A stretch of 64,000 nucleotides of DNA, taken from contig NIVC01000475.1 in the NCBI GenBank assembly GCA_002269645.1, forward strand, positions 62,001-126,000. Direction: 5' to 3'. The notes beneath the pieces are model-generated. The model was not told where the DNA came from. It saw nothing but the letters and a program-made list of their open reading frames with translations, and ran no database searches. The position numbers were made by a program, and so were the translations under genes. Shown piece after piece: positions 1 through 64,000 of this stretch. The stretch's first letter is position 1; every line of letters begins with the position of its first letter. This DNA is from Macrostomum lignano (lineage: Eukaryota).

Positions 1-205
1 CAATGATTTAAGCAACAATAGGTACGAATCTAATCGAACCAGTTCGAAAAAATTATAGTGAGAGCATTATTAGCCATCTCATTCATTATTTAAAAAAATT
101 TAAGTCAGTACAGCAATTTTTTACGGCTATTCAAATTTCGGAAACGAGTGCAATTAACAGGTGAATTCTGGGCAGTTGCACGAAGCCTTCAGCACATCAG
201 CAGTG

Positions 206-3200
206 TCAACTTGGCGGCGCTCTCTTTTGAGCAGTTCCGGATTCTGCAACAATGCAAAAGTGTCAAAAGTGTATTTGAAAATTTATTTGAAAAGTCGCGA
301 AGGACAAAACTAAAGTTTGCTAACTTTGAAACTTTCTTAAAAACATGAGAACGTACTTGGCGGTGTTCTGTGGTTCCACGTAGAGCTGTTGAACAGATCT
401 CTTTCCAACACAATGCTGAGCTCCTCACTCTTCCCTCCGTGGCTGTGAACAACAACCGAATATTTCCGCCGCTCACTGACATTTGCAGATCTCCAATCGG
501 GAGTCTTCACCTGAAGTAGGTGCTGGAAGTCAAACGTGTCAAGAGAATTCCAAAATTTAGCTATTTCTTGGTCTAAACACAAAAGCGCCAGACAGTAACA
601 GCATTAGCTGGTAAATTAAAATGCACAAGAGAGAATTTAATATTACATTCCTTAAGGATGGTACAAACGCTACATCCCCATATACGAGCGTAATAGTCAG
701 GCAAAATTTTCCTTTCTGTACTATTTAGATACGAGCGTAGAAGCTAAGCATATTACCTTTTTAACTTCTTTGACGTCGGCAACGAACTCTGTTCGGTTTC
801 CCGTGGTTTCATTGGTTAATGTGAAATGTACCTTTATGTCTTTCTTCTGAATGCCTGAAATTCAAACAGTGTGCCTCACAACTTTTGCATATATTTAGGG
901 CGATCAATTCTGCCGAAATAACCTTGAAACCGAGCGCACCTGTTGTAGGGGTGGTGGTGTGGATCGCCAGCATGCTTCCGCCTTCCTTTGGCACTTCCGC
1001 TGGGTTCAGACAGTCGACCCGAATAGTCTTATTTTCTTCTGAAAAACGATGAAATGCATTGACTAATGGTAGATTATATATATGGCTTCATTACTTGAGT
1101 AATGATCACAGTCACGAGTGGCGAAGCTTAATAAGCTCACTTAATAGCATAGTTTAATAGCGTTGTTAATGCTCAAACGGAAACGATAGTCTAAAGGATC
1201 AGACCCTTGTACGAGTATATATGGGTTCATAATTCAATAATGATCAGCAGCCACGCTATTAAGTAACGCCAGCGGATTGGTTGATTTAGGAAAAACATTG
1301 GATTACGGGACGTTTAGTTATACCATAGGCTAACGAATAGTGATCAGTGAATAGTGATGGTAGAAAATCAGTCACAAAGTCGAAGAGAGGAATTAGAACT
1401 AGAAAAGTGAAGCAAGAGAAAAACGAAAAGCAAAACTCCTTCAATGAATAGGAAGAATCTGCCAGTGGACAGCCTAAATGGAGTCTCGTCAGCAGAGTTG
1501 GATTTTGTAAGTGAACTGAGTGCCGTGAACCGCGGCTCGGATAGAAATCTTGAAGCTGGATTTTATTGTTTCTGACAAGAAAAGCGTAATTGATTTCCAT
1601 ATTTCAGATTTCAGAGACTGCTGATGAGGCTGCTGCTTGAACTGCGAATTATCGAACTGCATATGCATTAACGTTTAGAAAACTTGTGAACTGTCGAATC
1701 CACCCAGTTGCGACCGCCGTTAGCAACAATTACGATTAGGCTACAACAACAACGGAGCAAATTAAAGAAATCGACACCATAAGTGCGACTGTAATGCATC
1801 AAGCTCAAGTGGATATTATCATATTTTTATATATTATTCATAATATATAATATGCCCTACGTTCATATTATGTTATACGTTCACGTCCATATTACTCGTA
1901 TATGGAAATCAAGGTGGCTTGAAAACTTCATTATGAAGTGCCTTAAAAAGATGTTGTCTATATGACAAGGACCGTTATTGACTGACAGTTCAGAACGAAA
2001 CTGAGACACTCACTCTCACTGACGATCGGGTCGCTGAACACAGTGCTCAGCTGCCATTCTCTATCTAATACATCGATGAATAAGAGCGAGAACGCCAGTC
2101 GAATGCGACCAAAGTTTTTGGTTGTGTATTGAGTTGATAGAGCTGTGGGACCTGAAACAGCGCCAAGTTTGTTTGTAAGCCTTCTTAAATTGGGGAGGGC
2201 TGATTAAGTGCCCCAGGAATAAGCGCGCATGTGTATTTTTTTGCACACGTCTGAATAAGCGCGTGGGGAACAAGCGCGCTCGGAAAAATGTTGGAATAAG
2301 CGAGCTGCGATATATCAAAATACTGTAATAAGCGCGCATCGATATTCCTCGATACAGGAATGAGCGCGCAAAGTTTTGTCAAAATACTGTAATAAGCGCG
2401 CATCCATATTTCTAGGTACAGGAAAGAGCGCGCAACATTTTTTAAAAGTCCTGGAATAAGCGCGCACAGATTTTCGTCCAGGAATTCGTCCTTTACGAAA
2501 AGTTTTGAACCGCGACGGTTTCCTTCTATGCACTCCGTAGCTAGAAGTAACACTGAATAATTTGATCGCAGTGTAATCGGCTTTTAAACGCCGCAATTGA
2601 AAGTGTAAGTCATATCAGGCCCACAACCTGATTTGCACGCTCCATGCGCTGGGCACTGTACATTGCACCCATCTCCCCTGCAGCCAATCAGAAGCCGAGA
2701 GAGCCAACTGTGGCCAGTCAGTCAGATATTGAGGCTAAAGGCCCATGCCCTTTGAAAATTTCAGGCCCCTGCAGTCAGTCAGTTAAAATCATCATTTGCG
2801 CGCTCATTCCGAAAGCGGGTAAAATTTTGGCGCGCTTGTTCCAAGTCATGGGAAAACTCGTGCGCGCTTTTTCCTGTATCGATCAAAAATACTGCGCGCT
2901 TATTCCGGTCTGTGGAAAGTTAACTGCGCGCTTATTCAGGTTTTGGTCCGTTCTCCTGCGCGCTTCTTCCCAATCATGTAAAATATGTGCGAAAATGCGC
3001 GCTTGTTCCTGGCGCGCTTAATCTAGCTACCCTTAAATTGGACTCTTTCATCTTTTCAGTTTATAAGGAAAGTGTGATAACTTTATTTACCGAGGCAGAA
3101 GTGTGGAATTGCAGGAGTGAGAAAAGGTGCTCGCTTGAGAGCTGGGCTGTCAACATTTATTAGTTAGCAATGAGGTGGTGGGTGCAGACAGATTCAATCG

Positions 3201-4388
3201 CGCGCATGGGGTGGAGTTGAATAAAAAACCAAACTCTAAAACTCTAAACTCTAAAACCAAATCTCTAAGCCGGTCAATAACAACCTCCACTGCTAGTGAG
3301 TCAACACTTCAGTGCATGCCACCTATAACAAAGTTCATCGTGTCACTATGTCACAGAAAGTAGCAGTTTTTTTCCTGATCACGAAGAACAAAATGCTCAC
3401 AATCTGAAAGCTGAGGAACATTTCTGCGTCTGGCTTCCATGCCGTCTTTGATGTCTTTCTTAGCCTTCCTGAGGACACAGATGACAGCCAGTCGCTCAAA
3501 CCTGAAGAGTATAATCATGGATTATCACTACTTTAATTCGAGAATAAAAACTCTCACTGTACGATCGAATCTGACAATTAATAAATTAAATATTGTCGCC
3601 AACAAATATTAAATTGACGTTTCATGTCAGCCATGAATGTTTACTCACGCGATCTCCCATTCACCACCAGAATCTCCCAATGCATCAACAGACTTATTCA
3701 GCTGGAAATATCCGTTGCTGCAGTGGTCTCCGTGCAGGTAGTACGGATGAGGAGCCTTCTCCTCGGCGCTCACGGTGCACACAGTCAGCTGCAGCTGCGA
3801 GTGCACAGCTGGGTCGATGCCGCTGACGCGAACTCTCACGAAGCTCTTGTTGCCATCGGTGGAGCTCCTGCCGAGCAGCAGGCCGCCAACTCTGCCGCTG
3901 TCCTCGATCTCCGACTCGTAGCGAAATCGGTAGAACCGAGCCGGCTGCTCCTCGATGGTCAGCGAGGGCGGCTGCAGCTCTTTCAGGCTGAGGATCTGGG
4001 GCTCCTCTTGAAGCAGAAAGTCTCTGCCAAAGTCTCTGGCTTCACTTGCTACGATTTCATTTAGAAGCTAAAATCGCATTGACAATTTCGGAAAGAGTTA
4101 TTTCACAGTGCGAGAGGTGGCAGATACGATGACCTGATCTAACTGGTGCCTTCTTCAAAAAGCGAATGAAGAGAAAAATATCGTGGGAGTAATGTTATTT
4201 CTAGATACGAGCTATTATATATATTTATAGCATAAAAACTGGGTTTCGAGCTGCGAGCTCACCGCTTGCGTGCTTGCAGCCGTAATCATTGGGTTCCGGT
4301 CAGGCTCATGAGGCAACGGATACCTAGTATTGCCACCTGCCGACTCATGCTGCCCCTGAGCTGGCGAATGAAGGAGCAGCCCTTGCAT
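206..4388 (-). CDS. Rel/NF-kB-like gene copy 1 (RHD + IPT + NLS-like tail, ~390 aa, 8 coding exons)
   Basis: Manual exons about 4388-4263, 4069-3647, 3502-3405, 2151-2014, 1038-940, 854-757, 522-357, 243-206, all GT-AG with consistent phases. Motifs LTIEEQPARFYRFRYESE, PHPYYLHGDHCSNG, FERLAVICV, RIRLAF, FSDPI, LNPAEVPKEGG, IQKKDIKVHF, HLLQVKTP match Rel RHD and IPT blocks; ends SGTAQKRAPPS*. Confidence 0.85.
1068..1970. mobile_element. ~0.9 kb intronic insertion in Rel copies 1 and 2 (absent from copy 3), containing a possible LINE 3' fragment
   Basis: The homologous intron in copy 3 (about 19025-19095) is only ~70 bp and aligns to both flanks. Minus-strand ORF 1286-1600 ends in a tail-like sequence. 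Family not identifiable. Confidence 0.4.
2192..3032. mobile_element. Non-autonomous foldback/MITE-like DNA transposon
   Basis: Absent at the homologous site in copy 2 (about 9255). Flanked by direct repeat CTTAAATTG(G). Imperfect TIRs GG..GCTGATTAAG / CTTAATCTAGCTACC. Many AATAAGCGCGC repeats in the left arm, inverted (GCGCGCTTATT) in the right arm. Confidence 0.8.
3073..3355. mobile_element. Solo LTR (283 bp)
   Basis: TGTGATA...TGTCACA termini, 5-bp TSD GAAAG (3068-3072 and 3356-3360), absent from the copy 2 intron. Confidence 0.8.
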
Positions 4389-4689
4389 TGTGACCTGTAA
4401 AGTTATCCAGGCAGAATGTTAAAAATGTAGGGCTCATTTTTCTTGGTAAAAGAACTGCTGACATAGAGGAATTTTCCGCTGCTTCTACGTCAGCGCATCG
4501 ACACCCAAAATGCAGCGTTGATGTTATCCGGCACCTAAAGCGCAGAGTACTTGAAGTCTGAACTCCGGAAGCTCGAATCCCTAACCTATTCTCCGCAAGC
4601 GCACGGTGCAGACGGTGAAGCGCGCACTCAAAGCCTGGAACATCACATACTAGTATTAAAGCTGATTTCATCCCATACTTGTTTAGGAT

Positions 4690-5457
4690 TCTCTTCCATT
4701 ATCGCATATCATCAACATCAACATCCCATGTGGCAAGAGTTACGGCGAACGGGCATTTGGCAGACAGCTGCGACTCCCAGTCGTCTCATAATATAAGCAA
4801 GGAGAGAAGGTCTTGTATCAAACTATTAGCTCGAAATTTCCCAATCAGATTGATTTACTCATGAACCAAGGCCGCAACACCGCTCAGGTCCTCGATGGCG
4901 AATCGCTACGCCTAGTAATCACCCACCAGCTCCCCCCATTTCCATTGCAGGATGAGGATGATGGAATTGAAGTCGAGCCACACCGTGGACTGGAAAACGA
5001 AACAGATGCTAGTGATTCTCGTGATCAGGAACCAGTTGCGGTTGCGCAACCACCGCGACGTAGCAGCCGACAGAAGAGAGCCCCCACTCGCTTTCTTGAT
5101 TCCTGAAGGTGCTTAACTACTGTCGACTGTCTGTCTACTCTCCCAAATGCGATACCAGCATCCTCCCCTCTGATGAGTTCCTACTGTTGTTTTTAGCATG
5201 CCTCAATATTCTAGTTCACAGGCTTGTTATCGAAGGGGAGATATTTCAGCCGTAAGGGACTACGATCTGCTCGAACGTCTATTGGCACAAGTTGGGGCTG
5301 CGTCTCGTTTAGGCTTTATATTCGTATATTGAACTAGCAGCCTCTATCCCGTGCCTATTTTGAATTATTTTCTGATTAGAATGCCATGCCAGACAAATAA
5401 ATGTACGATCGAGCTCGCATTTTCTTAAGTTTGCTAACTCAATTAGCTGTCACAACA
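4690..5457 (+). mobile_element. Degenerate Gypsy 3' remnant (integrase tail, PPT, 3' LTR about 5242-5457)
   Basis: Frame-broken integrase C-terminal motifs (LFHYR, GKSYGERAFGRQLR, PRRSSRQKRAPTRF*), purine tract GAAGGGGAGA, LTR-like TATTTCAG...AATAAA...CACAACA. Confidence 0.6.
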
Positions 5458-6183
5458 GGTCCTAAATTTGACCCAGCTTTGCTACTAGAGATGAGAAGAG
5501 CTACAGCTATAAAAGTTCCTATTTAAAATGCCCGTCTTTTTCGTCAGTTCTAAATATAGCCTATGGTACACTCCGTGGAAATTCCATGGGCATACCGTGG
5601 CAAAAACCGTCCAAAACAAGGTACTAAGCGAATTGCGAAACCAAACTGAACATAAATTATCTGAGTTTTAATGTTTTCATCGAATCGATATTGGCGATTA
5701 GTGGGTAAAATAAATTAAATTTTAGTTCCACACTAATTTCCGTCAAGAAGCTGAGACAGCATTTTAGTTTTTTTCAATTAGAATTCATTTTGACAGAAAA
5801 AATTACTGCTGAAAGTATCGTGTATGAAGTAGTGTAAGTACAATATATAAGTAATATAAAGTACAGTAAGGAAGTGACTTACAAATTTCCTTTCGAGCAA
5901 AATTTTATCAATCAGATCGAGATCGATGCTTTTCTTTCTCAACTCACTTTTATTGATAAAGCGATGAAACGCCACAATCAGTAACTGCTTTTACATTCTG
6001 AGACGTACATTGTATAGTTATAGTTAGTCAAGGCATTTCCATGGACAGTCTGCGGGAAAACCTCGGCATTCCCCTGGAAAGAACGTATACACTCGTAGAT
6101 TTTGCTCGTGAGGTATGTTTATTAGATCTGACTAGAGTAACGAAACCTAACTATATTTATCACTATTATTAGGATCTGTCCCT

Positions 6184-6700
6184 GCATCACCATCAGCATC
6201 ACCATTGGTATTTCCATCAGCATCACCATTGGGATTTCCATTGGGAATTCCATCAGCATCACCATTGGGATTTCCATCAGCATCACCATTGGGATTTCCA
6301 TCAGCATCACCATTGGGATTTCCATCAGCATCACCATTGGGATTTCCATCAGCATCACCATCTGGATTAACCCAGCATCACCACTAGGATTAACCCAGCA
6401 TCACCACTGGATTAACCCAGCATCACCACTGGGATTAACCCAGCATCACCACTAGGATTAACCCAGCATCACCACTGGGATTAACCCAGCATCACCACTA
6501 GGATTAACCCAGCATCACCACTGGGATTAACCCAGCATCACCACTAGGATTAACCCAGCATCACCACTGGGATTAACCCAGCATCACCACTAGGATTAAC
6601 CCAGCATCACCACTGGGATTAACCCAGCATCACCACTAGGATTAACCCAGCATCACCACTAGGATTAACCCAGCATCACCACTGGGATTAAAGTATCATC
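6184..6700. repeat. Compound minisatellite: 24-bp CATCAGCATCACCATTGGGATTTC block, then 21-22 bp GGATTAACCCAGCATCACCACT block
   Basis: Direct tandem repeats; source of spurious MEIPMVML-type ORFs. Confidence 0.95.
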
Positions 6701-7302
6701 ACCATTTAGATTAACATAGCAGATGATAAAAGGAAGATTTAAAAAAATAATCACAGGCCAGGTAAACCGGTTGACAAGCGGAACTAAGGCAGTTTTTCAT
6801 CATTTAAACTTTTAAATGGTAGCGACTGCACAACACAAGATAAAAATTCTGATGAACATTTTTGAAAGAAATTCTGGATCAAAGTTTTGCAACACGTATT
6901 CGTAATTAGGCCAATCTTACAATGGCTTGATATTTCGTGACAGGACTTTCTCTAGAAATCGGTTAAGTGCCACAGTCGAACGCACGATGGTCAACTTTAT
7001 ACGATCAAATTTATGCACGAGCCATTGATACCCGACTCATGCAGAATGACTCATGTAGAAAAGTTTTAGGCAGAAGAAAAACAGCTCAAAGATTTTTAGG
7101 ACAATAAGTTCGATTCTAATCTAACCAGTGCAAAATAATATTATAGTGAGAATATTTAAAGCCAGCTTATTAATTATTTTAAAACAAAAATTTTCAAGGC
7201 TAAAATTCTACTGAGAATCAAAACAATTTTTAGAAGCTAATTTCGAGTGCAATTTACTGGTAACTTCTGGGCAGTTGGAAAAGCTTCAGCACATCAGCAG
7301 TG

Positions 7303-10300
7303 TCAGCTTGGCCGCGCTCTCTTCACAGCAGTTCCGGATTCTGCAACAATCCAAAATAGTATTTGAAAAGTAATTTTAAAACTGGCGAAGGATAAAGCAA
7401 AAGTTTGCTAACTTTAAAACTTTATCAAATGCAGAAGAACCTACGTGGAATCATTCCGGGGTTCCACTTAGAGCTTAGAAACAGAATGTTGAGCTCCTGA
7501 CTCTTCCATCCGTGGCTGTGAACAACAACCAAACATTTCTGCCGCTCACTGACATTTGCAGATCTCAAATCGGGAGTCTTCACCTGAAGTAGGTGCTGGA
7601 AGTCAAACGTGTCAAGAGAATTCCAAAATTTAGCTATTTCTGAGTCTAAACACAAAAGCGCCAGACAGTAACAGCATTAGCTGGTAAATTAAAATGCACA
7701 AGAGAGAATTTAATATTACATTCCTTAAGGATGGTACAAACGCTACATCCCCATATACGAGCGTAAAAGTCAGGCAAAATTCTCCTTTCTGTACTATTTA
7801 GATACGAGCGTAGAAGCTAAGCATATTACCTTTTTAACTTCTTTGACGTCGGCAACGAACTCTGTTCGGTTTCCCGTGGTTTCATTGGTGAATGTGAAAT
7901 GTACCTTTATGTCTTTCTTCTGAATGCCTGAAATTCAAACAGTGTGCCTCACAACTTTTGCATATATTTAGGGCGATCAATTCTGCCGAAATAACCTTGA
8001 AACCGAGCGCACCTGTTGTAGGGGTGGTGGTGTGGATCGCCAGCATGCTTCCGCCCTCCTTTGGCACTTCCGCTGGGTTCAGACAGTCGACCCGAATAGT
8101 TTTATTTTCTTCTGAAAAACGATGAAATGCATTGACTAATGGTAGATTATATATATGGCTTCATTACTTGAGTAATGATCACAGTCACGAGAGGCGAAGC
8201 TTAATAAGCTCACTAAATAGCATAACTTATTAACGTTTGTTAATGCTCAAACGGAAAGGATAATCATCTATATGACCATGCACTTGTGTATATGGGTTCA
8301 TAATTGAATAATAATCAGCAGCCACGCTATTAAGTAACGCCGATGCTTCTTTGTACCATAGACAAATTGTTTACTGCCAGCGGATTGGTTGATTTAGGAA
8401 AAACATTGGATTACGGGACGTTTAGTTATACCATAGGCTAACGAATAGTGATCAGTGAATAGTGATGATAGAAAATCAGTCACAAAGTCGAAGGGAGGAA
8501 AGAAATAGAAAATAGAAGCAAAAGAAAAGCGAAAAGCAAAATGCCTTCAACGAACTGGAAGAATCTGCCAGTGGACAGCCTAGATGAAGTCTCGTCAACA
8601 GAGTTGGATTTTGCAAATGAACCGAGTGCCGTGAACCACGGCTCGGATAGAAATCTTGAAGCTAGATTTTTTTGTTTCTGACAAAGTTCGAGACTGCTGA
8701 TGAGGCTGCTGCTTGAACTGCGAATTATCGAACTGCATATGCATTAACGTTTAGAAAACTTGTGAACTGTCGCATCTACCCAGTTGCGACCGCCGTTAGC
8801 AACAATTACGATTAGGCTACGACAACAACGGAGCAAATGAAAGAAGTGGACACCACAAGTGCGACTGTAATGCATCAAGCTCAAGTGGATTTTATCATAT
8901 TTTTATATATTACTTATAATATATTATATGGCCTACGTTCATATTATGTTATACGTTCACGTCCATAGTATATGGAAATCGAGGTGGCTTGAAAACTTCA
9001 TTATGAAGTGCCTTAAAAAGATGTGGTCTATATGACAAGGACCATTATTAACTGACAGTTCAGAACGAAACTGAGACACTCACTCTCACTGACGATCTCG
9101 TCGCTGAACACAGTGCTCAGCTGCCCCACTCTACCGAAGATATCGCTGAATGAGAGCGAGAACGCCAGTCGAATGCAACCAAAGTTTTTGGTTGTGTATT
9201 GAGTTGACGGAGCTGTGGGACCTGAAACAGCGCCAAGTTCGTTTGTAAGCCTTCTTAAATTGGACTCCAACAGCAAAAACGAGGCTTCCATCTTTTCAGT
9301 TTATAAGGAAAGTAGCAGTTTTTGTAAAGGATCACGAAGAACAAAATGCTCACAATTTGGAAGCTGAGGAACATTTCTGCGTCTGGCTTCCATGCCGTCT
9401 TCGATGTCTTTCTTAGTCTTCTTTAGGACGCAGATGACAGCCAGTCTCTCAAAGCTGAAGAGTCAATCATGTATTATCACTACTTTAATTCGAAAATAAA
9501 ACTCTCACTGTACCATCAAATCTGACAATTAATAAATTAAATATTGTCGCCGAAAAAAATTGAACTGACCTTTCATGTGTCAGCCATGAATTTTTACTCA
9601 CGTGATCTCCCATTCACCACCAGAATCTCTCAATGGATCAAAAAACTTCTTCAGCTGGAAATATCCGTTGCTGCAGTGGTCTCCGTGCAGGTAGTACGGA
9701 TGAGGAGCCTTCTCCTCGGCGCTCACGGTGCACACAGTCAGCTGCAGCTGCGAGTGCACAGCTGGGTCGATGCCGCTGACGCGAACTCTCACGAAGCTCT
9801 TGTTGCCATCGGTGGAGCTCCTGCCGAGCAGCAGGCCGCCAACTCTGCTGCTGTTCTTCTCGATCTCCGACTCGTAGCGAAATCGGTAGAACCGAGCCGG
9901 CTGCTCCTCGATGGTCAGCGAGGGCGGCTGCGGCTCTTTCAGGCTGAAGAGCTGGGGATCGGCTTGAAGCAGAAAGTCTCTGCCAATCACCTGAGTTTCG
10001 TCTGAAGCTGTTACAGATCCAGAATATTCGAAGTACTCGGCTTCACTTGCTACGATTTCATTTAGAAGCTAAAATCGCATTGACAATTTCGGAAAGAGTT
10101 ATTTCACAGAGCGAGAGGTGCAGATAAGATGACTTGATCTAACTGGTGCCTTCTTCAAAAAGCTAATGAAGACAAAAATATCGTGGGAGTAATGTTACAA
10201 AATCCGATCGCACTCGTAGTTACTTCTAGATATTGTATCTATTTTAGCTAAAAACTGGGTTTAGAGTCGTGTGCTCACCGCTTGCGTGCTTGTAGCCGCA

Positions 10301-10404
10301 ATCATTGGGTTCCGGTCAGGCTCATGAGGCAACGGATACTTAGCGCTGCCACCTGCCGACTCATGCTGCCCCTGAGCTGGCGAATGAAGGAGCAGCCCTT
10401 GCAT
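7303..10404 (-). CDS. Rel/NF-kB-like gene copy 2
   Basis: Same exon structure as copy 1. ORFs 9598-9990, 9028-9291, 7882-8067 and 7425-7655 contain the exons. Ends SGTAVKRARPS*. In-frame indels relative to copies 1 and 3. Confidence 0.85.
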
Positions 10405-10705
10405 TGTGACCTGTAAAGTTATCCAGGTAGAATGTTAAAAATGTAGGGCTCATTTTTCTTGGTAAAAGAACTGCTGACATAGAGGAATTTTCCGCTGCTT
10501 CTACGTCAGCGCATCGACACCCAAAATGCAGCGTTGATGTTATCCGGCACCTAAAGCGCAGAGTACTTGAAGTCTGAACTCCGGAAGCTCGAATCCCTAA
10601 CCTATTCTCCGCAAGCGCACGGTGCAGACGGTGAAGCGCGCACTCAAAGCCTGGAACATCACATACTAGTATTAAAGCTGATTTTATCCAATACTTGTTA
10701 AGGAT

Positions 10706-11473
10706 TCTCTTCCATTATCGCATATCATCAACATCAACATCCCATGTGGCAAGAGTTACGGCGAACGGGCATTTGGCAGACAGCTGCGACTCCCAGTCGT
10801 CTCATAATATAAGCAAGGAGAGAAGGTCTTGTATCAAACTATTAGCTCGAAATTTCCCAATCAGATTGATTTACTCATGAACCAAGGCCGCAACACCGCT
10901 CAGGTCCTCGATGGCGAATCGCTACGCCTAGTAATCACCCACCAGCTCCCCCCATTTCCATTGCAGGATGAGGATGATGGAATTGAAGTCGAGCCACACC
11001 GTGGACTGGAAAACGAAACAGATGCTAGTGATTCTCGTGATCAGGAACCAGTTGCGGTTGCGCAACCACCGCGACGTAGCAGCCGACAGAAGAGAGCCCC
11101 CACTCGCTTTCTTGATTCCTGAAGGTGCTTAACTACTGTCGACTGTCTGTCTACTCTCCCAAATGCGATACCAGCATCCTCCCCTCTGATGAGTTCCTAC
11201 TGTTGTTTTTAGCATGCCTCAATATTCTAGTTCACAGGCTTGTTATCGAAGGGGAGATATTTCAGCCGTAAGGGACTACGATCTGCTCGAACGTCTATTG
11301 GCACAAGTTGGGGCTGCGTCTCGTTTAGGCTTTATATTCGTATATTGAACTAGCAGCCTCTATCCCGTGCCTATTTTGAATTATTTTCTGATTAGAATGC
11401 CATGCCAGACAAATAAATGTACGATCGAGCTCGCATTTTCTTAAGTTTGCTAACTCAATTAGCTGTCACAACA
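10706..11473 (+). mobile_element. Duplicate of the Gypsy 3' remnant (LTR 11258-11473)
   Basis: Near-identical to 4690-5457 at an offset of 6016 bp. Confidence 0.6.
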
Positions 11474-12196
11474 GGTCCTAAATTTGACCCAGCTTTGCTA
11501 CTAGAGATGAGAAGAGCTACAGCTATAAAAGTTCCTATTTAAAATGCCCGTCTTTTTCGTCAGTTCTAAATATAGCCTATGGTACACTCCGTGGAAATTC
11601 CATGGGCATACCGTGGCAAAAACCGTCCAAAACAAGGTACTAAGCGAATTGCGAAACCAAACTGAACATAAATTATCTGAGTTTTAATGTTTTCATCGAA
11701 TCGATATTGGCGATTAGTGGGTAAAATAAATTAAATTTTAGTTCCACACTAATTTCCGTCAAGAAGCTGAGACAGCATTTTAGTTTTTTTCAATTAGAAT
11801 TCATTTTGACAGAAAAAATTACTGCTGAAAGTATCGTGTATGAAGTAGTGTAAGTACAATATATAAGTAATATAAAGTACAGTAAGGAAGTGACTTACAA
11901 ATTTCCTTTCGAGCAAAATTTTATCAATCAGATCGAGATCGATGCTTTTCTTTCTCAACTCACTTTTATTGATAAAGCGATGAAACGCCACAATCAGTAA
12001 CTGCTTTTACATTCTGAGACGTACATTGTATAGTTATAGTTAGTCAAGGCATTTCCATGGACAGTCTGCGGGAAAACCTCGGCATTCCCCTGGAAAGAAC
12101 GTATACACTCGTAGATTTTGCTCGTGAGGTATGTTTATTAGATCTGACTAGAGTAACGAAACCTAACTATATTTATCACTATTATTAGGATCTGTC

Positions 12197-13000
12197 CCTG
12201 CATCACCATCAGCATCACCATTGGTATTTCCATCAGCATCACCATTGGGATTTCCATTGGGAATTCCATCAGCATCACCATTGGGATTTCCATCAGCATC
12301 ACCATTGGGATTTCCATTGGGAATTCCATCAGCATCACCATTGGGATTTCCATCAGCATCACCATTGGGATTTCCATTGGGAATTCCATCAGCATCACCA
12401 TTGGGATTTCCATCAGCATCTCCATTGGGATTTCCATTGGGAATTCCATCAGCATCACCATTGGGATTTCCATCAGCATCACCATTGGGATTTCCATTGG
12501 GAATTCCATCAGCATCACCATTGGGATTTCCATCAGCATCACCATTGGGATTTCCATCAGCATCACCATCTGGATTAACCCAGCATCACCACTAGGATTA
12601 ACCCAGCATCACCACTGGGATTAACCCAGCATCACCACTGGGATTAACCCAGCATCACCACTAGGATTAACCCAGCATCACCACTGGGATTAACCCAGCA
12701 TCACCACTGGGATTAACCCAGCATCACCACTGGGATTAACCCAGCATCACCACTAGGATTAACCCAGCATCACCACTGGGATTAACCCAGCATCACCACT
12801 AGGATTAACCCAGCATCACCACTGGGATTAACCCAGCATCACCACTGGGATTAACCCAGCATCACCACTGGGATTAACCCAGCATCACCACTAGGATTAA
12901 CCCAGCATCACCACTGGGATTAACCCAGCATCACCACTGGGATTAACCCAGCATCACCACTAGGATTAACCCAGCATCACCACTGGGATTAAAGTATCAT
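12197..13000. repeat. Expanded copy of the compound minisatellite with a 60-bp higher-order unit x5
   Basis: Lines 12241-12540 repeat with 60-bp period, followed by the 22-bp block. Confidence 0.95.
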
Positions 13001-13603
13001 CACCATTTAGATTAACATAGCAGATGATAAAAGGAAGATTTGAAAAAATAATCACAGGCCAGGTAAACCGGTTGACAAGCGGAACTAAGGCAGTTTTTCA
13101 TCATTTAAACTTTTAAATGGTAGCGACTGCACAACACAAGATAAAAATTCTGATGAACATTTTTGAAAGAAATTCTGGATCAAAGTTTTGCAACACGTAT
13201 TCGTAATTAGGCCAATCTTACAATGGCTTGATATTTCGTGACAGGACTTTCTCTAGAAATCGGTTAAGTGCCACAGTCGAACGCACGATGGTCAACTTTA
13301 TACGATCAAATTTATGCACGAGCCATTGATACCCGACTCATGCAGAATGACTCATGTAGAAAAGTTTTAGGCAGAAGAAAAACAGCTCAAAGATTTTTAG
13401 GACAATAAGTTCGATTCTAATCTAACCAGTGCAAAATAATATTATAGTGAGAATATTTAAAGCCAGCTTATTAATTATTTTAAAACAAAAATTTTCAAGG
13501 CTAAAATTCTACTGAGAATCAAAACAATTTTTAGAAGCTAATTTCGAGTGCAATTTACTGGTAACTTCTGGGCAGTTGGAAAAGCTTCAGCACATCAGCA
13601 GTG

Positions 13604-16600
13604 TCAGCTTGGCCGCGCTCTCTTCACAGCAGTTCCGGAGTCTGCAACAATCCAAAGTTGTATTTGAAAATGTATTTAAAAACTCGCGAAGGGCGAAGCA
13701 AAACTTTGCCAACTTTAAATCTTTCTCAAATGCTAAAGAACCTACGTGGAATCATTCCGAGGTTCCACTTAGAGCTGTTAGATGGATCTCTTAGAACCAT
13801 AATGCTGAGCTGCTGACTCTTCCCTCCGTGGCTGTGAACAATAACCGAACATTTCTGCCGCTCACTGACAGTTGCATATCTCAAATCGGGAGTCCTCACC
13901 TGAAGTAGGTGCTGGAAGTCAAACGTGTCAAAAGCATTCCAACAGTTGGCTGTTTAGATATATTTAAATGCATGCGAGGGCATTTAAAATTATACGAATT
14001 TAGGATGGTGCGAACACTACATCTGTGACATTGTGGCGATATGCTAGTGTATTTTTATTATTGCAATATTATGCTTTGTGCATTCTTAGTTAGTTAGTAT
14101 TTGCGTGCGCGCTGATTGGCTAGTGTGTTTCAGTGCATGTGCACTGCGTCGGGTTGTTTGCGTTTTACGCGTGGCTAGCATGGTGGGGTCTGAGCAGTCA
14201 GGCTAACCACCCTCTTTAGTCCTAGGGTTGATGAATAAGAATAAACAAGTCATATAAGAGCCCAGTTGTGTGTACTGGCTCTCCACGTTCAACTTTCCTA
14301 CGCATTCACTACAAGCCTTTAGCTTCAATCTATTACAATGGCGACGAGCTCCGCGCTGGGTGGAATTCCAATACTAACTGCCAATACTAACATTGAGGTC
14401 TGGCTGGAACGGCTCGACCATTACTTTACCTGCAAGGAGGTAAAGGAAGAAGCTAAAGTGGCCACACTCGTCACTGCCATCGGTGAGGAGGCATATACCG
14501 TGTTGAGAAACCTGTGTCTACCTGCCAAGGTCTCCGACAAGTCTCTGGCCCAGTTGACCAAGATTCTGGAGGACCACTACGCTCCAAAGCCGTCCGAGTT
14601 GGCAGCCAGATTTCGGTTCCAAAGACGCCTGCAGCAGCCTGGCGAGAGCCTTGCCGAGTTTGTTGCCAGCCTGAAGGCCTTGTCAAGTCACTGCAATTTC
14701 AGTGCTTCCCCGTGTGAGCACTGTCACTTCGGCGGCACTCTAGATGAGCGACTGCGAGACCAGCTGGTTTTCGGCCTGCACAGCGATGCCTACCGAGCGA
14801 AGCTGCTGGAGGAGAAAAATCCCACCTTCAACTCGCTGCAGGAGAGAGTTCTATCCCTCGAGGCAGTGGAGCGGTCATCATCGGAGATGGCGCAGAAGTC
14901 AGCAGCACAAGTAGCCCAGCTGCGCGCTCACCAGCTGAATAAGCGCCAAGGACCCAAGCCAGCGCTCGAAGGTTCGCAGCAGCGCAAGGGCGGTGGCAAC
15001 AACAGCAGAAGCGGAGTCGGCAGCAGCGGCAACACCGGCAACACCGGCAGTGGCACCTGTGCAAGCTGCGGCGGTGCTCACAGTCGCCAGCAGTGTAAGC
15101 TGCGAGACGCTAAATGCCACGCGTGCGGAAAGACGGGCCATATTCGCAAGGTCTGTCGCTCAGCCAAGCTGCATTTTCTACAAGAAGTGACACCGACACC
15201 ACCACCGGAAGCCTCCGCGCAGCTGCCGATTTTTGCCGTGCAGCCGGCTGGTGGCAACGCGGGTCCGACGGTGCAGCTGCAAGTCAATGGCCAGCCATGC
15301 CGGTTCGTCATCGATACGGGCTCCGCCGTCACTCTGATGCCCGAGTTTCTGCAGCTCATGCTTCTACCGCGGCTCTCCATGTCACCGTCCGTTGCTGTCC
15401 TACGCACCTTCACCGACGAGCAGTTCCGCCCTCTCGGCCAAGCGTTGGTCTCCGTTCAGCAAGATGGTCAGCAGCTGCAGTTGCCCCTGCTGATCGTCAA
15501 GCACGGCGACACGGCCCTGCTCGGTCGCGACTGGCTGGCCAAGCTGCGGCTAGACTGGCCGAGCATCATGGCGCAGGTTCACGCCGTCCACGACTCCGAA
15601 GACATCGGCAGCATCGTCAAGGAGTTCGCACCAGTCTTCGAGGACGGCCTAGGCGAGTTCCGGCACGGCCAGGTGCGGCTTCAAGTCTCCGAGGACGCTC
15701 AGCCCAGGTTCTTCAAGGCGCGGCCGGTCCCCTACGCGCTGCGCGAGCGCGTCGACGCCGAACTGCAGCGCATGGAGTCCAGTGGCATCATAACCGCCGT
15801 GAAGCACAGCGACTGGGCTGCGCCGATCGTGCCGGTCGTCAAGAAGGACGGCAGCGTTCGGATTTGCGGAGACTACAAGCTGACATACAACGCGGCGAGC
15901 AAGCCGGAGCACTACCCGCTGCCCCGCATCGAGGACCTCTTCGCCAAGCTCGGCGGCGGCTGCAAGTGGACCAAGCTCGATCTGTCCAACGCCTTCTTGC
16001 AGCTTCCTCTGGCCGACGACAGCAAGGCGTTTCTCACTATCAACACGCCCAGAGGCCTCTTCCAGGTCAATCGCCTCCCATTCGGCATAACGAGCGCCAG
16101 CGCGATCTTTCAACGCACCCTGGACACCCTGCTGGGAGACCTGGATGCCGTCCAAGTCTTCGTCGACGACATTCTGGTCACCGGCAGCACCCTGCAACAG
16201 CACAAGAGGAACCTGGCGCTGGTCCTGCGGCGCTTGAAGGACGCCGGCCTGCGGCTCAACAAAGAGAAATGCAAATTCTTCGAAGACTCTGTTGAGTACC
16301 TCGGCCATCGGATCGACGCCAGCGGACTCAAGCCGCTGCCGGACCGGGTCGCCGCCGTCCAGGACGCGCCAGCACCCAAGGACGTCAGCCAGCTGCGCTC
16401 GTTTCTGGGCATGCTAGCGCAGTACTGCAAGTTCCTGCCCAACTTGTCTACCGTCCTGGCGCCGCTCCACCAGCTCTTGGCCAAGAACACCCGCTGGTCA
16501 TGGGGGCCACCGCAGCAACAGGCATTTGCAGAGGCCAAGCGGCTGCTGCTCGAGTCACCGGTTCTCGTGCACTACAATCCGAATCTGCCGCTGCGATTAG

Positions 16601-19600
16601 AGTGCGACGCCTCTCCCTACGGCCTGGGGGTCGTCTTGACGCACCGCATCGACGACAAGGACTGCGCGGTCGCCTTCGCTAGCCGCAGCCTAACAGCAGC
16701 GCAGCGCGGCTACTCCCAGCTGGACAAGGAGGCGCTGGCCATCATGTTTGGTCTGCACCGGTTTCACCAGTTCCTCTATGGCCGGCGGTTCACCATCGTC
16801 ACCGACCATCTGCCGCTGCTGGGTCTGCTGGGCGAGCGCAAGGGCATTCCGGCACACGCGGCCGCCCGGATGCAGCGCTGGGCCATTCGGCTGTCGAGCT
16901 ACGACTACACGCTGGAGTTCCGGCCGACCGAAAAGCATGCCAACTGCGACTCGCTCTCGCGGCTGCCGCTGCCGCACCTGTTCGAGGAGGAGCCGGCCGT
17001 CAACTCGCTGCTGCTCGACGAGGGCTCCGGATCGGCCATCACGGCGCTGGCGGTGGCGCGGCACACTAGGACAGACGTCTCACTCGGTCGGGTGCTTCGC
17101 TGCTTGCAGACCGGCGCGCCCATCGGCGACGACCTGAGCGACTTCGCCCGGCGGCAGTCGGAGCTGTCAGTCGACCAAGACTGTGTCCTGTGGGGCGCAA
17201 GGGTCGTTGTGCCTACAGCGCTGCGTCGACGCGTGATCCAAGAGCTACATCAGGCGCATCCCGGCATCAGCAGAATGCGCGCCCTGGCTCGCAGCTACGT
17301 GTGGTGGCCCGGCCTCGACGGCGATCTGGAAGCTGCGGCCAAGTCCTGCCGCACCTGTCAGCTCAACCAGCCCGACCCGCCCAAGGCGCCGGTGCAACCG
17401 TGGCCTCTGCCATCCGAACCGTGGGAGCGCCTGCACATCGACTTTGCCGGTCCGGTCGACGGTCATACGTACCTGGTGGTAGTCGATGCTCATAGCAAGT
17501 GGCCGGAGGTCCAGCGGATGCGCGGTACAACGTCGGCGGCCACCATCGCGGCTCTGCGGGAGATGTTCGCGCGCCAAGGCATTCCGCGCACCCTGGTGTC
17601 CGACAACGGGCCGCAGTTCGCCTCCGCCGAGTTCGCCGAGTTTACCCGGGCCAACGGCATTCGTCACGTGTTCTCGGCGCCGTTTCATCCCGCCACCAAC
17701 GGCCAGGCCGAGAGGTTTGTGCAAGTCCTGAAGCGACATCTGCTCAAGAGCGGCCACTCTGACGTCGAGCTTCAGCGACTGCTGCTCAGCTACCGCAACA
17801 CCCCACACAGCATCAGCGGCGCAGCCCCGAGTCAGCTGCTCATCGGCCGTCGGCTTCGCTGCCGTCTGGACCTCCTGGCACCGTCGCTGGCTGACGACGT
17901 CCAACGGCGGCAAGAGCGGCAGCTGCAGGGACGCAGACCAGCGCGCGAGTTTCAGCCGGGTGATCACGTCCTCCTCCGCGACTAAAGCGCCGGCGCGAAA
18001 GCAGGCGACACGCCACGCTGGGCTGAGGGTGTCGTCACGGGCGCCGGCAGCCGCAACTACACGGTTGACTCGGAGCGAGGCCAGCACTTCCGGCACGCTG
18101 ATCAGCTGGTGGCAGCCCGCGCTGACTCCGCCGACACCGTCCATCCGCCGCCTGCTACGGATGACGGCGCCGCCCTGAGTGACAGCGGCGTGCAAAGCGC
18201 TGACGCCGCAGCCGTCGCCGACACGGCCTGCGGGGCGTCATCCGGCACTGACGACGAGCATGCGAGCGGCGTGCGACACGAGCCGGGCACTACACGGCGG
18301 TACCCACTGAGGGTTCGAGGCCCACCTCAGAGACTTCAGCTGTGAAGGGGAGAACTGACTCAGGGGGGAAGTGTGACATTGTGGCGATATGCTAGTGTAT
18401 TTTTATTATTGCAATATTATGCTTTGTGCATTCTTAGTTAGTTAGTATTTGCGTGCGCGCTGATTGGCTAGTGTGTTTCAGTGCATGTGCACTGCGTCGG
18501 GTTGTTTGCGTTTTACGCGTGGCTAGCATGGTGGGGTCTGAGCAGTCAGGCTAACCACCCTCTTTAGTCCTAGGGTTGATGAATAAGAATAAACAAGTCA
18601 TATAAGAGCCCAGTTGTGTGTACTGGCTCTCCACGTTCAACTTTCCTACGCATTCACTACAAGCCTTTAGCTTCAATCTATTACAACATCCTCATATAAT
18701 AGTCAGGCGAAATTCTTCCTTCTGTACTGGAATATAAGCATATTACCTTTTTAACTTCTTTCACGTCGGCAACGAACTCAGTTCTCTTTCCCGTGACTTC
18801 ATTGAAGACTGTGAAATGTACCTTTATGTCACTCTTCTGAATGCCTGAAATTCAAATGAGCGCAGTGCTTCACAAGTTATATCTGTTTCCATAAATTCTT
18901 AATAGTTTTAAAACCGAGCGAACCTGTTGTAGGGGTGCTGGTGTGGATCGCCAGCATGCTGCCGCCCTCCTTTGGAACTTCCACAGGGTTCAGACAATCG
19001 ACCTGTATAGTCTTATTTTCCTCTGAAAATGGTGAAACACATTGACTAATGACCATTTTTGACTGAGAGTTCAGAACGAAACTGAGACACTCACTCTCAC
19101 TGACGATCGGGTCGCTGAACACAGTGCTCAGCTGCCATTCTCTACCGAAGACATCGCTGAATGAGAGCGAGAACGCCAGTCGAATGCGACCAAAGTTTTT
19201 GGTTGTGTATTGAGTTGATGGAGCTGTGAGACCTAAAATAGCGCCAAGTTCGTATGTAAGCCTTCTTAAATTGGACTCCAACAGCAAAAGCGAGGCTTCC
19301 ATTTTTTTCTGTTTATAAGGAAAGTAGCAGTTTTTGTAAAGGATCACGAAGAACAAAATGCTCACAATTTGGAAGCTGAGGAACATTTCTGCGTCTGGCT
19401 TCCATGCCGTTTTCGATGTCTTTCTTAGTCTTCCTGATGATACAGATGACAGCCAGTCGCTCAAAGCTGAAGAGTCAATCATGCAGTATCACTACTTTAA
19501 TTCGAGAATAAAACTCTCACTGTGCGATCAAATCTGACAATTAATAAATTAAATATTCTCGCCGAAAAATATTGAATTGACCTTTCATGTGTCAGCCATG

Positions 19601-20789
19601 AATGTTTACTCACGTGATCTCCCATTCACCACCAGAATCTCTCAATGAATCAACAGACTTATTCAGCTGGAAATATCCGTTGCTGCAGTGGTCTCCGTGC
19701 AGGTAGTACGGATGAGGAGCCTTCTCCTCGGCGCTCACGGTGCACACAGTCAGCTGTAGCTGCGAGTGCACATCTGGGTCGATGCCGCTGACGCGAACTC
19801 TCACGAAGCTCTTGTTGCCATCGGTGGAGCTCCTGCCGAGCAGCAGGCCGCCAACTCTGCCGCTGTCCTTCTCGATCTGCGACTCGTAGCGAAATCGGTA
19901 GAACCGAGCCGGCTGCTCCTCGATGGTCAGCGACGGCGGCTGCGGCTCTTTCAGGCTGAGGATCTGGGGCTCCTCTTGAAGCAGAAAGTCTCTGCCAAAG
20001 TATCTGGCTTCACTTGCTACGACTTCATTTAGAAACTAAAATCGCATTGGCAATTTCGGAAAGAGTTATTTCACAGAGCGAGAGGTGCAGATAAGATGAC
20101 TTGATCTAACTGGTGCCTTCTTCAAAAACTAATGACAAACAAAAATATCCAAAGGACAACTAAAGTAACATGGATATAGGACGCGACACTCACGTTTCCT
20201 GGTGAAAAAGTTTTGAAGGCCAATTTAGACAAATATTTTGCTGAATACTACCGCTTTGCAATTAGCATTTATTTATACTGTTTACAGATTATACACGGCT
20301 AATCGAATCCTTCGAAGAGTTAGAAATGGAGTTTAAGGCATGTAACTAATTTTAGATAGTAAGGCATACCTTGTTGAAAAATGGGTTGCCTAAAGACGCG
20401 AATGCTATTTTATCTTAAAGGGAAATAAAGTTCCAAGGTCCCAGGAAAAAAAGACATTTCCACGTGTATTCATTCAAAAGTGACATTGTTGGGAAAGGTG
20501 GCCTTTAAAACATTTTTTATAGATTTCGAGTGTTGCGTCCTTCTACTTTAGTAGTCCTTGAAATATCCTGGAGTAATGTCACAAAATACGAATGCACTGA
20601 AAGTCGCTTCTAGATATTATATCTTTTTATAGCTAAAAACTGGGTTTAGAGTCGTGTGCTCACCGCTTGCGTGCTTGTAGCCGCAATTATTGGGTTCTGG
20701 TCAGGCTCATAAGACAACAGATGCTTAGCGTAGCCCCCTGCCAGCTGTTGCTGCCCCAGAGCTGGCGAATGAATCTGCAGCTGCTGCAT
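13604..20789 (-). CDS. Rel/NF-kB-like gene copy 3 (Gypsy element in intron 6)
   Basis: Exons read open, from MQQLQIHSPALGQ through RFRYESE to DSGTAVKRARPS*. Transposon insertions fall in introns. Confidence 0.8.
14024..18685 (+). mobile_element. Full-length Ty3/Gypsy LTR retrotransposon, Mag-like
   Basis: 314-bp LTRs (14024-14337, 18372-18685; TG...CA) that look identical by eye, 5-bp TSD ACATC, PBS TGGCGACGAG at 14339, PPT AGGGGGGAAG before the 3' LTR. Confidence 0.97.
14338..17985 (+). CDS. Gag-Pol polyprotein (2 CCHC knuckles, protease, RT, RNase H, integrase)
   Basis: CASCGGAHSRQQC and CHACGKTGHIRKVC, DTGS, FVDD, CDAS/TDH, HHCC zinc finger, IDFAGP/SDNGPQF/NGQAER. The same frame continues past the TAA to 18345. 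Confidence 0.95.
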   Translation: MATSSALGGIPILTANTNIEVWLERLDHYFTCKEVKEEAKVATLVTAIGEEAYTVLRNLCLPAKVSDKSLAQLTKILEDHYAPKPSELAARFRFQRRLQQPGESLAEFVASLKALSSHCNFSASPCEHCHFGGTLDERLRDQLVFGLHSDAYRAKLLEEKNPTFNSLQERVLSLEAVERSSSEMAQKSAAQVAQLRAHQLNKRQGPKPALEGSQQRKGGGNNSRSGVGSSGNTGNTGSGTCASCGGAHSRQQCKLRDAKCHACGKTGHIRKVCRSAKLHFLQEVTPTPPPEASAQLPIFAVQPAGGNAGPTVQLQVNGQPCRFVIDTGSAVTLMPEFLQLMLLPRLSMSPSVAVLRTFTDEQFRPLGQALVSVQQDGQQLQLPLLIVKHGDTALLGRDWLAKLRLDWPSIMAQVHAVHDSEDIGSIVKEFAPVFEDGLGEFRHGQVRLQVSEDAQPRFFKARPVPYALRERVDAELQRMESSGIITAVKHSDWAAPIVPVVKKDGSVRICGDYKLTYNAASKPEHYPLPRIEDLFAKLGGGCKWTKLDLSNAFLQLPLADDSKAFLTINTPRGLFQVNRLPFGITSASAIFQRTLDTLLGDLDAVQVFVDDILVTGSTLQQHKRNLALVLRRLKDAGLRLNKEKCKFFEDSVEYLGHRIDASGLKPLPDRVAAVQDAPAPKDVSQLRSFLGMLAQYCKFLPNLSTVLAPLHQLLAKNTRWSWGPPQQQAFAEAKRLLLESPVLVHYNPNLPLRLECDASPYGLGVVLTHRIDDKDCAVAFASRSLTAAQRGYSQLDKEALAIMFGLHRFHQFLYGRRFTIVTDHLPLLGLLGERKGIPAHAAARMQRWAIRLSSYDYTLEFRPTEKHANCDSLSRLPLPHLFEEEPAVNSLLLDEGSGSAITALAVARHTRTDVSLGRVLRCLQTGAPIGDDLSDFARRQSELSVDQDCVLWGARVVVPTALRRRVIQELHQAHPGISRMRALARSYVWWPGLDGDLEAAAKSCRTCQLNQPDPPKAPVQPWPLPSEPWERLHIDFAGPVDGHTYLVVVDAHSKWPEVQRMRGTTSAATIAALREMFARQGIPRTLVSDNGPQFASAEFAEFTRANGIRHVFSAPFHPATNGQAERFVQVLKRHLLKSGHSDVELQRLLLSYRNTPHSISGAAPSQLLIGRRLRCRLDLLAPSLADDVQRRQERQLQGRRPAREFQPGDHVLLRD
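20150..20560. mobile_element. 411-bp non-autonomous DNA transposon (MITE) in intron 1 of Rel copy 3
   Basis: TIRs CAAAGGACAACTAAAGTA / TACTTTAGTAGTCCTTG, 7-bp TSD AAATATC, absent in copies 1 and 2. Confidence 0.8.
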
Positions 20790-22172
20790 TGTGACCTGTA
20801 CATTTAGCCAGGTGGAATTTCAAACAAGTTACGGCTTGCTTGTTTTCTAGGTAGGCGAACTGCTGCCATGGATGAATTTCCGCCGCCTGTACGTCAGTGC
20901 ATTGGCACACAAAATGCGGTACGTGCAGTCTTTGAATCGCATATACTCATGAACACAACTGACAGCATAAATTCATATCTCAGCATGTATCAAAAAGCTC
21001 TTCATAATTCACTTTTACTTTTTACTTTTAATTTACTTTACTTTCACATAAAAACTTGTCTGCCTGAACTCTAGCGCTGTCCTGACCAGTTTATAAACAA
21101 GTGACTGGAATCTTTTTCAAGTATTGGTAACATCACATGAATTAGCTAGAAAAAAATGCGCACATAATATTGTAAATAGGTTAAACTTACCCACTTTGGA
21201 ATTCCAATGCAATCAAATATTTATTAATTGATAGACAGTTGCAAGTTGCAGACAGGTCGAATACAATATGCAGTGAGTTGGTATCCAAGCACTCTGCTGT
21301 ATTAATGCACTAAAATGATAGTACCTTGTAAAGGCTTTCTAAATTACACTCAATGTGTTGAACAGCTCAACCGAGTGCAGCTTTGCTATTGGCCAGCCAA
21401 GGGAAGAGAAGCTTGATTCATACAGACTTGGTCTCTCTCTTTGATGTCTGCTTACAGATTCAACAAGATTTTAGTTTTGATGCTTTCTTGTACTTTTTGA
21501 AGGGTGTAATTTTAGCATATAGAGTTTCATTCTACTCTGTAGGTTTACAGCTTCTGCACTGGTTAGTGTAAAGTTTCGTGACTGTATGTGTTTGTGACTG
21601 TACATGTTGAAATAATATCTGGCTTTGAGCTCCGGTGCAACACAAACTCGGTGGGCTCTTTTCTAGCGTCTTGTGTATGGTCTGCCTTTGTAGATGGCAA
21701 ACGCTTTGGTGCACATCGCCTTCTTGTTTGAACCATTTCTTGTCACCGCAGAGCTCGATCTGTCGTAGTCATGGCTCTTTCAGGTGACTCATTTAATTAA
21801 GGGGACCATGCAGGTGACTCGTTCAGGTGACTTATTTAGTTTAGGTGACCAGGTGACTTGAACGTTCAGAATATCAGGTGACTCGTTTAGGTAACACATC
21901 CCTGAATCATTCCTATGGCAGTCAGATAACTAAAAAAAATATTTTGAGGATTCTAAAGTCCAAACCCTATTTCATACGAGTACTTTGCAGATACTCATAA
22001 TTTGATTAAATAGGCTAAGGCTGATAAAGCACCTGATTTTATATTGTATAAGTATTATTTGGGGTCAAGTAATTAACAGTAGAGCTACCAAGAGGGGGGA
22101 ATTCCCCCCTCCCCTGACAATTTTTTCTGCGCCGTATTGAAGCAACGCTTGCACTGGAAATTTCAGAAAACG

Positions 22173-22810
22173 GGGTTTCATTTTTGTTGTGCACCTTCTC
22201 AAACAAGAATCAAGTCGCCAGCCCTCCGGATCGTCGAGATATTCGACGATTCTGCCAGAAGGTTGGATTTTTCCCATAAGCGCCAGTGTATTCAGTACAC
22301 CCTCCAATGCAGTCTTGCCAATCCCCCAAATTTCATCAGCACGTCGACCACATGTGTCTGCATCAGCTCTGACAATGAACAACCTGATGCTGATTTCTCG
22401 AGTTTCGCTGATCAAGCCTCGACAGTGGGCAAGCCTCAATTGCTGGACATTCTCGAGCACTCTCGAGCATTCCGTCATCACCCGGACGCCGTCGGCACCT
22501 TGAACAGATTACACCAGGCGACTGTGGACATGCAGTTGATGCAGTTTATGGACATGGAGCCACCTGCTGAAGGTCCAGAAGCTCTGTCTGGGTGAAGGCC
22601 AGTGATCAAGAAAGCCGGAGCTGATGCAAGCACATGTGGTCGACGTGCTGATGAAATTCGGAGGCTTGGCAAGGCTGCACTGAGGCGCTGCTGATTGGCA
22701 CACAGGGCTGAACTGAATACACTGACAGAATCGTCGAATACACCCACGGTCCGGAGGGCTGGCGACTTACATGTAATTCTTGTTTGAGAAGTTGCGCAAC
22801 AAAAATTTAG
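22173..22810. repeat. Diverged inverted duplication (~200-bp arms, ~250-bp spacer)
   Basis: Plus-strand ORF FCCAPSQTRIKSPALRIVEIFDDS is mirrored by minus-strand FCCATSQTRITCKSPALRTVGVFDDS. Confidence 0.8.
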
Positions 22811-22984
22811 CCCATGTTGCATTCCAGCTTGTGTCATGCCTTTGATGAAGTTTTCCTTTTGGTTGAACAGAACCATTGAAGCTGTAGTAAAATTGAACTG
22901 GCGTATGCTTGACTTGGCTTATTTTAGCTTGTATTGGTAAACTCTTATGACTTCATCTTTCCTCGTTAAGATTTTCCAAAGAAT

Positions 22985-23455
22985 CATCATTGGGATCTCT
23001 TCCGGGATCATCACTGAGATCTCCTAGAATCTTTATCGGGATCTCCCAGCATCACTAATGTGATCTCTTCCAGCATCATCATTGGGATCTCCCAGCATCA
23101 TCATTGGGATCTCCCAGCATAATCATTAGGATCTCCCAGCATCATTATTATGATCTCCAAGCATCATCATTATTATCTCCCAGCATCATCATTGGGATCC
23201 CCCAGCATCATTATTATGATCCCCCAGCATCTTCATTATGATCTCTCAGTGTTTTCAATGGGATCTCCCAGCATCATCAATGGGATCTCCCAGCATCATT
23301 ATCATGATCCCCCAGCATCATCATTTTGATCTCTCAGTGTTTTCAATGGGATCTCCCAGCATCATCATTATGATCTCCCAGCATCATCATTATGATCTCC
23401 CAGTGTCTTCAATGGGATCTCCAGGATCACTGATGGGGATCTTTCATCATCATCT
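22985..23455. repeat. Degenerate ~22-bp minisatellite GGGATCTCCCAGCATCATCATT
   Basis: Tandem units share the CAGCATCA/TTGGGAT core with the 6184 and 12197 arrays. Confidence 0.85.
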
Positions 23456-23856
23456 CAATTGAATTTCTGTAACCCCTTGTTGTCAAAGAAAAGAATCTTT
23501 GATTTAAAATTTTAACAACTCCATTTTTATATATTTGTGATATTAGACACGAAGAATTTCCGCACAGAATCTCAAGAAACACCCAGGGCTGCTAAGATAA
23601 AAGACCAAACTGGACTTAGACTGTGCAATGCTTTAACGATAAATAAGCATACCGAAAATTCTGGAGCATAACTGATCCGCAATTTTCCAGATTGTTTATA
23701 ATTAAAAACACGCATGTTATTAACCATGCAATTATACTGACTTCGAATAGCATGCCTGGATGAGTAGTCAGAGTAGAATTAATTAATATTCAGTCACAAC
23801 TAGAAATCTGCAGAGCAGTTGTTTCAAAATAAATTTATCAAAATTATTCCAGATTG

Positions 23857-26800
23857 TCAAGTTTGCTGCCTTGGTCTTTTGCGCGAATCTCGAGTGTCTG
23901 AAAGCGAGTTTTGGAGTAAATAATATCATCTTTATTAATTTTGATGCTACGAGATATGATGTTATGATGATGCTCGTAGATATTTATCTAATGAACCAGA
24001 ATCCCAGATTCCCCAATCCCAGCTTCCCCAATCCCAAATTCACCAATCCCAGATTTCCCAATCCCAGATCCCCCAATCCCATATTTCTCAATCCCAGATT
24101 TCACAATCCAAGATCCCCCAATCCCAGATTCCCCAATCCCAGATTCCCCAATTCCAGATTCCCCAATCCCAGATTCCCTAATCCCAGATTCACCAATCCC
24201 AGATTCCCTAATCCCATATTTCTCAATCCCAGATCCCCCAATTCCAGATTCCCCAATCCCAGACTCCCCAATCCCAAATTCACCAATCCCAGATTCCCTA
24301 ATCCAAGATCCCCCAATCCCAGATTCCCCAATCCCAGATTCCCCAATTCCAGATTCCCCAATCCCAGATTCCCTAATCCCAGATTCCCCAATCCCAGACT
24401 CCCCAATCCCAAATTCACCAATCCCAGATTCCCTAATCCCATATTTCTCAATCCCAGATCCCCCAATTCCAGATTCCCCAATCCCAGATTCCCCAATCCC
24501 AGACTCCCCAATCCCAAATTCACCAATCCCAGATTCCCTAATCCCATATTTCTCAATCCCAGATCCCCCAATTCCAGATTCCCCAATCCCAGATTCCCCA
24601 ATCCCAGACTCCCCAATCCCAGATTCCCCAATTCCAGATTCCCCAATCCCGGATTCCCCAATCCCAGATTTCCCAGTCCTATATGCGCCAAATCTCTAAT
24701 TCCCTATCACAAATTCTCCAAAGCTGGATTTCATGCTCCCCAATTTATTCTAATCCCACATGCCGCATCACCTGCAGAGCCGACATTGCCGCACTCTTTG
24801 CCAAAGAAGACAATTTCCAAATCTTCGCTTTCGAACCCGTTGCTTCGAACTGTCAACCGGCATTTCAGCCGGTCATTTCTGGTGATGGAAGTCATGTCCG
24901 GCGTTCTCACAACCAGCAGATGCTGCAATTAATCATTTAGAAACGATGAAGGTCATATTATAATCAGACAGCTTATCCGCAAAATATCTCTGAGAAAATA
25001 AAACTTGCCTTTTTCAGTTCTACAATCGAACACGAACGAACAAAGTTACGAAGTGAACCCGTCGATTCAGCAGATGCAGATCCGGCACTTGATTGGCCGT
25101 GTAATGTTTGCAGATCAACTTTTATGTCGTTTTTGTTGATTCCTGAAGTATTTTTACACTTACTATGTATAAATCTGTTGGTGGGTGCCTGTGCAGTGAG
25201 GTGCGTGTCGGTGGAGTGAGGTGGGTGTGGGTGGAGTGAGGTGGGTGTGGGTGGAGTGAGGTGGGTGTGGGTGGAGTGAGGTTGGTGTCGGTGAAGTGAG
25301 GTGGGTGTCGGTGGAGTGAGGTGGGTGTCGGTGGAGTGAGGTGGGTGTGGGTGGAGTGAGGTGGGTGTCGGTGGAGTGAGGTGGGTGTCGGTGGAGTGAG
25401 GTGGGTGTGGGTGGAGTGAGGTGGGTATCGGTGGAGTGAGGTGGGTGTCTGTGGAGTGAGTTGGTGTTGGTGGAGTGAGGTGGGTGACGGTGGAGTGAGG
25501 TGGATGCCGGTGGAGTGAGGTGGGTGCCTGTGGAGTGAGGTGGGTGTCGGTGGAGTGAGGTGTGTGTGAGTGGAGTGAGTTGGTGTTGGTGGAGTGAGGT
25601 GGGTGTTAGTGGAGTGAGGTTGGTGTGGGTGGAGTGAGGTTGGTGTGGGTGGAGTGAGGTTGGTGTGGGTGGAGTGAGGTGTCGGTGGAGTGAGGTTGGT
25701 TTCGGTGGAGTGAGGTTGATGTCGGTGGAGTGAGTTGGTTTTGGTGGAGTGAGGTGGGTGTCGGTGGAGTGAGGTGGGTGTCGGTGGAGTGAGTTGGGTG
25801 CAGGTGTCTTTAGACTGAGATGGGTGCCTTTGGGGAAAGCAGACGTCTGTAGTAAAGTAACCAATCAATAAATCAATCTACCTGTCGTTGGCGTCTTGGT
25901 CAGAATGGCCACCAGACTGCCACCAGTCAGGGGCACCTCTGCCGGATTCAAGCGCTCAACCGCGATGGATTTCTTCTGTTCTGAATGGTGAATTTTTCAA
26001 TTAATAGGTAATAAATTAAATCAGATATTTTGTAAAAACTTTGAAATTTTCCCGTAAGTCTTAGCATATACTTGAACATAGATTCCGAGTTCTACATTCC
26101 GAATTCCAGATAACAAGCTCCAGATCCCAAATCTCACATTTAGAAACACAGATCCCGAATCCCAGATCCCGAATCCCAGATCCCGAATCCCAGATCCCGA
26201 ATCCCAGATCCCGAACCCCAGAATCCCAGATCCCGAACCCCAGAATCCCAGATCCCGAACTTTAGATCTTGCATCCTAAATCTCGAATCCCAGATCCCGA
26301 ATCCTAAATCTCGAATCCCAGATCCCGAATCCCAGATCCCGAATCCCAGATCCCGAACCCCAGAATCCCAGATCCCGAATCCCAGATCCCGAACCCCAGA
26401 ATCCCAGATCCCGAACTTTAGATCTTGCATCCCAAATCTCGAATCCCAGATCCCGAATCCTAAATCTCGAATCCCAGATCCCGAACCCCAGATCTTGCAT
26501 CCCAAATCTTGAATCCCAGTTCCCGAATCCCATATCCTGAATCCCAGATCTCGAATCCCAGATCCTGAATCCAAGATCCCGAATCCAACATATGAGTCCT
26601 AGACTTCGAATTCTACGAGCGTAGATACCGAGTCCCAGATCCATAAATCCCAATTACCAAATCCCAAATCCCAAATCACTTAAATTTAACCCCAGACCAG
26701 CAATGAGTCACAGACCATCTTGAACTTACTGTCATCATTAATAGGATCACTGTACACCGTGCTCTGCCACCAGTGCATGCCTCTGGTGTCCGTGAATTGC

Positions 26801-28771
26801 AATGAAATTGCCAGCCGAATCGAACCCATGCTGCGGCTGGTGTATTCCACTTTGGAACTTTCCACTGCTGCACACAAAGTCAAATGCGAGTTTTTAATAT
26901 AGTAAAAAAAGTGGCAACATTACTTAAAGTAGTACAATAATAATAGTACTAATAGACTCACCATCAGGCAGACTGGGGACATTTGCGCGCCTCAGCTCCA
27001 CTGCTCTCTCAATGTCCTTCTGACTTTTCCTGGTCACGCAGATCACGGCCAGGCGGTTGAAGCTGCATTGGTGTTGGGGGGGGGGTCTTGCGAATGCGAT
27101 ATGTAGCTGATGGCTATGATAGTGCTTCGGGATTGGCTTTGAGATTGGCTTTGAGATTGGCTTTGAGATTGGCTTTGAGATTAGCTTTGAGATTGGCTTT
27201 GAGATTGGCTTTGAGATTGGCTTCGGGATTGGCTTTGAGATTGGCCTTGAGATTGGCTTTGAGATTGGCTTTGAGATGATTGGCATTGAGATTGGCTTTG
27301 AGATTGTTTTAGGGATTGGCTTTGAGATTGGCTTTGTGATTGGCTTTGAGATTGGCTTTGAGATGATTGGCATTGAGATTGGCTTTGAAATTGTTTTAGG
27401 GATTGGCTTTGAGATTGGCTTTGTGATTGGCTTTGAGATTGGCTTTGAGATTAGCTTTGAGATTGGCTTTGAGATTGGCTTTGAGATTGGCTTCGGGATT
27501 GGCTTTGAGATTGGCCTTGAGATTGGCTTTGAGATTGGCTTTGAGATGATTGGCATTGAGATTGGCTTTGAGATTGGCTTTGAGATTGGCTTTGTGATTG
27601 GCTTTTAGATTGGTTATGTGATTGGCTTTTAGATTGGTTATGTGATTGGCTTTTAGATTGGTTTTGAGATTGGCTTTGAGATTGGCTTTGAGATTGGCTT
27701 TAACATTGGCTTTGAGATTGGCTTTGAGATTGGCTTTGAGGTTGGCTTTAACATTGGCTTTGAGATTGGCTTTGAGATTGGCTTTGAGATTGGCTTTGAG
27801 ATTGGCTTTGAGGTTGGCTTTAACATTGGCTTTGAGATTGACTTTGAGATTGGCTTTGAGATTGGCTTTGAGATTGGCTTTGAGATTGGCTTTGAGATTG
27901 GCTTTGAGATTGGCTTTGAGATTGGCTTTGAAATTGGCGTTGTGAATTCATCTCAGAGTAACAGCAGATCAAAGGGGGGCCGTAGCCCAGCGGTAGCGCA
28001 GCTGCTCTGGTGTGCCAGCGACCCAGGCTCGATTCCAAGTGCAGTCACATTAATTTGGGGCTAAATTGGAAACTCGGCTTGGCTCTGCTCGTGCAATTAA
28101 CAGCCTTGAGAGCCAACCCCCCAAGGCGCAGTGAAGCGTACATGCCTAACGATAAAATAAAGTTAGGGCCGCTGTACACTCCTGTGTGAGTGTGTGCCTG
28201 CGTATCCGCGCGCTTGTATGCCTGCTCAGGGAAGTCGGCGGAATGGGCAGTAATGCCTCTCGCCGGTTGTGTGCCTATGTCGCTTAAAGTGCGCCAGGGT
28301 GCACACAACCCCCCTGCATCTAAAAAATGAAAAAAAACAGCAGATCAATGAAGCTCACGTGATCTCCCATTCACTGCCCCCAATAGCTGAGTCCACGGTC
28401 TTCTTCAGCTGGAAATATCCGTTGCTGCAGTGGTCTCCGTGCAGGTAGTACGGATGAGGAGCCTTCTCCTCGGCGCTCACGGTGCACACAGTCAGCTGCA
28501 GCTGCGAGTGCACAGCTGGGTCGATGTCGCTGACGCGAACTCTCACGAAGCTCTTGTTGCCATCGGTGGAGCTCCTGCCGAGCAGCAGGCCGCCAACTCT
28601 GCCGCTGTCCTTCTCGATCTCCGACTCGTAGCGAAATCGGTAGAACCGAGCCGGCTGCTCCTCGATGGTCAGCGACGGCGGCTTCGGCAGCGGCTGAGGC
28701 TCGTGCAGAACCAGGATCCGAGGCTGCTCTGGCAGCAGAACGTCCCTGCCAATCAACTGGGTTGTCGTCGC
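23857..28771 (-). CDS. Rel/NF-kB-like gene copy 4 (divergent paralog; 5' exon not located)
   Basis: Exons 28771-28359, 27062-26962, about 26867-26730, 25980-25882, 25142-25009, about 24922-24776, 23897-23857. Motifs FNRLAVICV, SIRLAI, YSDPI, LNPAEVPLTGG, INKNDIKV, HLLVVRTP; ends DTRDSRKRPRQQT*. Confidence 0.8.
24000..24680. repeat. 15-bp intronic minisatellite AATCCCAGATTCCCC
   Basis: Tandem units; source of the PNPRF ORF. Confidence 0.95.
25185..25800. repeat. 20-bp intronic minisatellite GGTGGAGTGAGGTGGGTGTC
   Basis: Tandem G-rich units. Confidence 0.95.
26120..26675. repeat. 14-bp intronic minisatellite AATCCCAGATCCCG
   Basis: Tandem units related to the 15-bp array at 24000. Confidence 0.9.
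27125..27935. repeat. 12-bp intronic minisatellite GAGATTGGCTTT
   Basis: Tandem units; source of the ISKP/LALR/IGFE ORFs. Confidence 0.95.
27974..28335 (+). mobile_element. tRNA-derived SINE (~360 bp)
   Basis: A-box-like TAGCCCAGCGG, B-box-like GGCTCGATTCC, A-rich tail, 13-bp TSD AACAGCAGATCAA (27960-27972 and 28336-28348). Confidence 0.85.
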
Positions 28772-29290
28772 CTGCAGAACGATTTGAGGCTTGATTGAAT
28801 TTCTGACAGCCAGAAATGCGTTCGCTTCTTTCTAGTTCATGTCTGTAAACAGCTATTTTGACAGTGAATGCGATTCTGTAATTTGCTTATTCCCACTTAA
28901 TTATCACTTTCCGCCTGGGGACTGGGGACTCCACTGGGGTGAAGAAGACTGCAGGATTCTGACCATAGCTGTTTCGGGCTGGTATAGGTGGATCCCAACA
29001 GTGATTCGTGCCATAAAACTGAAGAACACACAAGACCTTACCATGGTAGAGAGTTGCTTTTTTAGAATTAGACCTCAACGCGAAGTAAAAAAGGAACTTG
29101 GGGGAACGCTTTGAAATGTATTTTTTAAATGGATTTTTTTTTTTAATGACTTTGCTCAAGTTAAAGTGGCCTGTTGGAATGACAATAAGCCACAAAATAT
29201 CTGATTCTCTGAATATCTGAATATGTCAAATCATGTGGTCCTAGCTTTACTAAGCTTAGCTAGCAAAAAATTTGGAACCAAAATTTTCCC

Positions 29291-29449
29291 GGGACATTCC
29301 CCGGTTTTCCCGGGGCGCTGCCGCCAGTGCAAGTGTGCAAGCTTGTAGCTTGTAGCCTGTTTCTAAAAATAGAAACAGGCGCACATGTGCATGAGGAGTG
29401 GCGGCCCGTACATCCACAAGTGAACTTGGGCTTACGAACGGAAAATCCC
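29291..29449. promoter_or_regulatory. Two kB-consensus motifs upstream of Rel copy 4
   Basis: GGGACATTCC at 29291-29300 and GGAAAATCCC (GGGATTTTCC on the minus strand) at 29440-29449. Motif match only. Confidence 0.3.
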
Positions 29450-30039
29450 TAAGAGTCATTTGATCAAAAGCTAAATGAGCAATTCCTCACAAGAGTTAAG
29501 TCCTCAATTTCTCAAAATTAAGACGTCACAAGTTTGAAATCCACAACAGTGAAAATTGTTTTATGTCATTATTCAGCTATGGGATTTGGGAAGCTAAATG
29601 ATGAAGTTATCGAGAGGATGTGTCTCGAGCGCCACTACATGATTACTCCATGATTAATTTTATCGTAATCCGTAGTGTAGTCGCACCGGAAGAGATCAAA
29701 TTAAAAATTCATAAATAAGCTATTGCGTACACTGTAGTTTCGGGTGTTTTCTGCTTTCGAGTTGGGATTTAAAAATAGGACATATGTTAGTTCTAAGTCG
29801 TGACGCATGACAACAGCTGATCTGTATTGATGTGTATTGAAATCAAATGCGTACATGTAGGAAAGGCATGCTATAAAAAAATCGTTTCAAAACAGATCCC
29901 TCAACAAGGTTACCACTTACCTGGTAAAATTAGGGCCATCTACCCACTGAAAATCAGGTAGGACTGAATTTCAGTCTAGTGAGAAGGTGACTGTGAACTT
30001 TATGAAAGCATTGACTTTGCATGCCAATCGGCGCTGAGA

Positions 30040-30130
30040 ACAACTATTTGAGCAACGATGATGGCATGACCTTCGACTGCTGGAAGCCGGTGCTCCGCAA
30101 CGATTCCGGACGTGGAGCCGTCGTCCGAAC
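30040..30130 (+). pseudogene. Fragment of the FDCWKP family
   Basis: DGMTFDCWKPVLRNDS, then a frameshift and loss of similarity. Confidence 0.7.
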
Positions 30131-30851
30131 CACCGGCTGTGTTGACTGCAATGCCAAAAGTCATTTTTGCATCATTTTCAATATGATTAAGCCTCTTTTA
30201 AAGATATCCGTTCGGGGTTTAAGCGCCTTGCATGCCTGCTTGTTTGATCAGTCCGATGGGGATACACTTCAGGCTCGTAGGCTAATGTGTTGTCTCATAT
30301 TGCTTACCTGTCGCTTAAGTATTCATAGCAAAATTGTTCGCGTGAAATGATGCAATAAGAGAGACGAGCTCAAGTTAAATATATACATTGCACTTATCTA
30401 TCTATCTTGTCTTTAATGAATGTGGCGGATTCACAATTTTTCATTGCCGTAATAGTTGGTTGTGAGTTAATAAAATTATCTGCTGTTGAAACTGGGGAAA
30501 CTGGGGAAGTCAAGTTTCGAGCCTGCAAAGTTGCCAGATAGAACCGATGTTAGTGTTTGATCAGAGACACTTTACGACTCATCATGCTCAAATTTAGACA
30601 TTGGACTAATTGACACGGGGTGGTTGTCTCTGGAAGTGTTCAAAGCTCAAATGGATAAAGTGAAACCAAATCGAGAAAAAATTCTAGTCTAAAATGTTTG
30701 ATCGGCTACTGATTTATTCATTAGAAAATGTTCAACTTCTTACGAGTAAAGCGCAAACCAATTAAGGAATAAATTTGGAATCAAACAATACGACTAAAAA
30801 GTTGCCTATGAAACACCAGCAATCATCACTGAGCGGTCAGATGCGTATCAG

Positions 30852-31398
30852 TCAGCACTGCTCAGCGTGAGCAGCCAGCCGACCGCTCCTCAGCCTCACG
30901 AAGTCGATGCGGGAACCGATCGCCCCACGAGTTCTCCAGCATCAGCAGCGGCAGCCGCAGGGACGACTCGTCGCCTGCCTTCAAGGTTGACGCCGGCAGC
31001 TCGACAACTCCGAGGACGTCGACTCGAGTCACCCTCGGGTCCGACACGACGTCGCCGAGCGGACGGCCGGACGACGGCTCGACGGAGTCGTCGCGGAGCA
31101 CCGGCTTCCAGCAGTCGAAAGTCAAGTCTCCGTCAGCGGCTCCGAGAACGATCCAGCCGACGGGACCGAGGGCCACTGTTGTGGCGGCTACGCCAGCCGC
31201 TGTGGAAGACGCCCCTGCAGCCCCAGCGCCTCCCAGAGCCGCCCCGATGGCCGCTCCCTCAGCCGCGCCGGCAGCGGCCGCGCCAGTCGCAGCGCCGCCA
31301 GCGATTCCAGAGGCGGCCGACGCCGCTCCACCAGCGATCGAGGCCGCGGCGCCACCTGTGGCGACGACCGCTCCGATGGCAGCAGCAGTGCCGAGAAC
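30852..31398 (-). pseudogene. FDCWKP-family copy with a +1 frameshift near the 3' end and no genomic ATG
   Basis: C-terminal half nearly identical to 32722-33351 except for one extra C (GGTTCCCGCATC vs GGTTCCGCATC). Begins CAG|GTT where the paralog has ATG GTG. The frameshift could be a sequencing error. Confidence 0.65.
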
Positions 31399-31926
31399 CT
31401 GTAGCTTGTAGCTGTAGCTTGGCTGAAGAACTTTAAATCCTTTTCTTAAAGCTCTGAAGCTGTCTTGAAAGAAATTTTCAACTCACTCTGCCCTATTTAT
31501 GCTGCTGCTGCTGCCAGTTGTTCCTTGTAGGTCATTCAGCATCGCCACTGCCTTTTTGCCTGCGACTGTAAGTTGTGAAACCTGGCGGAAAAACTCTTCA
31601 ACTCACTAGGCTACTACATTGTGCACCAGTTTTCAGTTTTCAATTTTCGATTATCTAACAATGAGAACAATTGCCAGAATAACACGGTTGTACCTGTTGC
31701 TCTGCGAAGTACGAGCTAAGCAGCAATTTTCATTTTTCATGTTTCATTTTTCTTTTGCAACAAAAGCACAATGGGAGCCCATTGAGGGCTTTTATTGACC
31801 TGTTTTGGACTTACAAGGAACCAGAGACAGCATAAATACGAGGTTGCCTGACGCGGCAATTTTGCAATACTTCTCAGCCCATAAAGAATCAAGAAGCAAG
31901 CAGAGCACAAACTGACCTGCAGCAGC

Positions 31927-32499
31927 ATGCTGATCATCGGAGCACTCAGCGGAGCCTGGCTCACCTCGGGAGCGGCCAGCGCGGCCCTGGTGGGACTGGC
32001 GACGGGCGCCGGTCTGGGCGCCGGGGCGCAGCTGGCCGGCTCGGGAGCCGCCGGAGCCGCCGGCGCAGCGGCCGGGGCCGCCTCGGCTGCCGCCATCCTC
32101 GGAGCGGCCATCGGAGGCGACGTCTCGTCGGCGGTGGCGGGCGGCGCGGCGTCGCTGCCGGCCTCCTGGGCGACGGCATCGCCGGCGCTGATGTCGGGCC
32201 CGCTCGGTTGGTTGCTGGTCGGCTGCTCGACCGACACTGCCGCCGCCGCCGCCGCCGCAGGTTCAGTCAGCTTCGACTGTTGGAAGCCGCTGGTGCGCGA
32301 CCTCTCGGCCGAGCCGTCAGCCGGCCGGCTGCTGCGGGACCTCGCCGCCGACCCGAGGATCGCCGAGGTGGCCGTCAGGGCTGTCGGAGCGTCGCCGCAG
32401 ATCCGCCTGCGCAACGTCTGGGGCGAGGCGTTCGGCCTGCGACTCATCGAGCTGCCTGGCAGTCGGGTGGCGGCGCACGCCGAGCCGTTGCTGGAGTGA
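31927..32499 (+). CDS. Uncharacterised Gly/Ala-rich hydrophobic protein with C-terminal FDCWKP domain (190 aa)
   Basis: Open ORF; GPLGWLLVG, FDCWKP, EPSxGR, DPR, NxWG are conserved with the paralog. Confidence 0.75.
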   Translation: MLIIGALSGAWLTSGAASAALVGLATGAGLGAGAQLAGSGAAGAAGAAAGAASAAAILGAAIGGDVSSAVAGGAASLPASWATASPALMSGPLGWLLVGCSTDTAAAAAAAGSVSFDCWKPLVRDLSAEPSAGRLLRDLAADPRIAEVAVRAVGASPQIRLRNVWGEAFGLRLIELPGSRVAAHAEPLLE

Positions 32500-32721
32500 C
32501 TTTCAGACACTTGCTGAGCCATTTTGCTGTGGGACGGTTTGGTCCGCTTCAATTTAAATTATACATCGACTTAATACTTTAATTGGGCTGTCTTTGTTGG
32601 CTCATTTTTATTACTCAACCAGGCCCATTGTTTTGGATTTTCAGTTAGGCATCAGTTCTGGATCTAACCTGAGATATAAGTAGGTTTAATCTTCTACAAT
32701 TGCAGCCAAGCGGGTTTAACC

Positions 32722-33351
32722 ATGGTGGCTGCCACTGCCGTTGCTGTCGGAGCCATCGTTGCCACAGGTGGCGCCGCTGCGGCAGCTGGAGCCGGTGCGG
32801 CCACTGCTAGCGGAGGAATCGGAGCAGGTGCGTCAGTTGCAGGGGCGTCAGCTGCAGCTTCCACCGCAGGAAGCACGGCTGCTGGCATTGCGAGCGGTGC
32901 GCTGACAGGCGCTGCCGCTGCTGGAACTGTTGAAGGAGCGGCCGTAGGGGCCGCTGTGGGAGGCGCTGGCGCTGCCGGCGTGTCCTCGAGTGCAGCTGGC
33001 GCAGCCGGGGCTGCCACAGCAGGCGGACTGGCCCTCGGTCCGGTCGGCTGGATCGTTCTCGGAGCCGCTGACGGAGACTTGACTTTCGACTGCTGGAAGC
33101 CGGTGCTCCGCGACGACTCCGTCGAGCCGTCGTCCGGCCGTCCGCTCGGCGACGTCGTGTCGGACCCGAGGGTGACTCGAGTCGACGTCCTCGGAGTTGT
33201 CGAGCTGCCGGCGTCAACCTTGAAGGCAGGCGACGAGTCGTCCCTGCGGCTGCCGCTGCTGATGCTGGAGAACTCGTGGGGCGATCGGTTCCGCATCGAC
33301 TTCGTGAGGCTGAGGAGCGGTCGGCTGGCTGCTCACGCTGAGCAGTGCTGA
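32722..33351 (+). CDS. Uncharacterised Gly/Ala-rich hydrophobic protein with C-terminal FDCWKP domain (209 aa)
   Basis: Open ORF with ACCATGG start context; protein-level conservation with 31927-32499 despite DNA divergence. Confidence 0.8.
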   Translation: MVAATAVAVGAIVATGGAAAAAGAGAATASGGIGAGASVAGASAAASTAGSTAAGIASGALTGAAAAGTVEGAAVGAAVGGAGAAGVSSSAAGAAGAATAGGLALGPVGWIVLGAADGDLTFDCWKPVLRDDSVEPSSGRPLGDVVSDPRVTRVDVLGVVELPASTLKAGDESSLRLPLLMLENSWGDRFRIDFVRLRSGRLAAHAEQC

Positions 33352-33969
33352 CTCCACACTTGACTGTCTAAACATCGTACATGATTCATGTATTGTTTTA
33401 ATTCAACGAATTTCTTGGAGAACAGACTGAAAATCCATTGCTCCGCCTGTAATCTCAACTTATGCCGGTACATGCCGGTCCCACAATGCTTATGTAGATT
33501 TTAGATTTAAAAAAAATTAAATTGATTGCACAAAACTCTGAGTCACTAATTTTGAGTAGATAAATATTTTAAATATACTAACAACGAAATTACGAGCGTA
33601 CATGCCTAAATTAGGAAAAATCAAGACATCAAGACAGCTCTATACTTCTTGTTATTGAAGATGTCTTTAATAACAATTTCCGGCTTCAGATAGAATTTCT
33701 GCTTCCGTGCATATCACACTGCAAGCGTCCTGTATCGAATACGAAAAAAATATCGAATAAAAATTGCAGGTGTTTGTCTCTACACATCTGCTAGCTGTTT
33801 AATTACCCCGTATGCAGAAGAAAAGACGAAAATTTGCTAATTTTTTTTTGAGCTTTTGTGAAAACGAATTTTTGAACCTCCAACTGGGCGATGATTGCGT
33901 ATTTGTCGCAAACCGTAACTGTTCTTCTCATTGTTGGATAAACTTGGAAAAACTGAAAAGTGATGTAAT

Positions 33970-34149
33970 GTACAGCCAGGTACAGCCGAGCTACAGCCAG
34001 GTACAGCCGAGCTACAGCCAGGTACAGCCAAGCTACAGTCAGGTACAGCCAAGCTACAGCATCCTACAGCAAGCTACAGCCAATCTACAGCCAAGCTACA
34101 GTCAGGTACAGCCAAACTACAGCCAAGATACAGCCAAGCTACAGCTAAC
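33970..34149. repeat. TACAGCCAAGC-type short tandem repeat (continues at 35231-35310 beyond the LINE)
   Basis: Tandem 10-21 bp units on both sides of the LINE. Confidence 0.85.
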
Positions 34150-35230
34150 AACAACAACAACTAAATACGCTGTCAGGATGGCAAAAGTCAGCGTCACAGG
34201 GCGCGCTTCATGGCTTGGGCGCGAACAAAGGCCGCGCCACCGGCAGTGTCCGGGGCGCCGGCGTCAGCCAGCAGACAGTCGACATAACGCCGAGTTCGCG
34301 CTTGTCCTCGCCGGTAGGGTGCCTGCAGCGTGAGCAGCAGCATCTCCTGCACCGGCTGTGGGCAGTACGACTCAGCGCGGATGAGATGGCCTGCGAGCTG
34401 GAGTCGTCGACGGCGCAGTAGATCGCTTGGACGTGGCAGGCCAGCGCGGCGATAGAGTGCCGCGTTGGTGACTCGCTCGACGCCGATGTTGAAGGCGGCG
34501 CGCAGCAGGCCAGCGTGCGCCGCATCGACTTGCTGTTCGAGTGAGTCCGTCAGCGTCCAGGTCTCGGCGTTGTACAGCAGGACGGTCTCGATTACCGCCT
34601 GGAACAGCGCCGCCCTCTGGCGGTCCGGTAGGGCCTCGGACTGCAGGACTGCCCTCACAGAACGAAAGGCAGCCCAGGCAAGCCCGCGGCGGCGTCGCAG
34701 GTCCTCGCGAGCGTCTGGAACCAGACCGCCGAGGTAGACGAACTGCTGACATCGCGGAAGTTCGGTCGCCTGCCCGTCAGCGCCTCGGCAGAATATTACA
34801 GCCTCGATGTCGTCCAGCATGCAGAGCACAACGGTCTTCTGCGTGTTGACCGTGCTTCTAATGGTGCTCCGCGCGTACAACGTGCCTAAGCAGCTGATCT
34901 CCGCCATCATGGCGATGTACCGTGATACGACAGCTGCTGTGACAACACCGGACGGCCTATCGGACTCCTTTGAGACATCCTCCGGAGTACTTCAGGGAGA
35001 TACGCTGGCGCCGTTCCTGTTCGTCCTGGTGCTTGACTGGGTGCTGCGGACTGCTCTTCCTACCGACGACGACGGTTTTCTGCTGCGGCGACGCGTGGGT
35101 CGACGTCAACCGGAGAAGCGGCTCAGCGTGCTTGGCTACGCCGACGACCTCGCCTTGCTGTCCTCAACCGTCGAGGGCGCCCAACGGCAGCTGGACAGGC
35201 TAGTTGCCTTTGCGGCGACTGTCGGCCTGG
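34150..35230 (-). mobile_element. 5'-truncated, 5'-inverted RTE-type LINE
   Basis: Plus-strand piece 34852-35230 encodes GVLQGD...YADD...VGL. Minus-strand piece 34851-34150 continues VNTQKT...YLGG...LLYNAETWTL...RRLQLAGH to a (GTT)n tail. 10-bp TSD TACAGCTAAC. Confidence 0.9.
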
Positions 35231-35319
35231 TACAGCTAACTACAGCCAGTTACAGCAAGCTACAGCCAAGCTACAGCTAATCTACAGCCAAAGTTACAGG
35301 CTACAGCCAATGGTTTTCG

Positions 35320-35650
35320 GGTCCCGCGACTGGCGCGGCCGCTGCCGGAGCGGCTGGCGCAGCCACGGCCGCCACTGCTGGAGCCGCCCTCAGTCCCGTC
35401 GGCTGGATCGCCCTCGGAGCCGCTGATGGCGACTCTGGTGCTGGAAACCGGTCCGAAGGTGACTTGAGTCGACTTTCTTGCAGTCGTCGAGGTGCCGCCG
35501 TCGCTGTTGGCTGGCAGTCGAGGGAGGCGACGAGTCGTCCCTGCGGCTGCGGCTGCTGATGCTGGAGAACTCGTGGGGCGAGCCGTTCCGCAACGACTTC
35601 GTGAGGCTGAGGAGCGGCCGGCTGGCTGCTCACGTTAAGCAGTGCCGACT
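35320..35650 (+). pseudogene. Internally deleted FDCWKP-family copy
   Basis: PVGWIALGAADGD, CWKP and GGDESSLRLRLLMLENSWGEPFR...LAAH blocks lie in different frames. Confidence 0.75.
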
Positions 35651-37029
35651 CAAGAGACGCCATACATATGCATTGCATACCTGTTTGGATTGCGCATTTC
35701 ACCGTTTTGGCGCTCAACTTCTTTTTTCACTAGCTAAACGATATAAAGTACCAGCGTAAACAATTTTAATTGTCTGCTTTATGTACTTCAAGTGATTGCT
35801 GAACCACTAAGACAGTCAATATATTAGTGATATTGACAACCCCACTTCCGGCCTGCCCCACCCCACCTCGTTTCTGTCGGAGTATTTAAAGTGCAAAAGC
35901 TTTATTCCAACTTTTTGAATATTCGGTAAATTCGCACTGGTGTTGGGACAATGACAGAAACCGATCTTACTCACTCCTAAATTAACCCAATGAGCGTCAG
36001 AGCACGAGAGCTCAAGGCACCTTCAGCAGTCCTCTGGCCGGACCCACTTCTAACTCTGTACGGAAGATCTCGACCCGTCCCTAAGAAGACAATAGAGTAC
36101 GAACCTCCAACCCTCTTAGAAATAACGCAGCTCACTCAAGATGCTCTTGAATTCCACGAGTCCGACAGGCAAGCGACAGGCCAGGCTGCACATGGAGCGC
36201 ATCGTAGTTGACTGACTCAGCTGAGTGAGCTCTCGATCTTTTGAGTTTATCTGAGTCTGAGTAGACTCTGCGCACCACCTGTGCCATCAACCTCAACACA
36301 CAAATGATATAAATATTGTGCACTGCTTTATCCTTGGGTGCGCCGACCATGAGCAGTTCGCTTTCTGATGCCAGAAGGACCGCAGTGCCACTACTACTCG
36401 CTACTTTGAAGTCACAGATCGAACAGATCGAATGCCACTGCAAAGATCTGGAAGCAATTGGACGTAAAGTCAGTTCACAATATTATGTGATTACAAGTGT
36501 CCTGGCAATCAAAAGCAGATCTGCGGTGCTTCTTACTTTATGACTGTGTACGAGCAGCCCGCCATAATCAAGTCTTAGTTCGTTCGTCAGAGACGCAACT
36601 AACTTGTGTAGACAAATTTATGAGAACTTTGAAAAAGAAAAGCGTTAGCTGAATATGAAAAATCATCAGGATTCTGATAAATCTACAAAATTACTTCATC
36701 GGTGTTCTCTATTGTCCGTGTTTTCTCAAACAATACTGTTCATGGACAGCAGTAGAACAGAAATGTTTGCCTTAAAAAGTTCTGGAACAGAGCGCACTGT
36801 AAAAATGTTTGGAATTTGAAGAAGCACCCTAAGGACCATCCAGTGCCGTTGCTTTTGTCAGCTTTTTTTCTGAGAATTTGTCAAAAACCGATTGGCTGAC
36901 GTTTTCGTGAATAATTATTTATTTATTTTCAAACAAAACACGCATTTAGCATTAATGATGAAAACTGGTGCACGCTAAATATCAAAAATGCACAAAGATT
37001 TGTAGTTGCTTAGCTTGAATTACAGATTA

Positions 37030-37447
37030 GATCTATTACTAGAAATCTCTCACTAGAACACACGAAATCTCACACTAGAACACACGAAATCTCACACTAG
37101 AACACACGAAATCTCACACTAGAACACACGAAATCTCACACTAGAACACACGAAATCTCACACTAGAATACTGGAAATCTCACTAGAACACTGGAAATCT
37201 CACACTAGAACACTGGAAATCTCACACTAGAACACTGGAAATCTCACACTAGAATACTGGAAATCTCACTAGAACACTGGAAATCTCACACTAGAACACT
37301 GGAAATCTCACACTAGAACACTGGAAATCTCACACTAGAACACTGGAAACCTCACACTAGAATACTGGAAATCTCACACTAGAACACTGGAAATCTCACA
37401 CTAGAACACTGGAAATCTCACACTAGAACACTGGAAATCTCACACTA
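37030..37447. repeat. 21-bp minisatellite GAAATCTCACACTAGAACACT directly after the MRPL39 stop
   Basis: Tandem units. Confidence 0.95.
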
Positions 37448-37453
37448 GTCATT

Positions 37454-40400
37454 TCAACGCGCAGCAGCAGCAGCAGCAGGTTTCGAAGCCGCTGCCCCAA
37501 TCTGCGGCTGCTCAGACGGCGGGAAGGTGGAGTTGAGCTCGGACGCCTTCTCCAAAGCGGCATCAGCCCAGTCGGCCACCTCAGCTGGCGACATGCCGGC
37601 GGCAGCGGCGATGCCCTGCACCCGAGCAAGGCTGCCATAATCTGCAGACTCAATCCGGTGCACAGCTGCGAACAGCAGGCTGCCAATCTGGCCGGTGCGA
37701 CTCAGAAGGGGTCCTTGGCCAAGCAGGTCTACGAAGTCGCCGACTTTGTACACCGCGACTAAGGCTGCTGGCTGCTGCTGACGCTGGGGTCCGCTGACCG
37801 AGTGCCCGGCAGCTGCAGAAAGACAAGAGTTTGGATGGAGCATGCATGCATGAATTACTCAAACTGATAATTACTCAAAGGGGATTTGCTTAAACTGATA
37901 ATTCCTCAATGGGGAATTGCTCAAACTGTTAATTACTCAAAGGGGATTTGCTTAAACTGATAATTCCTCAATGGGGAACTGCTCAAGCTGCTAACTACTC
38001 AATGAGGAACTGCTCAAACTGATAATTACTCAATGGGGAATTGCTCAAACTGATAATTACTCAATGGGGAATTGCTCAAACTGTTAATTACTCAAAGGGG
38101 ATTTGCTTAAACTGATAATTCCTCAATGGGGAACTGCTCAAGCTGCTAACTACTCAATGAGGAACTGCTCAAACTGATAATTACTCAATGGGGAATTGCT
38201 CAAACTGTTAATTACTCAATGGGGAATTGCTCAAACTGTTAATTACTCAATGGGGAATTGCTCAAACTGATAATTACTTAATGGGGAATTGCTCAAACTG
38301 TTAATTACTCAATGGGGAATTGCTCAAACTGTTAATTACTCAATGGGGAATTGCTCAAACTGTTAATTACTCAATGGGGAATTGCTCAAACTGTTAATTA
38401 CTCAATGGGGAATTGCTCAAACTGATAATTACTTAATGGGGAATGGGGAATTGCTCAAACTGATAATTACTCAATGGGGAATTGCTCAAGCTGCTAACTA
38501 CTCAATGGGGAATTGCTCAGATTAGCAAAGGATAAATGAGGGATCGCTTAAAAAGGCTAAATAGTTCATTGGGGGACATCGCTCAGAAATCCCAATCGAT
38601 GGGAAGTCTCCCATATCGCACAACAGCAGAGAATTTAAAACGCACCAGCGGAAGCGCTGGCGGCCCTCTTGGCGGCGGCCAGCTTGAACGGATTGTGCTT
38701 GAACATGTCAAGGGCGACAGGCAGTGGCAGCTCCAGCCATTCGAACGGCGCATCCGCTGACAGCAGCGGCAAGGCGGTGCGGCTCAGGGCGCGCAGTTCG
38801 GCGCGACTCGGCGCCCAGGCGGAGAGGCAGTGACCGCCAGTGAGCTGCAGTACGCTGTGCTGCAGGGCTTGGTCCTTTGTTACCTGAGCAGGCCGGGTAG
38901 GGGTTGTTCCATAGTTAATCCCTTGTTTGAGATGCTTAAAGTGCCACATCATGGAATACTGACATGCTCAAAGTGTCACATCATTGAATATTGACATGCT
39001 CAAAGTGTCACATCGTCGAATATTGACATGCTCAAAGTGTCACACCATGGAATATTGACATGCTCAAAGTGTCACATCATCGAATACTGACATGCTCAAA
39101 GTGTCACATCATCGAATACTGACATGCTCAAAGTGTCACATCATCGAATACTGACAAGCTCAAAGTGTCACATTGTCGAATATTGACATGCTCAAAGTGT
39201 CACACCATGGAATATTGACATGCTCAAAGTGTCACATATTGAATATTGACATGCTCAAAGTGTCACATCATCGAATATTGACATGCTCAAAGTGTCACAT
39301 CATCGAATATTGACATGTCCAAAGTGTCACATCATCGAATACTGAAATTCTAAAGGTGTACTAACCCGACAGTCGTACACAAAGCTTCCAGTTGAGAAGT
39401 GAGGCGGCGGACTGCTAACGAGTTGCACTCTGTACTCCTCCTTGAATGCGGTCTCGAACACGGAGCCGAGTAGCATTGCTCCGGAGCGCCACAGGGCGTT
39501 GTTACCCGCTCTCATGTCTGTTCGGTTTAGAAAGGGAGGATGCCAGGAAATCAGGATGCACAAGTGCCTTAACAAGTCGCCGTGAATGCTTGGTTAATTC
39601 CACCTGTAGAGTTAAAACTGCAGCTCAGCTTAATTTTTTTGCTTAACCCTCTGCGGCTCTATATTGCCCAATGAAAACCGTACATAGGCCAAGAAGCGTC
39701 CCAGACTCTAAAGGAGAGAAGTGACTTTAGACGACTCCGTCTAAGGCGACGAGATGTCCCCAAAAAGTCGCCTAAAAGTCGATTTGAGGCGTTTTATTGT
39801 CTGCAACACTGAAAGACCCAGGGGCCGAAGAGAGTTGCTTTAGTATCACTGAGTTGCATCTGTGCAACTTTATGAATTAGAATCGCATTTACATTTATGA
39901 CAACTCTATTTAGTCTACTCGAGTTAGTAGAAAGTTAAGCGCTAACACGACTCTTGGACGACTTTTTCGTGTCTTTTACGATTCTACAAATCAAGCGATG
40001 CACTCTTGACTCAACAGTCGTCTCTACGCCGCATTACAATTGCTTGAGTCGTTAAAAAGTCACAAGAGTCACTATAGATTCACCAGTGGGTTGTTTGCAA
40101 TGACTCTAGCGATTCTTGTCACGGTAACGTTTTCAAAGGGCTGAGTTCAACGATGCCGTCTGCTCAGAGGTCAGCGAACTAATGTATGTTATTAAACACA
40201 CTACTCATGAACCCACCAACAGCCTCTTGCCGACTAGCTGGACTGCCCCTCATGAGTGGAACAAATCTCAGAAGGCAGGACTTTTTCAGCGGCCTGCGCA
40301 TACTCCAATAGTACTGCTCGTCAACAACTGCCAGGGCCGAGTCGCGCACTAAGTTACCACCGCCTCCATCCTGAGCAGCCTCATCCAACTGCTTGGCAAC

Positions 40401-40673
40401 ATCCAAAGGCGTTGACGCGGCGTTCAACTTCAAAGAGACCGACTTTGACAACTTGTCAGCCGTGGATACTTCAATAGCAGCCTCAGTTGCCGCAGTCTTG
40501 GTACTTCTCTGACGCTCTTGCTCGGCTAAGAAGACTGACAAGCGATGCTGACGCTGCTCTTTGTTGGTTGCTAAGGAAGCCACAGCGCTACTACCTGGTC
40601 TCCAAGGCTGAGTTTGTAGCAGTAGTTTCTTTACTGTAGGTAGTTGCCGATGCAATGTTACTGGTAACGACAT
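37454..40673 (-). CDS. MRPL39: Mitochondrial ribosomal protein L39 (ThrRS N-terminal-like), 4 exons
   Basis: TGS-like exon (TPLDVAKQL...WSMRRPL), then NALWRSGAMLLGSVFETAFK, GSFVYD, WAPSRAELR, LPVALDMFKHNPFK, YKVGDFVDLLGQGPLLSRT; GT-AG sites in phase. Confidence 0.88.
37860..38520. repeat. 31-bp intronic minisatellite AATGGGGAATTGCTCAAACTGATAATTACTC
   Basis: Tandem units in MRPL39 intron 3. Confidence 0.95.
38950..39345. repeat. 32-bp intronic minisatellite ATCGAATATTGACATGCTCAAAGTGTCACATC
   Basis: Tandem units in MRPL39 intron 2. Confidence 0.95.
39647..40170. mobile_element. Possible degenerate piggyBac-like non-autonomous element
   Basis: TTAA|CCCTCTG at the left end, imperfect CAGAGG at the right end, internal CGACTC/GAGTCG motifs. 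The right TTAA is missing. Confidence 0.3.
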
Positions 40674-40729
40674 TTTTAATCAAAGCTTTGAACAAATAAC
40701 TGCATGCATTGAATGCACGAGTAGCCGTC

Positions 40730-41380
40730 AGAATCTGCCAAACCTAGCTCATCAACAACTGTCAGAATCTGCCAAACCCAGCTCACAAACATCTGTCAGA
40801 ATCTGCCAAACTCAGCTCACAAGCATCTGCCAGAATCTGCCAAACCCAGCTCACAAACAACTGCCAGAATCTGCCAAACCCAGCTCACAAACATCTATTA
40901 GAATCTGCCAAACCCAGCTCACAACAAATGCCAGAATCTGCCAAACTCATCTCACAAGCATCTGCCAGAATCTGCCAAACCCAGCTCACAAGCATCTGCC
41001 AGAATCTGCCAAACCCAGCTCACAAACAACTGTCAGAATCTGCCAAACCCAGCTCACAAACATCTATTAGAATCTGCCAAACCCAGCTCACAACAAATGT
41101 CAGAATCTGCCAAACCCAGCTCACAAACATCTATTAGAATCTGCCAAACCCAGCTCACAACAAATGTCAGAATCTGCCAAACCCAGCTCACAAACATCTA
41201 TTAGAATCTGCCAAACCCAGCTCACAACAAATGTCAGAATCTGCCAAACCCAGCTCACAAGCAACTGTCAGAATCTGCCAAACCTAGCTCACAACAAATG
41301 TCAGAATCTGTCAAACCCAGCTCAAAAGCAACTGTCAGAATCTGCCAAACCCAGCTCACAACAAATGCCAGAATCTGTCC
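40730..41380. repeat. ~33-bp satellite CAGAATCTGCCAAACCCAGCTCACAAAC... between LIPT2 and MRPL39
   Basis: Tandem units. Confidence 0.95.
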
Positions 41381-41630
41381 AACCAAGCATATAAAAAACT
41401 GCATACAAGCACGTAACAGAACAAAAAGATATATTTGCAAAAATAATATTCTAGCAAAGTATTTGAATAGGTAGACATTCAAGATCAAGACTACTAATGT
41501 CATACTGTAAGAACAGTAAAGCTTTCAACTTTATATTTGGTAGACACAATCATTACAAGTGTAAACCTGATACAGCTACAGAAAGACAGATAAAAATAAC
41601 TAGTAGATGAAATAATTCTAAACCAATCAA

Positions 41631-42805
41631 TCATTCCACACAGAAGTCAGCAGTAGCAGCTCTAGTCAGCTGCACTTCGCAATTGAACTCGGCGCTAAAC
41701 GAATCTAAAAACTCTGGCAACACCGACTCTACTGACACGTCGCGGCCCAGCTCGTTGGTTAGCGAGGTCACGGACTTGCCTAGCAGGCCGCAGGGAACGA
41801 TATGTTGGAACCAGGCCAGGTCTACGTTGCAATTGATGGCCACACCGTGCGAGGTGAGGTAATTGGCCGCGTGAACTCCTAGTGCTGCTACCTGAGGATT
41901 GGGGAGTGGCATCATGGGAACTGGGAATCATCTCAATAACTAAGTATCAGGCAGAATCGAGGATCAGGGGGATCGAGGGTCAGGGAGAATCGAAGGTCAG
42001 GGAGAATCGAGTGTTAGGGAAGAATCGAAGGTCAGGGAGAATCGAGGGTTAGGGAAGAATCGAAGGTCAGGGAGAATCGAGTGTTAGGGAAGAATCGAAG
42101 GTCAGGGAGAACCGAGGGTTAGGGAGAATCGAGGGTTAGGAAGAATCGAAGGTAAGGAAGAATCGAGGGTTAGGGAAGAATCTAAGGTCATGGAGAATCG
42201 AGGGTCAGGCAGATTCTATAACATTAGGAAGCTGTGATCGTGGTGAATCTAATCTAGAGACAATGGGAAGTCAAAGAAAGATGGTCCAAATACAGAAAAG
42301 TGAAAGCAGCAAAATAAAAACTACAACCACAGCTCACCTTCCGGTCGGCAATCCACACGCCCACATCCTCAGTAGTGCGCGCGTCCCCAAGCCCGTAGCC
42401 CCTGGCGCACAGATCCACAACAGTTCGCTGCAGCCGGCACACGTAGTCCCTGAGACTGCGGCCGTGGTTCCTCAGGTCCAGCATCGGGTAGGCCACCAGC
42501 TGGCCGGGCCCGTGGAATGTCAGCAGGCCGCCGCGGTCGGCGCGATGAAACTCGGCGCCAATTGAGCGCAGCCGAGCCGCCAGCTGGTCGGTGTCGCCGT
42601 CGGCCGAATTTGCCGGATCGACGCCGCGAATGCCGACGGTGTACACTGGGCGATGCTCGAGCAATAGCAGACAGTCTGCTTTCAGGGGCCGACTGCGCAG
42701 CAAAGCTGAGTGAAAGCGTTGCAATAATAGGCCTTCCTTGTAGCTGAGGCGGCCGTGCCAGATGGCCCGGATCAGCCTCCTGGGACTGGGGCCAGCAGCA
42801 GCTGA
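41631..42805 (-). CDS. LIPT2: Octanoyltransferase (LipB/LIPT2), 2 exons
   Basis: LLLLEHRPVYTVG, DRGGLLTFHGPGQLVAYP, GVWIADRK|VAALG, TSHGVAINC, IVPCG. Exons 42805-42338 and 41891-41631. No in-frame ATG at the 5' end. Confidence 0.93.
41955..42210. repeat. 18-19 bp purine-rich intronic minisatellite GAATCGAGGGTCAGGGA
   Basis: Tandem units in the LIPT2 intron. Confidence 0.9.
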
Positions 42806-44319
42806 CTGCAAGCAGGGTGGGCTAACATATTAGTGATTTATAATTCATCTCATGCTTCAATTATATGCTCTATAGATGGTTATCTATCTAGCTCACAGCT
42901 GTGTGCCAGATGGGAGGGGATAGAGGAGAGAGAAGATAAAATGAGATGAGCTAAGAAGGGGAAAAAGAGAAAAGAGAAGAGGGAACAAAGGAAAGAGAGC
43001 TGAGAATAGACACAAACCTTGAGCAGGCCAGGTTAATATTGTAGAGAAGCTTTGCAGGCCCATGTAGTCCATGGGTTGGAGTTTTTGACCCCTGGCCTAG
43101 CAGCTTGAAAACTGCCGTATAGTTAAAGCCTATTCACACTGCTATCAAATGAGCCACTAAATCACATGACCTATGTACAAAAGAATCTAGTGGCCATCTA
43201 AGAGCCAGCTATACTTAACTGATACTTTGAGAAGGCAAAAGGAGACTGATAAAGTTGATAGCTAGATTTATTAATCATTAAGATTGTAGCTTAGCTAAGG
43301 CAAAATCTGAGCCAAAATTTTATTAAAATTAATTGATTAACAAATAAGTATGCTTCATAACAAAATTTATATAATTTTTAGAGTCATATAGCTTATGCTA
43401 GCAAAGTTGCATACGTCTATGCCTATTATACGCCTTTGAGAACCTTAATATGTACTATTCAAATAGACACAAAACTCTCAAACCCCTTTTATCTATTTAT
43501 TAATATATACTATGGACCCTAATATCCCTAGTATATATACCTTATGCATGTGCACTAAGGACTCCTTTATAAATCTGAATGTTCTTTGGCAAAGACCACT
43601 TTGACTAGCTTATGATATAACATGGTATAAAATAGCCGTATGATAATAAATAACAATATAGAAAAATAAAGAAAGGCTTTAGACCCTACAGAGCAGCCAT
43701 AGACATCTGTATCTATGTATAAAATGCCATGGCATTAAATTAAAAAAACCTGCTATCTATAGTATATTTTAACTAGGCCTATATGTATTTTGAGTTGAGT
43801 CTAGTAATAAGTAGCCATAGCAACAGCCTTAGTAGGAGCCATAGCTCTATGTGTTGCTTAGTGTTTTTTGTTTAATGGCATAGCAACAGTTATTGGTTTA
43901 ACTGCAGCTATACTTTGAGGTTATATATTGTACTCACTGATTAGACTAAACTACTGTAAGCTTATATTCTATGTTTTTTGCTCAACTATTAATTTTTCTA
44001 TGCCTTTTATATATCTTTTTATTGTTTAAATGTATTGTTTATCTGGTCATTAATTCAAATTAAAAAACTAATTCAAATATTCATTTACTAATAAACTCAT
44101 GAATATGAAAATGGGTACTAGACCTAGGTATTTCGACCAAAATGGTGATTGTGTAATTTAGAGATATAGCAATATATGTATCTTTATTTTCTTTTTTTCA
44201 ATGCTAATTTTTAGTTTTCATGTGTAATAAAATATGATCAAAATTGTTGCTACAATAATTGTGTTATTGCATTATTGTGATTTTGTTTGTTATAATTATG
44301 AATTATTATGAGTTCTTAT

Positions 44320-46662
44320 ACTAGCAATCTAGTGCGGCCCCCCTTCGGGGCGCCCAATAAGAAAGGAGCAAAAATAGTTCATGGAAAACAATAAAAAAAA
44401 CAGATTTTCTTAAACACCAATTCCTTCTTCACATCTTAAAAATCACCTTATTTGTGTAAAATTGTCACGGACTAAGATGTTTGCAAAATTAAAAAATCAC
44501 TTTTTCTCTAAAATTAACAAACAGTCAACAAAATATCGTTTCCCTAAATAGAAAATATTCCCAAGACAGCAAGCAACCCCCTCCAAAAGTGAACAATCGC
44601 AGATAGCAAGCATCCTCTAATGCTCATAGCAAGAATCACCACAGATAGCAAGCATCTGCAGATTAGCAAGCACCCCCAGATATTATAGAAGCATCCACCC
44701 AGATAGCAAGCATTCTGCAGATAGCAAGCACCCCCCAGATATTATAGAAGCATCCACCCAGATAGCAAGCATCCTGCAGATAGCAAGAATCCCTAAATAG
44801 CAAGATCCCTGGATAGAAAGAATCCCATGCATGAAGCCAGTACCCCCTCTCCCAAATAGCAAGTATCCCCCCTCGAGAGCAAGCATCCACGAGACAGCAA
44901 GTAGCTAGTGCAAATGTTACTTCCGCTAATGCAATAATCACTTTCTCAGGTTGTGCAACAATCCACGTCTCAGCGAGCGCAATAATCTTTTTTTAGACAG
45001 TTCAGTAATAAGCTTCTCAGCTAGTGCAATAATCCTTGGTTTATTAATAGCAATAATCCTTGATTAATCAAGTGCAATAATCCTTGGTTCATCAAGTGCA
45101 ATAATCCTTGGTTTATCAAGTGCAGTAATCTTTGGCTTATCAAGTGCAATAATCCTTGGTTTATCAAGTGCAATAATCCTTTGTTTATCAAGTGCAATAA
45201 TCCTTGGTTTATCAAGTGCAATAATCCTTGGTTTATCAAGTGCAATAATCCTTGGTTTATCAAGTGCAATAATCCTTGGCTTATCAACTGCAATAATCCT
45301 TGGTTTATTAAATGCAATAATCCTTGGTTTATCAAGTGCAATAATCCTTGGTTTATCAAGTGCAATAATCCTTGGATTATCAAGTGCAATAATCCTTGGC
45401 TTATCAACTACAATAATCCTTGGTTTATCAAGTGCAATAATCCTTGGTTTATCAAGCGCAGTAATCTTTGGCCTATCAAGTGCAATAATCCTTGGTTTAT
45501 CAAGTGCAGTAATCCTTGGCCTATCAAGTGCAATAATCCTTGGTTTATCAAGTGCAATAGTCCTTGGTTTATCGAGTGCAGTAATCCTTAGTTTTCCAAG
45601 TGCAGTAATCCTTGGTTTATTAAGAGCAATAATCCTTGGCTTATCGAGTGCAGCAGTCCTTGGTTTATTAATAGCAATAATCCTTGAATAATCCAGTGCA
45701 TTAATCCTTGGCTTATCAAGTGCAACATTCTTTACTATCAAGTGCAATAATCCATGGCTTATCAAGCGCTGTAATCCTTGGCTTATCAAGTGCAATAATC
45801 CTTGGTTTATCAAGTGCAATAATCCTTGGTTTATCAAGTGCAATAGTCCTTGGTTTATCGAGTGCAGTAATCCTTTGTTTTCCAAGTGCAGTAATCCTTG
45901 GTTTATTAAGAGCAATAATCCTTGGCTTATCGAGTGCAGTAGTCCTTGGTTTATTAAGAGCAATAATCCTTGGCTTATCGAGTGCAGTAATCTAAGTGTT
46001 TTTATTTAGTCCTTTAATAAAAGCTTTTAATAAAAAATTTTACACTACTACTTTTAAACTACTTAGATTCGAACCTAGGTCGCTGCATTAGCAGTCTGGT
46101 CTGTTCAGCTCTAGGCTAGCTCTCATTGAAGTTATCAGTGATGTTGTACCACTTATATAATTCAACACTCACACCAAGTCAGGTAGAGTAAAAAGTCACA
46201 CGAAGCAGTTATGACATAATCAATTTCTTAGGCAAGTCAGTACCAGTGTCTATGAAAGTTTACAATATGGTTACGTAATATAAATTCAGTACTGCGCTAT
46301 GCTTTCACACTCAAAGCTGTGACGCAATTCAATTGAGTGTCAAATTCAGCCAGTACACAGACGATAAATAAAAAGCCTATTGTGATGATTCAATCTATTT
46401 CAGAATCAGAATTCAACCAGTCAGTTTTTCTGCTAGCATTCTTACAATGCATTTCAAGTCGAAAGAGCTGCTTGACCTTTGCAAAAAAGCATGTTTTTCG
46501 AATATTTAATCCCTTTAATATTGAGCAATTTCTTAGCCAAGATGCATGTACAGTCACGGGAAAATTTCTGATCGAACAGTGCTAGTTCGAACAAAATCGG
46601 TCCAGCCATTTTTTTCTCTAATCAATCACATAGACACAGACAGACCATTTTTAGTATATAGG
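44320..46662 (+). mobile_element. Non-autonomous Helitron/Helentron-like element H1 carrying satellites
   Basis: 5' ACTAGCAATCTAG plus hairpin-like CCCCCTTCGGGG; 3' AAATCGGTCCAGCC...ACAGACAGACC...TTAGTATATAG. Resembles non-autonomous rolling-circle elements; no TSD or coding region seen. Confidence 0.55.
45020..45990. repeat. 24-bp satellite CAAGTGCAATAATCCTTGGTTTAT (copy at 53845-54960)
   Basis: Tandem units; source of the LLHLINQG/ALDKPRII ORFs. Confidence 0.95.
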
Positions 46663-47011
46663 ACTAGCAATCTAGCGCCCCCCTTCGGGGTGGCCAATAA
46701 GCAAGGGACGAATCCTTTAAAATGAAAAAAAATTCTTAGGGAGGGGGGCTAGGAATCGAATTCTCATTTTAATTCCAGGCTTATGTACCAATAAAACATG
46801 TTTGTGCAGAATTTTATAACAGACATTGAAATTCAACCATACTTGCCTTCTTTCAGAGCTACTTCTACCAGTATGCTTCAGTACGCTACCAGTACCCTTG
46901 TAAGCCTTGACATGTCAGCAATCCCCCCACAAGCCTTAACATATCAACTCCCCCTTGACATCTCAGCGATGCTCCCATAAGTCTTGAAATCTTAAAAAAT
47001 CTGTCTACTTT

Positions 47012-47045
47012 CTAACCCTAACCCTAACCCTAACCCTAACCCTAA
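47012..47045. repeat. Interstitial telomere-type (CCCTAA)5 (copy at 55981-56014)
   Basis: Direct reading. Confidence 0.9.
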
Positions 47046-47989
47046 AGCATTGAAATTTCAGTAATTCTCTCTAAGAGTCTATAGCACTACTACAGCATTA
47101 TAGCGATTCCCTACAAGCCTCGACATCGTAGGGATTCCCAAATGAATCTCTTAACTTTGACATGAAGCTTCTTTTTTTTACATTACGCTTTTTCTATCAG
47201 CAATCCCTCCCATGAGGAGCCAACAAATAATGTAATGTAGCTTCTGATGTAGCTTCTGACATTAGCCTTGACATCTCATTTATTCCCCCGTGAGCCTTGA
47301 CATCTCAGCTATAGATAGATAGATAGATAGATTCCCCTCGTAAGCCTTGACATGTCAGTGATGCCTCCCATAAACCTTGAAATCTAAAAAATCCCCTATT
47401 AACCTTGAAACGCACTAAAATCTAACCCTCAACCCACACCTGACGTAAACCTAACTTTCACCCAACCTAAAGCCTTGAAATCACAGCAATTCTTCTTCCC
47501 TAAGCCTTGGCATTTAAGTGATTCCTTCTTTAAGAATCACAGCACTATAACGATTCCCTCCAAGCTTTGACATCGTAGCAATTCCCAAATGAATCTTTTA
47601 ACTTTGACATGACTTTTATTTTATGTATACATAGTGCTCCTTTTATTTTTACATGACTCTTCTTCTACCAGCGCCCCCCCCCACCGTGGCAAGCCAACAA
47701 AGAATGCAATAAAAAAACTTAAGTAAAGTACATGTACTTTGAAGTAGCTTCTGACTTTTGCTTTAACATCTCAGAAACCCCCTGTAATCTCAGTTATTCT
47801 CTGTGAGCCTTGACATCTCAGTGATTCTCCCCAGCACAGCACTATAGCTTCATTTAATTTTTATGACACTTGTTTCATGTCTGACATGACGCTTCTTTTG
47901 ATTTTTACGTTACGCTTCTTTTATTCTTCCATGATGCTTCTTAATTTTTTAAATGACACACTTTCATTAGTTTTTATATGAGGCTTCTA

Positions 47990-48480
47990 TGATTTTTTCA
48001 TGACGCTTCTATGTTAACATGACGCTTCTATGCTTGTTTACATGACGCTTTTATGATTGTTTACATGACGCTTCTATGATTGTTTACATGACGCTTGTAT
48101 GATTGTTTATATGACGCTTCTATGATTTTTACATGACGCTTCTATGATTTTTACATGACGCTTCTATGATTTTTTCATGACGCTTCTATGATTTTTACAT
48201 GACGCTTCTATGATTTTTACATGACGCTTCTATGATTTTTTACATGACGCTTCTATGATTTTTTACATGACGCTTCTATGATTGTTTACATGACGCTTCT
48301 ATGATTGTTTACATGACGCTTTTATGATTGTTTACATGACGCTTCTATGATTTTTACATGACGCTTCTATGATTTTTACATGACGCTTCTATGATTGTTT
48401 ACATGACGCTTGTATGATTGTTTACATGGCGCTTCTATGATTTTTTATGACGCTTTTATGATTTTAACATGACGCTTCCA
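47990..48480. repeat. 21-23 bp satellite ACATGACGCTTCTATGATTTTT (copy at about 56950-57450)
   Basis: Tandem units. Confidence 0.95.
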
Positions 48481-48939
48481 TAATTTTTTTTGTCTTGGCG
48501 TTAAAAAGCTTTAATTAAAAAAACTCTACTCTCTAAAAATTCGAACCATCGTCCCTGCATTTAGCAGTTTAGTCTGTTTACCTCTAGGCTAGCTCTCATG
48601 AATTTTAGTCATTACCCCTAAATAGAAAATATTCCAAAGACAGCAAGCATCCCCCCAGTAGCAAGCATCCCCTAGTACTCCTAGCAAGCATCCACCCAGA
48701 TAGCAAGCATCTGCAGATAGCAAGCATCTGCAGATAGCAAGCATCTGCAGATAGCAAGCATCTGCAGATAGCAAGCATCTGCAGATAGCAAGCATCTTGC
48801 AGATAGCAAGCATCTTGCAGATAGCAAGCATACCCCAAATAATGTAGAAGCATCCTTCCAGATAGCAAGCATCCTGCACATAGCAAGAATCCCTAAATAG
48901 CAAGCATCCCTGGATAGAAATAATCCTATACATGTAGCC

Positions 48940-50280
48940 AAGCTTATCAAGCGCAGTAATCCTTGGCTATTGAGTGCAGTAATCCTTGGTTTATTAATAG
49001 CAATAATCCATGGCTTATCGAGTGCAGTAATTCTTGGTTTGCCAAGTGCAGTAAGTAATCCTTGGTTTATTAATAGCAATAATCCATGGCTTATGAGTGC
49101 AGTAATCCTTGGTTTATTAATAGCAATAATCCTTGGCTTATCGAGTGCAGTAATTCATGGTTTATTAATAGCAATAATCCTTGGCTTATCGAGTGCAGTA
49201 ATCCTTGGTTTATTAATAGCAATAATCCTTGGCTTATCGAGTGCAGTAATCCTTGGTTTGCCAAGTGCATAATCCTTGGTTTATTAATAGCAATAATCCT
49301 TGGTTTATCGAGTGCAGTAATCCTTGGTTTATTAATAGCAATAATCCTTGGCTTATCGAGTGCAGTAATCCTTGGTTTATTAATAGCAATAATCCATGGC
49401 TTATCGAGTGCAGTAATCCTTGGTTTGCCAAGAGCAATAGTCCTTGGCTTATCGAGTGCAGTAATCCTTGGTTTGCCAAGAGCAATAGTCCTTGGTTTAT
49501 TGAGTGCAGTAATCCTTGGTTTATTAATAGCAATAGTCCTTGGTTTATTGAGTGCATTAATCCTTGGTTTATTAATAGCAATAATCCTTGGCTTATCGAG
49601 TGCAGTAATCCTTGGTTTGCCAAGTGCAGTAATCCTTGGTTTATTAATAGCAATAATCCTTGGCTTATCGAGTGCAGTAATTCATGGTTTATTAATAGCA
49701 ATAATCCTTGGCTTATCGAGTGCAGTAATCCTTGGTTTATTAATAGCAATAATCCTTGGCTTATCGAGTGCAGTAATCCTTGGTTTGCCAAGTGCATAAT
49801 CCTTGGTTTATTAATAGCAATAATCCTTGGTTTATCGAGTGCAGTAATCCTTGGTTTATTAATAGCAATAATCCTTGGCTTATCGAGTGCAGTAATCCTT
49901 GGTTTATTAATAGCAATAATCCATGGCTTATCGAGTGCAGTAATCCTTGGTTTGCCAAGAGCAATAGTCCTTGGCTTATCGAGTGCAGTAATCCTTGGTT
50001 TGCCAAGAGCAATAGTCCTTGGTTTATTGAGTGCAGTAATCCTTGGTTTATTAATAGCAATAGTCCTTGGTTTATTGAGTGCATTAATCCTTGGTTTATT
50101 AATAGCAATAATCCTTGGCTTATCGAGTGCAGTAATCCTTGGTTTATTAATAGCAATAGTCCTTGGTTTATTGAGTGCAGTAATCCTTGGTTTATTAATA
50201 GCAATAATCCTTGGCTTATCGAGTGCAGTATTCCTTGGTTTGCCAAGAGCAATAATCCTTAGCTTATCGAGTGCAGTAAT
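48940..50280. repeat. 48-bp dimeric variant of the 24-bp satellite (shorter copy at 57915-58730)
   Basis: Alternating TAATAGCAATAATCC / TCGAGTGCAGTAATCC monomers. Confidence 0.9.
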
Positions 50281-52857
50281 CTAAGTGTTTTTATTTAGTT
50301 CTTTAATAAAAGCTTTTAATAAAAAAAATTTACACTACTACTTTTAAACTACTTAGATTCGAACCTAGGTCGCTGCATTAGCAGTCTGGTCTACTCAGCT
50401 CTAGGCTAGCTCTCATTGAAGTTATCAGTGAATTTGTACCACTTATATAATTCAACACTCACACCAAGTCAGGTAGAGTAAAAAGTCACGCGAAGCAGTT
50501 ATGACATAATCAATTTCTTAGGCAAGTCAGTACCAGTGTCTATGAAAGCTAACAATATGGTTACGTAATATAAATTCAGTACTGCACTATACTTTCACAC
50601 TCAAAGCTGTGACGCAATTCAATTAAGTGTCAAATTCAGCCAGTACACAGACGATAAATAAAGTGTATTGTGATGCAATCTATTTCAGAATCAGAATTCA
50701 ACCAGTCAGTTTTTTCTCTAGCATTTTTACAGTGCGTTTCAAGTCGAAATAGCTGCTTGACCTTTGCAAAAAAGCATGTTTTTCGAATATTTAATCCCTT
50801 TAGCATCGAGCAATTTCTTAGCCACGATGCATGTACCGTCACGGAAAAATTTCTGATCGAATGGTGCAAGTTTGAACAAAATCGGTTGAGCCATTTTTGC
50901 TAAAATCGATCACACACACATATACCGACAGACCATTTTTAGTATATGGAAGTCATTCCTTCAATTAAAGCCAACTTAAATAATTAGAGGGTAAAAAAGA
51001 GAAAGGGTTTGGCCTGGAATGAATTGAATTAAATTGAAGACTGAAGTTACAATATACAGTATAATACATATATAAGTATTTCTAAGTCAGTCAATAATAA
51101 AATACATTGTCATTACTATTCTCTTTTCTTTAACTTTTAAGTTACTTTTCTCCAAGTTTGGGCAACACCTTGGCCAAACTGGGGCAATTGGAGGCAAGAT
51201 GGTCCATGGCCAAAATTGTCTATATATATGGGTAAAATAGTCTGGGCAAAATGGTCTGGGGCAAAATGTCCATGGTCAAAATGGTTTATGGGCAAAATGA
51301 CTGGTTACCACCTTGGCACTCAACAGAACAGAATGCATGTAGACTAAGAAAGCAATATATTTAGCTTGCTAAGTTGGCAATATTTCTTAGAATAGCAACA
51401 AAAATAAGTTATTGATAACAGATCAAAACAATAAAAGATAGGCCTAGGCCTAGTAGCAAATTATCATTAGTTGAAAGTTACAATGGCACTAATAAAAATT
51501 ATCAATTGGCTACAATTATTTTGCTAATACATAAATAATTTATCTATAAATAAGCAAATCTTTAAAATCTTTTGGTTTTGCTTTTATGTTAGCATATGCC
51601 TATCACTTACTTAGAATTAAGGAAGCCTATTGCCCAGCTTCGGTATGACATAATTCATAAGAATGCTCCGAATTTAAAACTTTATATTAGGCCAAAATAT
51701 ACATTTATAAAAGTGTGCGCAATGATTTTTTCTGGGGAATACTAGACTATACTAGACACTTTTAGCCAATCAAAAAATGCCATAGTTAAAATTTAAATGC
51801 AGAAACGTTTCCTGGGAATGACAGTTTAAACAATTTGTAATTATGCTAATATTATATCATTTCTTACTACACCTAATTGTTTTAAATGTCCGCAAAAGTG
51901 CTGCAACTGATAAAGATGAACCAGAAGTAAAAACTGGGTGTTTATAGGCCCTAGTTCGTTCTCATTCTCATTCTCGTTTCTAGTAAATCACTCTCAAAGT
52001 GCGTGATATCAGGTCTTGCGACGGGGGCTCGCCTTAGACAAGGGTCAAGGTGGTTTCCATTAATTTATTTCCACACAGCTGATTTTTATTCTAGTTTGCA
52101 TCAAAACTTGGAACCTATGGACCTATTATAGTTGTTTTTTTCAAACAGAATCCAAGTTTTTGTTGCAAATGGCACCGTGACATGGCTGCCCCGTGACATG
52201 ACAATCTACAATGTAGGTTCAACAGTTGATGTTGAAGATCGTTTCGACTGCTGCTAGTTCGTCTTCCACTCCTTCATTTACAAAAATACAATACAATATC
52301 GATAATCATTTTGTCTGTCACAAAATATTACATATGACATTGTTAGTAGGCCATATTATATTAATTATAAAATTTAAAGGAAATAGGGCCTATCTGTATC
52401 TTCAGCTGCTGTCATAATTTTTGAGATAGGGCCTAGTGATAGGATAGGCCTGGGATATTAAGATGACAATCAAAATCTTCATCTTGATGCTTTGAATTCC
52501 TAGGTCTAGGATCCCATTGTATAGGCCTAATTTATAAACCCTGGGATCCTAAGATAGAAAAAATATAGTCTTTAAATTTAACAATCATAGGGCCAGGTCT
52601 AGTTTAGGAATAAATTTAGATCACTTTTAGGAAATTTTTAGGAGAATTTGAATTTGAACTGAATTTTTAGGAGATCAGTATAGTAAAATTTATTAAAGCT
52701 TAGTAAAGTTATCACTAGTTCTAATTCAAAACCATACAAACCATTTGAAGTAAATGACTATTTTTTAACCATTCCAAATTAGCATGAAAAAATATGATTA
52801 AGAAAAATGTTTAATGTCACTTCAAGCACCATAATATAAATTTATTTCACAATATTC

Positions 52858-53079
52858 CAGGCTGACATATTCAACATTCGTAGGCTAAGCAGCTGCATGC
52901 CATTGTTTAGTGCTGCATATGTGCACTGCGAATCAGCTAAGAAGGTAAGTCATTAACAGGTGCCTAATTGCTCAATTATCCTTATTGAATTTTTAGCTGA
53001 TTGTGTTTCTCAACTTCTCATATTTTAGTTCTCAACAAAGCGAGCAGATCGAGAAAACTTGGAGTATGTTTTTCAGAAG
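52858..53079 (+). pseudogene. Duplicated exons 1-2 of the SLC25A12/13-like gene (truncated; ATG replaced by CAG)
   Basis: Matches 61755-61976. It is followed by the intron satellite and the duplication junction instead of exon 3. Confidence 0.75.
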
Positions 53080-53129
53080 GTAATGCTGGGTCTTTGCAAT
53101 ATTTTTATGATCTTTTCAATTCACATAGC

Positions 53130-53812
53130 TTGTCAGAATCTGCCCTCAGCTGTCCCTAAGGATATTGTCAGAATCTGCCCTCAGCTGTCCCTGAGAATCT
53201 TGTCAGAATCTGCCTTCAGCTGTCCCTGAGAATCTTGTCAGAATCTGCCCTCAGCTGTCGGTGAGAATCTTGTCAGAATCTGCCCTCAGCTGTCCCTGAG
53301 AATCTTGTCAGAATCTGCCCTCAGCTGTCGGTGAGAATCTTGTCAGAATCTGCCCTCAGCTGTCCCTGAGAATCTTGTCAGAATCTGCCCTCAGCTGTCG
53401 GTGAGAATCTTGTCAGAATCTGTCCTCAGCTGTCGGTGAGAATCTTGTCAGAATCTGCCCTCAGCTGTCGGTGAGAATCTTGTCAGAATCTGCCCTCAGC
53501 TGTCGGAGAGAATCTTGTCAGAATCTGCCCTCAGCTGTCGGTGAGAATCTTGTCAGAATCTGCCCTCAGCTGTCCCTGAGAATCTTGTCAGAATCTGCCC
53601 TCAGCTGTCGGTGAGAATCTTGTCAGAATCTGCCCTCAGCTGTCGGTGAGAATCTTGTCAGAATCTGCCCTTAGCTGTCGGTGAGAATCTTGTCAGAATC
53701 TGCCCTCAGCTGTCGGAGAGAATCTTGTCAGAATCTGCCCTCAGCTGTCGGTGAGAATCTTGTCAGAATCTGCCCTCAGCTGTCGGAGAGAATCTTGTCA
53801 GAATCTGCCCTC
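53130..53812. repeat. 35-bp satellite GTCAGAATCTGCCCTCAGCTGTCGGTGAGAATCTT
   Basis: Tandem units; duplicate of the intron array at 62028. Confidence 0.95.
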
Positions 53813-56800
53813 AAGCTTAGACAGTTCAGTAATAAGCTTCTCAGCTAGTGCAATAATCCTTGGTTTATTAATAGCAATAATCCTTGATTAATCAAGTGCA
53901 ATAATCCTTGGTTCATCAAGTGCAATAATCCTTGGTTTATCAAGTGCAGTAATCTTTGGCTTATCAAGTGCAATAATCCTTGGTTTATCAAGTGCAATAA
54001 TCCTTTGTTTATCAAGTGCAATAATCCTTGGTTTATCAAGTGCAATAATCCTTGGTTTATCAAGTGCAATAATCCTTGGTTTATCAAGTGCAATAATCCT
54101 TGGCTTATCAACTGCAATAATCCTTGGTTTATCAAGTGCAATAATCCTTGATTTATCAAGTGCAATAATCCTTGGTTTATTAAATGCAATAATCCTTGGT
54201 TTATCAAGTGCAATAATCCTTGGTTTATCAAGTGCAATAATCCTTGGATTATCAAGTGCAATAATCCTTGGCTTATCAACTACAATAATCCTTGGTTTAT
54301 CAAGTGCAATAATCCTTGGTTTATCAAGCGCAGTAATCCTTGGCCTATCAAGTGCAACAATCCTTGGCTTATCAAGTGCAATAATCCTTGGTTTATCAAG
54401 TGCAATAATCCTTGGTTTATCAAGCGCAGTAATCTTTGGCCTATCAAGTGCAATAATCCTTGGTTTATCAAGTGCAGTAATCCTTGGCCTATCAAGTGCA
54501 ATAATCCTTGGTTTATCAAGTGCAATAGTCCTTGGTTTATCGAGTGCAGTAATCCTTAGTTTTCCAAGTGCAGTAATCCTTGGTTTATTAAGAGCAATAA
54601 TCCTTGGCTTATCGAGTGCAGCAGTCCTTGGTTTATTAATAGCAATAATCCTTGAATAATCCAGTGCATTAATCCTTGGCTTATCAAGTGCAACATTCTT
54701 TACTATCAAGTGCAATAATCCATGGCTTATCAAGCGCTGTAATCCTTGGCTTATCAAGTGCAATAATCCTTGGTTTATCAAGTGCAATAATCCTTGGTTT
54801 ATCAAGTGCAATAGTCCTTGGTTTATCGAGTGCAGTAATCCTTTGTTTTCCAAGTGCAGTAATCCTTGGTTTATTAAGAGCAATAATCCTTGGCTTATCG
54901 AGTGCAGTAGTCCTTGGTTTATTAAGAGCAATAATCCTTGGCTTATCGAGTGCAGTAATCTAAGTGTTTTTATTTAGTCCTTTAATAAAAGCTTTTAATA
55001 AAAAATTTTACACTACTACTTTTAAACTACTTAGATTCGAACCTAGGTCGCTGCATTAGCAGTCTGGTCTGTTCAGCTCTAGGCTAGCTCTCATTGAAGT
55101 TATCAGTGATGTTGTACCACTTATATAATTCAACACTCACACCAAGTCAGGTAGAGTAAAAAGTCACACGAAGCAGTTATGACATAATCAATTTCTTAGG
55201 CAAGTCAGTACCAGTGTCTATGAAAGTTTACAATATGGTTACGTAATATAAATTCAGTACTGCGCTATGCTTTCACACTCAAAGCTGTGACGCAATTCAA
55301 TTGAGTGTCAAATTCAGCCAGTACACAGACGATAAATAAAAAGCCTATTGTGATGATTCAATCTATTTCAGAATCAGAATTCAACCAGTCAGTTTTTCTG
55401 CTAGCATTCTTACAATGCATTTCAAGTCGAAAGAGCTGCTTGACCTTTGCAAAAAAGCATGTTTTTCGAATATTTAATCCCTTTAATATTGAGCAATTTC
55501 TTAGCCAAGATGCATGTACAGTCACGGGAAAATTTCTGATCGAACAGTGCTAGTTCGAACAAAATCGGTCCAGCCATTTTTTTCTCTAATCAATCACATA
55601 GACACAGACAGACCATTTTTAGTATATAGGACTAGCAATCTAGCGCCCCCCTTCGGGGTGGCCAATAAGCAAGGGACGAATCCTTTAAAATGAAAAAAAA
55701 TTCTTAGGGAGGGGGCTAGGAATCGAATTCTCATTTTAATTCCAGGCTTATGTACCAATAAAACATGTTTGTGCAGAATTTTATAACAGACATTGAAATT
55801 CAACCATACTTGCCTTCTTTCAGAGCTACTTCTACCAGTATGCTTCAGTACGCTACCAGTACCCTTGTAAGCCTTGACATGTCAGCAATCCCCCCCACAA
55901 GCCTTAACATATCAACTCCCCCCTTGACATCTCAGCGATGCTCCCATAAGTCTTGAAATCTTAAAAAATCTGTCTACTTTCTAACCCTAACCCTAACCCT
56001 AACCCTAACCCTAAAGCATTGAAATTTCAGTAATTCTCTCTAAGAGTCTATAGCACTACTACAGCATTATAGCGATTCCCTACAAGCCTCGACATCGTAG
56101 GGATTCCCAAATGAATCTCTTAACTTTGACATGAAGCTTCTTTTTTTTACATTACGCTTTTTCTATCAGCAATCCCTCCCATGAGGAGCCAACAAATAAT
56201 GTAATGTAGCTTCTGATGTAGCTTCTGACATTAGCCTTGACATCTCATTTATTCCCCCGTGAGCCTTGACATCTCAGCTATAGATAGATAGATAGATAGA
56301 TTCCCCTCGTAAGCCTTGACATGTCAGTGATGCCTCCCATAAACCTTGAAATCTAAAAAATCCCCTATTAACCTTGAAACACACTAAAATCTAACCCTCA
56401 ACCCACACCTGACGTAAACCTAACTTTCACCCAACCTAAAGCCTTGAAATCACAGCAATTCTTCTTCCCTAAGCCTTGGCATTTAAGTGATTCCTTCTTT
56501 AAGAATCACAGCACTATAACGATTCCCTCCAAGCTTTGACATCGTAGCAATTCCCAAATGAATCTTTTAACTTTGACATGACTTTTATTTTATGTATACA
56601 TAGTGCTCCTTTTATTTTTACATGACTCTTCTTCTACCAGCGCCCCCCCCCCCACCGTGGCAAGCCAACAAAGAATGCAATAAAAAAACTTAAGTAAAGT
56701 ACATGTACTTTGAAGTAGCTTCTGACTTTTGCTTTAACATCTCAGAAACCCCCCTGTAATCTCAGTTATTCTCTGTGAGCCTTGACATCTCAGTGATTCT

Positions 56801-59800
56801 CCCCAGCACAGCACTATAGCTTCATTTAATTTTTATGACACTTGTTTCATGTCTGACATGACGCTTCTTTTGATTTTTACGTTACGCTTCTTTTATTCTT
56901 CCATGATGCTTCTTAATTTTTTAAATGACACACTTTCATTAGTTTTTATATGAGGCTTCTATGATTTTTTCATGACGCTTCTATGTTAACATGACGCTTC
57001 TATGCTTGTTTACATGACGCTTTTATGATTGTTTACATGACGCTTCTATGATTGTTTACATGACGCTTGTATGATTGTTTATATGACGCTTCTATGATTT
57101 TTACATGACGCTTCTATGATTTTTACATGACGCTTCTATGATTTTTTCATGACGCTTCTATGATTTTTACATGACGCTTCTATGATTTTTACATGACGCT
57201 TCTATGATTTTTTACATGACGCTTCTATGATTTTTTACATGACGCTTCTATGATTGTTTACATGACGCTTCTATGATTGTTTACATGACGCTTTTATGAT
57301 TGTTTACATGACGCTTCTATGATTTTTACATGACGCTTCTATGATTTTTACATGACGCTTCTATGATTGTTTACATGACGCTTGTATGATTGTTTACATG
57401 GCGCTTCTATGATTTTTTATGACGCTTTTATGATTTTAACATGACGCTTCCATAATTTTTTTTGTCTTGGCGTTAAAAAGCTTTAATTAAAAAAACTCTA
57501 CTCTCTAAAAATTCGAACCATCGTCCCTGCATTTAGCAGTTTAGTCTGTTTACCTCTAGGCTAGCTCTCATGAATTTTAGTCATTACCCCTAAATAGAAA
57601 ATATTCCAAAGACAGCAAGCATCCCCCCAGTAGCAAGCATCCCCTAATACTCCTAGCAAGCATCCACCCAGATAGCAAGCATCTGCAGATAGCAAGCATC
57701 TGCAGATAGCAAGCATCTGCAGATAGCAAGCATCTGCAGATAGCAAGCATCTGCAGATAGCAAGCATCTTGCAGATAGCAAGCATCTTGCAGATAGCAAG
57801 CATACCCCAAATAATGTAGAAGCATCCTTCCAGATAGCAAGCATCCTGCACATAGCAAGAATCCCTAAATAGCAAGCATCCCTGGATAGAAATAATCCTA
57901 TACATGTAGCCAAGCTTATCAAGCGCAGTAATCCTTGGCTATTGAGTGCAGTAATCCTTGGTTTATTAATAGCAATAATCCATGGCTTATCGAGTGCAGT
58001 AATTCTTGGTTTGCCAAGTGCAGTAAGTAATCCTTGGTTTATTAATAGCAATAATCCATGGCTTATGAGTGCAGTAATCCTTGGTTTATTAATAGCAATA
58101 ATCCTTGGCTTATCGAGTGCAGTAATTCATGGTTTATTAATAGCAATAATCCTTGGCTTATCGAGTGCAGTAATCCTTGGTTTATTAATAGCAATAATCC
58201 TTGGCTTATCGAGTGCAGTAATCCTTGGTTTGCCAAGTGCATAATCCTTGGTTTATTAATAGCAATAATCCTTGGTTTATCGAGTGCAGTAATCCTTGGT
58301 TTATTAATAGCAATAATCCTTGGCTTATCGAGTGCAGTAATCCTTGGTTTATTAATAGCAATAATCCATGGCTTATCGAGTGCAGTAATCCTTGGTTTGC
58401 CAAGAGCAATAGTCCTTGGCTTATCGAGTGCAGTAATCCTTGGTTTGCCAAGAGCAATAGTCCTTGGTTTATTGAGTGCAGTAATCCTTGGTTTATTAAT
58501 AGCAATAGTCCTTGGTTTATTGAGTGCATTAATCCTTGGTTTATTAATAGCAATAATCCTTGGCTTATCGAGTGCAGTAATCCTTGGTTTATTAATAGCA
58601 ATAGTCCTTGGTTTATTGAGTGCAGTAATCCTTGGTTTATTAATAGCAATAATCCTTGGCTTATCGAGTGCAGTATTCCTTGGTTTGCCAAGAGCAATAA
58701 TCCTTAGCTTATCGAGTGCAGTAATCTAAGTGTTTTTATTTAGTTCTTTAATAAAAGCTTTTAATAAAAAAAATTTACACTACTACTTTTAAACTACTTA
58801 GATTCGAACCTAGGTCGCTGCATTAGCAGTCTGGTCTACTCAGCTCTAGGCTAGCTCTCATTGAAGTTATCAGTGAATTTGTACCACTTATATAATTCAA
58901 CACTCACACCAAGTCAGGTAGAGTAAAAAGTCACGCGAAGCAGTTATGACATAATCAATTTCTTAGGCAAGTCAGTACCAGTGTCTATGAAAGCTAACAA
59001 TATGGTTACGTAATATAAATTCAGTACTGCACTATACTTTCACACTCAAAGCTGTGACGCAATTCAATTAAGTGTCAAATTCAGCCAGTACACAGACGAT
59101 AAATAAAGTGTATTGTGATGCAATCTATTTCAGAATCAGAATTCAACCAGTCAGTTTTTTCTCTAGCATTTTTACAGTGCGTTTCAAGTCGAAATAGCTG
59201 CTTGACCTTTGCAAAAAAGCATGTTTTTCGAATATTTAATCCCTTTAGCATCGAGCAATTTCTTAGCCACGATGCATGTACCGTCACGGAAAAATTTCTG
59301 ATCGAATGGTGCAAGTTTGAACAAAATCGGTTGAGCCATTTTTGCTAAAATCGATCACACACACATATACCGACAGACCATTTTTAGTATATGGAAGTCA
59401 TTCCTTCAATTAAAGCCAACTTAAATAATTAGAGGGTAAAAAAGAGAAAGGGTTTGGCCTGGAATGAATTGAATTAAATTGAAGACTGAAGTTACAATAT
59501 ACAGTATAATACATATATAAGTATTTCTAAGTCAGTCAATAATAAAATACATTGTCATTACTATTCTCTTTTCTTTAACTTTTAAGTTACTTTTCTCCAA
59601 GTTTGGGCAACACCTTGGCCAAACTGGGGCAATTGGAGGCAAGATGGTCCATGGCCAAAATTGTCTATATATATGGGTAAAATAGTCTGGGCAAAATGGT
59701 CTGGGGCAAAATGTCCATGGTCAAAATGGTTTATGGGCAAAATGACTGGTTACCACCTTGGCACTCAACAGAACAGAATGCATGTAGACTAAGAAAGCAA

Positions 59801-61754
59801 TATATTTAGCTTGCTAAGTTGGCAATATTTCTTAGAATAGCAACAAAAATAAGTTATTGATAACAGATCAAAACAATAAAAGATAGGCCTAGGCCTAGTA
59901 GCAAATTATCATTAGTTGAAAGTTACAATGGCACTAATAAAAATTATCAATTGGCTACAATTATTTTGCTAATACATAAATAATTTATCTATAAATAAGC
60001 AAATCTTTAAAATCTTTTGGTTTTGCTTTTATGTTAGCATATGCCTATCACTTACTTAGAATTAAGGAAGCCTATTGCCCAGCTTCGGTATGACATAATT
60101 CATAAGAATGCTCCGAATTTAAAACTTTATATTAGGCCAAAATATACATTTATAAAAGTGTGCGCAATGATTTTTTCTGGGGAATACTAGACTATACTAG
60201 ACACTTTTAGCCAATCAAAAAATGCCATAGTTAAAATTTAAATGCAGAAACGTTTCCTGGGAATGACAGTTTAAACAATTTGTAATTATGCTAATATTAT
60301 ATCATTTCTTACTACACCTAATTGTTTTAAATGTCCGCAAAAGTGCTGCAACTGATAAAGATGAACCAGAAGTAAAAACTGGGTGTTTATAGGCCCTAGT
60401 TCGTTCTCATTCTCATTCTCGTTTCTAGTAAATCACTCTCAAAGTGCGTGATATCAGGTCTTGCGACGGGGGCTCGCCTTAGACAAGGGTCAAGGTGGTT
60501 TCCATTAATTTATTTCCACACAGCTGATTTTTATTCTAGTTTGCATCAAAACTTGGAACCTATGGACCTATTATAGTTGTTTTTTTTCAAACAGAATCCA
60601 AGTTTTTGTTGCAAATGGCACCGTGACATGGCTGCCCCGTGACATGACAATCTACAATGTAGGTTCAACAGTTGATGTTGAAGATCGTTTCGACTGCTGC
60701 TAGTTCGTCTTCCACTCCTTCATTTACAAAAATACAATACAATATCGATAATCATTTTGTCTGTCACAAAATATTACATATGACATTGTTAGTAGGCCAT
60801 ATTATATTAATTATAAAATTTAAAGGAAATAGGGCCTATCTGTATCTTCAGCTGCTGTCATAATTTTTGAGATAGGGCCTAGTGATAGGATAGGCCTGGG
60901 ATATTAAGATGACAATCAAAATCTTCATCTTGATGCTTTGAATTCCTAGGTCTAGGATCCCATTGTATAGGCCTAATTTATAAACCCTGGGATCCTAAGA
61001 TAGAAAAAATATAGTCTTTAAATTTAACAATCATAGGGCCAGGTCTAGTTTAGGAATAAATTTAGATCACTTTTAGGAAATGAATATTTTTTAGTTTAAA
61101 CCTATTTGATTTAACCTAGGCCTATTAGACATAGAAAATAAATGATTTGGCTTTTGGGTCTCTTCTAATGCACTTTTATTGTATAATTTTTTAGTCTAAA
61201 TTTATAATTTGTTTTAATCTAGATTGACTATAGTATAATAAATTTCAATTGTTTTGCCTTCAAACTGTTTTAGCCATGGATGATATTTTACCCTAGATCA
61301 TTTTATGCATAGTCCATTTCACCCCTAAACCAATTCAACTATTTAGCATTTTGGCCAAAATGGTAATTCTATAATTTAGAAATATAGCTGTATATGTATC
61401 TTTGGATATTTGTCTCATTAAAAATTCTAATAATAGGAAGTTTAATTTTGAGCAAACTGCAAACAAGATGCATCATTAGGTTTGATAGCAATAAAAATGT
61501 ATTTTTAGTTTCCATCAAAAAACAGAACTTCAAGCTCTATATAGTTGCCATGAAAACTAATTTTTAGGAGATCAGTATAGTAAAATTTATTAAAGCTTAG
61601 TAAAGTTATCACTAGTTCTAATTCAAAACCATACAAACCATTTGAAGTAAATGACTATTTTTTAACCATTCCAAATTAGCATGAAAAAATATGATTAAGA
61701 AAAATGTTTAATGTCACTTCAAGCACCATAATATAAATTTATTTCACAATATTC

Positions 61755-64000
61755 ATGGCTGACATATTCAACATTCGTAGGCTAAGCAGCCGCATGCCAT
61801 TGTTTAGTGCTGCATATGTGCACTGCGAATCAGCTAAGAAGGTAAGTCATTAACAGGTGCCTAATTGCTCAATTATCCTTATTGAATTTTTAGCTGATTG
61901 TGTTTCTCAACTTCTCATATTTTAGTTCTCAACAAAGCGAGCAGATCGAGAAAACTTGGAGTATGTTTTTCAGAAGGTAATGCTGGGTCTTTGCAATATT
62001 TTTATGATCTTTTCAATTCACATAGCTTGTCAGAATCTGCCCTCAGCTGTCCCTAAGGATATTGTCAGAATCTGCCCTCAGCTGTCCCTGAGAATCTTGT
62101 CAGAATCTGCCTTCAGCTGTCCCTGAGAATCTTGTCAGAATCTGCCCTCAGCTGTCGGTGAGAATCTTGTCAGAATCTGCCCTCAGCTGTCCCTGAGAAT
62201 CTTGTCAGAATCTGCCCTCAGCTGTCGGTGAGAATCTTGTCAGAATCTGCCCTCAGCTGTCCCTGAGAATCTTGTCAGAATCTGCCCTCAGCTGTCGGTG
62301 AGAATCTTGTCAGAATCTGTCCTCAGCTGTCGGTGAGAATCTTGTCAGAATCTGCCCTCAGCTGTCGGTGAGAATCTTGTCAGAATCTGCCCTCAGCTGT
62401 CGTTGAGAATCTTGTCAGAATCTGCCCTCAGCTGTCGGTGAGAATCTTGTCAGAATCTGCCCTCAGCTGTCCCTGAGAATCTTGTCAGAATCTGCCCTCA
62501 GCTGTCGGTGAGAATCTTGTCAGAATCTGCCCTCAGCTGTCGGTGAGAATCTTGTCAGAATCTGCCCTTAGCTGTCGGTGAGAATCTTGTCAGAATCTGC
62601 CCTCAGCTGTCGGAGAGAATCTTGTCAGAATCTGCCCTCAGCTGTCGGTGAGAATCTTGTCAGAATCTGCCCTCAGCTGTCGGAGAGAATCTTGTCAGAA
62701 TCTGCCCTCAGCTGTCGGTGAGAATCTTGTCAGAATCTGCCCTCAGCTGTCGGTGAGAATCTTGTCAGAATCTGCCCTCAGCTGTGCCTCAAGAATCGCA
62801 TTAAGAATCGCCCTCCCATGCCTTACAGTTCGCCAGCGTGCACAAGAACGGCTCCCTGTACATGACCTATCCGGACTTCGTACAGAAGTTTCTCGGCCTC
62901 TACTGTTTCGAGAATGCCAATGAGGACACCGTCAAACAGCTAGGCACCATCGCAGACTACGACAAAGACGGCTTAATCAGCTTCGAAGAGTTCGAAACAT
63001 TCGAAGGCTTGCTTTCCTTGCCCGATCACGCATACAGAATTGCATTCGATCTGTTCGATGTTAACGGCAATGGATACGTCTCTTTCTGTTAGTGTTTTGT
63101 TTGAGATTTGCATTCTTGCTGTTCGCCCCTTCCTCAGCTTGCTGTCCGCCTCTTTCTCAGGTTGCTGTCTGCCCCTTCCTCAGGTTGCTGTCTGCCCCTA
63201 CCTCAGGTTGCTGTCCGCCCCTACCTCAGGTTGCTGTCCGCCCCTACCTCAGGTTGCTGTCTGCCTCTTCCTCAGGTTGCTGTCTGCCCCTTCCTCAGGT
63301 CGCTGTCCGCCCCTTCCTCAGGTTGCTGTCTGCCCCTTCCTCAGGTTGCTGTCCGTCCCTTCCTCAGGCTGCTGTCTGCCTCTTCCTCAGGTTGCTGTCT
63401 GCCCCTTCCTCAGGTCGCTGTCCGCCCCTTCCTCAGGTTGCTGTCCGCCCCTTCCTCAGGTTGCTGTCCGCCTCTTCCTCAGGTTGCTGTCTGCCTCTTC
63501 CTCAGGTTGCTGTCCGCCCTTACCTTAGATTGTCCCCTCTCTCCAGGTTACTTCCTGCTTTAACTAAAAATACTTGTAAGAAGTACATAAAACACATTTT
63601 TAACAAAAATGCTTTCAGCCGAATTCAAATCGGTCATCACGGTCACCACGCTGCATCGGCAATATCCGTTTAATTTCGATTGCGATTTTATTGATTTGCA
63701 CTTTGGAAAAGCTCGCGATCAGATTGTCAGTTATGAGGAGTTCACCCAGCTCATCCACGTGAGTATTTCTTATCGAGGCTATGTATATTTATAAAGTTAC
63801 AACAATATCCTTTTACATTAGACTTAATGGACACACAACGCGTACACTATCCAGGACTTTCACGAAGAGCACGCTTTGCAAGCTTTTCAACGCAGCGACA
63901 AACGCAACGAGGGCAAAATTCGCGCTATGGACTTTATCAACATTATGGTGCAGCTGAAATCCAACCTGCTGACTCCGTTCTTGCGCGACCATCTCATGCA
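61755..64000 (+). CDS. SLC25A12: Calcium-binding mitochondrial aspartate/glutamate carrier (aralar/citrin, SLC25A12/13-like), N-terminal EF-hand exons, 3' partial
   Basis: Exons 61755-61841, 61926-61976 (TKRADRENLEYVFQK), 62829-63087 (ADYDKDGLISFEEF, AFDLFDVNGNG), 63619-63758 (PFNFDCDFIDLHFG, YEEFTQ), 63855-end (EHALQAF, MDFINIM, LTPF). Cannot distinguish SLC25A12 from SLC25A13. Confidence 0.88.
62028..62785. repeat. 35-bp intronic satellite
   Basis: Tandem units in intron 2 of the carrier gene. Confidence 0.95.
63120..63520. repeat. 23-bp intronic minisatellite CTCAGGTTGCTGTCTGCCCCTTC
   Basis: Tandem units in intron 3. Confidence 0.95.

Follow-up and report, generated by a model that had tools for sequence, protein, structure and literature searches.

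To our knowledge, flatworms are commonly described as devoid of Rel/NF-kB-type factors, and a flatworm locus encoding several of them matters for this reason. The window, a stretch of 64,000 nt from Macrostomum lignano (contig NIVC01000475.1, positions 62001-126000), contains four intact minus-strand Rel/NF-kB-type genes, g1 to g4, each with eight coding exons and with products of 359-405 aa. Every junction of the splice models is GT/GC-AG; one donor site of g4 is GC, and the first coding exon of this gene supplies the ATG alone (29044-29042, 3 nt). The gene models, in window coordinates, are:

206-4388, minus strand: g1, 394 aa, ending in QKRAPPS and the stop; modelled by aligning it exon by exon to g2, all splice sites being canonical and the frame open; exons 4388-4263, 4067-3649, 3501-3401, 2151-2014, 1038-940, 854-757, 522-357, 243-206
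7303-10404, minus strand: g2, 405 aa, ending in VKRARPS and the stop; BOX15_Mlig001933g2 (P0001); exons 10404-10279, 10068-9602, 9454-9354, 9221-9084, 8111-8013, 7927-7830, 7595-7445, 7340-7303
13604-20789, minus strand: g3, 395 aa, ending in VKRARPS and the stop; BOX15_Mlig001933g1 (P0003); exons 20789-20664, 20035-19614, 19466-19366, 19232-19095, 19022-18924, 18844-18747, 13911-13746, 13641-13604
23857-29044, minus strand: g4, 359 aa, ending in SRKRPRQQT and the stop; BOX15_Mlig024864 (P0118); exons 29044-29042, 28771-28359, 27062-26962, 26867-26730, 25980-25882, 25142-25009, 24922-24772, 23897-23857

The spliced models of g2, g3 and g4 yield translations 100% identical to GenBank proteins P0001, P0003 and P0118, while g1, although its ORF is intact, is unannotated in the GenBank record, with no gene called at the locus. 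The Mlig_3_7 GenBank annotation derives from RNA-seq transcript assemblies (PMC5730564), and the stops of these transcript-derived models coincide with those of the window genes; in RNA-seq reads, the window locus is indistinguishable from its near-identical homeologues. The four spliceable minus-strand genes proposed by the initial annotation were therefore recovered as intact, exact models at the expected place, three of them being transcript-derived GenBank models. Of the span given there (206-28771), position 206 is indeed the final base of the g1 stop codon, but 28771 is the start of the second coding exon of g4, a gene that begins at 29044. Likewise, the term divergent fits only g4 (about 62% identity), since g1, g2 and g3 are mutually 83-86% identical.

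All four proteins pass the Pfam RHD_DNA_bind profile (PF00554), scoring 52-59 bits where the cut-off is 27 and aligning over 167-168 of its 169 positions (E 3.8e-15, 9.7e-14, 2.5e-14 and 5.9e-16 for g1 to g4, respectively). The HMM check suggested beforehand was less favourable for the second domain, as RHD_dimer (PF16179) gave E 0.0027 for g1, 0.047 for g2 and no match for g3 and g4, all below the 28.3-bit cut-off. The IPT/TIG fold was nevertheless evident from structure: the C-terminal domain of the AF2 model resembles the dimerisation domains of NFAT1, p50, p52 and RelB (TM 0.72-0.80, rmsd 2.5-3.0 A). When the g4-type AlphaFold model (pLDDT 71) was used as query, Foldseek retrieved the full Rel-homology regions of RelA, RelB, p52 and p50 (E 2.5e-17 to 1e-13), with a TM of 0.77 to the p65 N-domain; in HMMER, too, both domains align with RelB, c-Rel and p65. 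A 4-aa insertion (TPTT) occupies the strand-loop region of the IPT domain used for dimer contacts which, together with the subthreshold RHD_dimer scores, means that dimerisation is not assured. The DNA-recognition loops are located as follows:

3909-3938, minus strand: recognition loop RFYRFRYESE of g1, from alignment to p65, RelB and c-Rel
9865-9894, minus strand: recognition loop of g2
19877-19906, minus strand: recognition loop of g3, ending in Q
28619-28648, minus strand: recognition loop of g4

Of the residues that contact bases (p65 numbering), R33, R35 and Y36 are present in the four genes and E39 in g1, g2 and g4, g3 having E39Q. The retained RFRYxxE loop described by the initial annotation is consequently found as RFRYESE in three genes but not in g3 (RFRYESQ). 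Replacement of the redox Cys (Cys38) by Ser was confirmed in all four, and the predicted insertion after the loop is present, although it comprises 5 residues (4 in g1) instead of about 6. At the other end of the proteins lies an NLS-like basic motif that aligns with the position of the p65 KRKR NLS:

212-226, minus strand: KRAPP of g1
7309-7323, minus strand: KRARP of g2
13610-13624, minus strand: KRARP of g3
23869-23883, minus strand: RKRPR of g4

As had been claimed, all four proteins terminate 2-6 residues beyond this motif and consist of RHD, IPT and a terminal basic motif, with no C-terminal transactivation domain. No ankyrin repeats were found in or between the genes, either with Pfam or by a tblastn search of the window in which the ANK half of each of two class-I proteins served as query, nor did the window genes show a glycine-rich processing region or any trace of an ANK-bearing precursor. 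A net-acidic N-terminal extension of some 75-90 aa precedes the RHD in g1-g3; g4 lacks it, as does P0005.

PDB sequence searches listed RelB, c-Rel, p65 and Gambif1, whereas p50, p52 and NFAT were absent even at E<=10. In an HMM search of 1.84 billion representatives, the best matches outside Macrostomum were RelB, Dorsal-like and c-Rel-like proteins, with ankyrin-bearing class-I proteins ranking only about 85th among 101 matches. By sequence, then, the window proteins are closer to RelB, c-Rel, p65 and Dorsal than to p50/p52, with class II Rel/Dorsal orthology unestablished because of the long branch of the M. lignano proteins. Two other assignments were rejected. NFAT/TonEBP identity is contradicted by the loop (RFRYESE, not RAHYETEG) and by the lack of an NFAT match in the PDB sequence searches, the NFAT and TonEBP fold matches being 5-6 orders of magnitude weaker than that of RelA; class I NF-kB (p105/p100/Relish) is contradicted by the absence of an ANK/IkB-like half and by an RHD nearer to Rel/Dorsal than to p50/p52/Relish.

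The initial annotation had called these proteins p50-like, that is, constitutive p50/p52-like subunits without an activation domain, whose main action at kappaB sites would be to repress or compete, possibly within an immune or stress module. Such a role would suit proteins that end so shortly after the NLS-like motif, the more so because the window subfamily has lost the acidic/hydrophobic tail that paralogues P0011, P0013, P0020 and P0021 retain after KRKRP, and because g4 and P0005 are devoid of the N-terminal extension as well. Nevertheless, we regard it as unlikely: the sequence affinities lie with RelB, c-Rel, p65 and Dorsal/Gambif1, which rank first, neither a glycine-rich region nor any sign of ANK-bearing ancestry was found, the net-acidic extension of g1-g3 (74-89 aa) could activate transcription, and the immune link is without support in an animal that lacks TLRs (PMC8609888).

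The window genes can be compared with several known systems. They share with class II Rel proteins (RelB, c-Rel, RelA/p65, Dorsal/Gambif1) the two-domain Rel-homology region (fold match E 2.5e-17), the loop Arg, Arg and Tyr (and Glu in g1, g2 and g4) and an NLS-type motif immediately after the IPT domain. They differ from these proteins by the missing C-terminal transactivation region, the loop Cys to Ser change, the 4-5-aa post-loop insertion, TPTT in the IPT domain, an identity of about 20%, a subthreshold RHD_dimer score and the arrangement of the genes in tandem arrays. The mature architecture of processed p50/p52 and Relish, with RHD, IPT, NLS and little more, is similar and gives fold matches, but the window genes encode this short form directly, without processing, they lack the ANK/IkB-like C-terminal half, the glycine-rich region and the death domain, and in sequence they resemble Rel proteins more closely. 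Nv-NF-kB of Nematostella is also a directly encoded, RHD-only protein without ankyrin repeats; it is, however, a single-copy gene of the NF-kB class, in an animal with a TLR pathway and a distinct IkB, unlike the multi-copy array of the TLR-less M. lignano, and the resemblance is one of architecture. Among flatworms, Schmidtea mediterranea is reported to have seven highly divergent RHD factors, with long branches and difficult class placement (PMC13563047, 2026), which resemble the window proteins, as described, in being hard to assign to NF-kB classes, and which qualify the earlier statement that planarians lack NF-kB.

The array extends beyond the four genes originally counted. The contig carries at least seven copies, at least three of them just left of the window, and homeologous arrays occur on two further contigs. 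One copy adjoining the window, copy X, has a damaged recognition loop, RFYGFRYESQQASYH, with Arg to Gly at the first base-contacting Arg; this change and E39Q in g3 imply that the copies need not all bind the same site. A second M. lignano RHD cluster (PAA90847-PAA90851; P0011, P0013, P0018, P0020) also consists of short (340-390 aa), tandem RHD proteins, monophyletic with the window genes and with an RFRYE(S/K/T)E loop and a KRKRP-type motif, but these are only 27-32% identical to g2, carry an acidic/hydrophobic tail after the basic motif and lack, at the protein level, the homogenised block described below. All 13 M. lignano RHD proteins were monophyletic in 50 of 50 NJ bootstraps, and in the HMM search M. 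lignano was the source of every match stronger than E 5e-11 that was traced to an organism. The look-up covered the best matches and a minority of the approximately 80 weaker ones, and no other flatworm appeared among the roughly 12 best non-M. lignano matches examined (vertebrate RelB/c-Rel-like, insect Dorsal-like), so any relation to the Schmidtea factors is distant. The M. lignano RHD expansion is lineage-specific, as the initial annotation, which rightly had flatworms in mind, had proposed, and the window genes are new lineage-specific members of a known RHD family. They are not strictly undescribed, because GenBank holds them as "hypothetical protein" and UniProt as "RHD domain-containing protein"; a literature search found no paper discussing these M. 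lignano RHD genes.

Among the young copies, dN/dS was 0.6-1.2 (about 0.9-1.26 for pairs within g1-g3, at dS 0.06-0.10), and exons diverged as much as introns (p-distance 0.064 versus 0.063), so the youngest copies could, on these substitution patterns, be largely redundant. One reading is birth-and-death evolution, in which function is confined to the older lineages (g4 type, P0005 type, second cluster) and g1-g3 drift to pseudogenes, still open through youth. Pairwise dN/dS of about 0.9-1.26 at low dS, the equal exon and intron distances, the missing annotation of g1, the damaged loop of copy X and the apparent constraint on the g4 type, with one non-synonymous and four synonymous differences from its homeologue, would all agree with this, as would a recent LTR element inside g3, which occupies most of the 4835-nt intron 6:

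14024-18686, plus strand: full-length Ty3/gypsy LTR retrotransposon (4.66 kb), antisense to g3

Its two LTRs (14024-14338 and 18372-18686, 315 bp each) are 100% identical, and its gag-pol ORF (14338-17985, 1215 aa) is intact, with protease, RT, RNase H and integrase domains. However, over 1684 nt of intron g1 and g2 differ by 16 indels, 11 with lengths not divisible by three, whereas the 1.17 kb of exons contain three indels, all multiples of three, when about 7.6 frameshifts would be expected from the intron rates (P ~5e-4). Additionally, g1-g3 contain no premature stops (P of no stop 0.02-0.07 per comparison), all splice sites are intact, transcript-derived models exist for g2 and g3, and the recognition block is actively homogenised (see below). 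From these sequence comparisons, frameshifts and stops are selectively excluded in the young copies, and we consider a decay of g1-g3 improbable. Absent expression combined with dN/dS near 1 had been named in advance as evidence against the initial annotation; dN/dS near 1 was found in g1-g3, but alongside transcript-derived models and this exclusion of frameshifts.

What is new here is a near-identical recognition block amid fast-evolving coding sequence. A 270-nt block, coding for the DNA-recognition core of the RHD N-terminal domain, shows 95-100% nucleotide identity among all paralogues and homeologues, as compared with 54-92%, depending on the pair, for the CDS outside it:

3711-3973, minus strand: homogenised block of g1
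9664-9933, minus strand: homogenised block of g2
19676-19945, minus strand: homogenised block of g3
28418-28687, minus strand: homogenised block of g4, from a 30-nt window identity profile

Between g1 and g4, 266 of 267 nt of the block are identical (98% identity by blastn), as against 54% for the remaining CDS. In g4 the block ends abruptly on both sides within exon 2, and the adjoining exon and intron sequence shows only background identity. Correspondingly, pS is 0.09-0.11 in the exon-2 core versus 0.72-0.84 elsewhere, and GC3 is about 0.80 in the block (0.81 in g4) versus 0.52-0.60 outside (0.60 for the rest of the g4 CDS); the N-terminal extension, remaining RHD, IPT and tail show near-neutral divergence among paralogues. 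Near-identity of the block with divergence elsewhere suggests that the DNA-reading part undergoes gene conversion while the other parts diversify. A second DNA- or RNA-level function of the block (antisense ORF, structured RNA or small-RNA target) might also explain why the identity includes synonymous sites and why each of the four copies has a long plus-strand ORF (88-153 aa) overlapping exon 2, but it is very improbable, because the antisense ORF is codon-aligned and its stops need sense TTA, CTA or TCA, a known trivial effect, because shuffled sequences fold about equally well (z = -1.28), and because a GC3 of 0.80 agrees with GC-biased conversion, of which the tract length and the sharp borders are also typical.

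We thus favour, as probable, the reading in which the window genes are four members of a Macrostomum-specific tandem family of short Rel-homology-region transcription factor genes that work as follows. The proteins would bind kappaB-like DNA sites as homo- or heterodimers with one common specificity, upheld by repeated GC-biased conversion events within the recognition block, while paralogues would differ in the surfaces for dimer partners and cofactors. Since they have no in-cis inhibitor or processing signal, they would either reside in the nucleus constitutively or be regulated in trans or through their own transcription. Transcriptional activation may fall to g1-g3, which bear the acidic N-terminal extension, and competition or repression to g4 and P0005, which do not.

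More speculatively, and rather doubtfully at present, a basal flatworm devoid of TLRs and of any recognisable class-I NF-kB may possess a combinatorial Rel network of its own, made up of at least a dozen RHD-only, array-encoded subunits with a converted core and with dimerisation and N-terminal surfaces that selection diversifies, much as it does in rapidly evolving immune gene families. If so, many dimers would read a single DNA specificity with differing regulatory outputs, wired to some upstream pathway.

The minus strand of the window carries four intact genes, as the initial annotation had proposed, and we derived the exact exon chain for each of them.

206-4388, minus strand: Rel-like gene g1
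7303-10404, minus strand: Rel-like gene g2, encoding GenBank protein P0001
13604-20789, minus strand: Rel-like gene g3, encoding P0003
23857-29044, minus strand: Rel-like gene g4, encoding P0118

Once spliced, g2, g3 and g4 showed 100% identity to P0001, P0003 and P0118, respectively; the splice chains of g2 and g3 contain seven GT-AG introns apiece, and g4 uses one GC donor and has a first coding exon (29044-29042) that contributes the ATG alone. The GenBank record carries no annotation for the intact gene at 206-4388 (g1), which we modelled by exon-wise alignment to g2; the model has eight exons as in g2, its splice sites are intact and its 394-codon frame is open. Internal exons of 101, 138 and 99 nt have the same lengths in all four genes. 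The array had been placed at 206-28771; the first coordinate is the stop of g1, and the second is the start of the second coding exon of g4. The spliced leader ends in AUG. An initiator Met supplied to g4 by the spliced leader was nevertheless ruled out, because at 29044, 270 nt upstream, there is an ATG mini-exon followed by GTAAGA, with which the CDS annotations of the homeologue (the matching copy on another contig) and of the related protein P0005 begin. No AATAAA or ATTAAA was found within 600 nt of the stops of g1-g4, an uninformative absence. Intron 3 of g1 measures 1249 nt versus 132-133 nt in g2 and g3, indicating an insertion of ~1.1 kb (roughly 2152-3400) in which fragments of ORFs are repeated.

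We searched with a crude query made by joining the conserved minus-strand blocks, and every protein returned was from M. lignano, named 'hypothetical protein BOX15_Mlig...' (NCBI) or 'RHD domain-containing protein' (UniProt). The GenBank annotation of the assembly was built on RNA-seq transcript assemblies, not on ab initio prediction (PMC5730564), and the models of g2, g3 and g4 hold features unlikely to come from a predictor, such as a retrotransposon-bearing 4.8-kb intron and an initial coding exon consisting of ATG only. The retrotransposon has 315-bp LTRs that are 100% identical, an intact gag-pol ORF of 1215 aa and a GC content of 58-65% versus ~42% around it, suggesting from its sequence a very recent insertion. 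Some M. lignano LTR families are described as carrying a heat-shock element; no element of this kind turned up in this LTR or in the rest of the window. Different minisatellites (periods of 12, 14, 15, 20, 22-23 and 60 nt) make up most of g4's long introns and of the intergenic spacers. No further RHD exons were found between 29 and 64 kb, where we observed a GC-rich region (50-59%) with an inverted duplication (30850-31310 and 32882-33353, 91% identical) containing Gly/Ala-rich ORFs (30865-31482, minus strand, and 32680-33348, plus strand), the former without a match in a Pfam scan, and a large segmental duplication, 98.5-99.4% identical, around long satellite-like arrays. The EF-hand exon near the window's end probably encodes the N-terminal portion of a calcium-binding protein whose gene extends past it.

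14024-18686, plus strand: full-length Ty3/gypsy LTR retrotransposon in g3 intron 6, antisense to g3
6254-6691, 12206-12992, 22983-23429, 24000-24679, 25180-25800, 26120-26586, 27131-27942: minisatellites
34750-35277: reverse-transcriptase fragment
41634-41927 and 42257-42829, minus strand: two exons of a lipoyl(octanoyl) transferase/ligase gene (Pfam LplA-B_cat, E 4e-10 and 1e-19)
45023-49778 versus 53991-58726, 49477-52635 versus 57920-61081, 52657-53817 versus 61555-62713: segmental duplication pairs
62805-63089, plus strand: exon encoding EF-hand pairs

All four proteins passed the Pfam threshold for RHD_DNA_bind (E about 1e-14 to 6e-16), bearing out the proposed Rel-homology domain, and RHD_dimer remained sub-threshold by sequence. 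The second domain is evident from the predicted fold: in a first AlphaFold model, built from 7 close paralogues (pLDDT 38) and used for the IPT domain only, the moderately confident C-terminal domain matched Rel/NFAT dimerisation domains with TM 0.72-0.80. A second model, of the g4 type (11 sequences, pLDDT 71), matched the complete Rel-homology regions of RelA, RelB, p52, p50 and c-Rel with E values of 2.5e-17 to 1e-13, and NFAT and TonEBP came behind them at about 1e-11.

The recognition loop reads RFYRFRYESE in g1, g2 and g4, and its final residue is Q in g3. When aligned with p65/Rel, the four genes retain R33, R35 and Y36, and all but g3 (Q) retain E39; R187 and R246 are both Lys, and C38, the redox Cys, is Ser throughout, as initially noticed. 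The register of p65 in this alignment recurs in HMMER alignments to RelB and c-Rel from the PDB. An insertion does follow the loop, although it comprises 5 residues (4 in g1) and not the ~6 first estimated. The proteins end in KRAPPS (g1), KRARPS (g2 and g3) and RKRPRQQT (g4), basic motifs that align with the KRKR NLS of p65, and no ankyrin repeats were found within the genes, as reported, or between them. In g1-g3 the N terminus is extended by a net-acidic stretch of 74-89 aa, which g4 and P0005 lack.

Pfam, fold and recognition loop place the proteins in the RHD superfamily, and g1-g4 are genuine Rel-homology genes. They differ from class I NF-kB in ankyrin repeats and sequence similarity, and from NFAT in the loop and similarity; they resemble class II Rel/Dorsal in sequence but have no C-terminal activation domain. 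The 'p50-like' assignment of the initial annotation does not fit this sequence evidence.

Block BLAST, and tblastn against the flanking locus on NIVC01000475.1 (L001), revealed three more same-strand copies directly left of the window. These continue the array, so that the window contains four of at least seven members.

L001 6693-8253, 10001-12518 and 14561-18772, same strand as g1-g4: three RHD genes, comprising P0005 and the copies termed X and Y

Copy X has an altered loop, RFYGFRYESQQASYH, in which the first base-contacting Arg is replaced by Gly; P0005 is Mlig012767g1 and, like g4, has no N-terminal extension, and copy Y belongs to the P0007 type. Arrays homeologous to this one occur on NIVC01000109.1 (P0006, P0119, P0002 and P0010) and on NIVC01001505.1 (a P0118 copy and P0004), in agreement with the known redundancy of the assembly (PMC5730564). 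A second M. lignano cluster (PAA90847-90851 and homeologues) also consists of short RHD genes, with 27-32% identity to g2, but its proteins retain an acidic/hydrophobic tail after a KRKRP motif. When 1.84 billion representative proteins were searched exhaustively with an HMM, the 16 best matches had E values of 1e-234 to 5e-11, and all those whose source was looked up were from M. lignano; vertebrate RelB, insect Dorsal-like and lamprey c-Rel-like matches began at about 1e-10, and ankyrin-repeat proteins ranked about 85th. In a neighbour-joining tree, the 13 M. lignano proteins were monophyletic in 50 of 50 bootstraps, a grouping in which long-branch attraction is possible.

Outside one segment of exon 2, g4 shares only ~54-55% coding identity with g1-g3 and their introns are unalignable. 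Within this 270-nt block (28687-28418 in g4, and equivalents), g4 is 98-100% identical to g1-g3 in nucleotide sequence, and identity is 95-100% among all eight extractable CDSs, including copies on two other contigs. Synonymous divergence (pS) is 0.09-0.11 in the exon-2 core that includes the block versus 0.72-0.84 elsewhere, GC3 is 0.80-0.81 in the block itself versus 0.52-0.60 over the remaining CDS, and the borders are sharp and situated within the exon. The encoded segment, PSLTIEEQPARFYRFRYESE...HGDHCSNGYFQ, spans the recognition loop together with the DNA-binding domain's core; the recognition core is homogenised and the remaining parts are fast-evolving. These patterns are best explained by recurrent, GC-biased gene conversion of this segment. 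An assembly or polishing artefact was ruled out, because the flanks are only ~55% identical and private differences are kept (a K deletion in g1 and E to Q in g3). RNA folding of the block was not significantly better than that of shuffled sequences. In each of g1-g4, exon 2 is overlapped by a long antisense ORF; these ORFs use the codon-aligned frame, and we rejected them as an artefact, probably a by-product of codon usage.

3624-4064, plus strand: antisense ORF over g1 exon 2
9544-10005, plus strand: antisense ORF over g2 exon 2
19766-20032, plus strand: antisense ORF over g3 exon 2
28430-28798, plus strand: antisense ORF over g4 exon 2

The main rival view of the youngest copies is that they are redundant and decaying. 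In pairwise Nei-Gojobori comparisons, dN/dS among g1-g3 was 0.9-1.26 (dS 0.06-0.10), falling to 0.6-0.8 in comparisons with P0002, P0004 and P0005, copies that are homeologous or older, and to about 0.33 against g4, where dS of ~1 is saturated; g4 and its homeologue differ by four synonymous changes and one non-synonymous change. The p-distance between g1 and g2 is equal in exons (0.064) and introns (0.063). Between the two genes we counted 16 indels over 1.68 kb of intron, of which 11 are not multiples of three, versus three exonic indels, all multiples of three; no exon frameshift was observed when ~7.6 were expected (P about 5e-4), and the absence of stops has P 0.02-0.07. Despite dN/dS near 1, the young copies have therefore been held open with amino acids free to change, and this fits genes under relaxed or diversifying selection better than dead genes.

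Sequences resembling kappaB sites occur near g3 and g4.

22096-22107: perfect palindromic kappaB-type site, GGGGAATTCCCC, 1.3 kb upstream of the g3 ATG
23038-23357: minisatellite with six copies of GGGAGATCCC and one of GGGGGATCCC
29291-29300 and 29440-29449: two kappaB-like decamers, 250-400 nt upstream of the g4 ATG exon

Their enrichment in the window is due to the minisatellite only; apart from this repeat the count is at chance level, and autoregulation is therefore only a hint.

The proteins combine a two-domain Rel fold, retained base-contacting residues and a terminal basic motif with no inhibitor in cis. The IPT domain may serve them for dimerisation and the basic motif for nuclear entry, and they may bind kappaB-like sites with one specificity common to the paralogues, which would differ in partner choice and output. 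The acidic N-terminal extension of g1-g3 might activate transcription, and g4 and P0005, without it, might compete; a p50-like repressor role is a possible sub-case of this scheme. Control would have to be exerted in trans or at the transcriptional level.

Surveys of NF-kB evolution count Platyhelminthes among the groups without this family (PMC11432056). A 2024 survey did not find p50/p105 in Platyhelminthes, a phylum missing from its c-Rel list (PMC11432056), and a 2026 study described seven highly divergent RHD factors in Schmidtea, one of them lethal upon knock-down, and found no immune link (PMC13563047). The M. lignano genes are already in public annotation and unstudied in the searchable literature, which contains no discussion of them and no mention of their identifiers. 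We regard them as lineage-specific new members of a known family, and their domain-restricted concerted evolution is unusual. This homogenisation offers a clean natural example of how a transcription factor family may fix its DNA specificity and still diversify its partner surfaces. M. lignano is a transgenesis-capable flatworm model without TLRs (PMC8609888), and its large, expressed Rel-like family, with no ankyrin partners in cis, makes Rel function in flatworms, and what lies upstream of it, directly testable.
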